DNA of 63,951 nucleotides, the filler included, from Dicyema japonicum (lineage: Eukaryota; Animalia; Dicyemida): the NCBI GenBank assembly GCA_011109175.1. It is 7 parts of 7 records of this genome, joined end to end, with 100 filler letters (N's around TTAATTAATTAA, not from the genome) between each part and the next. Parts side by side here need not be neighbours in the genome. Positions count along the whole stretch, not along the records: positions 1 to 25,957 come from RDEW01000011.1; positions 26,058 to 44,299 come from RDEW01000012.1; positions 44,400 to 49,651 come from RDEW01000208.1; positions 49,752 to 56,253 come from RDEW01000274.1; 3 more parts are not named here. One strand, written 5' to 3'. A program made the position numbers and the translations under genes. Below are positions 1 through 63,951 of the stretch, in pieces. Position 1 is the first letter of the stretch. Every line of letters starts with the position of its first letter. The notes beneath the pieces were generated by a model, which was given only the letters and a program-made list of their open reading frames with translations, was not told the origin of the DNA and ran no database searches.

Positions 1-134
1 TAATTGAGGGTATTGACGAACTGACGCCAGTTTTCTTTTTTCTTACCTTGAGTTTGTTAGATATTTACTCTCGATAAAATAACGTCCATGCTGATTGGTC
101 TAAATTTACATAGATTGTATAACAATTGGATATA

Positions 135-729
135 CACCCCTCGACATAAATATTTCGTATTGTGGTTCGAGACGAGACACGTGTACCAGAAAACTTTTCT
201 AATTCATTAGAGAGTTCAGAAGCAGTTAAAGACGAATTTGCATCTAATATGCGTACCAAATGATTAATTTATACATTATTTAAAATTGATGGTCTTCCAG
301 CACCATGTTGGCGGTCATTTGATCCAGTTTTATTGTACTTTTTGATAAAATTTACGATTGTCGAATATGGAACGCCGGTTTCTTTAAAAATTTTAATATA
401 GGACATATTTAAGTCGTATAGCGCAATTATTTTCCCTTTCCGAAACGAATCGAGAGTATTATATCTAAAAATATTTTTTTATTAAGATCAAACTCTAAAT
501 TCTTGCATAATTTTACGGTTTAAATTTTATAACCAATTTTTATGTCACTAACCTAATTGCCGACATGCTTTAAATTTCTTGCAAAATTAAAATTTAAATC
601 TATTTTTATTATAAATACAAAATAAATATTATTTTAGAAGGTCTAAAGAATCTTAAAGTATGAATTTATTTGTTTTTAGATGAATAAAAACAGGAAAGAT
701 TGAATAACCAAATTTTTTGTCGAGGGGTG
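135..729 (-). mobile_element. Tc1-family DNA transposon, internally deleted (non-autonomous) copy
   Basis: Ends TA|CACCCCTCGAC (135) and GTCGAGGGGTG|TA (729). Minus strand encodes a decayed paired-like HTH (KGKIIALYDLNMSY...GAGRPSIL...SSLTASELS) that is cut at RTTIRN and joined to the right TIR. Near-identical to 55136-55712. Confidence 0.85.
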
Positions 730-1350
730 TACTTGGTTAACTCAGAAAGATATTCTTTTGATTCCTGCAGCAAATTCACAGAAATTTTAATAAATTTAGA
801 ATTTATTTCTATATTCTGTTTTTAAACAAAGACAGAGCTGTGTAGGACCTACCACCAAAAAATGGACTGCCATAATGAACCTCATTGCAAATGTATTCTC
901 TTAATTAAACAACAAGAATCAGCTTTATAAATATCCAGACGGAAATGAAGATGATGGTGAGGATAAAGAGGACGATGATGGTGACTCAATTATTAATTTG
1001 TCTGGTTGATTCGCATTGGTGTATATTGATGGGTGGCACTAAAACTAATATTTGTTCTATATTGGGTTGCAAATATCAACTTTAATTTATACTTCTTTTA
1101 GCAAATTAAATTTATCCGTAAAGGAAAATAATGCCTTAATGCCTTTCTAGGAAAATAATGCCTTCTATACACGTAGCAAATGCCTCAAAAAGCTTTAATG
1201 TCAGACACCATGTCCAACTGGCCTCGAAAAGTGAACATAGAAGCTCAGATATACTTTTAAAAGAAACTCGAATAACAAGGCGAAAATTGGATTTGCGAAA
1301 AGTGATAAATTCAACACTAATCAAATATACTTGTTCGGTTCAATAAAGTA
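135..1350. repeat. Inverted duplication of about 54516-55712 (Tc1 left arm plus about 600 bp of flank)
   Basis: Reverse-complement match read by eye; ORFs 1158..1346(+) and 54520..54708(-) are nearly identical. Confidence 0.9.
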
Positions 1351-1576
1351 ATTGTTTTTTTAAAATTAAATTAATATGGCACGAGCCTAGGTCGTTACCG
1401 AGCCTAGGTCGTTACACTTATGGACTTAGAAAAAAATGCAGACTATTAAAGATAAAGAAAATAGAAGTTGGATTTATTTATTTTCAAAAAAAATCAAGAA
1501 TTAGTAAACAAGAAAAATTTTAACGCCGTAGTATCGACTCCATGCTAAAATCCGACGGATCGTGGATTTCTAAAAT

Positions 1577-2480
1577 AAAAAATGGTGCAAACTTTCATTT
1601 TTTGGCGGCGTATCGTTATGTTGACATCTAGTTTTATATTATAACAAGGAATACAAAAATGTTTTATTAGATCTAAATTGGGATAGAACTGCCATAGTAA
1701 CTTCATTTTTTGGATCTACTTGAAAGTCTGGATGTAAGGGACTGGCAAAACCTTTGTATTCAGTGAATTTAGAATTATCTAATTTCCAAATACTGGCATA
1801 TTCCTCATCATTGCATTTTGGGCACTTCTTCATCCCAAATAGCGCGATGAAACCCTCTATATATACTAGTTCGGCACGTGCGTATACGCAAATATCATTT
1901 TGATAAACTCAGCAGATTTATGAACATATGTGAGTGATCTGCTTTTACTCCGAAGACTGTATAGTCACACTAATTGGGTCCTTGGCCTGTAAGTAATAAA
2001 GTATTTCCTATGTTTTATGGATTAAGATTTAATTTCTAAATTTTTATGTGAAACCCAGCAAGTTCCACATTCTTGTGAAAAATCTTGTTGTTTTGGGAAT
2101 TGAAATCCTGTTTACAAGTGGGAAATTCAATTTTTTATAATTTCTCATAGACTAATTTTATAGAGGAATCATTTCCGCAGGCAGAAGCTGCACTCGGCAG
2201 GTTTTGGTGAGATCGGGAGAAAATGTGGAGGCGTCTGATAAAGAGATTATACTAATCAGCAGAAATCAGTATTATCATGGCTTCAAAGAATACTGGATCA
2301 CTCTTATGGATCAGAAAATGATTAATTGAACAGTTTAGTTTCCAATCTCTCAATTCCCGACAATTTAGTGAGACTTAACACAGATTCTTAATACAACCTA
2401 GACGGGAGACTTGTTTCAATTACATAAGCAAGACGCATGGAAATTCGGAAAAACGGAAAACCAGAGTCAATTCAGTAAAA
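1577..2480 (+). CDS. Possible micro-intron-rich gene or gene relic, product unknown (hydrophobic segments)
   Basis: Candidate GTGAGT...AG intron of 26 nt near 1930-1955 and GTAAG donors; segments such as TGIFLIIAFWALLHPK and LYILVRHVRIRKYHFDKLSRFMNI-YCIVTLIGSLA. No stop-free model could be built. Confidence 0.2.
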
Positions 2481-2708
2481 TTTAGTTACCGTTCTCATTG
2501 CTGGAAAGCACGATGGGATAACTATACCATTTAACTTTCAAAATGAGAATAACCACTTTCAAAATGAAATAGTCACTTTCAATATGAGAATAACTACGTT
2601 TCAAAAACCACTTTTACGTTTCAATATGAACGTTTCAATATGAAAAAAAATTTTTAGAGGAAATGGTTCCTAAGGTATAAGCTGGCACATCAATGCCTTA
2701 TATTATTA

Positions 2709-3208
2709 TAGGGTTTTCCGAGCTTTAGCGTCGAAAGCGCAAGCATTAGTGTTGACGGATCAAGCATTAGTGTTGAAGCTCTAAAAATTAGCTTTTAAAC
2801 CGCATCTAAGCAAGCATTAACGTTTTTAGGGAAATAAAAACAACATTTTTTAAAAGAATAAAGTTCTATTCATTAATTGTTATTTTCTGCTCAGCAAAGG
2901 AAACATATCTGAGCATTTTTCGAAAAAAAGAGTCACAGTGTTCATTCGTTATTTCATCCATTTTTTCACTAATAACATTTTTCAACTCTAATTCGCTGTT
3001 AACATTTTCAGAAATTACAAGACGCTTCCATACAGAAAATATACTCTAATGCAGCGTTTCCCAACCTTTTTGTGTTCGCGGCACCTAAAACCAGGTTTTT
3101 TTTCTCGCGGCACATATTAGTTAGAAATGCTTTTTTAATTAAAAAAAGTAATTATGATGACTAATAAGACACTTGCGCTATGGAAACTCTAAAGCTCGGA
3201 AAACCCTA
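2709..3208. mobile_element. MITE-like element with 20-bp terminal inverted repeats
   Basis: TAGGGTTTTCCGAGCTTTAG at 2709 and its reverse complement ending at 3208; non-coding interior; no clear TSD. Confidence 0.65.
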
Positions 3209-3479
3209 TATAAAGATCTTTCTAGAGCAGTAGTTCTCAATTTTTTACTCGTCGCCCTTTTTGCACTTTCATCGCCCAACCAAATATTTCATCTCCCCAA
3301 AATTATCGTTGTGATGTATTAAAAATTTTGTTATAAAATTTCGATTAATAGTTAATTTTTTACCGGAAGAAATGAAAAGATACAAAAAGTTACGACAATT
3401 AATTTAATTAATGTGCCCCTTGGAACTGATGTTTATTTTAATTAATGTGCCCCTTGGAACTGATGTTCATGATAAAAAA

Positions 3480-5002
3480 TCTATTGCTGATTTTAATGAG
3501 ACAATCAATTTAAAATGAACAATATGAATTGTACAAATATTATAATGCTGATGAAACTGGTGTTTTTTACAAGGCGATTCCTTCTAAAAGTGTGTGCACT
3601 AAATCAAGGCCTGGAATAAAGTTGTCGAAGTATCGATTTTCTTTATTATTACGTGAAAATTGTTCTAGTGTCGATAAAAGAAGATCTGTGATGATAGGAA
3701 GATACAAAGATCCATGGTTTTTAAAAAATTTTAACATTGAATATTATGTTGCCTATACCGATTCCAATAAGGTAAGTATAAACCGTGAAATTTTCAACAA
3801 GTGGCTCAATGATTTTAATTATGAACTTGCGAAGAAAAAAAAGAAAAATTCTACTTGAAATAGATCAATGCCCATCTCATCAAATTATCGTCACGTTCAA
3901 ACTCTATTAAAATTGTCTTTTTGCTTCTTAGAACTTCCTCGGTTTTGCAACCAATGGATCAAGGAATTGTAAAATGCTTTAAATGCCGAATTAAAAAATT
4001 TGAAAATAAATAATATAATCGGAAAAGTTGAGACGGGGGGGAATTTTCAGAATGCAATTAATGCAATCACCCTTAAAACTGCTGTGACATTAACATTATT
4101 CGCTTTGGAATAAAGTTCCTCCTAAGACCATAAAAATTGTTTCCGTCATGCACAATGGATAAAATGTGAAACAATCACAATCAACAGTGAATTTAAGAAC
4201 TACGAAAATAATTATGAAGAAATAATTAAGAAATTTCAAAATTGACGATCCAATATCTTATAGTGAATTTGTTGATTATGGATATACTGAAAATGAAGAG
4301 CTAATGAATTTTTAGAAAAATCTGAACAAGCTGATACATTACAGTAAAAAAGATTTTAATCAGTTAGTGGTTTTATACAATAATTATACTTAGGAAACAA
4401 TTCTTGAAGAGGAATCAAATGAGAAGAGCGTTAAACCTATAGAAACTTTTAGAGCTCTTGATATTATTAAAACTTATGTTTCTCAGGTAAATACCGATAT
4501 AGATAATCACTAAAATATTATACGAATTGGGGAAATGTTAAGAAAATTAAAGACAAAACATAAAATTTCTGATTTTTTTGAATATAAATAATTTTATGTA
4601 TTCAGTCATTTGTATATAAAAAGAAATCATTTTGGGTAACCGGCCCTCTTACGACTTCTTTCATCAGAGAAGTCGGAGGAAAAGTTGCTAGGCGACGTGG
4701 GGAGCCTCGAGAAGTGTCATGGTTGTTCCAACAAATTGGAATAGCTGTCGTTCGCGCAATGCACACTCCATCATGCGTGCAACCGCAAGTTTAATTAATT
4801 AGTATCTCTGTTTCTATATCGATTTAAATAATAATGGATTTTCTCATTAAAAAAAAAAAAAAAAAATAAAATAAAATAAAAAGAAATATTTAATCTATAT
4901 TGTAAGTTCATGTTTCAACTATAAAATATTATTTGAATTTGCTCTCGAATCCGCCGATTTTGGGACCGGCCAAAAAATCGGCGGATTCGAGAGATTTTAC
5001 TG
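3480..5002 (+). mobile_element. pogo/Tigger transposase relic with right terminus
   Basis: YNADETGVFYK, IDQCPSH and TSSVLQPMDQGI DDE motifs with frameshifts; terminus ...GATTTTACTG|TA at 5002. Confidence 0.85.
4633..4866 (+). mobile_element. 3' end of CRE-like (RLE) non-LTR retrotransposon with poly(A) tail
   Basis: GVTGPLTTSFIREVGGKVARRRGEPREVSWLFQQIGIAVVR(GN) C-terminus, followed by an A-tail at about 4849-4866; interrupts the pogo relic. Confidence 0.7.
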
Positions 5003-6167
5003 TATTTAAAATTTCCATTCAAAATCGAACGCCCCAGATTAAAAATCCATCGCCCGATCTCATAAAATTCATCGCCCCATTTGGGCGATATCGCCCACGT
5101 TGAGAACCACTGGTCTAGAGTTAAGCGATTTTGAGAGGATGGATTCATTTTTTCATTGACGAGTCAACAAAAATTAATTACATATCGTCCGTCATTAAGA
5201 CATTTATGAACACGTAAATAGTTTCATACATCACATCGAGTTACGGACTCGTACATATGATAGGGCAAGAGTCCACAGTCAAATGAGAGTGAGATGTGGT
5301 AAATATGGACTGTTTCGTCAGCAAATTCCGGTCTTTTTTCCCCTTATTCCGTATGATCCTTTACGAACATAATTCTGAATAAGGGGAATTAGAGTTTTCT
5401 TTTTTTAACAAACTTGGAGCTATGTCTAGAACTGATTCTTCCAATTCATTAATTTTTTTACTACTTCGTCTACAACAGTGGTTCTCGACATTTTTTAGAC
5501 TGGGGACCACTTTTGCACTATAAAATTTTGTAGGGACCACCTTAAATAATGCGATTATCTTGTTCATTCAATTCGATAACTCTTTGAGATAGTTAGACAA
5601 AATCACCACCAAAACTACCAAAAAAACCAGACATGGTGGTCTACTGATGAAGAATTATATAATGTGTTAGATATCTTATTCTCCAGAATGAAAAAGGAGG
5701 GGCGGGCCAGTGCATGGAGTTTTGTACGCATTCAGTCTTCTATTGATGACACCCTCCAATAGTAGAAAACGACTAATCGACAATAATACACAACCCAGTC
5801 CACTATCAAGTCATATTATCCAATAAATAAACCTTTTTCCCTAGGGCAGGGGTCACCAAACTTTTTGCACTCGCGGGCCGGAGCACGTGGATAGGATTAT
5901 AATTGTACTAGAAATTCATAAGTGTGTTTTTTCAATAAAAACTAATTTAACAAAAATAAAGTCAAACACTCACTCAAAAATTATTGATTATATTCTGAAA
6001 TTCGCCATTTTCTCAAATTCGCCGCAAAAATGACGGAACCAAATATGGCGAATTTGGGAGTATTCACTGTACTAACTTTGTTGCTATTTAAAAAGCTCAT
6101 TACACTGAAGACCATTGAGTGAAGAGCAATGAGGATTACTACGAAGAAAAGTCCGATTTACTGATTA

Positions 6168-7270
6168 CAGTCCGACCTCTAATTGGGGCGCACCTCCAGG
6201 GGTGGGGCACCTCTTTTTTGGGGAAAACTCTGTTTTGGGGCATTATAAATTTTTTTAACCAAATTATAAAAAATCAATTAATTTTAACATCTCTATTTGA
6301 GGCATTGATTTTTTATTAAATAAAATTAATTATACCAATTTAAAAAAATTAATATTTTAAGACACGTTTCATTTCAAATTTCTTGTGTAATGCCTTTGAA
6401 TTATGAAACCAAGTTGAAGATTGCTGATCATCTTTTAAAGAAAGAACATTCTGAGAGGAGATTATCCATAATGTACAATTCTAGCAAGGGAACTATTTTT
6501 CGTATAAAAAAGAATATTCTTCCATTTATCAAAAAAGGATTTCTTTCCTCATCATTAAGTGAAAATAAAACGGATTTGATGAAAAAGTCCTTGATATTTT
6601 TCAGCGTCTAAGGGATCAGAATGTTCCAGTTTCTGGAACTCTTTTAAAAAAAATTTCCCTAACTGTTTCTTCGAGAATGGGCTTAAACAAGTTTAAAGCT
6701 TCAAATGGATGGTTAGAAAAATTCAAGCAGAGGCATGAATTAAAATTCCGAACATTGTCAGGCGAATCTGCATCTGCTGATCATGCGATAATTTTGAATT
6801 TTTTATCAGAATTAAATATCAAAGTTGAACAATATGGAAAGGAGAAAGGTTTTTTATGTTTTCAAGACGACCAGGAAAAGGTTTTGACAATCTCCATCAG
6901 ACTCGAGTTGCATAAATGAATCATCTGAAGAAATATTAAATAATGTTATTGATGAATGTTTCGATGAAATTGAAGAAGATAATGATGCACATCTCTATGA
7001 GGATATATACTGTGAACCGTCAATATTAAAAACTTTAAGTTTGATGAAAAACTTTGAGACAAACATTTTTGATTTGATTCCTGAGTATCTTTATTATTTT
7101 TATGAATTCAGAAGGAAAGTGTCGTTAGGAATTAAAAATAAATGGAGAAAATTAACTGATTATTTTAAAAATAATGTTCTTTTTTTTATTTATTGAGCTT
7201 TTTGAAAAACCTCTTTTTTGGGGAAACCTCTGATTTGAGGAACTTAGTGCCCCATTTAGAGGTCGGACTG
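6168..7270 (+). mobile_element. pogo/Tigger element, internally deleted (DNA-binding domains kept, DDE lost)
   Basis: TA|CAGTCCGACCTCTAA...TTAGAGGTCGGACTG|TA; CENP-B-type HTH FKASNGWLEKFKQRH...LSGESASAD; frameshifted in this copy. Confidence 0.9.
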
Positions 7271-7429
7271 TATATCAATAATCTGATAGCAAGAAACATA
7301 GTCCTCAATAACCAATCCATTAAATAAAATATGTAGATTCCGACTATGACTTATCCAAAACGGACAACGAAAAATGAATTAATTGAACGTGGCAAAACAC
7401 TTGTGAGGCATATCTAAGTTGTATGGTCT

Positions 7430-8500
7430 TATACTACTGCGTGTATTTTTACCAGGTGCCCGGGTGTCTGAACTGATGACTTTCTTGCGTTGATTTGGAG
7501 GTAGGCAGATTTGTCCATAGCAAACGAAAGCCGCTTGCTAACGCACCACTCTTTTATCATTTCGATGTATTTGAAAAACCGTTTTTCTGAGGCTTTTGTA
7601 TCTTTCGAGGTGTCTAGGACAAGAACGTCGTCAGCGTAAAGGAAGAAGGTAGTCCGGAAGTTGGGAGTAAAGGGAAACTGCTCATAACCAAGTTAAATAA
7701 AAGTGGACTGAGACAAGACCCTTATGAGAGATGTCCAGGCATACGAGAGATAGAGTTCCTTTGAACTCCATTGCTCTCGAGATAGACGACTGTACCGTTA
7801 TGAAACAGTCACTGCAGCTTCGTCCAGAGCGGAAACCCCATTGTTGCGGAAGCAACACGTTTTTGTCCTCGGCGATGAAATCGAGGCGCTTGGCCATGAT
7901 TTTTTCCATCAGTCTTGAGATGGTTGGGATTAGGCTTATGGGACGGTAGCTGCTGGCTAGGTTCACGGGCTTAGCAGGCTTTTTGATCATCCGAACCTCG
8001 GAGATTTTCATCCTTTTGGCACGTGCCCCCATTTCAGGCTTGCCGAGAACAGGCGCGCCAGGAACGCATGTAAGTCTACGGAGGCTTCTTTAAACAGCCG
8101 CATCGGTAGCTTGTCGTGGTTCGGGGCGTTGTCCCTTGCCGAACGGATAGCCCAGGTCACATCCGCGGTCGTGGTCGGATGGTGGTCCGACGACAATAAA
8201 CGCGGCAGCTATTTCGACTCGTAACCTTGCAGCGTTCCTGGACACGTCTCTTGGATTTTGGCTAGGTGTTCCGCGAATATGTTTGGAATCTCCTCCGGCA
8301 AGGCAGGAATGCCGGATTGGCTGCACAGCTCCGGAGGAGAGGATTTTCCTATGAGGTTTGTCACTTTACTGTCCAAATTTAGGTTTGTGTGATCAAGATA
8401 TTTGCAAGCCTTCTGCCATTTCCTGGCTTCTTTATCGTGTGATTTAGTTTTCCTCCAATTGCAGAGATCATATCTTTAATCATGGCCCGGTCGGTGCTTC
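7430..8500 (-). mobile_element. Jockey/I-group non-LTR retrotransposon RT fragment
   Basis: VPKGWK...KKPAKP...SSYRPISLIPTISRLMEKI, QWGFRSGRS, CLDIS and YADD-region remnants; internal deletion after LDIS. Confidence 0.8.
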
Positions 8501-8529
8501 TAATTTTTATGAGTTTTTCTAATTTTTAT

Positions 8530-10340
8530 AAATGCAGCTCAAATCCCTTATGGAATGGCTAAGGATGTGGAAAAACTCAAAAATGGAACGCAGATGTTCA
8601 AGGCTGTTCACTTACTACATAGAGGCACCCAGGCATCAAAAATCATAGTACACGATCAGTTTGGTAAGAAAATGCTAAAGAAAAACGAAATTATATCGGC
8701 TATATCTCGCCACTATCAGCTTGGCTTCAATCAAAACGATGGTGAAAACACCAAACAATTTGATGGCGAAGCACGAGAACTAAACATTCCGATAACGATT
8801 CTGGAAACAAAGAACGCCCTGGACAAACTAAACAACAATAAAGTTCCTGGCCCTGACAACATAAACGCAGAACTCTTCAAATATGGTCCGAGTGAGATCC
8901 CCGAGGTATTAACCGAGATATACAACAAAACATTCAAATACAACTCCCCATTAGACGTAGGTAATGGCACACTAATTGCACTACAAAAACCGGCCAGAGC
9001 TAAAGAACCTTTAACAAATTTAAGACCCGTTGTACTACTGACGACTCTCCGAAAGACACTATCACTTATAGTGTTGAATAGGATTGGATCTGACATTGAG
9101 AACTTTCTCTCTCACGGTCAAAGTGGATTCAGGCCAGGGAGATATACAGATGATGTGGTCTGGGGACATCGATGGCTTTGTGCAATACATCAAAAGTACA
9201 AGGGGGCTACTGGCATCCTTGGCATGGATATGTCCAAGGCCTTTGACTCTATACTCAGAGGGAGACTTCTCAATATCTTGGAGAATTTGGTTGACGAGGA
9301 CAGTGTCAGAATGATCCGTCTATTACTCGGAACTACGCAGTTGAGTTCACGTCTCGCTAATGTGGAGTCTGTCCCATTAGAGACAACGTTCGGGGTACCG
9401 CAGGGAGATTCCTTGTCACCGGTACTTTTTTTGATATATCTAAAGGCGGCACTCAAAGACTGTAGACTATTAATTGGCAACCTACCTCAAACTGAAGTGA
9501 TTTATGCAGATGATATCGACTATATATCCAGCGACGAGAAAACATTAAACTATATACGGACAAGGATGCCAGATGTCCTAGAAAAATGGTTCATCAAAAT
9601 CAATACGGAAAAGACGGAGACAACTACCATACGCCGTGAACTTAACCCGAACTGATGAAAAATGGAGATACTGTAAAAAATTGGGGTCGTTGCTCGGAGA
9701 CGCTGAGGATATCACTAACAGGAAGATGTTGGCCGTCGCGGCCTTTAGAAAAATAGTAGTCTGGAATCATCGTAAACAAATTAGCACACAATTACGTGTG
9801 AGACTATACAATGCCTTCGTGAAAAGTCCTAATGTACAACGCTGCAACCTGGGGGTCTCAGAAGCGGTAATGGACAAACTAGATGCCTTCCATCGTAAAC
9901 AACTCCGACTGTTGCTTGGCATCAACTGGCCAAAAAAAATTACAAACAAGAATCTATACAAAGTATGTAATACAAGACCATTGAGTCTGGATATCCTGAA
10001 TCAAGATGGCGTCTGTTTGGTCACATCCTTCGAATGAGCCAGATGACGCCTGCTAACAATGGATATTTTCTGCCCAGAAGTGAACAACTCGTTCTGTGGA
10101 AGACCTCGCTTAACTTTGCCAGAGGTACTACACAAGGACCTGACCAATGTAAGACGAAAACTGAACACAAGAGATGATTGGATATGCTCAGAGAAATTAC
10201 AAAAAACCGTAGCTTGGAGGAAGTTAGTTACGAGAATTGGGAAAGAATAACCTGAAGTAAAGCACGGCACAAGCGGAACCTCAATTAAATAAATTACTTT
10301 TTGGTTCTTCGAAAGTGCTATTAATAATAATAATAATATT
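8530..10340 (+). mobile_element. RTE-clade non-LTR retrotransposon, 5'-truncated, frameshifted RT
   Basis: PGPDNINAELFK, GMDMSKAFDS, GVPQGDSLSP, YADDI, LDAFHRKQLR, RWRLFGHILR; (TAA)n tail at about 10323-10338. Confidence 0.9.
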
Positions 10341-10346
10341 AACGAG

Positions 10347-10865
10347 GTGGTTATGAATGATGGTTGTGAGGAAATCGGCAGTCTCATTAGTAAATTGACT
10401 CGGATGAAACATTTGAATGTTTTAATTCCCCCTGCACTGAGTGACTCTATCAAAGCAATGACTGCATCTGTACAAAACATTGTCGATGCATTTGGACATT
10501 CCTCGCACACCGCCGACTGTGCCTCCCAAACTGACCAAGCTGAGTACGCCAAGGAGATCACAGCCAGTAAAGTGGGAGGGGAGCCACTCTCTTTCCCGGC
10601 GGAGAATGAATCGAGTTTTTTACGGCGGAGAATGGAAGTGGTTATCCCCGTCTGCGAGGAGGCTGATGTGTTGGCTGAAAAATGTCTGTTTTCTAGTCAG
10701 CATATCCATCTAAACTCGTCTAAGAGGAAGTGTTCGGTTGGAGGGAAATGTTTTGCAAAGAAGGCGTCATTTGGGTCATACCAGTGGAGCTCAGATGAGC
10801 ACTCGGAGGTGTCGAGGAGTGGGCAAGTGTATATAGAGGAGACTGATCAGAGTGAAGTGGAGTGA
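10347..10865 (+). other. GC-richer 172-aa ORF of unknown origin (possibly a retroelement ORF1 fragment)
   Basis: Open frame with raised GC relative to flanks; no motif recognised. Confidence 0.2.
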
Positions 10866-11051
10866 GCAAAAAAGGGATATTCTAACAATTGGGAGTGTTA
10901 TACTTTTCTATTCCTCATCCCTATATAACGACATAGGTCGTTCTCAATATTTAACAAACTTTCCTGAAATGATACGTTTTTGTGTCTCATTTTACAAATT
11001 AATAATTTCTGTCCAATACATCTTATTTTAGGAATTGTTCAAACCAGTATA

Positions 11052-11260
11052 GGCCCTTCTGATTGGTTGAGAGCCCGTTGTTCCCCAGTGGTCCAGGGTT
11101 CGATTCCCAGAGGCTGCCTGTGCCGGAAGCTCCGTTTGGGTTTGACGAGTGACGCCGTCATGGACTTCTCATCATACACGGACTCCGCCGAACGGATCTC
11201 CGGATGGGATGTCGAGCTTCCTACTGTCTAGAAAGGACTCACACGCAAGAAAAATAAAGA
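11052..11260 (+). mobile_element. Candidate tRNA-derived SINE
   Basis: A-box-like TGATTGGTTGAG and B-box GGTTCGATTCC at tRNA spacing, GC-rich body, A-rich end; no full cloverleaf. Confidence 0.4.
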
Positions 11261-11670
11261 TTAAGTGAAGAACATTGGCCTTTCCTACGATTAATCAGAA
11301 TTTACTGTTCTTTACTTAAAAATAAAGTGTGTGTCTTGCCTATGCGGGGTCATAAAGCTTTCGTGAAAAGGCTAATTACGAGAACGCGCATCTGATCACG
11401 TGCAGCCTGGATGAGTAATGTATAGCTTTAATAATTTCACGAATGACTTATATCCCGCTCCCACACGAGCTACCCATCCCATGGTGGCTACATGTCACCT
11501 GTCAACCTATCATAATGCCTGTCACAGTGACTGTCAAAATTAATTTCATTGGGTTCTTATCAATAATCGTTTCAACAATAAAGAATTTATTAAAATTAAG
11601 CGTCTATGTTTTTTTACTTGATTCATATTAATTATTTTAGATTTCCCCGAAAGTGTCTTAATCTGATATA

Positions 11671-12083
11671 CACCCCTCGACAAAAAACCACAATACGAAA
11701 TTTATATAAAAATGGAATTTTCGGAAGAATTGCAAAGAAAAAACCAGTTCTAACAAAAAAACACATGGTTTCCAGATTCGAGATCGTCAAAAAATTTCTT
11801 CAAATTTCAGACCATGATTTTAGATCAATAATGTTTTCTGATGAATGTATTTTTGAATTATTACCGACCCAAAAAAGAAAAATTGTGTATAGAAAAAAAT
11901 TTGAAATGAATAAATCCGAAAATATTACTCCAACTGTCAAATTTGAAAAAGGTAAATTGTGATGTAATAAAAAATTAGGGAAAGTCATGGTCAGATTTTA
12001 AAGTATCTCGGAAGAAAAAATTAAATCATTCTGTGTATAAATTAAGTAAGTTGATGATTCACCAATATTTATGTCGAGGGGTG
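11671..12083 (+). mobile_element. Tc1-family deletion derivative
   Basis: TA|CACCCCTCGAC...GTCGAGGGGTG|TA; keeps GRIAKKKP...IMFSDEC...TPTVKF segment. Confidence 0.9.
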
Positions 12084-13391
12084 TATATAATAATAAAATA
12101 GACCATTAGTCGATTGTATGACAAAATTTGAATAATTTCAACTGGTTCTCCATATGGGGATTCAAATCTGTTTAACTTAAGTGAAGGATTTGTCCCATAA
12201 TCCTTAAAAACTCGAACCTATCAATTATTCACTAAACATACTTTATTCCCAATCGAAAAATCGTATTTCGATTGATGAACATTCATTTTTTTATTCATCC
12301 GTTTAAAATACGATGAATTTAAATTCGGTGGAGAAAAAGTCAATACAAAATTATTAGGATCCAAGTTTTCTAGCATACTTTATACAAAATTTACCTGAAA
12401 CATCTGAAATATTTTCTACATCCAAATCCTCAGATGATAGTCGATAAAAATTATCCAAACTTTCACTTTCTTAAAAATTAAAAAAAATTCTAAAAAACTT
12501 TTATACTCATGAATCACGGTGTTTATTCCAGAAACTCCTCTTAGTTTTTTAATAGTGTTTCGTTTATGGACGAATGAATGGTTGTGTTATATATAAAAAG
12601 TGATTCTTTTAATAAATTGAATCCAGTTTTTTGTTGATTCTTCGCACATCAGCTTTGAAAGATTTCGTGTCAAAGTTTGATTAACCCTTTCCACGATACC
12701 CTGAAACAGATAAATATTGTATCATTACTTGTGATTGAGGATGATTTGGTCTTCCATAAATATGTTTGATTTTGTTTTTAAGGCAGAAAGAATCGAGATA
12801 CTCATTTATCAACTCCGTTAGATTATCTGTTTGTAGAATCTTACAAAAGCCGATTTCAAAACCAATTTTTTTGAATGCTTCAAAAATATCTAAATTCCAA
12901 TATCAGATTTAAATATACCTATTGCAGATTTATTTTTTACTCCTTTACAAACATCAATGACGGTGAACATCCATTTTTAGCCATCATTTGAGTCGTTAAA
13001 TTTTTTAGCGTCTATAAGGTCTGCTCGGAATCGTTCATTTGGTCTTTTGGCAATCACATGGAATTTAGAATCGGAAACCTGCTATTAATTTTTTATTTTA
13101 TACTTTAAGTAGAATAGAAAACATGCAAATTGAGCATTCTTTGACAACTCGTTCTATAATTTTCCGCTGTATAGTAAAATCAGAGTGTAAACATTACTGT
13201 TGCAGTTTACGAATTCCAGAATGGCTATTCCGATGAATAGAATCCGCAATAGTTTGCATTTCACTCTGATTATCTATGCAAATAACTAATTTGTGCTTTT
13301 GAAATCTTTCGTCTTTCAGGTGTTAGCGGTCATCAATAACAATAAATTTGGTAGATTTTTTCGTTAATTTATATTTTATCTGCCTTGAGGA

Positions 13392-14615
13392 CAGGGTTGT
13401 TAAAAATCATGATTTTTATTAAAAAAATCAAAAAAATCAGATTTTTTTGATTTAAACATGATTTTTTTGATTTAAATCAGATTTTTATTCATTTTTGTCT
13501 AAACCAACAGCAATTGGTTTGATCAGCCGCAAATATTCTTCAACACGACGTTTTAGACAAATATTTTGGACTTTGGAAGTAATATCTGTATCAAAATCGG
13601 ATATGTGTTCTTCACAAATTCTCAAAATTAACGTCAGCTACTTCTACATCTTCTTTAACGTCAGCTACTTCTACATCTTTTGAAGGTTGAGATAATGTGC
13701 CGAGCAACCATATGTAATAATTTCACTGTCATCTTGCATCACTATCCGCCTCATTTTAGCCATGTTTCCAGCATTGTCCGTCACAAGACTCCCGATTTTA
13801 CATCCAAACCGTTCTCGGCAGACTGTGTCCAGAGGTGTCCACAGTGTCAATTAGATAGCTTTCTCCATCCGATGTTTCAACCGAAACACAAATAACAGGT
13901 TCATTATGAATGTTACTCCACCCATCCAGCATCATAGACACTGTTTGTCCTGGAGTCTTTGTCGACAGTCCTCATGTAGTTGGTCGTACACTCGATCGAG
14001 CAATGGACCACCAATTTGATGACGAGAAGGTAAACGATAGCCAGGAAGAAGCATTTGGACAAATTGAACAAATTCGAGATGTACTACAGCAGCAAAAGAA
14101 GTGTTAGTGGAATATACGTATCTAGCGAGTTGCATATCTATCAAATTTTTTTCCGATAACGTCATCGTAGTAACGAAATTGATTAATGATTGGTCCCTCA
14201 TCCTCAGGGGCAACTCACTGATTAAACCACTTTCAACTTTCGACGGATTTTCAGGGATATCAAAATTAGTTCGGCATAACAAATAATGCTGCCTCATCCT
14301 CAGGGGCAACTCGCTGATTAAACCACTTTCAACTTTCGACGGATTTTCAGGGATATCAAAATTAGTTCGGCATAACAAATAATGCTGCCTCATCCGAGAT
14401 ACGAGACCTTGTACCTCCTTCCCGCAATTACGGCATCTGGCTCGACTGACAGTCTTTCCAGGAATAATATGTTTATCGAAATGAACCCACCTACCAGACA
14501 TTTAATCAATTTAAACAATTTCTACCAACAATGATTTTTTTGATTTTTTTTAATGATTTAAATCACCGATTTTTTTTGTTGATCAAAATCAAATGATTTA
14601 AATCAAACAACCCTG
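13392..14615 (-). mobile_element. hAT transposon (BED-finger transposase), internally deleted
   Basis: TIR CAGGGTTGTT at both ends; perfect 8-bp TSD CTTGAGGA (13384-13391, 14616-14623); WVHF...CRNC...MRQHYLLC BED finger; MMLDGWSN first catalytic Asp in a shifted frame; GATTTAAATC subterminal repeats. Confidence 0.92.
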
Positions 14616-14704
14616 CTTGAGGATGTCTGTACAGGTTCGCCATTTAAGATACTCACTATAGATTGATATTCTGCGATATTTATCACAAAACATATTATTA
14701 TATA

Positions 14705-15250
14705 CAGTGACTCCTCTGAAATTGGCCACCTCTGAAATTAGCCACCTCTGAAATTGACCACACTTATAAAATTATCTTAAGAAAAATTCGAATTTCCATT
14801 GAAATTGGCCAATTCTCAAATTGACCATAAATTTTAAAATATATTTTATATAATTTGCAAATTAATAAAATTTCAGTTATTTTTTTAGTACATGTCTTCT
14901 AACAATTCTCGTGGTAGTTATACTCGTCTCACTTTTTATCAAAAAATACAGATTTTAACTTATAAAAATCAAAATGAAGATGTTTCATGTCAGTATTTGG
15001 CTGATAGATTTTCCCATTTGTGTAAAAAGAAGATTTCCAGAAAAACAATTAATAATATTATTTTGAAAAAAGATTTTTTTCTCAAAGAGTATAAAAAACA
15101 AAATCTATCTTCAAAAAATGCGCATAGACTCAAGTTCCCACAGCTTGATGGTATGTTAGTTGAATGGATGGATTCGATTGAGTCCAAAGGTAATTTGTAC
15201 TAATTTATGATTAAGGTGGCTTTCTTAATGATGCTTTAATTTCAAGTTAG
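14705..15250 (+). mobile_element. pogo/Tigger 5' fragment with a micro-intron in the transposase
   Basis: TA|CAGTGACTCCTCTGAAATTGGCCAC with internal repeats; RLTFYQKIQIL HTH and KFPQLDGMLVEW CENP-B HTH; 26-nt intron 15190-15215. Confidence 0.8.
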
Positions 15251-15289
15251 GAACCATTCTCCGAGTTTTTCGGGTGCAATCTCCAGTAA

Positions 15290-15812
15290 TTTGAAAAGCG
15301 CGGATTTGTCGACCGACACAAAGTCGACGTCGTCGGGGTAAATTACCTCGGTTTCCGATACCGAACTAAGGAAGCTTGACTCCTTTCACAGAAAACAGCT
15401 TCGTGTCTTAAATGGCCTACATTGGCCTAAGAAAATCAACAACTCATCGCTCTACAGGCTCAGCAACTCGGCACCAATCAGCCGTGACATCATAGACGGC
15501 CGCTGGAGGCTATTCGGGCACATCCTAAGAATGGATCCAACTGCACCTGCCTACCAGGCCATGGAAGAATACTTTCTGTCAGATGAATCAAAATTTCGTG
15601 GACGACCCCGAAAAACATTGCCGGCTGTTCTGCAACATGATCTGATCTACGTGGAGAAAACCCTAAACAACTGTGATGATCTGGACGACCTCCGCAAACA
15701 GGCTCAAAACCGCGGAAGGTGGAAAACGATAGTTAAGAAGGTCGTATCGTGTGTGGCACGTGTGGGAATATGACTTTTGTTCATGTTCCTACGGGATGTG
15801 CTATAATAATAA
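15290..15812 (+). mobile_element. RTE-clade LINE 3' fragment
   Basis: LDSFHRKQLR, RWRLFGHILRM, FRGRPRKTLP; short TAA-repeat tail. Confidence 0.85.
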
Positions 15813-16407
15813 ATCTGTTTCCTTCACTAATTTTTTGATTTTATTCCTTTAATCTCTTTTTTGACATCACTTTTTGTTTCACGCTCCTTTTCGGGTTTCT
15901 TCCCAGAACCGATCTCACAATAACGACCCGAATGCGAATTTTCGAATGATCGATTTTGCCATTTTATGATTTCACCCATCTTTCATGCTAAAATGACTTG
16001 CTTCAAGCTTAAAACTTAGTCCTGAACTTCTGCAGTGTCGGAGGATAACTATCGTTTATTTATAATGTCACCAGATACTCCAGAGAATAGATACTTTCAA
16101 AATGTCATTTATTTAAAATCTGTCCATATAAAAAATATCTAAACATATGTTTGTGTAGGCAGTTTTGCGTGCATCGGATATTTCTAAGTCTTTCTCTTAT
16201 GCCATCATTTGTTCAATATCCATATCTGTTATAGGATTCGGATATTGACAGCACATAAAAATATAAATCTGAATTGGTTACATTTTATTGGCAGACACGG
16301 GTTTTTCATATTTTAGTATCAATTTGTGACTCTCGTGTAGAATCAAACTAATTGGGTCATGTCTCCATTTATAATTTTAAGTATTCGATTGACTTTTTAA
16401 AGTGAAC

Positions 16408-16990
16408 TTATTATTATTATCCTTTGCACTATCATAGGAACATAATGTAAAGAAAAACTAATCAAGTTCCCACATATGCCAGACTGTTGTCTTGATCATA
16501 TTTTTCCAGGATGCGAGGTTGCGTGCTATACTCCTAAGAGTATCAAGGTCGTCTCAATTTTTTTAGCTGTCTTTTAATGCGTTGAAGGTCTTTTGAGATA
16601 ACAATAGGTAGTGTTGTTCGTGGACGTCCTCGGAACGCCGATTTGTCGCTTTTGTAATATGATTCCATTGCCCAGTTCCCAGTTAACATAAGCATCTGGT
16701 CAAGTCTTAGTATGTGCCCGAATAGGCGCCAACGAGCCTCGGTAATGTCCATGTTGACGGGTCTACTGTTGCAGATATGGTATAAAGTGGAGTTCTTGAT
16801 TTTCTTCGGCCAGTTAATGCCGATAAGGAGTCTTAAATGTCTTCTGTGGAACGCATCGAGGGATTTTAGTTCAGAACCATGTTCCTCCGTTGTACAGAAG
16901 TATGGGCTTAATAAAAGCATTGTATAGCTTGACATGTAAGGCTGTTTCAACCTTGCGGGTTCGTAGTCATGTGATTTGCAGATCGTTAAG
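16408..16990 (-). mobile_element. RTE-clade LINE 3' fragment
   Basis: LDAFHRRHLR, RWRLFGHILR, FRGRPRTTLP; (TTA)n at about 16408-16420. Confidence 0.85.
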
Positions 16991-17310
16991 TGCAACAGTC
17001 GACAGCATCTTTCTTCTCATAATGTCTTCGTTTCGAATACTCAAGAAATACCTGAGAAATTGATGGACTCCTTCGAAGTGAAAATATCAAAGATGAACAA
17101 GTCGAAAACATCAAACAAATATTCGTAGTTGAGTGAGATGATGTAAGTATCAAATTATGGATGACATTGAGAAAAAGATTGGGAGTCACTTCAAAGATGT
17201 TGAAATATCCAGAAAATTGTTATTTATAATATTTTATAAAATATGATTTTTTTAATTTTACGTTGGCTACCTAAATTATGATAATTAAATAAAGGATTAT
17301 AAATATTAAA

Positions 17311-18862
17311 ATGAGATTTTTTTTGCCCTATATATTATTGTGTCACCAAGTGGCATCTGAAATTAAAATCAAAATCAAAACGGTCGATTCGAAACTTGTA
17401 GAAAACTATCATATTGGATGGTTCAATACATATGTAACAAATTGTATTCATGATTGCAGGTCAATCACTTTGATCCCTACAACATGGATAAATTCTCTAT
17501 GAAATACATATATTCTTCAAAGTATCATAAACCAGGTGGTCCAGTCCTTTTTTATCCCGGAAACAAAGACCGAATTGAAAAATTCGCAGAGAACTTAGTC
17601 ATTTTTTCCATTTATTTAAATAGGAATTTGTATGGAATGCTGCAGCCGAACTAAACGCATTTATCATATTTGCTGAACATCGATATTACGGAGAGTCAAT
17701 TCCAAAAAATATCAATCATGTTAAATACAATTATAATGTTTAGAATAAACAATTTCCCTATTTGTCATCTCAACAAGCGATTGAAGATTACATTGGAATG
17801 ATTTATGAATTATTTCCCGACGAGAAGGTCATAGCCATTGGCGGAGGATATGCAGGGATCTTGGCGGTTCGAATGAGGATGAAATCTCCCGCAAAAATCA
17901 CTGGGTTGACCTCATACTCTAAAATAGTGCGTTTGCCTCATCTGCTCCAATCATGATGTTCAACGGACACGCAGACTGTAGTTCTCCCTTTGAAATCGTC
18001 ACCGAAGTTTTCCGAAAAGCCAATCCAAACTCGGTTGAAAATATTAGAAATGTTTTCAAACTCGTCCAAATTGATTACCTCAGTCTAATCTAAGTCAACC
18101 TAGTTTAGAACATCAAACAAATACACTTTCTAAACTTGGAATTTGCAATTTTTACAATTTTCCTATGGCTTATTTGAATATACAAAAAGTATTTTTAGTG
18201 GCGGCAATGGCTAATTACAAAACTTCTTCGACACTTTTTAAGAATTTACCAGCCCGTCCACTTGATGTATAGTTTGTATTGAGAATTTTTAGAAAATCTC
18301 AGATTTTTTCTCAACTCCAAACATGGAAAAAAATGAATTGGTCTCAGCCTTATATAAAACTCTGAAATTTTATTTTCAAAATGATAGCCAAACGGAATGT
18401 ATTAACATAACCAAAATATCTGACTCTTCGTTTACAACCGAGGAAAATTTTCAGGTTTTTTTAAATAAAAAAATATTTTAGTTTTGCACTGAGATGCCTT
18501 ATCATTTATGTTCGCGAGAAAGTTCAAAAAACATGTTTCTCGAAATGGATTTCGACATTAATGACATAGAGAAGGCCTGTTGGGATAATTTCAGAGTAAT
18601 TCCAAAAAGGAAGCTCAATACTATAAATGCAAATATCGTGGATTTGTCTTCATTTAAGAATATTATATTCAGCAATGGAGAATTTGACCCCTTTAATGGA
18701 GGATGCTATCACAACACTGCTAACAAGGAGATTACTGTCATTGAAATCTCAGGAGCTGCTCATCAATCTGACTTAAGGAAGCCGTCAGCATATTTGGACA
18801 GCATAAGTCTGAAATCTGCAAGGAATCAGACGATCAAAATAATTAAATCTTGGCTCTACTAA
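17311..18862 (+). CDS. PRCP: Peptidase family S28 (lysosomal Pro-X carboxypeptidase/DPP7-like) homologue, 8 exons, predicted catalytically inactive
   Basis: Seven GT-AG introns (17434-17459, 17598-17623, 17720-17743, 17905-17927, 18083-18108, 18267-18292, 18455-18481) give one stop-free frame with VNHF, PVLFYPGN, AEHRYYGES, YLSSQQAIED, ASSAPI, FCTEM, NIIFSNGEFDP, GAAHQSDLR. Confidence 0.9.
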
Positions 18863-19089
18863 AAGTCAATTACTAATTTTAATTAATTGGTTAATTTTTC
18901 TTTACTAAAAACAATAAGACAATTTTTCATTGGCGGAACAATTTCAATGATTATTAACCTACTAACATATAGTAGGAAATAGATTGTATATTTTATAGCA
19001 GTTTTCACCTTTTCAAACATTTTTTATATGGCCATTAGTTTTGTCCTATACTCAAGCGAGTTTTTCCCTATTTTTGGGACCGACGAAAA

Positions 19090-19455
19090 CATTTCAACAT
19101 TGGAAAATATGTTACCTACACCCATTCCAATAAGGCATGGATGAACCGTGAAATTTTTAACAAGTGGCTCAGTGATTTTGATTGTGAACTTGCGAAGAAA
19201 AAAACAAAAATTCTACTTGCAATAGATCAATGCCCATCTCATCAAATTATTGTCACGTTAAACTCTATTGAAATTCTTTTTTTGCCTCCTAGAACTTCCT
19301 CGGTCTTGCAACCAATGGATCAAGGAATTATAAAATGCTTTAAAGCCGAATTTACCAATTTGAAAATAAATGATATAATCGAAAAGGTTGAGGCGGGGGG
19401 AAATTGTCAGAATGCAATTAATGCAATTACCCTTAAAACTGCTGCGACATTAACA
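19090..19455 (+). mobile_element. pogo/Tigger transposase DDE fragment
   Basis: KAWMNREIF, ILLAIDQCPSH, LPPRTSSVLQPMDQGIIKCFK. Confidence 0.88.
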
Positions 19456-19880
19456 NNNNNNNNNNNNNNNNNNNNNNNNNNNNNNNNNNNNNNNNNNNNN
19501 NNNNNNNNNNNNNNNNNNNNNNNNNNNNNNNNNNNNNNNNNNNNNNNNNNNNNNNNNNNNNNNNNNNNNNNNNNNNNNNNNNNNNNNNNNNNNNNNNNNN
19601 NNNNNNNNNNNNNNNNNNNNNNNNNNNNNNNNNNNNNNNNNNNNNNNNNNNNNNNNNNNNNNNNNNNNNNNNNNNNNNNNNNNNNNNNNNNNNNNNNNNN
19701 NNNNNNNNNNNNNNNNNNNNNNNNNNNNNNNNNNNNNNNNNNNNNNNNNNNNNNNNNNNNNNNNNNNNNNNNNNNNNNNNNNNNNNNNNNNNNNNNNNNN
19801 NNNNNNNNNNNNNNNNNNNNNNNNNNNNNNNNNNNNNNNNNNNNNNNNNNNNNNNNNNNNNNNNNNNNNNNNNNNNNNNN

Positions 19881-20110
19881 TGGGGTAACCGGCCCTCTTA
19901 CGACTTCTTTCATCAGAGAAGTCGGAGGAAAAGTTGCTAGGCGACGTGGGGAGCCTCGAGAAGTGTCATGGTTGTTCCAACAAATTGGAATAGCTGTCGT
20001 TCGCGGCAATGCACACTCCATCATGCGTGCAACCGCAAGTTAATTAATTAGTATCTCTGTTTCTATATCGATTTAAATAATAATGGATTTTCTCCTTAAA
20101 AAAAAAAATA
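19881..20110 (+). mobile_element. CRE-like non-LTR 3' end with poly(A)
   Basis: WLFQQIGIAVVRGNA; duplicate of 4633-4866. Confidence 0.7.
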
Positions 20111-21546
20111 AAATAAAATAAAATAAAAAGAAATATTTAATCTATATTGTAAGTTCATGTTTCAACTATAGAATATTATTTAAATTGCCTTTCGAATCCG
20201 CCGATTTTGGGACCGACCAAAAAATCGGCGGATTCGAGAGGTTTTAAATAAAATAAAAAGAAATATTTAATCTATATTGTAAGTTCATGTTTCAACTATA
20301 GAATATTATTTAAATTGCCTTTCGAATCCGCCGATTTTGGGACCGACCAAAAAATCGGCGGATTCGAGAGGTTTTACTGTATTTAAAATTTCTATTCAAA
20401 ATCGAACGCCCCAAATTAAAAATCCATCGCCCCATCTCATAAAATTCATCGCTTCATTTGGGCGATATCGCCCACGTTGAGAACCACTGCTCTAGAGTTA
20501 AGCGATTTTGAGAGGATGGATTCATTTTTTCATTGACGAGTCAACAAAATTAATTACATATCGTCCGTCATTAAGACATTTATGAACACGTAAATAGTTC
20601 ATACATCACATCGAGTTACGGACTCGTACATATGATAGGGCAAGAGTCCACAGTCAAATGAGAGTGAGATGTGGTAAATATGGACTGTTTCGTCAGCAAA
20701 TTCCGGTCTTTTTTCCCCTTATTCCGTATGATCCTGTACGAACATAATTCTGAATAAGGGGAATTAGAGTTTTCTTTTTAACAAACTTGGAGCTATGTCT
20801 AGAACTGATTCTTCCAATTCATTAATTTTTTTACTACTTCGTCTACAACAGTGGTTCTCGACCTTTTTTAGACTGGGGATCACTTTTGCACTATAAAATT
20901 TTGTAGGGACCACCTTAAATAATGCGATTATCTTGTTCATTCAATTCGATAACTCTTTGAGATAGTTAGACAAAATCACCACCAAAACTACCAAAAAAAC
21001 CAGACATGGTGGTCTACTGATGAAGAATTAATATAATGTGTTAGATATCTTATTCTCCAGAATGAAAAAAGGAGGGGCGGGCCAGTGCATGGAGTTTTGT
21101 ACGCATTCAGTCTTCTATTGATGACACCCCTCCAATAGTAGAAAACGACTAATCGACAATAATACACAACCCAGTCCACTATCAAGTCATATTATCCAAT
21201 AAATAAACCTTTTTCCCTCTAGGGCAGGGGCCACCAAACTTTTTGCACTCGCGGGCCGGAGCACGTGCATAGGATTATAATTTTACTAGAAATTCATAAG
21301 TGTGTTTTTTCACTAAAAACTAATTTAAACAAAAATAAAGTCAAACACTCACTCAAAAATTATTGATTATATTCTGAAATTCGCCATTTTATCAAATTCG
21401 CCGCAAAAATGACGGAACCAAATATGGCGAATTTGGGAGTATTCACTGTACTAACTTTGTTGCTATTTAAAAAGCTCATTACACTGAAGACCATTGAGTG
21501 AAGAGCAATGAGGATTACTACGAAGAAAAGTCCGATTTACTGATTA

Positions 21547-22652
21547 CAGTCCGACCTCTAATTGGGGCGCACCTCCAGGGGTGGGGCACCTCTTTTTTGG
21601 GGAAAACTCTGTTTTGGGGCATTATAAATTTTTTTAACCAAATTATAAAAAATCAATTAATTTTAACATCTCTATTTGGGGCATTGATTTTTTATTAAAT
21701 AAAATTAATTATACCAATTTAAAAAATAAATATTTTAAGACACGTTTCATTTCAAATTTCTTGTGTAATGCCTTTGAATTATGAAACCAAGTTGAAGATT
21801 GCTGATCATCTTTTAAAGAAAGAACATTCTGAGAGGAGATTATCCATAATGTACAATACTAGCAAGGGAACTATTTTTCGTATAAAAAAGAATATTCTTC
21901 CATTTATCAAAAAAGGATTTCTTTCCTCATCATTAAGTGAAAATAAAAACGGATTTGATGAAAAAGTCCTTGATATTTTTCAGCGTCTAAGGGATCAGAA
22001 TGTTCCAGTTTCTGGAACTCTTTTAAAAAAAATTTCCCTAACTGTTTCTTCGAGAATGGGCTTAAACAAGTTTAAAGCTTCAAATGGATGGTTAGAAAAA
22101 TTCAAGCAGAGGCATGAATTAAAATTCCGAACATTGTCAGGCGAATCCGCATCTGCTGATCATGCGATAATTTTGAATTTTTTATCAGAATTAAATATCA
22201 AAGTTGAACAATATGGAAAGGAGAAAGGTTTTTTATGTTTTCAAGACGACCAGGAAAAGGTTTTTGACAATCTCCATCAGACTCGAGTTGCATAAATGAA
22301 TCATCTGAAGAAATATTTAATAATGTTATTGATGAATGTTTTGATGAAATAGAAGATAATGATCCAAATATCTATGAGAATATAAGCTGCGAACCATCAA
22401 TATCACAAATTTTAAGTTTGATGGAAAACTTAGAGACAAACATCTTTGATTTGATTCCAGATTCTCTTCATGATTTTTATGAATTCAGAAAGAAAGTGTC
22501 GTTAGGAATTAAAAATAAATATGGAGAAAAATTAACTGATTATTTTAAAAAATAATGTTCTTTTTCTTTATTTATTGAGCTTTTTGAAAAACCTCTTTTT
22601 TGGGGAAACCTCTGATTTGAGGCACTTAGTGCCCCATTTAGAGGTCGGACTG
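21547..22652 (+). mobile_element. pogo/Tigger element, internally deleted; intact 175-aa DNA-binding ORF 21768-22295
   Basis: TIR CAGTCCGACCTCTAA with TA TSD; CENP-B HTH motif; no DDE. Confidence 0.9.
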
Positions 22653-22809
22653 TATATCAATAATCTGATAGCAAGAAACATAGTCCTCAATAACCAATCC
22701 ACATTAAATAAAATATGTAGATTCCGACTATGACTTATCCAAAACGGACAACGAAAAATGAATTAATTGAACGTGGCAAAACACTTGTGAGGCATATCTA
22801 AGTTGTATG

Positions 22810-23880
22810 GTCTTATACTACTGCGTGTATTTTTACCAGGGGCCTGGGTCTCTGAGCTGGTGACTTTCTTACTTTGATTTTGAGGTAAGAAGATTTGTCC
22901 ATAGCTAGCGAGAGCCGCTTACTGACGCACCACTCCTTTATCACCTCAATGTAATTGGAAAGCCGTTTTTCCGAGGCTTTTGTGTTTTTTGAGGTGTCCA
23001 GGACGAGAATATTGTCAGTGTATAGGAGGAAGGTTGTGCGGGGGTCGGAGGGTGACGGGAAACTGCTCATTACCAAGTAAAATAGAAGTGGACTGAGACA
23101 GGACCCTTATGAGAGATGTCTAGGCATATGAGAGATAGAGTTTCTTTAAACTCCATTGCTCTCGAGATTATGAACTGGACCGTCAGGAAGCAGTCACTGC
23201 AGCTCCGCCCAGAGCGGAAACCCCATTGCTGTGGAAGCAGCACGTTCTTCTCCTCGGCGAGGAAGTCGAAGCGCTTGGCCATGATTTTTTCCATCAGCCT
23301 TGAGATGGTTGGGATTAGGCTTATGGGACGGAAGCTGCTAGCCAGATTCACCGGCTTCGCAGGCTTCTTGACCATCCGGACCTCGGAAATTTTCCATCCT
23401 TTTGGCACGTGGCCCCATTTCAGACTTGCCGAGAACAGGCGCGCCAGGAACGCGTGTAAGTCTTCGGAGGCTTCTTTGAACAGCCGCATAGGTAGCTTGT
23501 CGTAGCCCGGTGCGTTGTCTCTTGCCGAACGGATAGCCCAGGTCACATCCGCGGTCGTGGTCGGATGGTGGTCCGACGACAATAAACGCGGCAGCTATTT
23601 CGACTCGTAACCTTGCAGCGTTCCTGGATACGCCTCTTGGGTTTTGGCCAGGTGTTCCGTGAATATGTTTGGAATCTCCTCATGCGAGGCAGGCATGCGG
23701 GATTGATTGCACAACCTCGGTGGAGATGATTTTCCTATGAGGTTTGTCACTTTACTGTCCAAATTTAGGTTTGTGTGATCAAGATATTTGCAAGCCTTCT
23801 GCCATTTCCTGGCTTCTTTATCGTGTGATTTAGTTTTCCTCCAATTGCAGAGATCATATCTTTAATCATGGCGCGGTCGG
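22810..23880 (-). mobile_element. Jockey/I-group non-LTR RT fragment
   Basis: APGYDKL, PKGWK, FRPISLIPTISRLMEKI, QWGFRSGRS, YTDN (degenerate YADD). Confidence 0.8.
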
Positions 23881-23914
23881 TGCTTCTAATTTTTATGAGT
23901 TTTTCTAATTTTTA

Positions 23915-25957
23915 TAAATGCAGCTTAAATCCCTTATGGAATGGCTAAGGAAGTGGAAAAACTAAAAAATGGAGCGCAGATGTTCAAGGCTGTTCACCTA
24001 CTACATAGAGGCACCCAGGCATCAAAAATCACAGTACACGATCAGTTTGGTAAGACGATGCTAAACAAAAACGAAATTATATCGGCCATATCTCGCCACT
24101 ATCAGCTGGCCTTCAATCAAAACGATGGGGAAAACGCCAAACAATTTGATGGCGGAGCACGAGAACTAAACATTCCGATAACGATTCTGGAAACAAAGAA
24201 CGCCCTGGACAAACTAAACAACAATAGAGCTGCTGGCCCTGACAACATAAACGCAGAACTTCTCAAATATGGACCGAGTGAGATCCCCGAGCATTTAACC
24301 AGGCAATGGCACATTAATCGCACTACAAAAACCGGGCAGAGCTAAAGGCCCCTTAACAAATTTAAGACCCATCGTACTATTGACGACTCTCCGCAAGACA
24401 CTATCACTTATAGTGTTGAATAGGATTGGACCTGACATTGAGAACTTTCTCTCTCACGGTCAAAGCGGATTCAGGCCAGGGAGATCTACAGATGATGTGG
24501 TCTGGCGACATCGATGGCTTTGTGCAATACATCAAAAGTATAAGGGGGCTACTGGCATCCTTGGCATGGATATGTCAAACGCCTTTGACACTATACACAG
24601 AGGGAAACTTCTCAATATCTTGGAGAATTTGGTTGACGAGGACAGTGTCAGAATAATCCGCCTATTACTCGGAACTACGCAGTTGAATGTACGTCTCGGT
24701 AATGTGGAGTCTGTCCCATTCGAGACAACGTTCTGGGTACCGCAGGGAGACTCCTTGTCACCTGTACTCTTTGTGACATATCTGGAGGCGGCACTCAGAG
24801 ACTTCAGATTATTAATTGGCAACCTACCTCAAACTGAAATGATTTATGCAGATGATATCGACTATATATCCAGCGAGAAAACATTAGACCATATACGAAC
24901 AAGGATGCCAGATGTGCTAGAAAAATGGTTCATCAAAATTAATGCCGAGAAAACTGAGACAACAACCATACGTCGTGAGTTAACCCGAACTGATGAAAAA
25001 TGGAGATACTGTAAAAAATTGGGGTCGCTGCTCGGAGACCCTGAGGATATCACCAACAGGAAAATGTTGGCCGTCGCGGCCTTTAGAAAAATGGGAGCAG
25101 TATGGATTCATCGTAAACAAATCAGCACACAATTACGTGTAAGACTATACAATGCCTTTGTAAAACCGGTTCTAATGTACAATGCTGCAACCTGGGGAGT
25201 CTCGCAAGCCTCAATGGACAAACTAGATTCCTTCCATCGTAAACAACTCCGACTGCTGCTTGGCATCAACTGGCCAAAAAATAACAAACAAGAACCTATA
25301 CAAAATATGCAATGCAAGACCATTGAGCCTGGACATCATTGAATCAAGATGGCGTCTATTTGGTCACATCCTTCGGATGAGCCAGATGACACCCGCCAAC
25401 ATAGCAATGGAGAACTATTTCTGCCCAGAANNNNNNNNNNNNNNNNNNNNNNNNNNNNNNNNNNCAAATCAGCACACAATTACGTGTAAGACTATACAAT
25501 GCCTTTGTAAAACCGGTTCTAATGTACAATGCGGCAACCTGGGGAGTCTCGCAAGCCTCAATGGACAAACTAGATTCCTTCCATCGTAAACAACTCCGAC
25601 TGCTGCTTGGCATCAACTGGCCAAAGAAAATAACAAACAAGAACCTATACAAAATATGCAATGCAAGACCATTGAGCCTGGACATCATTGAATCAAGATG
25701 GCGTCTATTTGGTCACATCCTTCGGATGAGCCAGATGACACCTGCCAACATAGCAATGGAGAACTATTTCTGCCCAGAAGTGAACAACTCGTTCCGTGGA
25801 AGACCTCGCTTAACTTTGCCAGAGGTACTACACAAGGACCTGACCAATGTAAGACGAAAGCTGAAAACGGGAGATGATTTGGATATGCTCAGAGAAATTG
25901 CAAAGAACCGTAGATCTTGGAGGAACTTAGTTATGAGAATTGGGGAGAGAATAACCT
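23915..25957 (+). mobile_element. RTE-clade non-LTR retrotransposon RT, with an overlap duplication across the gap at about 25431
   Basis: AAGPDNI, MDMSNAFD, PQGDSLSP, YADDI, RWRLFGHILR. Confidence 0.9.
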
Positions 25958-26001
25958 NNNNNNNNNNNNNNNNNNNNNNNNNNNNNNNNNNNNNNNNNNN
26001 N

Positions 26002-26013
26002 TTAATTAATTAA
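26002..26013. other. Artificial contig spacer TTAATTAATTAA (also at 44344, 49696, 56298, 60727, 62512)
   Basis: Identical six-frame-stop 12-mer centred in 100-bp N blocks. Confidence 0.97.
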
Positions 26014-26159
26014 NNNNNNNNNNNNNNNNNNNNNNNNNNNNNNNNNNNNNNNNNNNNAAGTCACATGAATTGACTCCTTTTTTCCAACAAATATTATTTA
26101 GTAGTTTTTAATTTGATTTTAATAAACTTTGATAATATTATCAGGAGCGCACTAATCAC

Positions 26160-26420
26160 ACTGTACGCTGCAGAAGAGATGAAGAGGTCTAAATAAAGAA
26201 ATACCACAGGCCTTTGTATCGCGTTCACGTTCAGCACAAATGGTGTCGAGACAACTGGAGCAGGAAGTCATTGTCTTTCCTCGAGAAACTGACTTCTGAT
26301 TACACTCAGAAGCCATGTCTGTGAAACCAAATGGCAACCACCAGTCTATGTATGTTGCTATCCTGAAAGGGAACACGGAATCAATTACGTCGACAGGATT
26401 CAATAGTTAGAGTTAATAAA
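26160..26420 (+). mobile_element. Degraded CRE-like RLE endonuclease fragment
   Basis: AAEEMKRSK, GVETTGA and VAILKGN remnants. Confidence 0.5.
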
Positions 26421-28129
26421 TGATCTTAATTTAATTAAAACAGATTCGATGTGCATTATTTAATTTTCATGAGAGTTTTTACTAAAATTAATCAAGTTTT
26501 CTAAAAATTGTCTTGGAAAAAAAATCTTAAAGAAAATCTCAAGGTACGATTAGTTCAAAGACTATGAAATTTAGTTAAAAATAATTAAAAGTTATGTTTA
26601 TTAGAATTTAGAGTGTTGATAGAAATAGCCTTAAATCGATTGCAGAATTCACAGAAGCGTGTTTAAGCCCGTTAAGAACATTAATGAGATATTCTGTCAA
26701 AATTAATTCATGAAATTACCAATATTCACGATCATTGCTTTTAAAGAGTCGTTTGAATTGTCTTCAGATTTTAATAAATCAATTAATGATATGTTGAATA
26801 AGGAACAAACTAAATTATTATTTGACAACGAGTCTCCTTTAAATAGTTCTTCATTTATGCTTGAAACGGAAAAACAATTGCTTTCGCACAATTTAAAAAT
26901 GGTATAAATATAATTTCCTGTACATAAACTATCAAATTTTGTGGAAAAAAACAAGGTAACTTCCAACCTACAAATGTCATAATTTAAAATTACCTGAGTG
27001 ATATATTCTTTAGTGGTCACAACAAATGGGTAAAACGTTAATAAGTTACTGCATAAAATAATGAAAGTACTCATTAAGATAAAAATGTTGATAATCTGCC
27101 AAGTTGTTTGAAGATTTTCTTCAAATTTTCTCCATTTATCTTTGATATATAAAACTGTTTTTGTTAATCTTCTAAAATAATCAAATAAAAACCAAAAGAT
27201 TCAAAAATATCGGAAAACATTGAAACTGAATTCCAAACATCAGTTTCACTAATTCCAGGTTCATGAAAAGAATTTTTCCAAAAATTAATAATATAGGAAT
27301 AATAATCAAGAAAATCAAAAACAGTTTTCTAAATTAAGACAATAAAAACACCTTCCCTAAAAACTGAATTCCTTAGTTTTATTAAGTTGTTTAGTTGCAA
27401 AAATTGTTCGAAATTCTAAAGATAATAAGAGAACAGTACAAAATTAAAAGATCTCATAATATCTAAAGACAGGGTTTTCAGCTTCAATGCTGCATCTGTT
27501 TGTGAGTGAGACTAACCATAAAGAAAAGAAGAGCATACATTTCAAAATATCCTGATATCTCAGAAAAAAGCAATATGCAGTACACTATTACCTTTTCCAA
27601 CGAATAGACTAACCATAAAGCAAAAAAAGAATTATTAAATGGAGAACGATGATCTACCGAATCGCTATAAACATATAATCTTCCTCTAAATGAACAAAAG
27701 GTTCAATGTCTCAGAAAAAAGCAATATGTAGTACACTATTACCTTTTCCAACGAATAGATAAACCATAAAGCAAAAAAAGAATTATCAAGTGGAGAACGA
27801 TGATCTACCGAATCGCTATAAACATATAATCTTCCTCTAAATGAACAAAAGGTTCAATGTAATATTGTCCGGAGATTGAAGTGATGGCGTATCTCTCTCT
27901 GGTGCACTACAACATATTCTATGTTTTCATCCCCTCAATATGAATGTAAGCTCTTTTTATCCGCGTATAATTGGCTCAGGAGACATCGAATGCACGAATT
28001 TAAGGAAATAAGAAATCATCGGATGTGCCAATGCATGGGCTATAATTTTGTCGGCACAAAATTGGTGGAACATTGATAAGTTGACCTTGAAGAGAACATT
28101 ACTGACTTAGGTTTATGTTTTTTTTACTT

Positions 28130-28622
28130 TTAGTGGTATATTTTTAACAATCAAAGTAATCCAGCTGAACTATCACGGAAGGTATAGAACGCCTGCCCTA
28201 TTCCCTCTCAGGATGGAGAACGAAATTCGCTCAAATAGCCAGCAGCGTTCAAGGAGATCTCTTGTTCGTGTAGAAATCCGATTCCCTAGACGACTTAGGA
28301 ACTCCAGCGTCGCAAACATAAGTGAACCAGACGTTTCAACGGCGAACAGAACAAGCAAAAAATCTTGAGATAGGGCCGCGTACTTTGCCTGTTTTGACTT
28401 CTCGGTCTTCTCAGCGGCAGAACAGGCTCCAGAAGCATTCTGATGTAGGTTGCAAGGGGGAATGTGTCGGTGCAGGTGACGTTTCAATCAAGGGTATTAC
28501 ATGCCATTAGCGAATAGAGAAATGTCTACAGAGCTGAGAATTCCAAGCCCTCCAAGTCTGAACGTAAGTGTAGCCTGCTTCCATGAGTATTCATTCCTCT
28601 AACCTGACACTGAATATACGTA
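28130..28622 (-). mobile_element. CRE-like non-LTR retrotransposon 3' fragment
   Basis: QATL.FRLGGLGI, SAAEKTEKSKQAKY, FAVETSGS, WLFERISFSILRGN. Confidence 0.8.
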
Positions 28623-28818
28623 ACGCTGTTGAACGGAAGATCNNNNNNNNNNNNNNNNNNNNNNNNNNNNNNNNNNNNNNNNNNNNNNNNNNNNNNNNNN
28701 NNNNNNNNNNNNNNNNNNNNNNNNNNNNNNNNNNNNNNNNNNNNNNNNNNNNNNNNNNNNNNNNNNNNNNNNNNNNNNNNNNNNNNNNNNNNNNNNNNNN
28801 NNNNNNNNNNNNNNNNNA

Positions 28819-29010
28819 GAAGCCACCGGGTCTCACGTGCGTCGTGGCTTTTTATTGTAGCTAAGCGTCCAAGTTTCTTTAGGAAGCGAAGCGATTTTCC
28901 ACTTATTCCTCCAGTTGTCTCGACCACTATCGGATAAAACGCGAATCGGTCGCTTAGCGCTTCGTATTTCTTCTCCTTTGCCCTCATCGTTTTTGTTCCG
29001 CGGCATACTT
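28819..29010 (-). mobile_element. CRE-like RLE endonuclease fragment (different subfamily)
   Basis: KEKKYEAL...FYPIVVETTGG...LKKLGR...RETRWL. Confidence 0.75.
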
Positions 29011-30169
29011 TGTGTCTACCGCGCTCCCGACAGTTTTGGACGGGTAACTACGTCGAACATGTTTTTAGACAAAATTAAAAATTTCGGTTTTCCTTTAAAA
29101 ATCGGGGACCGTTCATGGTCTCCCATTTTGTCCCATACTACATCGAACATGTTTTTAGACAAAATTAAAAATTTCGTTTTTCCTCCGAAAAGAATCCGGT
29201 AACCATTTGTTTTAGAATGATAAGCATGACTTATCAGCTCGGACGTGATACTATACGAAAATAAATAACATTTTAAATATTTTTCCTTACAAATCGTGAA
29301 AATAAATGAGTTTTCGATTCTGAAAACAGCCACCTTTGGTGAAAACCTGTTTTATTATAAAGTTAATATTTAAAGATATTAGATGACTCAATTTCCATGC
29401 TAATACGCTTTTACTATTAAGATCTAATACTTCAACAATCCTATAAATTCATATTTGTTGGAATAAAAACATCAGAAAATGAATCCTGCAAAGAGAAATC
29501 TTCACTAAATCCATGCTAATACGCTTTTACTATTAAGATCTAATACTTCAACAATCCTATAAATTCATATTTGTTGGAATAAAAACATCAGAAAATGAAT
29601 CCTGCAAAGAGAAATCTTCACTAAATAAGGAACTTGGTTAGAAAGGATTCCATTGATAATACCAAGTTACAGTAATCATATTGTTGCTCGGTAGTTCCAG
29701 TTCTATATTTTAGTGATGGTCGTTTCTGAGTTATCCAATAGGCGTCGTAGTTTGAATCCAGGTGGTTATATTATATTGGCATATAGTCAACTTAAATTAN
29801 NNNNNNNNNNNNNNNNNNNNNNNTAGTTCCAGTTCTATATTTTAGTGATGGTCGTTTCTGAGTTATCCAAATTCGAAATTCTCCAAATCTAAATAGCCTA
29901 GTGGTTAATATTGTCCGGAGATTGAAGTGATGGCGTATCTCTGGTGCACTACAGCATATTCTATGTTTTCATCTCCTCAATATAAATGTAAGCTCTTTAA
30001 ACCGCGCATAATTGGCTCAGGAGACATCGAATGCACGAATTTAAGGAAATAAGAATTCATCGAATGTGCCAATGCATGGGCTATAATTTTGTCGGCATAA
30101 AATTGGTGGAACATTGATAAGTTGACCTTGAAGAGAACATTACTGACTTAGGTTTATGTTTTTTTAATT

Positions 30170-31000
30170 TTAGTGGTATATTTTTAACAATCAAAGTAAT
30201 CCAGCTGAACTATCACGGAAGGTCATAGAGCGCCTGCCCTATTCCCTCTCAGGATGGAGAACGAAATTCGCTCAAATAGCCAGCAGCGTTCAAGGAGATT
30301 TCTTGTTCGTGTAGAAATCCGATTCCCTAGAAGACTTAGGAACTCCAGCGTCGCAGACATAAGTGAACCAGACGTTTCAACGGCGAACGGAACAAGCAAA
30401 AAATCCTGAGATAGGGCCGCGTACTTTGCCTGTTTTGACCTCTCGGTCTTCTCAGCGGCAAAACAGGCTCCAGAGGCATTCTGATGTAGGTTGCAAGGGG
30501 GAATGTGTCGGTGCAGGTGACGTTCCAGTCAAGGGTATTACAGGCCATTAGCGAAGAGAGAAATGTCTACAGGGCTGAGAATTCCAAGCCCTCCAAGTCT
30601 GAACGTAAGTGTGGCCTGCTTCCATGAGTATTCATTCTTCTAACCTGACACTGAATATACGTAACGCTGTTGAACGGAAGATCCCATCAACATGTGCGAG
30701 TTTATCGCATTGGTGAATAGGGAACAGTCATCATATGCAAGCCTCTGTAAGTTGAGGCTGTTCTTTAGGAGAAATAATGATGTATGGAAGTTAAGTAGAC
30801 ACAAAGGTCCAAAATCTCTTCGAATAACAGTTGTTTCCCCATATAGTTCTCCTCATTACACGCATGCTAATTGGAGATCCGAGGAAATACTTTTAGGGAA
30901 TAAATTCGCAAAAGATCACACAGCTTGTGAATACTTCTCTGAAAGTCCACAATTGTAGATTTCGCATTTACTGCAATCTAATTCCAGCTTCTGACAGGGC
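30170..31000 (-). mobile_element. CRE-like non-LTR retrotransposon fragment
   Basis: FLLKNSLNLQRL, WKQATLTFRLGGLGI, LDWNVTCTDTF, AVETSG, ILRGN. Confidence 0.8.
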
Positions 31001-32169
31001 TAGAATTATCATTTCCAAACCCAACACAGGCATCAAGCAGCTTGTCTTCATGGAACCAAAATCCTTTTCTCTTAATAAAAACATACTATAGTTCATCACT
31101 GAAGGAATCCAGTTGACCTCAGGCAGAAATTCTCTTCAGCAATAGAGAGGTTCTCAACCATCAACATGTTAATTGGTTCTGTCATGGTAAAATTCACGGT
31201 TTGAACTAGCTCAAGTAGAAAGTAAGGGAAGACAAAGGTTGTCCGACACTAGGTCACCGGAACCGCCAATTATATCAACTTTTATACGGGTCACTAAAAG
31301 TCATAATCTCACATGTCCCACAAAAAGTGACTTTAAATCAGATGATAGTTCAAATCAAAGAAAGACATTGTAGTTGCGGGACATTTTCACAAATTCCCTA
31401 CAGCACAATTCAGGAGAAAGACATCCTGCCACTTAATATATTCTAGGGAATTCCTTGGGCCATGGTTAATGTTATTTATTTATTAACCCCGGATACACCG
31501 AGAAAGAAGTTAAAGTAAACAACTAATTAAGTGTATCCAGTTTCTACTTCTACAGAGTCCATCCGGAATCAGCATAAAGGGTAAGACGTCCATACTTGCA
31601 TTTGTGGAAACCCCTCCAGTGGAGTGGGGGAGAGCAAATGATCCTTTTCGTGCCGGCCTGGCACTGGGCGCCACCTAGACAGGTGGATCGCATGACGCCA
31701 CTCTAATAGGAAAAGAGAGGAGGAACAGACGGAATACAGAAACTTCAACCAATTAAACACGAAGCACCACATAGAGCCACGCGGAATAGTTACTACTGTT
31801 AAATATTAACCTACAAAAATAGTTTATTAAAACAAATATAACGAAACATCATAACAGGATATATTAATGTATGAACAGACAAATGCCAGAGTCATTTAAT
31901 ATTAGCATCGAACGCCATTCGAAATGATTAGTTCCGAATTAAATTAATGCTCACTAAACACATAAAACGTCAGAGTAAATGCCAGAGTCATTTAATATTA
32001 GCATCGAACGCCATTCGAAATGATTAGTTCCGAATTAAATTAATGCTCACTAAACACATAAAACGTCAGAGTGATATTTAAATTTTCATAAAATAAAAAA
32101 ATAGATTTAATATATTTTAATAAAACTAAAGTGAAAAGTCCGATAAAGATTTGGAATTAAAAATATAAC

Positions 32170-33770
32170 CGGTTCTATGGTTGAGGACCTGGTTCGCTTG
32201 TGTTGTAAACACCACTCAAACATGCAGATATAAACTGGATAATGTGAAGGATGTCATCGGTTCTTCTTACAACTTTCTTTGAATTGACAGAAAATTACCT
32301 TTTTAAATGCCAGGAACCTATACAATGTCCATCTCCCACACTGAACGTGACAGATCTACAAGAATTTGCCGCGTCCTAGTTAATAACTGAAGGATCACAC
32401 AAACATGGTAAAATAAACAATATACGGAGACCTAAACATACGAACAACGGTTTGATGCTTACAAGAGACTGAAATAAAAGTGGATTTGATCACAAATAGA
32501 ATCTCCGATTACTATCGGATTCAGCATCAATGTATAAAGGATCATTATTCAGGAATCCACAATGACAAGGATGAAAACTGGAGACAAATAGTCTAGAGGA
32601 CTCATCGTAGACGAACCGCTCACAAATTGAGATCTCTACTCATTCTATTCTGAACTAACAAAAATGTAAATGGATACAGAAATGTTCCTGATTTCTGTCA
32701 CTGAAGATTGGAACGCATTAACCATGACAGAAGTACTATATACTTCCCTGAGAATGCATAGATCATCATGACTTTCAATCTTTTCTTCTGTAGCACATGA
32801 TCCCGACGCTCTGCGAAGCACAAAACTGCCTGAAAGGGTTACAGACGAGATCATTCTAAGATGATATAAGGATATGTAATCAGACTGATTACATCATCTG
32901 CCGTCATAAAGATAAATGCAAACTAGAAAAATCTCGATTATATGGGGGGATATCACAAAAGTGACCACAATATAATTTTGGGTAGAATTGATACCAAAAC
33001 CTTCATGCAGCATGAAGACAAAGAAGCCTTCTGAAAAGATATTTCTCAATTCATGTTACTCAGACAAATAGCTTATATCGAATAATCTAGAAGGGATGAT
33101 ATAGGAAATCGTGAAACAAAAGAACACGGTTGACTTAATTACAAAGAAACAGTCTTGAAATGGTTGCTCGGGGAGATCCTGAGGTATTACAAAAGTTTAT
33201 AAATCAGAGACTTTAACAATCAGCAGATCTGATAGTATAATAAATGAATTCTGAGGAGCTCTGGAAAATTTCCAAGGCACGATATTATTAAACGTGGTCT
33301 TGAAGCTCCTGGTTTCCATTCAATCATAGAGCCTGTTGTATTTAATCGAGAAGATGGGAGAAGAGAGAATGACGATCTTCACATTTATAAAAGGATGATC
33401 TCTCGTGTTTACTATCATTTGTGTTGATACATTTCCCTTTACAAATATGGTACCCAGTGCAACCTCAGTTTGTCCTGCCATTGACTCTGCCGAACATAGG
33501 AAACTTGATATCCCGTTTACACATCGTTCCAATCGCGTTAGAGACTTTTAATGTAGTCGACACTCTCACCAGAAGTGCTCTCTGAGAAATTAAAAGCACA
33601 ATCTCTTCAAGACAGAAAGATTTTCGAAATCGACGTTGGTTCCGCGAACGTTTTGGAATTGCCATCATTTGCAGCAATGCCTTAAATCTCTGACAGCTAA
33701 TGCCTGACTCACTTTTCCCGATATTAAAAAATTATGATTTGAGCAAAAATAGCAACTTTAATAAAGAATC
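32170..33770 (-). CDS. Probable micro-intron-split gene, product unknown
   Basis: Coding-like composition between AT-rich spacers, chained short minus-strand ORFs (32645-32854, 33320-33532, 33465-33677), hydrophobic start region; exon structure unresolved. Confidence 0.3.
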
Positions 33771-33839
33771 CATTATCGACTATTACTTAGTTTAAGAAGT
33801 ATTTTTTCCATTTGATTTCTTCCTTTGAATAATTAAAAT

Positions 33840-36800
33840 TCAGTACATGTTTATCCTAACTTTCGATCGATGACCGAATCTGTCATTTTTGAAAATTGTG
33901 AACCACCCAAATGAGGTGGGGGAAGAAAGGAAGTACCCATTTCCATATTGGGAGAACTCCAAGGACTTTCTGGAATAACACAGTCATTAACATGGAAAAC
34001 TGATCTTCGAAGCATTTTGTTGAAAATAAAACTTTCAGATCAGGAAACGACATAAAATTTAAAGTGTCGTCCCCAAGTAAATATACGAGTCCCTTAACTT
34101 TGTTATTTTTAAAATCGTTCCTTTGGACGTAATCGATCTTTAGACAGCACGTGGAATTACTTTTTGGGACAAAACGTGCTGAATTGTGTAGTTTGAGGTC
34201 CCTTAGATTATAAATCTATCATTTTGTAGATTCCACTAACTTTGACTTTTCGGTTTGTGCAAATGACCAGACGGTCCTCTCCCTTCGCCATGGTAGAGGC
34301 ATTGTCGATGAGGTCATAATCACAGGTCAACACGAATATTTCCAATATTGGATCTTTGTTGATTAAAAGAATCTCGTCAGCTAAACATTATTCGATTTAC
34401 ATGCCGAGATTGATCAGTGGAGTTTGGAATCTGTCATCTATGGCCGAAGGATGAGACTTTACAGTAAATATAAGAACCCTTCCAGAATTGGTTCCCACAA
34501 ATAGTTTGAGTCCTGAACTGTTACTGATAAAGTCTAAAGTCACATCCTTCCACCAACCAGATTTAAGTTGAGTGTGAGCAAAGCATATGGCCTCTATTGA
34601 GTAGTCAGGTATGAGAGAACTCTGATGGTTTGTTTCCACGTGCAAATTCCTGAAGCTCTGTCGTCTCGAAAAAGATCTCCTAAAAGATCTATTGAGTCTG
34701 CTGAACGATCTAGTTAATGCCGGTTCCACGTTATCTAAACATGAAACTCATGAGTAACTATTAGGGATCGTAGTATCAAGTAAATATATGCACGTGCTAT
34801 TGGCGTAGTCCAAAATGGCGAAACCGTGAGTAGTCCCAATGGCAAGCCTAGAATTTACAAGTTCCATACTTTTTGGCTTGGGAAAAGAGACTCAGTTGAA
34901 TGGAAGAATAAACTGGGTAGATTTTGAAGACGGATAACAAAAGAAATCTCCCACGTGTATTCTTAAAGGTGGAACTGTCTGAATTTGAGTAAAAAGGACG
35001 GTTGGCCACAATGTTAACTGTTGTGACCTGCGAGGATTCAGCACAAGGACAGACCGCGACCGATGATCCGTTTTCTCTTGAATGTTCCTCTGAGCAGTCG
35101 AAAATCATGACGTGGTCCACAAAACCACAAATAACAAAAATATTGGAAGTCGTATCGTAATATAGTTTATTAATTGTGAATCGTTTGTCATTGGATCCAA
35201 AATGGTGGTTAGAAACCTAAATTTAATTCCTTACTCACTTGGGAAATTTTGGGATGCCCAAGGTCGGGGATTTCTTTAAAACTGAATCCAAAATATCTGG
35301 AAACGTTCATTTTGAGTAGTGGGTGAATACTAAACTCCGCAGCCTGCCAGAACCCTACCACCCCCTCCATGTGACTAGATTGATTAGACAAGTCACCCGG
35401 TAATGATGATTTCTGACACATCGTTCGTTTCTCCCAGTTGATAGTCATTTCTCAGCATCCACGACTTTTTATAACTGCAATTTTCAGAATTTGGCCAGGA
35501 ATCCTTGGAGTACAGCTTTTGGGTTGATTTCTGGGACAAGAACATGCACTGTGAGCAGACAATTTCGGGGATATTGACAGAACAGAGATACGAGGGGTTG
35601 ATTTCCTTCCACTCATCGTCGATGAGGTCGATGGCGATTAACTCATCCTCAGTGAAGACCAACAGAAAGCTGGGAGAGTCTGAGAATTCAAAATGCGCAG
35701 TTTAACCTGATTGATCACGAATAACTAGAAAATCAATGATTTTCATGTTGAACTGGAATACCTTGTGATTCGAGGAATTCACCAACGTCAAAGTGTCCTC
35801 GCAGTGAAAAGACTGGGGAGTTCCACCAATGAAACACAAATAATTGTTGGAACTTATGAATTCTATTTTTCTGATGGGACAACAGACTGCATAAGCTTCA
35901 ACCAAACCTTGGTCATAAGCGGAGATCTTGAAGGAATTGTTTACACCGTTTTCGTTGTATATCGAATATTTTCCGTCCTTGAATGCACACACGAAGGCGT
36001 TGCCTTTGGAATTCCAGGAAACTGTGCTAATAATCTAAACTAGCCCAATATAAGTTTACAGAGTTCATGATACATCGATTTATGGGCACATTCTTCTGCA
36101 TATCCCAAATAATCAGCATTCCGTTGTTGAAGAAAATCAAAAAGAGAGCCGCATTGACTGGATTGTTCTTCATCGACACAATGTAGACATCCCCTCCATT
36201 ATTTCTGCTACAGATTATACACTCAGACAAACTTTTCCTTGCTTTTAATCAAAAATTTGGTTTTGGGGGAAAAGTTGGACAGATCGAGCACAACAATGTC
36301 TTCTTCTTCCCTCAAAGCCCGGTTATCCACTCCAAGCAACAGTTTTTTGTTGACTACGATCGCACAGGAAATTTTTGAATCGATTCTATGACTTATTATC
36401 TAAACTAACATTGTTGCTATATTGATTGAGTTTATCCAAATTACCAAAGTCCCCTCTTCGCATTCCTGGAGTTGGTAGACGGATATTTCTTTGTCCCCAA
36501 TCAGGATAATTTGTTTCTAGTTCTAATAAACCCAAAACCTTGCTGCTTCTAAAAAACAGAAGTCCCCTCTTCGCATTCCTGGAGTTGGTAGACGGATATT
36601 TCTTTGTCCCCAATCAGGATAATTTGTTTCTAGTTCTAATAAACCCAAAACCTTGCTGCTTCTAAAAAACAGATAATTTCCGTTTTCGTTTATTGGACAT
36701 TGAACCTCTGTTCCAGGATATCCGTAACTAAGTTTCAGTAAAACGTGAATACATGTGCAAGATATTCCTTGCGGTTATTGCTATCAAGTCGAGTTTTTTA

Positions 36801-36964
36801 TCATATGCCACGACTGTCGGCCTGTATGGATAACCAATATCAAGAGTCTATACGACTTTATCTGTGTCTTTGATTACCTTGGAGAGATTAAAGGAGTCTT
36901 TGAGTTGAAAATCTTCATCATCATGGTAGAAGTTTTTAAATAGATTTGTGATGTAGCTTAACAT
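33840..36964 (-). CDS. LLGL: Lethal giant larvae (Lgl/tomosyn family WD40 polarity protein), many micro-introns
   Basis: MLSY...FNLSK|TLDIGYPYRPTVVAYD...LHI|YGYPG, FTEDELIAIDL, ITG|HMEGVVGFW, LAIGTTHGFAILDY, basic Ser cluster RSFSRLNRSFRRSFSRRQSFR (aPKC-site region that favours Lgl over tomosyn), LFVGTNSG, GNGYFLSSP. Not every intron was resolved; the 3' end is approximate. Confidence 0.85.
36448..36673. repeat. 113-bp tandem duplication inside Lgl
   Basis: 36448-36560 is repeated at 36561-36673. Confidence 0.9.
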
Positions 36965-37659
36965 TAATTAGGTCGAAAATTATTTTTTTATTTTATTGTT
37001 TTTAGGGTCAAATCTCGATTAAATTAAATTAAAAAAATAATTTTTTATATTTTGAAAATAATAATTTTATCATTTAAATACGGAATATTTTAATAAATCA
37101 TAATTAATTAAGTTTGATTATTCCGTGGACTCGCTGTTCATTATTATAAACACGTGTTGTCATAATAATTTTACCATTTAAATACGGAATATTTTAATAA
37201 ATCATAATTAATTAAGTTTGATTATTCCGTGGACTCGCTGTTCATTATTATAAACACGTGTTGTCACTCTGACCTGTAGTAAAGTCACTAGATTAGCTGT
37301 GGGTTCCATTCCCACACCGCTATGTCAATGGTAGAAGTTAGTTCTGCTTTCTGCCTTTTTCAAATTTTACATGTCTCATTTGATCGAGGAAACGCCCAAT
37401 ACCTGGGTGGCATCCAAAGAAGATCGCAAAGGAGATTTAAGAAATAACGAACATGGGTGGATGTGATGCTTGGAAAGGAAGCGCTTCACTCCTATCATGG
37501 GGACTTGTATGTCCTAATTAGATGTTAATTAACTCTTAAATTCTTCCCTGTATATCCGTGCTTATTAAATAAATAATATTTTCTAAATACTATAAATTTT
37601 ATTTCAATTAACCAAAACAATTAGTAAATGGTCCCCGACGACATAATCACGATTGCAAC

Positions 37660-37770
37660 GAATATCAACTGGAGAAGCCTTGGGTCTCACGCACGTCGTG
37701 GCTTTTGAGTGTAGCTCGATAGCCCAGCTTCTTGAGAAAGCGAAGCAATTTCTCGCTTATTCATCCAGTT
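37660..37770 (-). mobile_element. CRE-like 3' remnant
   Basis: Similar to 28819-28920 (LRFLKKLG...HDVRETQ). Confidence 0.55.
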
Positions 37771-38944
37771 ATCGGAATAAGGTTTCCCTCAATACTACTA
37801 CTCCGATATATATTATTTACTTGTAATGAAGCACGTGCTTCCTATAAATTTTGGTGTTAGTTATTTACCTCTGTCCTTCAAGTTGAGAAAACCGGTGGTT
37901 AACGGAGGCGTTAAAGACGGCTTTCTTACAGATCCGATAAGGTGCGATGTGGTCAGCAATGTTAATCGTCGAGAATTACTGGTGTGAAGAAACTGAAAAT
38001 CCGTCCTCGATGATAATAAAATTCTTCTGTAGAAAGGCAGAAGCATTCTCCGATAATCTAAATTTGAGTATTATTGACTTCATGACGATCCCTCAACTTC
38101 TCAATGATGATCATATTTACTCTATATTTATGGAAATTCATGAGGACTACAAACAAGTGACTGAATCCGAATTATACAAAAGTAGTCAAATCTTATAGTT
38201 GCTTTAAAAAGTATTCAATTAAGTTTTTTGATAGAAAAGCTAAAGAAAATGGTGGAGAACACAGGTGTCGAGAAATATTCATATGTTGGAGGTACTATAA
38301 GTTTGGTAAGGTGAAGGCTGAGAATGGGTGAAGTGAAATGAGAAATCGACATCGTTTTTAAAGGATTTCCGTTGATGCGATGATTTAGGTAGTTCATCAG
38401 CAATTATTGTGTCCAATTATTTAAAAAGCTGATCTGACGGGGAGTCACTATAATGATCTCAAAACAGGGGAAATTCTTCGTCTTCTTTCTTTAGGTGAGC
38501 ATAAATGTACCTACAACTCGGGAGACATCGGAAACCTGAAGTTTTGAATTGAAGGGCATCAAGTATATAACTTTTTTGTGTTTGAATTATCGGGTAAAAA
38601 AAATTTGAAGAATTTGGGCAAGAAATATCTGACTGGGTTCAACAGTAAAAAAATAACTAGTCTTCCATGGTTGCAGATGCAAAGAAAAGTTCTCTTAATT
38701 TTTTCGATCTCAATTTAGTGTTTGATGGAATGTCGACTCTTTTTAGGGTTTGTTTTATTAACAAAATGTTTCATGAATTTGTTTAGATCCATCTTGTGAT
38801 CAAGTTCTCTTTCTTACTGTCAGCGTTTTTAATGTCTCCACATCTTGAAAAGTGAACCATTTTTGTTCATGGCAGTAGATATGTAGCTCGTTTCCTTTTT
38901 TGTAAAGGTTTTGCACTTTCAGAGATCTCCGTGTGCAATACTCA

Positions 38945-39430
38945 GATCCTGTTAATAGCGTCTCTTGTTAGATGAGTCTTATGTTTAGTCAATTCATCCG
39001 GCGATGTGGTAGAGTCTTTGTCATTGTACGGGGTTCGTGTATTAGTCTTTGGGTGGTTCAAAATGGACAGAATTTCCAGTTGGGAAAGAATTAGATTCCC
39101 CCTTGTGTCTGAAGGTTGTTTCCCATACCACGAAGGGTGTTTGGTGTTAAAGTCCGTTGACACCAGCAAGTTTTCCACATGATCGAGGTCAGACAAATCC
39201 ACGGAAAATCCTTTGTCACAGGATCCTAGAGGGGGAACATAGATGTTGTTGATAACAATGACTCCGAGAGTGTGTAACGATAGCCCAATAACTTCTGTGT
39301 TTGTGGAACACAATTCCTTTCCTGACAAAGGTCAATAGACCCCCGCCGCGGCCCGATGGTTGATCCGCTCTCAATACGTTGAATCCATGGAATTTTGAAG
39401 TAGTGACACTTCCAGAAAGCTTCGAAGATT
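38945..39430 (-). mobile_element. Non-LTR retrotransposon APE endonuclease fragment (Jockey/I-like)
   Basis: RADQPSGRGGGLLTFVRKGI, NIYVPP, DFNTKHPSW, TTSPD. Confidence 0.8.
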
Positions 39431-39735
39431 CCGTTCGACGTCGCCAGAAGTGACGAGTCTCCACCAGAAAAATGCTCGTACTTGAAAGAAGTGCCATCGA
39501 GGGGGAACTCCTCTTGATGGTCTTATTATTTATTAGAGTTGGGAGAAACGTCCTGAAAAAATTAATAAAAAAAGGAGGAAGGGTCCAGGTGTGGAGTCCA
39601 AGCCTTATGGTAGGACTCAGATGTAATACCCTCCAGAAAACTCCTTAACTCTTTTGTTAATAAATCGTTGTTAGTGTTTATCAAAGAGGGACGATCAGAT
39701 ATCACACATAAATACATTAAAGGAGTTCATAACAG

Positions 39736-40425
39736 ATGGCCTTAACAAAAAACCAGGACAGAAAAAGACGATTGTATGCTGAATTGATTTCCAGAAGGCT
39801 TTTTTCGAGGAAGATTATCACGCATAAAATATATTCGTCGAACATTGACGCAAACCTGAAATTATGGTTGGGAAATTTCTTGAGTAGTCGACGAGGACGA
39901 GTACATTATGGCAATCGATGTTCCGTATCGAGACTATTAGCAAATGGCTTTCATTAGGGCTCCCCATTATCTCCCCTCTTGTTTAACCTTATGATGAATG
40001 ACTTGTTTCTCTCACAGGGGGACAATGACATATTATTAACGTATGCGGATGATATAGTCAATGCTTCGAGGAATGTGAGTATTATCGAAGCAACGAGAAG
40101 AATACAGGACAATCTGAATAAACTAAGTTTACTGCAACGAATTAGGACAAGATCTGCAACATTCTATGAAGGCAGCAAACCTACTACGGAAATATTCCCG
40201 TGTGGAAATCCTGCTTAGAAACCTTGAAAATATGATAGAGGCGACTGGAACAGTGCCCCTGCGAAGGACTCGAGTATGCGGACACCGTCCATATCGGAAA
40301 TGCGCAGGAACGCAGTCGGAACACCGAGAAAAGATACGAAGACTGTTGAGGGAGGCGGGATCATCTGAATTTTGTTTATTTTGGATATGACGGTGGTTTT
40401 CTGGTTCAATAATAATAATAATAAT
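39736..40425 (+). mobile_element. Non-LTR RT fragment with (TAA)n tail
   Basis: WLGNFLSSR, GSPLSPLLFNL, YADDI; AATAATAAT tail at about 40408-40425. Confidence 0.75.
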
Positions 40426-40496
40426 TTAAAATCGTTTATATTTTTTTAAAATTAAATTTTATATAATATCTAACGAAAGTAGTTTTTGTAGCACTA

Positions 40497-41099
40497 ATGG
40501 AGGTGATTTCCCTCTTCAATTTAGAATTATGATTCCAACAAACAGAATTCTGAAGCCACGTGTAGACTCATCTTAAATTTCATGTACAAAGAATTAATTT
40601 CTGACGAAAATTATATAGATGACAATCCATTTGAAAAATTGCACGTGGATTTTTACTTTAATTAAGAAAAAATTCAAGAGAAAGTCATTTTTTTCGAAAA
40701 AACTCCACGTGGGTGACTTTGTCTCCAAACTTTTTAATTTTGTTGATTTTCGCTACGAATACGTGATTATCTCCTCAGTAGAGAATTCAATACACGTGCT
40801 AGATATATCTCAGCAGAATATCCAGAGTTATCAAACTGTCGAGTAGAACATGGAATCTCGTGTTGTTTGGATGTCTAATTTTGGCTTCCAAAGTATTCGA
40901 GGATCTCTCCGTGTGGAACTCCGACTTTCTGGGAATACATAAGGATCTGAAGATCTCCGATATGTTTGCCTTTGTAAATTTATTCAGAAATGAAATAGAA
41001 AGCCAAATTTTACAAATTATCAAATTCGATACTGATTTCAGCATGGAGGAGTTTTCTGCCTTCAGTATTAAGTTTGGTAGGCAGTCGGGGGTGACTTAG
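40497..41099 (+). CDS. CCNY: Cyclin Y-like protein with micro-introns
   Basis: Spliced: NPFEKLH|...FVSKLF...EYVIISS|IYLSRI...WNLVLFGCLILASKVFEDLSVWNSDF...ISDI|NEIESQILQIIKFD, matching the cyclin Y core (LLASKVWDDQAVWNVD...NELERQFL). Introns include 40778-40802 and 40964-40987; start and 3' end uncertain. Confidence 0.8.
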
Positions 41100-43140
41100 G
41101 TTGGTCTTGGGTTTTAAATTCAGTCTTGACGTTGGTGAGTTGTACTTTGAAAGTGTTCATTTTTAGTAAGTTTATTGATTCTGGACTATTATAGTCTTGG
41201 GGTGTCCGTACCAAAAAACTAGCTACCACTATTGTTGGGATGTCGTTAGTACCCCCTATTAATAACTAAATCCAGTAAATTATCATTAGTAGCTTTTCAG
41301 TCCAAATTGGAGGTAAGCAACCTCCTTCACTTGGAAGAAGAGTTTGCCGCTCACTATATTCCCCATCTCCACCTTAGTCTCAGTCATTGTATCTCTGTTA
41401 GCATTCAATTGAATCACGATAAGCACGTGCCAGTTCCACAAGCTTCCTGGAAATAGAGGCAAAATCTTCATCGGAGATCTGTGCTTGTGTTCAATTAAAA
41501 TGCTTTTCACAAAATCTGATTGGGTGTAACAAAACTAATGAATTACTCAATTATGGCAACAGTCACTTATAAAATGAATGAACATGGTATTCTGAAAGTT
41601 GCGAATGACCGCGGAAAGTGGAATCGCTTAGTTAGTTTAATAGTTTCTAACACTGCACAGGTGAAACTAATTTGGATTCAATGAAAAAGGATTTGAAAAC
41701 CCCAGGAAACAGTTAGTGAATGAAAACTCCATTTATTCTGAATACACATAAACCTTAGTTTTCTATTATCAATCTTAGTTACTTAAATTAAGTTAAATAA
41801 GTCAAGTCCATAAATGAAGGATTGATGATTTCTCATCATGACATTTTTACTAATGCATTTGACGTCAGTAGTTCAGTCACGCATGGGGTCCTCCAAAAAT
41901 AACAGAGTCATGTCTCTACAATTTCTAGAAAAGACCTTGACCACAGGAAAGCAATGGGAATATCAAATCGCTAATTAGTAGATCTAGCATTTTTTTCACT
42001 GTAGGTTATTATCATCATACAAATAATCACATTGACTATCATATACGTGAACTTCAGATAGATGATCCCCCCAAATTCTTTCAATCCCAGAATCCCGATC
42101 CTACGCCANCTTCAGTATTAAGTTTGGTAGGCAGTCGGGGGTGACTTAGGTTGGTCTTGGGTTTTAAATTCAGTCTTAGACTTTGGTGAGTTGTACTTTG
42201 AAAATGTTCATTTTTAGTAAGTTTATTGATTCTGGACTATTATAGTCTTGGGGTGTCCGTACTAAAAAACTAGCTACCACTATTGTTGGGATGTCGTTAG
42301 TACCCCCTATTAATAACTAAATCCAGTAAATTATCATTAGTAGCTTTTCAGTCCAAATTGGAGGTAAGCAACCTCCTTCACTTAAAAGAAGAGTTTGCCG
42401 CTCACTCTATTCCCCATCTCCACCTTAGTCTCAGTTATTGTATCTCTGTTAGCATTCAATTGAATCACGACAAGCACGTGCCAGTTCCACAAGCTTCTTG
42501 GAAATAGAGGCAAAATCTTCATCGGAGATCTGTGCTTGTGTTCAATTAAAATGCTTTTCACAAAATCTGATTGGGTGTAACAAAACTAATGAATTACTCA
42601 ATTATGGCAATAGTCACTTATAAAATGAATGAACATGGTATTCTGAAAGTTGCGAATGACCGCGGAAAGTGGAATCGCTTAGTTAGTTTAATAGTTTCTA
42701 ACACCGCACAGGTGAAACTATTTTGGATTCAATGAAAAAGGACCTGAAAACCCCAGGAAACAGTTAGTGAATGAAAACTCCATTTATTCTGAATACACAT
42801 AAACCTTAGTTTTCTATTATCAATCTTAGTTACTTAAATTAAGTCCACAAATAAATGAAAGATTTATGATTTCTCATCATGACAATTTTACTAATGCATT
42901 TGACGTCAGTAGTTCAGTCACGCATGGGGTCCTCCAAAAATAACAGAGTCATTTCTCTACAATTCCTAGAAAAGACCTTGACCACAGGAAAGCAATGGGA
43001 ATATCAAATCGCTAATTAGTAGATCTAGCATTTTTTTCAATGTAGGTTATTATCATCATACAAATAATCACATTGACTATCATATACGTGAACTTCAGAT
43101 AGATGATCCCCCCAAATTCTTTCAATCCCAGAATCCCGTC
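41060..43140. repeat. Tandem duplication of about 1.05 kb joined at a single N (42109)
   Basis: 41060-42100 is repeated at 42110-43140 with scattered differences. Confidence 0.9.
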
Positions 43141-44280
43141 AATTCATCTTCCAACTTTCTGATGTTCATCTCCAATTCTTCCACCTTTATCGTTTTTTTG
43201 TTGAGTTCATTCTCCAGCTTTGTTTTAGATTCCTTGGCTTCCAATGTCATCCTCTGGACAAGCCCTTCCATCGTTTCCTTTTCCTTGGAAGCTTCCTTTA
43301 ATTCACTAAGAATTTCCTTGTTCTCTTTTTCGAGCTTAGAAGAGAAGACTTTCATGTCTTGATGGGTCACTTCTAGTTTTTTTAAGTCACGTGTGAGATC
43401 CTTGCATATACTCGACTGTGCTAAGACTTCCCTGTTCAGGGCGTCCCTCTCGTTCTGAAGAGACGAAAGATGACTTTGAGTTTGCTTCAAATCCTGGGAG
43501 AGACTCGAAACAGATTCTTTCGATTTCGTCAATTCGGTGTTCATAATTGACAATTCACCCTCATTTTCCTTATTTTTTGCCAAACTTGACTTTAACTGTT
43601 TCGCCAAATTACAGTTTTCGTTGCTAAATTTAGTTTACGGGAATACGAAATCATTGTAATATGCAATTCCTGATCTTTTACGTCCCCAGCCAACCTTTGC
43701 TTGTCGCCTTCCAATTTTCCAACTTTTATCCTCAAATTCTCAGCCGTCTGCTCCATCTCACTGCAAATATTAATGTTTTTTCGTCTTGGATCGGTTACCC
43801 CCAAAGTTACTTTAAGTCCTCAAGTTCTACCTGTAATCCTTCAACCTCTGTCTTTGACTTGTTTTTGACAATATCAAAGTCGGATTTGACTTTTGCGAGT
43901 CCACTCCTCAACTCACAGTTCTCGATCTCCGTGTTTTCCAAACTTTCCCTAACAAACGCCAGCTCATTGCTTAGCATTATATTCCCTTTACTCAAACTTG
44001 CATTTTTCTAAACTATCTGTGGTTAATTTACATTTTTTGACTTTGAAAACTGTTTTTCCTTATCCTCGAGAGACTTTTCTAGACTTTCCCTCAGAATGTT
44101 CGCATGGCTGATTTTTGCTTCCATTTCCTTAAGTTTCTTTGTGTTTTTGTCATTTTCTGCTTTTAGAGAATCTATTTCCTTCTCCAAGACTTCCTTATTT
44201 TTTGTGTGTTCTGAATTTTCTCTCTTAATCAGTCTGATTTTGTCCTCGAGTTGGTCGACGTGAGCCTCCAACATCCCCTA
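43122..44280 (-). CDS. Long coiled-coil protein, partial, with micro-introns
   Basis: Heptad-rich E/K/L ORFs join in frame after removing 24-, 26- and 23-nt GT-AG introns (SKN|KNAS, EDLK|RKN, MIS|NEN); 5' end lost at the gap. Confidence 0.7.
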
Positions 44281-45039
44281 CACTATATTTACACAATTTN
44301 NNNNNNNNNNNNNNNNNNNNNNNNNNNNNNNNNNNNNNNNNNNTTAATTAATTAANNNNNNNNNNNNNNNNNNNNNNNNNNNNNNNNNNNNNNNNNNNNG
44401 TGAGAATTAGCAACTCATTAATCGAGGTCCGTTGAGATAGATGAGTCTATCGAAATAAGTTTTGGCATGAGTACGACTGACTTGTTTGTCTATGATAAAC
44501 CAAGTGAAAAACTGTGTATGATCTTCTTTCCGAAGGGTTAGATAAAATATTTGAAGGCCAAGATTTTTATTAGTCACTTCATATTTATAACTTCTCCCAC
44601 CTGCCAAGTCATGGAATATATGATTAATAAAAATAATTTATTCCAAAGACAAATGGTAAAACCAAACTAACTCCATGATCCTGACGAGTTCTATAACTCG
44701 TCACAGGTAACGAAAGTGTTCCCCTGTAGAAATAATAGTTGAATCGATTTGAATGCCGCCCAGCCATTAGGCGACCCACAGTTTGAAGGTGGGTCTACTA
44801 GCGCCATCATAATAAAGGAAGGTTTTTTTTTATCAATAGCCACATAGCATAACATTGCGCCACGTGGCCTGTAAAAAGAAAACTATCAAGAAATATTAAC
44901 TTTTAATTTTAAGTTAACTTAAATTTCCTATTTTATGTTATTTTTTATTTAGTTATTAATAAAAAATAAAAATCACATAATTTAAAAGTTTAAATGATTT
45001 ATACATTTAAGAAAATTATTAATACATTTACAGGAAGAG

Positions 45040-45350
45040 TGCAGTGGACGTCACCTGCACCGACACATTTGCCCAATACAACCTACATCAGAGTGCCACT
45101 GTATCCTGTTCTGCCGCTGAGAAGGCCGGAAAGTTAAAAAGGGCAAAGTAGCTGGTCCTAATAAATTATTTATTGTTCCCGCTCGCGGTTGAAACGTCTG
45201 GTTCACTTGAGCATGCGACGCTTGAATTCCTGAGTTGTCTAGGGAATCGGATTATTAAAGGAACAGTAGAAGATCCCTGTGAGCATTGCTGCTTATTTGA
45301 GTGCTCGCCATCCTGATAGTGAATAGCCACACGGTCAGAGCGGTCGCTGT
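45040..45350 (+). mobile_element. CRE-like RLE endonuclease fragment
   Basis: WDVTCTDTFA-like, SAAEKAGKLKRAK, AVETSGSL; homologous to 28173-28487. Confidence 0.75.
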
Positions 45351-46248
45351 ATAACCTTTTTGTTTAATTTACTATGTTTTAACAAAAATCAATTTAAACA
45401 AATATATTGAATGTAAAATAATTTTATTTGGTGCTTAGATGTTATTGTCTTGTCATGAGAACTAAGAGGGAATTATTCAAACAAAAAAGAACAGAATTAC
45501 AAAAGAATGACAAGAATTTGTTAAGAAAATTACCATTTGGGGAGTTTGAGGGATGTATCCATGAATATATATGAATTATTCAAACAAAAAAGAACAGAAT
45601 TACAAAAGAATGACAAGAATTTGTTAAGAAAATTACCATTTGGGGAGTTGTGAGGGATGTATCCATGAATATATATATAAATAACATCCTCTCCGATTTC
45701 AATCTTCTGCTCTCATGTGCCTTCGGTTTTTCAAAAATTACCAAAATAGTTAAATGTGTTTGGAGACATTTTCTTTGGTTCTAGTTAAATTCATCGCCAC
45801 GTGGTTTCTTTAAAGAAAAGGTCAAAATTTTGATTTTTATATTATCATTAAAATGTGATTTTGGAGATTAATTTGACGATATGAGTCACGTGACCAGATC
45901 CAAGATAGAAGAAAATTAAAAACTGGCCAGATCCAAGACATAATTCCCATATTGTTAATTGTATAAATTAATATATACTGAGAATACTCCAATGCCAGAA
46001 ATATACAAGTGGAACTGACATGTCGTGAGGTCATTAGACTGAACGAAGATATAATGGCAGACTTTAATATTGAGATAGAGAATAAAAGGAAATTAGCAGC
46101 AAACTCTTCTTTTAAGAGAAGGAGAAAAATTACATACGATCTGGATTAAATCGTTTAATAAATCACAGTTGAATACTTCAATAAGTTTGACCAGAAAATA
46201 CTTGTTATTGATCAAATTAATACAACAAAATACAAAGTACCTTAAAAA

Positions 46249-46582
46249 CAGGGTTGTTAGATTTAAATCATTAAAAATCATTTAAATGTTTTTAATCTCT
46301 GGAAGAAAGTTTGATGCCTTGTGGGTTCACTTCGACAAACGTATTATTCCTGGAAAGACCGGGAGTCGAAATGCCGTAATTGCGGGAAGGAGGTACAAGT
46401 TCTCGTATCTCGGATGAGGCAGATCATTTGTTATGTCGAACTAATATTTATATCCATAAAAATCCGTCGAAACCTGATAGTGATTTTATCAGCGAATTCC
46501 GTCCAAGGATGAGGGACCAGTCTTTAATCAATTTCGTTATTAACGACGACGTCATCGAAAAAAAAATTTGATTGATATGCAA
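46249..46582 (+). mobile_element. hAT 5' fragment, same family as 13392-14615
   Basis: CAGGGTTGTTAGATTTAAATC terminus; CRNCGKEVQ BED finger. Confidence 0.85.
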
Positions 46583-46799
46583 ACACCTCCAGGGCTCGAA
46601 AGAACTTGAACAGGCCTCATAAATCAAAATATTAACAAGGAGAAAGGAAATGATCACTATTCTGGAAGGATGTTAAAAAAATGTCAATAATAGAAAAAAT
46701 TGATTTTGGTAAGAGATATGGACAAGAAGGAAGCAAAGTGTTAACATTGAAAAAATAACGAGCGTTGATATTCCAACAAACAAGATGAAACTGACACAC

Positions 46800-46977
46800 T
46801 TTCCTCCCACTCTAACACTCTCGTCAGATCTCAGATATGTTACACAATAACGCCATCGCATTAAGCTCCTCCATCTCCAAAGGTAATACGTTGAAATCTC
46901 CATTTGAGCAAATATGGGAAATATTACAATTGTAAACATGTACATTCCTCCTACCAGCTCCTGCCAAAATGAGTTTA
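46800..46977 (+). mobile_element. Non-LTR APE endonuclease fragment
   Basis: ITIVNMYIPPTSSC; runs into a gap. Confidence 0.55.
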
Positions 46978-47777
46978 NNNNNNNNNNNNNNNNNNNNNNN
47001 NNNNNNNNNNNNNNNNNNNNNNNNNNNNNNNNNNNNNNNNNNNNNNNNNNNNNNNNNNNNNNNNNNNNNNNNNNNNNNNNNNNNNNNNNNNNNNNNNNNN
47101 NNNNNNNNNNNNNNNNNNNNNNNNNNNNNNNNNNNNNNNNNNNNNNNNNNNNNNNNNNNNNNNNNNNNNNNNNNNNNNNNNNNNNNNNNNNNNNNNNNNN
47201 NNNNNNNNNNNNNNNNNNNNNNNNNNNNNNNNNNNNNNNNNNNNNNNNNNNNNNNNNNNNNNNNNNNNNNNNNNNNNNNNNNNNNNNNNNNNNNNNNNNN
47301 NNNNNNNNNNNNNNNNNNNNNNNNNNNNNNNNNNNNNNNNNNNNNNNNNNNNNNNNNNNNNNNNNNNNNNNNNNNNNNNNNNNNNNNNNNNNNNNNNNNN
47401 NNNNNNNNNNNNNNNNNNNNNNNNNNNNNNNNNNNNNNNNNNNNNNNNNNNNNNNNNNNNNNNNNNNNNNNNNNNNNNNNNNNNNNNNNNNNNNNNNNNN
47501 NNNNNNNNNNNNNNNNNNNNNNNNNNNNNNNNNNNNNNNNNNNNNNNNNNNNNNNNNNNNNNNNNNNNNNNNNNNNNNNNNNNNNNNNNNNNNNNNNNNN
47601 NNNNNNNNNNNNNNNNNNNNNNNNNNNNNNNNNNNNNNNNNNNNNNNNNNNNNNNNNNNNNNNNNNNNNNNNNNNNNNNNNNNNNNNNNNNNNNNNNNNN
47701 NNNNNNNNNNNNNNNNNNNNNNNNNNNNNNNNNNNNNNNNNNNNNNNNNNNNNNNNNNNNNNNNNNNNNNNNNNNNN

Positions 47778-48960
47778 GAAGATGTTATGGATTTTTTCAT
47801 GATTTGAAACTCAGAAGTACTGTTTGCAGTAGAAGTGCCGCAATTATTCAAGCTGAAATTTCAGAGAAAACACATTTGGCATTAATTGAAGAATTTCTAA
47901 GGCACAAGTATTCTGTGTGCGACATTTCTGATTTGGATATAAATTGATGTCGAACATGCAAAAAGGAGGTTTATGAATCAAATAAGATTGAAGAGTCTTC
48001 ATTCCGTTATTTATAAAAATTTGTTGGAGGATTATGTGAATATAGAGCATTCCTTTCAAAATAGGAATCTGTTCTTTGGAGAACAAAATGCAATGTGCAC
48101 CCATTGTAAAAAATGGAAGAAGACCGTAGATCATTGTGCCGCAAGGTGTGAAAAGATATTACATGGGGATTATGTAAGAAGACATAACGAAGTCGTGAGG
48201 TGTCTATATTTTCACTTTTGCAGAGAGTTTGGTTTCAAAAACGAGAAGAAACTGAAAACTCATTCAGTGCAATCCATTGTAATGAATGACTCATTTGAAA
48301 TCAGAGTTGACACTTTTATCAAAACGGACATAATTATTGAGCATAACAAGCCAGACTTGTTCGTTTTTGATATAAGGAGAAACAAAATTATCTTGGTCGA
48401 AGTGGGAATAACATCATCCCAAAATCTACAGCAGGTGGATGCGAAAAGCTGAGGAAGTATGACCTTGGAGTTGATACACAATGCAGAGGTCAAGATTGTC
48501 TCAATTGTACTCACTTGGGATGGCCTAGTGACTTCACATTCGTTGAAGTATGCCAGATCTTTGAATTTAAGTGAAAGAACGTATGCATATGTTCAATAGC
48601 TGATACACAATGCAGAGGTCAAGATTGTCCCAATTGTACTCACTTGGGATGGCCTAGTGACTTCACATTCGTTGAAGTATGCCAGATCTTTGAATTTAAG
48701 TGAAAGAACGTATGCATATGTTCAATAGCTGGTAATCAAGAAGACTTTGGAGAGTATGATTGTATCATATAGGAACCAAGTCGACGTTTCGCGGCGTTAT
48801 GATAAACTTAACGAAGGGATAAAAGATATTTACTCTCGGTCTGATTATGAAGAAATTCAAGAGAAGAGTGTGAGCTAAGTGAAGTCAATGGACTGTGACA
48901 ATTGGGTTTACCCCCATAGTTGCTCGAAGAGGAAAAGACTTGGATAGAGAAAATTTTAAT
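47778..48960 (+). mobile_element. R4/NeSL-like (RLE) non-LTR retrotransposon 3' part
   Basis: CTHC...TVDHCAARC CCHC finger, YVRRHNEV, HNKPDLFVFD...LVEVGIT PD-(D/E)xK endonuclease. Confidence 0.85.
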
Positions 48961-49014
48961 TTGAATTAACCTTTTAAAATAGTAAAATAATAATTTGTTG
49001 AATAAAAAAGTTAT

Positions 49015-49651
49015 TTATGTTAAGGTAATAATGCTTCCAACATTGAAGCTATGGAAAAATGTCTGCGTTTAAAGAAAAAATTTCACTATGGAGGAGAAAA
49101 ATACAAAATAACAACGCTTCAATGTTTCCGATGGTAGAAAATAAGATTGGTAATAATGAACCTGAAAATGGTTTTCTTCTTTGATTGTTGATCATTTCGA
49201 AAATTTTGAAAATAAAATTGGAGATTATTTCCTAGTTACTGAACCAATTGCGACTTGGATAATACACCCTTTTATTCCGGAAACCAATAAATTAATTTAC
49301 GACGGCCAAGAAATTGAAGAAATTGATTTCCAAGAACAGTTGATTGAATTGCGAAATTCGCAGTTTTGCAAGTTGACATTTAATTCGCATTCGATTATGG
49401 AATTCTGGATTTCTGTTATTAATGAATATCCAATCTTAAGTAAAAATGCACTGAAAGTGATAATTTTCTTTCCAACCACTTATTTATGTGAAATGGTAAT
49501 GTCTTGTTTTGTTATTCTGAAAAGTAAAGTTTGCAACCGAATTAAGGTGGAATACGATATGAGAATGGCACTTACCTCAATTGTACCAAAAATTGAACAG
49601 CTAGTTTCTGAAAGCAGGATCAAAAATCACACTAACTCTAAATATTATGAT
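49015..49651 (+). mobile_element. hAT (Buster/Charlie, ZBED5-like) transposase C-terminal fragment
   Basis: EFWISV..EYPILSKNAL...FPTTYLCE...LKSK..NRI..EYDMR dimerisation domain. Confidence 0.88.
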
Positions 49652-49919
49652 NNNNNNNNNNNNNNNNNNNNNNNNNNNNNNNNNNNNNNNNNNNNTTAAT
49701 TAATTAANNNNNNNNNNNNNNNNNNNNNNNNNNNNNNNNNNNNNNNNNNNNTTCTAATTATATTATGTCCTAGTCCGAATAAAATACACGCCGAATAATC
49801 TACACTTGTCACAAATGGCCGAAAAAAATAGAAATTTAAAAAATTAGTCTGACAGAATAAATAATTGATTATTTATTTTTCTAGAATCACATAATTATTT
49901 TTTACTTAAAAAAGCGTGA

Positions 49920-51260
49920 AAACATGCGTGTAGTGAGACTGTATAAGGAAACACTAGAAAAAATCAAGAAATGAAGAACCCCAACTTTGATACATCTTCA
50001 ATCGATCGGCATGAACGATACAAGCTTACAAAATTGGGAAGGAATTTCCATTTTGAAAATGGAAAAACATATTTTCAAAAGAATGGGATAAAATTACGTT
50101 TTTTCTGTGAAGATGAACTCGAATTAAAGCTTAAGTGCGTTGAGGTGCAACTTAATAAATAAAAGTTAGGAGGAACNCAAGAATTGAAGAACCCCAACTT
50201 TGATACATCTTCAATCGAGCGGCATGAACGATACAGGCTTACAAAATTTGGAAGGAATTTCCATTTTGAAAATGGAAAAACATATTTTCAAAAGAATAGG
50301 CTAAAATCACGTTTTTTCTATGAAGATCAACTCGAATTAAAGCTTAAGTGCGTGAGGTGCAACTTAATAAAAAAAAGTTAGGCGGAACATAACTATAACC
50401 AATTTGGGAGAGACCGCCTTTTTTCAAAATTAAGAAATCTTTATTATGGATTGAATAGAGAGGAAATCTCTAATGTGATTTCGAATTGTTAGCCTCAAAA
50501 TTGTTTTGGACGATATCGCGAGTGCATAAAAGATATCGTTTGTGATTACAACAATACCATCCATTCTTTTACAAACAAATCTTGTTCTACATATTTATCG
50601 GTGTTGAAAATTCTGAAAGAATCGATGAATAAGAAATGGAGCAACTTTTAGCTTATGATTCGATGGGATTATCAGAGGCACAAGAAAGTGCGTTAGAAAA
50701 TTTAATTATTGCNATTGTTCGTCTAAAAATTGTTTTGGACGATATCGCGAATGCATAAAAGATATCGTTTATGATTACAACAATACCATCCATTCTTCTA
50801 CAAAAAATCCAGTTCTACATATTTATGGGTGTTGAAAATTCTGAAAGAATCTATGAAGGGGAAATGGAACAACTTTTAGCTTATGATTCGACGGAATTAT
50901 CAGAGGCACGAGAAAGTGCGTTAGAAAATTTAATTATTGCTGGCGAAAAAATGATTGAAAAAAAAAATGGAGATACGACGAAGAAAATATCGTTGTTGGA
51001 ACCACTGTGCTTTTAAGGTCTCAGCGTCAAATTAATTTTTAGACAGGACAACGATGTCAATGTTCGNCTGTGCTTTTAAGGTCTCAGCGTCAAATTATTT
51101 TTTAGACAGGACAACGATGCCATTGTTTGGCAGTATCCACTGTACGATAGACCTTATGTTAATAAGTATATTGTTGTCGAGCGAACAAATGATCTCTATG
51201 TTATCGAAAAGGAGGACTAGGAATGATTACATGGAATTCATATTTCTCGATTAGCTAAAA
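49920..51260 (+). mobile_element. Second Ginger-type integrase relic, catalytic core deleted, with a micro-intron
   Basis: KCVE|EH NYNQFGRDRLFSKLRNLYYGLNREEISNVISNC finger after a 25-nt intron (50145-50169); IVCDYNNTIHSF; VVGTTVLL GPY/F-like region; broken by N-joined overlaps. Confidence 0.6.
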
Positions 51261-53364
51261 TTGATTAATTTTGTTAAATCTGGAATAAAAATAATTTTTT
51301 ATTCAAAATTAACGATAAATTTTATCTGAAAAATGTGTTAGGATAACCTAAAATGACATAACAATGTTCAAACTTATACTTTAACTGCGTAAATTGAATT
51401 TGGTCGGTTTTGTTTATACAAACTAGTAAACAAAATTAATGAATTTTAAATTAAAAATCATATTTTTAATAATAATTAAACATTTTGTTGTGTAAATTTT
51501 TAATTTNNNNNNNNNNNNNNNNNNNNNNNNNNNNNNNNNNNNNNNNNNNNNNNNNNNNNNNNNNNNNNNNNNNNNNNNNNNNNNNNNNNNNNNNNNNNNN
51601 NNNNNNNNNNNNNNNNNNNNNNNNNNNNNNNNNNNNNNNNNNNNNNNNNNNNNNNNNNNNNNNNNNNNNNNNNNNNNNNNNNNNNNNNNNNNNNNNNNNN
51701 NATAATATAATTCGTCCGGCATATATTTCAGACAGCCTCCATGTCTGTTAGTTGATTGTCTCACTGTCTGTTGTTGACTAAATTATTTATAATCCACAAA
51801 ATACTTTTGAATGCTATTTGGTGTAGTGGAATTTGAATTTCTTTGATTGTTGTTGTCCTAAATTTGTTTGAAATAATTTATAAAAACAAACATTTCTATT
51901 ATTGTTTGGTTTTACTTCTTTAAGGTCTAAATATTTCAACTGTTGCACCATATCAAAATAAATTAAACGATTTTGTAAAAATGTATTAAAATGATGTTTG
52001 CCAAATAAAAAGAAAACATGAATATTAAAAATAAAAATTAATTAAGGTCAGGGACTAAATAATTTATTTTGTTAAATTTTCCTTAAAATCAAGTTTATAT
52101 TAATGAAAGTTTCATTTACTCTTGAATTTGACTGCATTACATAAGAACAAATCTGCAACTTTAGATTTTATTGAGATAAACAAGGATCATTTGAATTCTT
52201 CAATCGATCTTATATTTTTACTAAAATCTTAGCGAAGTTAATGAATATTAAAATTCTAGTTTTTTTAAATAATTGGTAAAAAGGTTACCTTCGAAAGTTA
52301 CAAAACGCAATATATTGACCACATTTGTCCAGACTAATGATGTCTTTGTAAATTAAATTTTAATAATATTTTACAATGTCTGATTTCATGCTCTAGTCTA
52401 ATTACAGTTGTAAGTTATATAGCTATGCAAAACGAGTAAAATAGTATCATATTAGACTAGCTCCAAAAAGAATTGACCTTGCTGCAAGCTTTAGAGCAAA
52501 ATCAAGACAAAATAACTAAATAATCTAAATCTAAATTATTTTTTAGATAAGATATTATTTAATTTCTAACTGCAATATTATATGAGTCTTTGATTGGTTG
52601 CTTTAAGTTCCTAACAGAAGGTTATTTAAACTATTTTTTTAATTATTTTAAAACTAAAATAAAAAATAATTTAGTAACGTTTGATTATTTCTCGAAAAAT
52701 ATTAACGAAATTAAATTTCATGAAACCGAAAAAATAAAATAGAAATTAATAACGAATGAGCCCGCCAAACATATTCCAGTTTGAGGACGCTTCAGTATAA
52801 TTTGCAGGCTTATTTATGGTCAATCGCGTCGTCGGATATAGACTAAACAATAATAGTATATAATACTAAATAGAACTGGACTCTGATCTGGCATTATTCC
52901 AACTTTGCTATAAATAATTATATATCATTAAAAATTAATTAACATTTTGATTATTGCTTGTATTCAATTCCTTATTATCCAAATATTTCAACTGTTGCAC
53001 CATTTCAAGACAAACAAACAATAAATAAGAAAAGTGTATTTTAAAATACTGTTCACCAAATAAAAAGAAAAGAAAATTACTAAAATTAAAAATAAAATTA
53101 ATAATACAAACCAAACAAAATTTTCTGTACTTCCTGATTTTATTCGTTTTTTTTTAAAGTTCCGAGTCAAAGATACTAAGCTCATGTTTATATAAATTTG
53201 TACAAAAATGATTTATATTTCGAAATTTGATAAGTCGGTAAGATCTTTAAAAATGTTTTTAAGAAAATTTGTTCGAATTAAGAATATTTTGTAATTCAGT
53301 TATTGAAAATTTAATAAATTTAAAAATTTCTTGATATCTATTTTTTAACAATTTTTCCACGACA

Positions 53365-53706
53365 GTGGGTACCCTTCAGGGAGACTCCCTTGGCTGTTTG
53401 TGATTTATTTAGAGGCGGCACTGCGCAATTTAGACGCTTTTATAACGGGCAAATCACCGAAATTGTATACGCTGACGATGTGGATTTTATATCACCTGAT
53501 ACAACAGCCTTGAGGCGGTTACTTGACGTTGCTCCAGCAGAGCTCGAGAAATGGTTCCTTACCGTGAATACAACTAAAACGAAAATCACGGAAATCGCAC
53601 GTATGAGATCAAGATTGGATGAGGAATGGAGACGTTCTAGAAAACTTGCCTCACTCCTCGGAGATAGCGAGGACATAACCCGGAGGAAAGTACTATCGAC
53701 GGCCGC
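53365..53706 (+). mobile_element. RTE-clade RT fragment
   Basis: QGDSL, YADDVDF, EEWRRSRKLASLLGD. Confidence 0.85.
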
Positions 53707-55135
53707 NNNNNNNNNNNNNNNNNNNNNNNNNNNNNNNNNNNNNNNNNNNNNNNNNNNNNNNNNNNNNNNNNNNNNNNNNNNNNNNNNNNNNNNNNNNNNN
53801 NNNNNNNNNNNNNNNNNNNNNNNNNNNNNNNNNNNNNNNNNNNNNNNNNNNNNNNNNNNNNNNNNNNNNNNNNNNNNNNNNNNNNNNNNNNNNNNNNNNN
53901 NNNNNNNNNNNNNNNNNNNNNNNNNNNNNNNNNNNNNNNNNNNNNNNNNNNNNNNNNNNNNNNNNNNNNNNNNNNNNNNNNNNNNNNNNNNNNNNNNNNN
54001 NNNNNNNNNNNNNNNNNNNNNNNNNNNNNNNNNNNNNNNNNNNNNNNNNNNNNNNNNNNNNNNNNNNNNNNNNNNNNNNNNNNNNNNNNNNNNNNNNNNN
54101 NNNNNNNNNNNNNNNNNNNNNNNNNNNNNNNNNNNNNNNNNNNNNNNNNNNNNNNNNNNNNNNNNNNNNNNNNNNNNNNNNNNNNNNNNNNNNNNNNNNN
54201 NNNNNNNNNNNNNNNNNNNNNNNNNNNNNNNNNNNNNNNNNNNNNNNNNNNNNNNNNNNNNNNNNNNNNNNNNNNNNNNNNNNNNNNNNNNNNNNNNNNN
54301 NNNNNNNNNNNNNNNNNNNNNNNNNNNNNNNNNNNNNNNNNNNNNNNNNNNNNNNNNNNNNNNNNNNNNNNNNNNNNNNNNNNNNNNNNNNNNNNNNNNN
54401 NNNNNNNNNNNNNNNNNNNNNNNNNNNNNNNNNNNNNNNNNNNNNNNNNNNNNNNNNNNNNNNNNNNNNNNNNNNNNNNNNNNNNNNNNNNNNNNNNNNN
54501 NNNNNNNNNNNNNNNTACTTTATTGAACCGAACAAGTATATTTGATTAGTGTTGAATTTATCACTTTCCGCAAACCCAATTCCCGCCTTGTTATTTGAGT
54601 TTCTTTTAAAATTATATCTGAGCTTCTATGTTCACTTTTCGAGGCCAGTTGGACATGGTGTCTGATATTAAAGCTTTTTGAGGCATTTGCTATGTGTATA
54701 GAAGGCATTATTTTCCTAGAAAGGCATTAAGGCATTATTTTCCTTCACAAATAAATTTAATTTGCTAAAAGTAGTATAAATTAAAGTTGAAATTTGCAAG
54801 TCAATAAAGAACAAATATTAGTTTTAGTACCAACCATCAATATGCAGCAATGCGAATCAACCAGACAAATTAATAATTGAGTCACCATCATCGTCCTCTT
54901 CATCCTCACTATCATCTTCATTTCCGCCTGGATATTTATAGAGCTGATTCTTGTTGTTCAATTAAGAGAATACATTTGCAATGAGGTTCATTATGGCAGT
55001 CCGTTTTTTGGTGGTAGGTCCTACAGAGCTCTGTCTTTGTTTAAAAACAGAATATAGAAATAAATTCTAAATTTATAAAATTTCTGTGAATTTGCTGCAG
55101 GAATCAAAAGAATATCTTTCTGAGTTAACCAAGTA

Positions 55136-56252
55136 CACCCCTCGACAAAAAATTTGGTTATTCAATCTTTCCTGCTTTTATTCATTTAAAAACGAATAAA
55201 TTCATAATTTAAGATTCTTTAGATCTTCTAAAATAATATTTATTTTGTATTTATAATAAAAATAGATTAAAATTTCAATATTGCAAGAAATTTAAAGCAT
55301 GTCGGCAATTAGGCTAGTGACATTAAAATTGGTTATAAAATTTAAACCGTAAAATTATGCTAGTATTTAGAGTTTGATCTTAATAAAAAAGTATTTTTAG
55401 ATATAATACTCTCGATTCGTTTCTGAAAGGGAAAATAATTGCGCCATACGACCTAAATATGTCCTATATTAAAATTTCTTAAGAAACCGGTGTTCCATAT
55501 TCAACAGTCTTAAATTTTATCAAAGAGTAAAATAAAACTAAATCATATGACCGCCAACATGGTTCTGGAAGACCATCAATTTTGAATAATGTATAAATTA
55601 ATCATTTGGTACGCACATCAGAGGAAAATTCATCTTTAACTGCTTCTGAACTTTCTAATGAAATAGAAAAGTTTTCTGATACACGTGTCTTGTCTCGAAC
55701 CACAATACGAAATTTAAATAAAAATGGAATTTTTGGAAGAATTGCAAAGAAAAAACCAATTCTAACAAAAAAAACATGGTTTCCAGATTCGAGATCGTCA
55801 AAAAATTTCTTCAAATTTCAGACCATGATTTTAGATCAATAATGTTTTCTGATGAATGTATTTTTGAATTATTACCGACCCAAATAAGAAAAATTGTGTA
55901 TAGAAAAAAATTTGAAATGAATAAATCCGAAAATATTACTCCAACTGTCAATTTTGTAAAAGGTAAATTGTGATGTAATAAAAAATTAGGGAAAGTTATG
56001 GTGTGGGGTTGTTTCTCCTATCCTAGGGTAGGCGATTTTGTATTTATAGACAAGACGCTTAATTCTGCAAAATATCAATCTATTTTGATTGATAATTTGC
56101 CACATTCTGCACAAAAAATGGGGATTGTTGACTATATTTTTCAACATGACAACGCTCCCAGCCATACATCAAAAATGATTATTCAATATTTTCGCGAAAA
56201 CATATTAAAAAATTAGAATGGCCTTCGCAATCTCCGGATTTAAATCCGATAG
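55136..56252 (+). mobile_element. Tc1 (DD34E-type) transposon, pseudogenised, 3' end in gap, transposase with 27-nt intron
   Basis: TA|CACCCCTCGAC terminus; GRPS, MFSDEC, KG|KVMVWGCF, FQHDNAPSH, WPSQSPDLNPI(E). Confidence 0.92.
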
Positions 56253-56353
56253 ANNNNNNNNNNNNNNNNNNNNNNNNNNNNNNNNNNNNNNNNNNNNTTA
56301 ATTAATTAANNNNNNNNNNNNNNNNNNNNNNNNNNNNNNNNNNNNNNNNNNNN

Positions 56354-57030
56354 CTAGTTATCAGACTACCCAGAAAGATATTGCTTTCAGCACATTCTAT
56401 TTCTTCGTTATTGACGATAACTCTCATTTTTCCAGATAGTGAAGTTGCCATTATTTTGGTTTTTTTCACATTTAGAAAAAGACCAAATGTGGCACTTTTC
56501 TTTTTTACTCTTACTACTAACTGTCTCAAGCCATCCTCTGTTTCCGAAAGCAACGTGGTGTCGTCTGCATAACGAAGATTATTTATGTTTAGGCCACCGA
56601 TTTTGATTCCGATGTTATTTTCGCAATTTAACTCCTCCATAATTTTCTCAGTGTAAATATTAAACAGAAGGGGAGATAAAATACAGCCTTGTCTAACACC
56701 CCTCCCAATACTGAAACAATCTGTGTCTCCATAAGGAGTCCGCACAAGCCCCTTTTGGTCTGTATAAAGAGATTTAATTATCCATATGAGATGACGAGGA
56801 ACTCCAAAATCTTTCAGCACAGACCATAGTTTATCGTGAAGTACGCAATCAAAAGCCTTGCGATAGTCAATGAAACACATGTAAAGACACTTCTGAGATT
56901 CCGCGATTTTTCCATAATTCATGGTCTGATCGACGAGAAGTTCATGATCTGATCCGCAATCTGCACCGGGGAAAGTCTTGATAGCAGTTAATGAACTCTT
57001 CCATCGATTACTACATAAAATATAGTCAAG
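56354..57030 (-). mobile_element. RTE (BovB-like) LINE fragment, endonuclease end fused to RT core
   Basis: DYILCSNRWKSS...FPGADCGSDHELL, then YMCFIDYRKAFDCV, GVRQGCILSPLLFN, INNLRYADD. Confidence 0.88.
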
Positions 57031-57099
57031 AAAAGCGTGCTGTTAATTAAATTCGAAAAAATTAATTAACAAAATTATTTTTTTACTAATAATAAACAA

Positions 57100-57265
57100 A
57101 ATTAATCCGAAATTATATTAATCCTAGCGTTCGGATTGCGGATTATTGAATTTTCGGAGCATTGAATCAAATTTGGCCGGAAAAAGTTAGGAAACAGTTA
57201 GACCATTTATAATTTCAATTAAAAAAATTCGGATTATTGAAGTTCGGATTAACGAGGGTTGACTG
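57100..57265. mobile_element. pogo/Tigger-type terminus
   Basis: CGGATT repeats ending GAGGGTTGACTG|TA. Confidence 0.5.
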
Positions 57266-58149
57266 TATACGTTTTTAATGTGTTTAGCGTCGCATAGTAT
57301 ATAAGGCACCGTGCTTTTCCCTTACATTCAACTACAAAAAATTTTTCTTCCCAGTCTTTTTGAAATACACGATTTTCTTGAGTGCTTAATACAACCAGAC
57401 ATAGAGATAAAAAATGTCACGCTAAAATAATTTATTTTTAACTTAAAGTTTGATATAAGAGTAAATAATTAAATTTTAACATTATATAAAATTAACAAAA
57501 AAAGTTCGTTGCTCTCCAGGGGCCGCAAAAAACATCCTGCGGGCCGCATTTGAAAACCGCTGGCCTAAAATTACCATGCACCCTCTATTATTCCATAATT
57601 CGAGGAAATGGACATTGCTAACGCATTAAAACAAACAACAAACTATATAATGGGCCCCCCGTATTGATGTCATAACTTTTTGCGAATTCAATAGCGGAAC
57701 ACGCTAAATTTATGGCCTCGACCTTTGATGCGATAGCTTTCGGGAGACTATAAGTCTTTGTAAAATAAAAACTTTCTGACTGCATAAGAATATGCATAGA
57801 CTGCTCCGGAACCTAATGAACTTAATAATCCCTACAATGCAATGCCGTTACGATCGATTGCTACAATGCAATGCCGTTACGATCGATTCTTTCAACAGAT
57901 AATGTGGTTCCAGGACATTTCCATAAATATGCAAATAATTCAGGAGGAAAATCTCCCAAATTGGCTTCTTGAATGCTATTCCATGGCATTGAATTTGTTC
58001 TTTTTTTTAAATATTGTGCAATCTCACATGGATCTTCCCCAAAGTCAATCGAATTTTATTTGATTTTTTAGGTTTGACCATCACAACAAATATTTATTAT
58101 TTTTTTGACAAATTAAGAAAATTTATTTAAGATAAAGACAGAATTAAAT

Positions 58150-58333
58150 GGAACAAAAGACTTTATGAAAAAAATGACCTTAATTAAAAAAATATGACTT
58201 TATGAAAAAAATATGACCTTATACAAAAATATGACTTATATGACCTAAAAAACTACATCGAAAGTTAATAAAAAGGAAATAATAAATTAACAATTCTTTT
58301 TTGATATGACTTTAATGACTTTTGGTTGCCCTA
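58150..58333. mobile_element. hAT-like terminus with subterminal ATGAC(T/C)T repeats
   Basis: Multiple ATGACTT/ATGACCT units ending in GGTTGCCCTA. Confidence 0.4.
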
Positions 58334-58339
58334 GTTATC

Positions 58340-59248
58340 ACGCTTGATTTTGAAGGCGGAGTAGGCAAGATATCCGATGCATCAAGTGGAGATGAAAGCG
58401 TCATATTGCCTTCTGCCTCGGATTCTTCGTTTTCGGTGCGAGGCACTCACTCGGAGTCGACTCCGTCTGGGTTCCTCTGGAAGTTACTGTGACTTCTGGT
58501 ATTAGGTTTCCTATATCCGTTTGCACACTCACATCCACAGTTTGTTTTACAGAGATCTTAGTGCAGATCTGGACTTCCTTCTCCGTAGCCAGCATTCTCT
58601 GGTCGACCATCGTTTTTCCAGATTTTTAGGATTGGCAATCGGTTCAGACGCCTGCCTGATCGGAGAGTCAATTTTTTCTTGAACGACGATTTGTCCCTTC
58701 CGGGTGGTGTCCCATCCTGCTCCGGCTTGGGTTTCCCCCACACTGACTTTCGAGAACTTATTTCTTTGGAAGCCTTTTGCAATAGGGCAACCTCCGTAGT
58801 TCGCTCAGTGATCCGATGAGCCGCAGTTAACACACGTTCTGGTCCTGTCAGGCGCGAAGTTGCACTGGTCCCGTCCGTGCGGGCTTCCATACCGTAGGCA
58901 GCGCTCCTGCTCTCTGCAGAATCGCGAAATATGCCCAAATTTCTGGCATCTGAAGCATTAAGTTTCTGGTTTTTTTAAACCATCCGAATGAAATCTCCTT
59001 GAAACCGAGCTTCATTCTTAGTCTGACAAGAGATTAAACTTCGATCTTGTTCTGCATCGTGAGTTTTGCCACCGGAAGAGGCACCTCTTTACGGAGGAAC
59101 CTCTTCACTTTGAAACCCGGAGAGATTGAACGGGATAGCAGGTTGGCCAAAGCATTGTCTGTTACCCAATAAGGCAGGTTTCGTATAATTAGTTCTAAAT
59201 TCCGAGGTGTCAAGTTTCCTTGGGCCTTCCATACCTCTCCTTTGGCAT
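58340..59248 (-). mobile_element. Gag-like ORF1 of a Jockey/I-type non-LTR element, decayed
   Basis: A frame not listed in the ORF track reads CFRCQKFGHISRFC...CLRYGSPH...C...CVNCGSSDH*ANYGGC (three zinc knuckles), preceded by LIIRNLP. Confidence 0.8.
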
Positions 59249-59715
59249 ATTTTATCTATTAAATTAAAAACCTTGATTTACCTAGACTCAATTATTTGAT
59301 CAAATGTTAATTATTGCAGCAGCCGGATAGAATGGAGACTCGAATTTATCCAGCTGCAACGAAGGGTTCGTTCCATAATCTTTTTTAACTCGGATTTATC
59401 TATAACTTTATTATCCAAACTTTATCTCCGACACCAAATTCGTATTTACTATGTGGACATTCATTTTCCTATACATTGCCCAATTAAGTAAAATGTACTT
59501 AACCTTGTGATTCATGTCATTAGAGATTAATTAAATACGAATTAGCTTAAAAAATATAATATTTTTTTCCGATAAAATATCTTAATTTAAAAATCAAATT
59601 ATTTAATATGATAATCGTTTAAATAGATCTGTTAAACGTAAAAATATGATTAATATTTAGCTTATGAATTTAATTATTCCTTTCTAAATTTTTTCTAATC
59701 GGAAGAAGATAGTCA

Positions 59716-60682
59716 ATGAGAACCATTTTATTGCTTTTTTTCATTGGTGCGCATTCAAACTTGTAGGCTATTCCCCCGGAGTAGACAATTCTGTGTCATT
59801 TTCGACAAACAAAATAACTGCAGTGAGTCTGACTAATTCCACATTACGAGCCATTGGGAACAACCTTCATTCCCTGGCCTATACTCAATCGTCCTTCAAC
59901 TGTATGAACAATTCTTTAATATTCCCTAATTCCCTCGTCCCACTGGGCGACTATGCTGACATTGCGATGATCTTCCCTCATTCCGGGACATTTTTCTCGT
60001 GTTTGTGCACAAAAAAGTCATGTGACCACCAGGGAAACTGGACTGCCATTACCGTGATTAAAAAACCGCAGACCAAAATTCCTTTATGGATTTCCATTCT
60101 TTTGATGATAATTTGTGTAATGCTGTCTGCACTCTTCAGTGGATTAAACTTGGGACTTATGTCTCTCAACTTGACAGAATTGGAGATTTTTGAACAGTGT
60201 GGGTCGGAATTGGAGAAATCCTACGCACGGATAATCCGGCCAGTGAGAAAACACGGAAACTATCTTTTGTGCACAATCCTCTTTGGAAATGTGCTGGTGA
60301 TGACTTCACTCACAATTCTCCTGACTGGGTTGGTGGGGCCTGGCCTTCTCGCAGGGATTTACTCCTCCTTCTCCATAGTCATCATCGGGGAAATTGTTCC
60401 TCAGGCAATCTGTTCGAGACACGGGCTTATGATTGGCGCCAAAACTATTTGGTTGACCAAATTATTTCTGGTGGTGACATTCCCGTTGTCATTTCCGGTC
60501 TCATTCGTGCTGACCAAGCTGATTGGAGAAAACATTGACCGTGGATACAGCAATGAGCAACTAATGGCTCTCATATCTATCGAAACCCAACGTGATGAGG
60601 AGTACAGACATAATGAGATGGATATAATCAACGGGGCCCTTCAAATAAGCAAAAAAATGGTGGGGGAGGTCATGACGTACAT
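59716..60682 (+). CDS. CNNM: CNNM/ACDP metal transporter (DUF21 domain, start of CBS pair), 3'-truncated by gap
   Basis: LSALFSGLNLGLMSL, GNYLLCTILFGNV, GEIVPQAICSRHGL, IINGALQ, VGEVMT; ATG 59716 joins in frame through a 20-nt intron 59747-59766. Confidence 0.92.
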
Positions 60683-63149
60683 NNNNNNNNNNNNNNNNNN
60701 NNNNNNNNNNNNNNNNNNNNNNNNNNTTAATTAATTAANNNNNNNNNNNNNNNNNNNNNNNNNNNNNNNNNNNNNNNNNNNNCTTAAGGGTGATCTCCAC
60801 ATTGTAGGCAAAAGATGAAAACTGTGTAACATTTTGTTATAAGTGTGGCAGAGTCGTCAACCAGACTATATTTGGATGCTTAATGAGGCTGTGAGATCTA
60901 TCCAAAGTACCCTGGAAAGCGCGTTCTTTGGCGCAGGTCGGATGAATTCTTTTATAGCACCTACAGAGCAAGAAAATAATAGTAAATAGTTGGAAAAAAT
61001 TTTTTCAGGGGTAGAAATGTAGACACGTGAAAAAATATAGTTAGTATTTGTTTTTTTATAATAAAATTTTTCTAATGTAATAAATTAATCCAACTCGAAT
61101 AAACTAAGGATCGAAAATCCATCTAAGATTAATGTTATCATAAATACACGATTTTACACATTTTAAAATAAATTAAAAAATAAATCGCGACACGACTCAG
61201 GGACCTCTTCGCGAACGGGAATGGTTTTCACATCGCTTTGGGATTAGCAATATACCTCGTCTCTTGAGAGTTGGAGTCTGATTTGTTGATTATGCTTTTG
61301 TTTGAATAAATTTGTTGTTAAAAATGAACATAATAATTTTTATCATGAATTGATGACAACATTAAAAAGTTGATCAACTGATTTGTTGATTATGCTTTTG
61401 TTTGAATAATTTTTTTATTAAAAATGAACATAATAATTTTTATCATGAATTGATGACAACATTAAAAAGTTGATCAATTTATGAAAAAATGTTAATTTAA
61501 AATTATTTCATCATATTCAAACATAAAAATCGATTTAGCGATAAAATTATCATTGAGGTTATTAGATCCATTATTAACACATTCCCCAATTAAAGTACAT
61601 GTTTTTGCTATAATTGACATTTATTCCGCTCGAGTACTTCCAAACTATTTTTATAAATTTTATTATATATTTTCACTCAATTAGCCACTACTACTATTAA
61701 AATGTAAATTAATTTTATTTCTTTAAAAGGGATATTCTTATCTTTGACAATTGCTGACGTGCCTAGTTTCTTGTTTGGCTAGCAAACAAAAAAAATGTTT
61801 AAAAAGCAGAAGATATAATAGGATGTTTACGTCTTAAACTACTTACATATAATACCAAAGTTACATCAGATGTCTGGGCAAGTAGGATACGCAGCGATGG
61901 CTTGAATGTATGATGTTTTCGCACACATGTGAAACATGTGAAGGGTGGGAAAATATCTAAACGACTTTTATTGGAAGCATCGAAAACGTACAATGAATAC
62001 GATTTTCCAAACTGATATTTATTTCTGAACTTAAATTCGTTGAAATCAGCAGACAACCTGGATTTATTGAAATCACTAGCTAACAATTGGGAGTAGTAAA
62101 AGATATTGACATCTAAAATTATGTCTGTTGCCTCACACTCGGAGCTATAAGTAATATGGCTCTGATGAAAGTACTCATAATGCTTATCTTGCGGTAAATA
62201 TCAAAAATATTCAATATTCAATTAGCGGTTAAGCAAATGTACATTTTTTGACTTAATAAATTTAAAATTTTGACCATTTTTTGTCATTATGTCAAATTTA
62301 TTTAACTACAAAAGAAGCAACACTTTGACGAGAGCCATAATACTTATACTTTCGCATGTGCAAAACACACATTTTATTATTATAATGAAAACAGTTATTA
62401 TAACTTAGTTTTCTCAACGAGTGGCGATTCGTCCCCCAGGGGAGATTTTTATTGGTAAGGGAAGCGANNNNNNNNNNNNNNNNNNNNNNNNNNNNNNNNN
62501 NNNNNNNNNNNTTAATTAATTAANNNNNNNNNNNNNNNNNNNNNNNNNNNNNNNNNNNNNNNNNNNNGGTGCCACGTGACTACTTGATTAAAGATCTTTG
62601 TTTGTTTCTGTTGTTCCTTTTTTTCCCCTTTCTGATAGAGTGGTTTCATGTTATTATCTGTCTCAGGTGGTGCCCAGTGCCATTTCTTGCATTGTTACTA
62701 CGATAAATAAAATCTTTATCAAATTTCAACTATTCATCCAAATAAATTGAAATGATCCTTTTCTTAGAGGAATTAACTGCCAACTCATCTTAGTTTTTCA
62801 CAACCGATTCAATCGTCTACCTTCCAATTAGATATCTCCAAAAATACCACATGCAATTTCTCTTGTCGGTTGAAATAAAGATAAACTCTTTATCAGACAC
62901 CTTTATTCAATGATTGTGTTCAATTTTTATACCCTCCAAAGTTTTCTTATTGCTTCTATATAACATATCCATATAATTTTTGAAACACTTAGAGCTCCAC
63001 ATTTGTGAGTCGAACTTTTCTTAAGTGAATGACCAAATGAACGACAGCCATTTACTAGAAGTTTCGACATGGAAGTTCAGTTTTTCAATATACATAGTGA
63101 TGCAATGTGTAATGATTTGCACATGTCAATTCCACCCAACGGACAGTTA

Positions 63150-63600
63150 TTTTAAAATCATCCACAAAAAAAGCAAATTATTAATGGAATAAACAATATT
63201 AGGGTTTTTTTTCAAAATCAAAGAAATAAGGATTCTTTTAGTGGGTTTATTGCCAATACAAATAGTTGTGGATTGACGAATGACTTCAGTGTTCAAAGCG
63301 GAATCAGATTGTCTTCCACACACAAGCAAAAAGAAAAGAACGAGAAGTCAGGATCATTTTCAATGTCTTAGATATTCCTTGGATTAATTAGCATGGCTGT
63401 TCTTATTTTTTAAATAAATTATGATTTCTCCTAAGGTGATGTTTAATAATGGATACATTACTCCTTGCTAGTGGTGATAATGAATTATCCTGCAAGATAC
63501 AACAATCCAACTGAGCAGAACCAGTATTTCTTTGGTAAGTATGGAGATATAGTATCAACATGTTTACTATGCTTTTGACAAAGTTAACTATCCTCATGTG
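63150..63600 (-). mobile_element. Degraded non-LTR RT fragment
   Basis: ILQDNSLSPL (degenerate QGDSLSPL). Confidence 0.4.
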
Positions 63601-63951
63601 AAATTCCGAATCAACAAAAAACAGAATAAAAAATCGTTTTTCACACGAGAGAAAAAATACAGATATACAGCTTTAAGAAATCAATGTATTGTAAATGATT
63701 TTATCAATTTTGAAATTCTTGACTATTTAAGAAGGATTACCCATAATTCATTTTAACACAATGGTGAATCATAGCTTTATGTTGGAATGAATATCTGTGT
63801 CGTTATTTTTATAAGTATTTTCTGGGGAACTAAATCGAATGCCTTTTTGATTTCCATAGACACGAGGACAATTTTAGGTCAGGTTTTGGTGCATAAAACT
63901 CTTTAGCAATAAATTACGTAAGGATAGCTAGGTATTTTGATGTAGAATGAG

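Follow-up and report, generated by a model that had tools for sequence, protein, structure and literature searches.

Dicyemids are tiny parasites of octopus kidneys. In the stretch of Dicyema japonicum DNA analysed here (63,951 nucleotides, hereafter the window), decayed DNA transposons are interrupted by very short segments that begin with GT and end with AG, which raises the question of whether these inserts are introns of the host's own kind and, if so, whether they were gained in this lineage or shrank from longer ones. It is considered likely that they are ordinary GT-AG spliceosomal introns, as predicted from sequence, in four cut-and-paste families, with a size probably set by the host splicing machinery, and that the Tc1 intron was probably gained.

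Candidate introns in four transposon families

Ten distinct GT-AG inserts of 22-29 nt were found in the window across four decayed DNA-transposon families, with one insert in Tc1, one in pogo, six in Ginger-type element 1 and two in Ginger-type element 2. The earlier note had placed inserts at 55963-55989 and 11952-11978 (27 nt, identical), at 15190-15215 (26 nt) and, with lengths of 22-29 nt, in two Ginger-type integrases, all of which were recovered. It had spoken of three unrelated superfamilies, a description that has to be given up, since Tc1 and pogo both belong to the IS630/Tc1/mariner superfamily (10.1101/656579, in part). The Tc1 family comprises the following features:

55136..56253, plus strand: Tc1-family element, near full length, with a TA-flanked terminal repeat; it is decayed by stops and frameshifts, and its right end is missing at an assembly gap
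55963..55989, plus strand: predicted 27-nt phase-1 intron with an in-frame stop, located where the Tc1 catalytic domain has its glycine-rich box
11671..12083, plus strand: Tc1 copy with an internal deletion but both terminal repeats kept, sitting inside Ginger-type element 1
11952..11978, plus strand: identical 27-nt predicted intron within the deleted copy

This family carries a paired-like helix-turn-helix and a DDE domain homologous to Tc1 transposases (Pfam HTH_Tnp_Tc3_2, E 8e-8; Sleeping Beauty transposase, E 5e-16), and TA-flanked terminal inverted repeats are present at both ends of the copies at 135-729 and 11671-12083 and at the left end only at 55136. In this last copy a frameshift separates the second D from the E that would define a DD34E spacing, and the codon of that E is cut by the assembly gap. 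The alignment to Sleeping Beauty opens a 9-residue gap exactly at the insert, and the distance from the first D to the W is 42 in the spliced form and 51 in the unspliced one, 42 being the value in 83 of the 111 scorable homologues (of 151); seven homologues with a seemingly longer spacer proved to be pattern artefacts. When 1270 in-frame deletions were scored with an HMM built from 83 homologues, removal of the GT-AG 27-mer reached 182.2 bits (168.8 bits unspliced), 0.5 short of the top score and level with 7 neighbouring registers, and the chance of a GT..AG pair among the ~14 near-best registers was about 2% under the local dinucleotide background. The spliced core aligned without gaps to 8 of the 13 nearest proteins. 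The nearest relatives are only 38-48% identical. Among them, the uninterrupted Tc1/Sleeping Beauty-family proteins of the microsporidians Enteropsectra breve (48% identity) and Cucumispora dikerogammari (38%) are colinear with the catalytic core and have no residues, or a break, at the dicyemid insert site.

The two Tc1 copies differ at 5 sites in 236 nt, none of them in the intron, and position 11660 is joined to 12093 in a contig of run X1, where the deleted copy is thus absent. Additionally, the insert is kept in contigs of runs X6, X7 and X8 (two studies) that are ~90-95% alike, with changes inside it and none at the GT or AG among the rows listed; it is therefore older than the spread of these copies. 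None of the joints or deletions listed in contigs of six of ten runs (X1, X2, X6-X9) matches any predicted intron, host or element, a comparison that says nothing on expression.

The Ginger-type elements and their predicted introns are as follows:

11493..14704, minus strand: Ginger-type element 1 (H2C2 and DD35E integrase-like transposase), decayed, recognised by its TGTCA terminus and Pfam
13082..13103, minus strand: predicted intron 1, 22 nt; use of the next acceptor, 3 nt on, would give 25 nt in the same frame
12890..12918, minus strand: predicted intron 2, 29 nt; its junction is spanned by the alignment to a bacterial IS integrase
12701..12728, minus strand: predicted intron 3, 28 nt, lying after the second D and before the E
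12470..12498, minus strand: predicted intron 4, 29 nt, frame evidence only
12370..12394, minus strand: predicted intron 5, 25 nt, frame evidence only
12218..12241, minus strand: predicted intron 6, 24 nt, containing two stops in frame
49971..51270, plus strand: Ginger-type element 2, preserved in fragments (N-terminus, H2C2 finger, C-terminus) and locally duplicated in tandem; right boundary approximate
50145..50169, plus strand: predicted intron a of element 2, 25 nt, with a duplicate at 50357-50381
51018..51042, plus strand: predicted intron b of element 2, 25 nt, with a duplicate at 51081-51105

Element 1 is interrupted by the deleted Tc1 copy and by a hAT element (13392-14615, 8-bp duplication). 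Its Pfam matches, Integrase_H2C2 (E 0.004) and rve (E 0.001), are in order and below the cut-off, and the nearest Atlas clusters are of the rve type at 0.93. The terminus at 11493 fits TGTNR at one end only: the window yielded no second end, and so neither the pair of terminal inverted repeats (40-270 bp) nor the 4-bp target duplication expected of Ginger. Between the terminus and 14704 the reading contains neither reverse transcriptase nor RNase H, the 5' end lying out of sight. Searches for Ginger relatives retrieved bacterial IS integrases and retroviral integrases only, with weak E-values; no Ginger relative was found in viral contigs, and searches of PDB with exon 4 and of Atlas with the last exon gave nothing useful. 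The element may resemble Ginger2/KRBA2. In element 2 the catalytic core is largely missing, H2C2 being the only domain recognised (Pfam Integrase_H2C2, E 0.038).

Removal of intron 3 restores the 35-residue D-E spacing, so that the spliced protein shows the DD35E arrangement, and two IS integrases align with it gaplessly. With all six inserts out, element 1 becomes one 381-codon frame with 4 stops, compared with 20-40 stops per frame unspliced. An unbiased parse likewise returned six introns and 4 stops, at a cost of 10 (22 on the opposite strand), which none of 100 dinucleotide shuffles reached (minimum 12, mode 20).

The fourth family is represented by a truncated copy:

14705..15245, plus strand: 5' part of a pogo/Tigger-like element with a TA-CAGT terminus, cut off by a non-LTR retroelement fragment
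15190..15215, plus strand: predicted phase-1 intron of 26 nt, falling where the pogo-like gene encodes its second helix-turn-helix region

Its left end, a TA-flanked CAGT, lies at 14705; the right end is absent, and the copy stops at 15245, before any DDD catalytic domain. The gene matches Pfam CENP-B_N slightly below the cut-off (E 2.8e-4, 20.9 bits vs 21.2) and a CENP-B structure at E 0.28. Ten codons of exon 2 survive, for which the comparator is a single, weak sequence from the window.

The sites differ in how well they are supported. Support is strong for Tc1 and for introns 2 and 3 of Ginger-type element 1, as predicted introns, because homologues align across the junction; it is moderate for pogo, for introns 1 and 6 of element 1 and for both sites in element 2. 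Introns 4 and 5 of element 1 are frame-only. Homologues lack matching residues across the inserts of Tc1 and introns 2 and 3, and more weakly across that of pogo, matching residues being an outcome that the earlier note had named as refuting; the other six sites are without homologue support. Frame restoration, taken alone, is weak evidence: in decayed hAT and retroelement fragments the same parser turns frameshifts into false introns, and one such call would delete the RT catalytic motif. Its calls from six other regions, being without homologue support, were left out. Every insert would break the frame if retained, although such disruption is built into the detection procedure.

The host's own introns as a yardstick

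Three host genes in the window served for comparison:

17311..18862, plus strand: S28 peptidase-like gene, host control, with seven predicted introns of 23-27 nt
33740..36395, minus strand: tomosyn/LLGL-like gene, host control, with seven predicted introns of 22-27 nt used; boundaries approximate
59688..60682, plus strand: CNNM gene, 995 nt without an intron

The S28-like gene lies on the same gap-free contig as the deleted Tc1 copy, Ginger-type element 1 and the pogo-like element. Its exons follow in order Pfam S28 positions 4-45, 50-76, 83-138 and 315-432, and without its seven introns it encodes a stop-free 457-aa protein in the standard genetic code. As a side observation, the CNNM protein shares 94% identity with one labelled Octopus sinensis but 46% with CNNM4 of O. 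bimaculoides, from which it groups apart on a long branch; no labelled Dicyema protein was among the 120 matches listed. D. japonicum was collected from O. sinensis (PMC6736024, in part). Judged from the sequence alone, a different micro-intron host (myxobolid, ciliate or microsporidian) is improbable given this identity, the animal-type CNNM and LLGL/tomosyn genes and the standard code, and it would leave the reading of the inserts as it is.

The earlier note had also held that the inserts are sized like host introns, and this is borne out: no difference in length was found between the 10 element introns and 14 host ones (22-29 vs 22-27 nt, medians 25.5 and 24.5 nt, Mann-Whitney p 0.15), although the match is partly a matter of choice, since the host set consists of 14 of 25 introns parsed in four genes (7/7 in the S28-like gene, 7/13 in the tomosyn-like gene), those longer than 27 nt or with uncertain ends having been dropped. 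The median of all 25 is 26. Host intron size and the G+C content of 35% are consistent with a dicyemid. Published medians are 27 bp in dicyemids (PMC6543705, in part) and 22-27 bp in myxobolids (PMC13644364), and the ultra-short introns of both groups share with the inserts a length of 22-29 nt, GT-AG ends, signals pared down to GTa and AG and an A+T-rich interior (PMC13644364, PMC6543705, PMC2222250, PMC6736024, in part). The small size of the inserts is thus expected and no surprise, because ~27-nt dicyemid introns and transposase introns are both already published.

Taken together, the idea that the inserts behave as host-style spliceosomal micro-introns, with splicing predicted, is supported. 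The host would transcribe the element and its spliceosome would remove each insert as in host genes, leaving the transposase frame whole only after removal, as a retained insert would give a stop or a frameshift. Since the elements move as DNA, the introns would be copied along with them, and one Tc1 insert is in fact shared by two copies in the window and by contigs from three further runs. RNA-intermediate retroelements would lose such introns. The earlier note had reported the retroelement fragments as intronless, which their stop-free RT frames (1143, 1044 and 684 nt) bear out; the contrast with DNA transposons is nevertheless weak, because the host CNNM gene likewise runs for 995 nt without an intron. 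Its inference of a mobilome adapted to a micro-intron spliceosome fares worse, as the readable parts of four of the eight DNA-transposon families in the window contain no intron; an intron in this host must have micro size, and element-specific adaptation is therefore unnecessary.

Gain, shrinkage and the remaining alternatives

For Tc1, the evidence favours a predicted intron gained inside the lineage over a shrunken one, because Tc1 relatives lack the insert and sister families share no positions. Among related DNA loci, 79 of the 80 in one alignment span the site and none of the 79 has an insert at the junction; these loci are the best 80 of 457, one of two scan patterns spans the site, and the homologue sets are biased to intronless genes, the proteins coming from uninterrupted gene calls. 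As to sister families, the two Ginger-type elements have neither of their two comparable intron sites in common (0/2), and a second pogo family in the window lacks the insert at the corresponding position. On this reading, gain of the Tc1 intron, and probably of several more, would have followed the settling of the family in the lineage and taken place at AG|G-type sites, and it is likely that some inserts were gained after the elements entered the dicyemid lineage.

An origin of all the introns from ancestral ones, in elements that were resident before miniaturisation or arrived with introns that then shrank alongside the host's, is a less probable but serious possibility. Dicyemid host introns lie at conserved bilaterian positions, which means that they are shrunken (PMC2222250, in part), and Ginger1 elements elsewhere have 1-4 introns, some conserved with host-domesticated genes (PMC2836005, in part), so shrinkage is possible for the Ginger sites. 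The inserts also bear no trace of an origin by tandem duplication, being no more like their flanking exons than shuffles (p<0.05 in 1 of 11 element rows and 1 of 14 host rows). Against this stand the spanning Tc1 loci, the positions not common to sister families in the window and the uninterrupted genes of the nearest named Tc1 proteins, which are microsporidian; moreover, a long incoming intron might be poorly spliced. The long residence or active gain suggested in the earlier note can thus be kept in part, with gain favoured for Tc1 and shrinkage possible for Ginger.

It is rather unlikely that the introns were selected as a regulatory gate through stage- or germline-specific splicing, of which the P element is an example, and as a one-way barrier that would leave the elements unspliceable in octopus or other animals. 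Retention of any insert would disrupt the frame, and exon-end AG (6/10 element vs 2/14 host introns, p 0.03) and A at +3 (7/10 vs 3/14, p 0.035) are commoner in element introns, but the disruption is inherent to detection, both p-values are post hoc and from small numbers, stronger splice sites point to efficient rather than gated splicing, and half of the DNA-transposon families lack an intron. That the inserts arose through decay of dead copies (as small insertions, footprints or scars of repair), end in GT and AG by chance and are never spliced is very improbable: all window copies are indeed pseudogenes, therefore none able to make transposase, and the parser does yield spurious GT-AG segments in other decayed elements, but all ten sites measure 22-29 nt, end in GT...AG (10/10) against a background probability of 0.0017 per register and have an A+T content of 79%, none of the 100 shuffles matched the Ginger-1 parse, and the Tc1 insert persists in diverged copies from other studies.

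Known systems and meaning for dicyemid biology

The preferred reading, ordinary host-style introns in cut-and-paste elements, has parallels in other systems. Ginger1 and Ginger2/Tdd have the same H2C2 and DD35E integrase-like transposase, TGTNR terminus, lack of an internal reverse transcriptase and GT-AG introns, but Ginger1 has 1-4 introns and element 1 six predicted ones, all below 30 nt (PMC2836005, in part). Like the Tc1 family, the spiralian TLEWI of bivalves has a Tc1-like transposase split by spliceosomal introns; however, TLEWI is DD36E, mostly without terminal repeats, low-copy, proposed to be domesticated and divided into 3-6 exons (10.1101/656579, in part), whereas the family described here has TA-flanked terminal repeats, deleted derivatives and one 27-nt intron between two exons. 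In Salpingoeca rosetta, four of seven transposase families bear introns, so that, as here, some families have them and others do not (PMC6875170, in part), and the Paramecium elements Anchois, Sardine and Thon have predicted introns in a host that is likewise a micro-intron one (PMC3464196, in part); unlike dicyemids, neither is an animal.

The papers on dicyemid and myxobolid introns treat host genes rather than elements, and one masks repeats before annotation (PMC13644364). The string 'transpos' is absent from the main text of PMC6736024 and PMC6543705, and the word 'intron' from PMC4007536, PMC7325037 and PMC4202319. Introns in dicyemid transposons were the subject of none of the papers listed by the literature searches. 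Gene finders and repeat classifiers that expect introns longer than 30-40 nt do not see such transposases.

Multi-copy elements provide many dated copies of one micro-intron together with intronless relatives in other taxa, which single host genes cannot, and they make testable both intron gain in genomes with shrunken introns and a limit set by intron size on horizontal transfer between parasite and host. More speculatively, and with less confidence than is given to ancestral introns, unrelated transposase genes that arrive intronless may acquire introns of 22-29 nt de novo at AG|G sites, as many as six in one integrase gene, and so become captives of hosts with micro-introns, which would put a one-way valve on horizontal transfer between parasite and octopus. 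Published dicyemid data report shrinkage at old positions only (PMC2222250, in part); if de novo gain is true, a reduced parasite genome with the smallest animal introns would still be making introns.

Predicted introns in transposase genes

A total of 10 distinct sites with 13 occurrences of predicted inserts, distributed over four families, was observed within the window. The carrier elements, which are decayed and nested, and their inserts are as follows.

11493–14704, minus strand: Ginger-type element 1 (Ginger-1), terminus TGTCA at 11493
11671–12083: deleted Tc1 copy interrupting Ginger-1, insert at 11952–11978
12218–13103, minus strand: span of six Ginger-1 inserts (22, 29, 28, 29, 25 and 24 nt)
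13392–14615: hAT element interrupting Ginger-1, with an 8-bp duplication
15190–15215: pogo insert, in a copy broken off at 15245 by a retroelement fragment
49971–51270, plus strand: Ginger-type element 2
50145–51105: span of two 25-nt sites of Ginger-type element 2, with a local duplicate of each
55136–56253: near-full-length Tc1 copy, insert at 55963–55989

The two Tc1 inserts and the pogo insert named in the earlier note are present, with GT..AG ends on each, and the inserts as a whole are a real feature, very probably host-sized spliceosomal introns in transposase genes. A contig of sequencing run X1 joins 11660 to 12093 without the deleted Tc1 copy; therefore, Ginger-1 copies free of that insertion exist.

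The proposed agreement with host intron size was borne out, since no length difference was found between 10 element introns and 14 host introns selected from the 25 parsed (medians of 25.5 and 24.5 nt; 26 nt with all 25). A median of 27 bp is given for dicyemid introns (excerpt of PMC6543705). The S28 peptidase-like gene neighboring the elements lies on one gap-free stretch with Tc1, Ginger-1 and pogo, and a stop-free 457-aa protein requires removal of seven 23–27-nt introns, its exons following the Pfam model order. This gene (17311–18862, plus strand) has a glycine at the expected catalytic serine position of the S28 family and, because of this replacement, its predicted product may be catalytically dead or diverged.

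Evidence for the individual inserts

When the Tc1 catalytic region was translated straight through, with the stop read as X, its alignment to the Sleeping Beauty transposase contained a single gap, of nine residues, placed at the insert. In the set of 151 Tc1 homologues, 111 were scorable for the spacing between the first catalytic D and the W past the glycine-rich box, which is 42 in 83/111 and 39–45 in 104/111; the window Tc1 gives 42 if spliced and 51 if unspliced, so that removal of the 27-nt insert restores the conserved motif, as had been claimed. Distances of 51–52 occur in five homologues, and the two displayed show a normal motif at the site. An apparent long local spacer in seven homologues proved to be a pattern artefact. 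The GT-AG 27-mer scored at most 0.5 bits below the best of 1270 trial deletions, and the chance of meeting GT..AG ends anywhere among the near-best registers is about 2%.

Without its six inserts, Ginger-1 forms a single 381-codon frame with 4 stops (20, 30 and 40 in the unspliced frames), and leaving in any single insert raises the count to 6–35. An unbiased parse arrived at the same sum, with six introns and four stops, and was matched by 0 of 100 shuffles. The spacing from the second D to E in the spliced product is 35; the intron 3 junction aligns gap-free with two bacterial IS integrases, one of these two also aligns across the intron 2 junction, and exon 3 is matched through its final residue by a retroviral integrase, with a weak E-value. 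Pfam returned H2C2 followed by rve, in the correct order and both below cut-off. Introns 4 and 5 are supported by frame only, which matters because the same parser invented GT-AG segments at frameshifts in decayed retroelements; the two sites of Ginger-type element 2 are backed by frame plus a weak H2C2 match.

Of 166 trial deletions free of stops, the pogo 26-mer was the sole one with GT-AG ends. It had the joint-best score against the second pogo family of the window, these scores being low and only 10 codons lying downstream; it is predicted to be an intron with moderate support. A possible extra 24-nt GT-AG insert (4370–4393, plus strand), with frame evidence only, was noticed within the region encoding the C terminus of a decayed pogo DDE copy.

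Other repeats, artefacts and octopus-labelled relatives

A 5–6 kb block containing pogo, two non-LTR fragments and MITE-like pieces is present twice (about 4630–10250 and 19880–25950, 89–99% identity, 15.4 kb apart), representing either haplotypes left uncollapsed or a segmental duplication. One host gene has its 3′ part repeated in tandem over 1 kb (41100–42100 and 42140–43140), and numerous further local duplications of 60–350 nt (e.g., 14168–14383 and 49965–50353) suggest that tandem duplication is frequent or that the assembly contains artefacts. A non-LTR fragment at 47780–48880 (plus strand) combines a zinc knuckle with a restriction-like endonuclease motif and is R4/NeSL-like; RTE-like and L2-like RT fragments lie elsewhere in the window, and unclassified repeated pieces with broken frames at 15778–16470 (minus strand) and 1380–2320 are possibly more transposons. 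The 12-nt all-frame-stop linker that lies between two 44-N runs in scaffold gaps (26002–26013, 44344–44355, 49696–49707 and others) is an assembly artefact and not biology.

The window CNNM, a host protein used to place the organism, shares 94% identity with an Octopus sinensis-labelled protein and 46% with O. bimaculoides CNNM4, from which it is separated by a long branch in the tree. Two O. sinensis-labelled proteins, from contigs below 1 Mb, form a long-branched group with the window protein, away from O. bimaculoides; these contigs are likely parasite contigs within a public octopus annotation. The renal sacs of O. sinensis are a dicyemid habitat (excerpt of PMC6736024); together with the CNNM affinity and the published 27-bp intron median, this makes it quite likely that the host of the elements is a dicyemid.

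Origin of the predicted introns and limits of the adaptation reading

Among the best 80 of 457 related DNA loci, 79 cross the Tc1 site in one-piece alignment, 71 of the 79 with no insertion and 8 with 1–5 residues; inspection of each of the four loci with at least two extra residues revealed no insertion at the junction. The closest named proteins, microsporidian transposases with 48% and 38% identity, are uninterrupted; element exchange between microsporidia and animals is the topic of PMC4202319 (seen in excerpt). In L018, a relative from a soil metagenome, a separate GT-AG insert of 45 nt, containing an in-frame stop, lies about 12 codons further downstream than the Tc1 site; Tc1 genes therefore seem to acquire introns at positions that vary from host to host. 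Another related locus, L080, carries about 80 additional nt around query residue 260. In the window itself, neither of the two sites comparable between the Ginger-type families is shared, and the pogo insert is absent from the second pogo family. Among the contigs listed from runs X6, X7 and X8, those about 90–95% alike retain the Tc1 insert, and a single contig of run X8, which belongs to a more distant Tc1, runs uninterrupted across the site, which may reflect an intronless sister family or spliced RNA.

Taken together, the insert-free relatives, the unshared positions within the window and the run contigs favor gain of the Tc1 intron, which on these comparisons was somewhat more probably gained than shrunk, the relative sets being biased towards intronless genes. 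Shrinkage in place at old positions is described for dicyemid host introns (PMC2222250, in excerpt), and Ginger1 elements elsewhere have 1–4 introns (PMC2836005, in excerpt); the Ginger introns may thus stem from either gain or shrinkage. A preceding AG and a GTA start are commoner in element than in host introns (p about 0.03 each, post hoc), a lead that hints at recent gain at proto-splice sites; a duplication signature was tested at the inserts and not found.

The wider claim of a mobilome adapted to micro-introns across three unrelated superfamilies was not supported, as Tc1 and pogo share one superfamily (excerpt of 10.1101/656579) and 4 of the 8 readable DNA-transposon families of the window (the second pogo, a pogo DDE fragment and two hAT) have no clear intron. 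Moreover, small size is obligatory in this host, where all introns must be tiny, and therefore element-specific adaptation is not implied. Since introns below about 30 bp are thought absent in most animals (PMC13644364), gating of expression and a host-range barrier would be reasonable as predictions only. Introns are reported in 4 of 7 transposase families of one Salpingoeca genome (PMC6875170) and predicted in transposases of Paramecium elements (PMC3464196), both in excerpt; no prior report on introns in dicyemid transposons was found in the literature searched. Micro-introns in transposase genes are thus a variation on already known phenomena, and their lasting interest lies in the hint that a genome with shrunken introns still gains introns.

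Follow-up and report, generated by a model that had tools for sequence, protein, structure and literature searches.

Can a DNA transposon carry as many introns as the genes of its host? This question is raised by a locus of Dicyema japonicum (GCA_011109175.1), found in a window of 63,951 nt, which is the whole stretch of DNA that we have analyzed. At about 11451-14704, on the minus strand, there is very probably a class II element coding for a Ginger-type integrase with real introns. The locus is damaged: Three elements (hAT, Tc1 and pogo) are nested in it or abut on it, and its 5' end is gone. Its features are listed in Table 1.

Table 1. Features of the integrase element and of the elements nested in it. 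Positions are counted from the first base of the window.
Feature	Position	Strand	Evidence and remarks
Element 3' end, candidate TIR arm of about 55-63 bp	11451-11513	+	First bases decayed in locus copy; contig alignments of other copies
Subterminal TGTCA repeats (four TGTCA, one TGACA)	11493-11536	+	Sole such cluster in window
Exon 8, end of SH3-like C-terminal domain	11609-11662	-	Spliced alignment; one extra base at 11608 in other copies
Intron 7, 26 nt minus Tc1 and one TA	11663-12103	-	Knock-out score drop 24
Nested Tc1 deletion derivative, TA duplication	11671-12083	+	HTH_Tnp_Tc3_2, E 3e-6; own 27-nt GT..AG at 11952-11978
Exon 7, C-terminal domain, region aligned with Ty3 GPF motif	12104-12217	-	Spliced alignment
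Intron 6, 24 nt, two in-frame stops	12218-12241	-	Score drop 16
Exon 6	12242-12369	-	Spliced alignment
Intron 5, 25 nt, variable linker	12370-12394	-	Score drop 1.5; weak homology support
Exon 5, acidic linker	12395-12469	-	Spliced alignment
Intron 4, 29 nt, GTT donor	12470-12498	-	Score drop 3.4; weak homology support; 46-nt alternative nearly equal
Exon 4, catalytic Glu 12691-89, frameshifts at about 12592 and 12566	12499-12700	-	Spliced alignment
Intron 3, 28 nt, three codons before catalytic Glu	12701-12728	-	Score drop 26
Exon 3, second Asp 12827-25	12729-12889	-	rve 67-102, E 0.001
Intron 2, 29 nt, small indels among copies	12890-12918	-	Score drop 19
Exon 2, first Asp 13021-19, stop 12979-77, 18-nt deletion	12919-13078	-	Spliced alignment
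Intron 1, 25 nt	13079-13103	-	Score drop 29
Exon 1, 3' part, HHCC zinc finger, two stops	13104-13391	-	Spliced alignment
Nested hAT derivative, BED finger, 8-bp TSD	13392-14615	-	zf-BED, E 0.001
Exon 1, 5' part, cut at pogo/Tigger end (TA 14703-04)	14616-14704	-	Start, promoter and 5' TIR missing

The introns were predicted by spliced alignment of the locus, with the hAT and Tc1 elements removed, to a profile of ten database relatives. No intron positions were supplied. The result is a set of seven introns of 24-29 nt, with a score of 490, compared with 360 when introns are forbidden. A preliminary description of this DNA had proposed at least six micro-introns: All six were recovered, and the unguided alignment added a seventh (12470-12498). 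The five which had been listed directly are all GT..AG on the minus strand and lie where they had been placed. For one of them (13082-13103) a length of 22 or 25 nt had been given; the longer version (13079-13103) fits better, the shorter one makes the protein one residue too long. The sixth, a reconstructed intron of 26 nt, does appear once the Tc1 and one TA are excised, and a Tc1-free allele is seen in a contig of run X1 (joint 11660->12093). Removal of the hAT and one TSD restores the frame, as had been claimed: The 8-bp TSD is found at 13384-91 and 14616-23, and the reading across the excision aligns to the relatives with one 1-residue gap.

When the splice sites are knocked out, the score falls by 16-29 points for each of five introns, and by 1.5 and 3.4 points for the two introns in the linker. 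These two, introns 4 and 5, are proposed from frame, stop codons and composition, with weak homology support. They add up to 54 nt and the frame could pass through them unspliced, but the unspliced linker would contain two stops and a hydrophobic stretch where the relatives are acidic. The intron which had been described just before the catalytic Glu is confirmed three codons ahead of it, and its excision leaves exactly 35 residues between the second Asp and the Glu.

It might be argued that these segments are not introns but small insertions of the ordinary kind, in a gene that has decayed. GT..AG segments of this size are in fact common, since 23 of the 1257 start positions in 12104-13391 open one of 20-30 nt. 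Two of the seven donors, moreover, read GTT and GTC. The motif alone is therefore weak, and the gaps in homology carry the case: Five of them match the relatives to the codon, and all the segments (7/7) are GT..AG of host size. Other copies of the element carry the segments too, with indels inside intron 2 (among the 12 best-supported indels, of 72, three fall in the integrase gene, all inside this intron), and two segments recur in a diverged second family. We consider plain insertions very improbable. A further GT..AG of 31 nt, at 13167-13197, was rejected as an intron, the zinc finger reads straight through it. No intron-skipping joint is found among 15 of the 39 contig joints; the four sequencing runs, all from one sample, behave as DNA. 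We thus speak of predicted introns, whose splicing we infer from the sequence.

The predicted spliced product has 415 codons and reads as an HHCC/D-D-35-E integrase with an SH3-like tail. An intact integrase would likely have roughly 420 residues, made up of an N-terminal extension, the HHCC finger, the D-D-35-E core and the SH3-like tail. The zinc finger is formed by H 13235, H 13223, C 13136 and C 13127, and the catalytic triad is given in Table 1. Profile searches, which had been suggested as a check, agree with this: Besides the rve match in exon 3, the profile of the family matches foamy-virus and Ty3 integrases, and its match to Ty3 integrase (E 2e-24) runs from the N-terminal extension through to the GPF tail. 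The HHCC and DDE parts of the architecture first proposed are present. Its GPY/F letters are not kept: In the profile alignment the tail reads SPY where Ty3 has GPF. Judging from this alignment the tail and the GPY/F module are homologous, and one relative (P0006) keeps GPF. Neither an OTU nor a Ulp1 protease is present, the gene stops after the SH3-like tail. The locus copy is dead, as had been stated, with three stops and two frameshifts in the spliced reading. It also lacks 18 nt which other copies have near 12949.

A Gypsy-like integrase with an H2C2 finger and a DDE core is a trait of the Ginger superfamily. The preliminary assignment to a Ginger-type integrase without RT holds: No RT, RNase H or LTRs are found at the locus or in its full-length relatives. 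The RT at 8513-9652, which we take to be of the LINE type, was discarded as the RT of the element, it lies on the opposite strand and beyond the element end. The Ty3 profile match, together with the Gag-Pol or Pro-Pol labels of the relatives in databases, could suggest that the element is an integrase-only remnant, or a non-autonomous partner, of a Ty3/Gypsy LTR retrotransposon. Nevertheless, the relatives are stand-alone ORFs of 420-460 aa without RT, and the reading of the element starts where theirs do. No LTR-like repeat is found between 8 and 19 kb of the window, and the end of the element is TGTCG after TA-ending flanks. Introns are lost when an element passes through an mRNA step, which also counts against such a remnant. 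We find this explanation improbable.

Contigs of four sequencing runs of one sample were aligned over 11300-14900. They occupy every bin of this region. In run X1, 2345 contigs are aligned, many of them 90-95% alike; the count takes in the hAT and other repeats. Many copies are 85-99% alike, and there are internal deletion derivatives. Several unrelated flanks are found at one end, so in this sample the element is a dispersed multicopy family and not a single-copy locus, as the preliminary description had expected.

The terminus had been placed at 11493, which is wrong: This is the start of the internal TGTCA repeats, which are likely to be binding sites for the integrase. Judging from the other copies, the family ends at about 11451. 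In a comparison over 11445-11664, they align from 11459, with TGTCGCG or TGACACG just outside, preceded by unrelated flanks ending in TA. At this one end, the terminal start is thus TGTCG in the other copies (TGACA in one of them), and it is decayed in the locus copy. The flanks end in ATTA, AATA and CTTA: They are AT-rich and TA-ending, not TATA. No second TIR arm is found in the window, where the 5' part is cut off at the pogo end (14703-04). This pogo/Tigger element, beside exon 1, has a CENP-B_N domain at 14892-15200. Some contigs share 11459-11505 or 11459-11513 and then diverge, as the opposite TIR arm would; they are unlinked to the 5' end of the gene, and we regard them as candidates for this arm. 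Two other repeats touch the same region. The 40 bases at 11549-11588 are common to other contigs which differ on both sides, and perhaps belong to another family with a shared subterminal motif. An abundant short repeat (11300-11420, with a summed contig depth of about 220,000 in X1) adjoins the element end.

The density of introns in the element is 5.6 per kb, with eight exons in 1.25 kb. It had been compared to that of a host gene, and this is borne out, host genes having about 5 per kb. Such a density might point to a domesticated single-copy host gene, now a pseudogene. The many similar copies, their deletion derivatives, the unrelated flanks at one end and the presence of a second family in the same window make this extremely improbable. 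This second integrase family is a fragment at 59235-59490 (minus strand), about 70% identical, with intervening segments where introns 6 and 7 lie in the element. Its intron 6 has a decayed acceptor, while intron 7 is canonical, with the same place and length (26 nt). The fragment runs on into an apparent LINE ORF1.

Host genes in the window contain introns of the same size. The peptidase S28 (PRCP-like) gene at 17300-18862 (plus strand) has seven predicted introns of 20-27 nt in 462 codons, which is 5.1 per kb. Pfam positions continue across three adjacent exons, and the Peptidase_S28 domain was missed in three of six exons. Where the nucleophile motif is expected, this peptidase appears to read GGGYAG. 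A lethal-giant-larvae/tomosyn-like gene (32.5-36.97 kb, minus strand) has many introns of 20-30 nt, but it is less reliable and several calls look wrong; about 130 bp appear to be duplicated in tandem near 36450-36700. These host counts are approximate: On shuffled DNA the ab initio intron finder gives 10-29 introns, with scores of 241-382 compared with 674. A CNNM gene (59688-60682, plus strand) is read without introns over about 300 codons. Its product is 94% identical to a protein labeled "Octopus sinensis", from a 668-kb scaffold, and 50% identical to the CNNM of O. bimaculoides. From these identities, we take the record to be, probably, DNA of a parasite within an octopus assembly, and the host of the element to be likely a dicyemid.

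Other transposons in the window also present possible introns. Two copies of Tc1 (11952-11978 and 55963-55989, plus strand) contain a 27-nt GT..AG, and a pogo/Tigger element contains one of 26 nt (15190-15215, plus strand). In both cases removal restores the reading. Their exon pieces alone are unrecognized by Pfam (0/3), and the calls rest on the reading across the segments and on known transposase motifs. In addition, pogo derivatives and small repeats form a block of about 3 kb, present twice in nearly identical form (about 4630-7500 and 19880-22900). On the other hand, the LINE frames, of 347-380 codons, are uninterrupted.

Ultra-short introns are described in dicyemids. In the accessible text of a survey of 51 animal genomes, introns below 30 nt appear only in myxobolids and a dicyemid (PMC13644364), and dicyemid genes are given 6.2 introns per gene, with a mean CDS of 1155 bp (PMC6736024, also from the accessible text). 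The size of the introns in our element is therefore ordinary for the host, it is their number in a transposon gene that needs explaining.

With exon 3 as query, a full HMMER scan found 31 matches, including P0013 (KAG0418124.1, 458 aa), a protein of Dictyocoela roeselum. A word-based protein search with the same exon gave no match, and no relative was found in the viral contigs searched. P0013 and the read-through of the element are 40% identical over 456 columns, and their tails share 52 of 83 residues (63%). With P0013 as query, 66 proteins were found. Those of microsporidia and the unnamed ones came first, followed by KRBA2-like and SCAND3-like proteins. P0013, P0035 and P0038 present rve, with or without a zinc-finger match, and no RT. 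A structure model of P0013 (pTM 0.42) ends in a tail of beta strands, which follows a disordered linker; Foldseek relates this model to retroviral and Ty3 integrases, and the ESM Atlas gives generic rve/H2C2 clusters only.

Trees of 43, 30 and 24 rows were built. The element groups with Dictyocoela proteins and one JGI protein in a clade of six rows (100/99). It is included in an outer clade of 18 rows (100/98), whose seven named rows are all microsporidia (Dictyocoela, Nosema, Pseudoloma) and which has ten unnamed rows. A mixture model gives the Dictyocoela group again (SH-aLRT 100). The support of the outer clade is 81 when a long-branched Mercenaria protein is its sister, and 99 without the Mercenaria row and P0048. 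An AU test rejects the placement of the element outside the 14 relatives (p=0.0009), a group which was named after the trees had been seen. KRBA2 and SCAND3 had been suggested for comparison: Proteins similar to both are among the matches, and the KRBA2-like rows, which we use as stand-ins for Ginger2/TDD, lie outside the clade, with a long branch between.

Are the introns also found in these relatives? The contig of P0013 has 98 spare bases and the seven introns amount to 186, so P0013 cannot contain the full set. By the same bound P0042 cannot have all seven either, but five other relatives could. Several of the microsporidian relatives are on contigs of 1.2-1.5 kb and could be host contaminants. 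In metagenomes, no intron at the positions of the element is found in the best 25 of 80 loci. Of these 25, three have in common an intron at another place, and in three there is one weak intron call elsewhere. The shared intron, of 51-95 nt, lies at the same codon in integrases of a sister clade (L060:1543-1637, L022:488-548, L002:1496-1546). Inverted ends are found in three of ten loci examined, L003, L005 and L008, which are distant relatives, and two of these (L005 and L008) begin with TGT. L005:258-2619 is an apparently complete Ginger2-like element of 2.3 kb, which has TGT ends and lies between two TATA flanks.

The element nests among microsporidian integrases annotated as single ORFs. 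This suggests that it was transferred first and gained its introns later. With moderate confidence, we favor the following account: The copy is dead and belongs to a multicopy family of the Ginger type, without RT; from a microsporidian lineage this family came into a dicyemid-like animal, and there its integrase gene acquired the seven predicted introns, of host size. A stronger version is more tentative, and we put it forward as a conjecture that may well fail. It holds that a transposon without introns passed from a microsporidian to a dicyemid, where 1.25 kb of it took up seven introns and reached the density of host genes while the element still transposed, and that dicyemids add new introns of 25 nt to any resident DNA at a high rate. 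According to the accessible text of the cited papers, microsporidia hyperparasitize dicyemids (PMC4150386, PMC8262960), and TEs have been exchanged between microsporidia and animals in both directions (PMC4202319).

Such two-way exchange is also consistent with the opposite history, in which the family is old in animals and its introns were gained or shrunk in place, while microsporidia took intron-free or stripped copies from animal hosts, perhaps repeatedly. The identity to P0013 is just 40%. The positions of the last two introns are common to both families of the window, which are about 70% identical, and this implies that the introns are not very recent. Animal Ginger1 elements with 0-4 introns are listed in Table 1 of PMC2836005. 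Finally, the microsporidian neighborhood may be a sampling effect, because protein databases favor intron-free single ORFs and under-sample the intron-rich transposases of animals. Nevertheless, this history needs several transfers or intron losses, with Pseudoloma, Nosema and Dictyocoela rows branching around the element, and none of the 66 matches is an annotated animal protein inside the clade. We regard it as possible but rather doubtful.

The simplest reading is a cut-and-paste element, which likely works as follows. The host would transcribe an intact copy, and its short-intron spliceosome would remove the seven segments. The integrase of about 420 residues would bind the TGT-starting ends, presumably a pair of TIRs, and cut the element out, which would then insert at AT-rich sites ending in TA. 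With movement at the DNA level, each new intron would be copied into the daughter elements, and would persist there because the element never passes through RNA. The LINEs alongside do pass through RNA, and their long frames are free of introns.

Dated intron gains from a known intron-free ancestor are rare. If the seven introns postdate a transfer from microsporidia, the family would let us test directly how fast and by what mechanism introns are gained, in an animal whose introns are among the shortest. The transposon families of dicyemids, which have outgroups without introns and copies that can be dated, would then form a natural series for the study of the origin of spliceosomal introns. 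In practice, gene and repeat pipelines overlook whole transposon families in genomes with micro-introns.

How does this element compare with known systems? In size (24-29 nt), and in a GTa..AG pattern that holds hardly any further signal, its introns match the ultra-short ones of dicyemids and myxobolids; introns inside transposon genes are not treated in the accessible text of these papers (PMC13644364, PMC6736024). Class II transposase genes with introns are known in other groups, as far as the accessible text of the descriptions goes. The TLEWI Tc1 elements of bivalves (bioRxiv 10.1101/656579) have them, but are low-copy and without TIRs. CACTA transposases (PMC4158355) have 1-6 exons, with loss prevailing, whereas our element is multicopy and has eight. 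Introns are already known in Ginger elements, up to four according to the text available to us, and in the main texts of the open literature we have found no report of micro-introns in dicyemid transposons, seven of them in this case. Another close system is that of the stand-alone integrases of microsporidia (KAG0418124.1, KAF9752786.1 and their kin), with the same length, domains and start, which, unlike the element, are annotated as single ORFs.

The published Ginger groups are compared here from the accessible text of their descriptions. GingerRoot (PMC6839031) differs by its TA...TA ends, 6-bp TSD and lack of HHCC, while our element has HHCC and a TGT end. Ginger ends follow a TGTNR rule (PMC2836005), with which the TGTCG start of the other copies agrees; Ginger TIRs measure 40-300 bp and the TSDs 4 bp (5 bp in Tdd), and the candidate arm at the one end seen here has about 55-63 bp. 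Ginger1 resembles the element in its Gypsy-like domain layout, TGTNR ends and canonical introns (PMC2836005), but it has an OTU/Ulp1 tail, a CCGG/CCGT-type target and the GPY/F letters, and the introns of the element are more numerous and far shorter. Ginger2/Tdd, the source group of KRBA2/SCAND3 (PMC3575427), shares H2C2 and DDE, absence of RT, the TGTNR end and AT-rich flanks (PMC2836005). Its target is RTATAY, and the flanks of our family end in ATTA, AATA and CTTA. In contrast to Ginger2, the element has seven introns below 30 nt and a long branch separating it from the KRBA2-like rows. Ginger2 is described without GPY/F and YPYY (for YPYY we go by the text of the description); the GPY/F letters are absent from the element as well, yet its clade has an N-terminal extension and an SH3-like tail which align with Ty3. 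We therefore assign the element to the Ginger type without placing it in one of the groups: From the sequence available, its ends and flanks seem to resemble those of Ginger2, and its domain layout that of Ginger1, except that there is no protease. It points to a group of microsporidian integrases, labeled Gag-Pol in databases, which fits neither Ginger1 nor Ginger2 cleanly.
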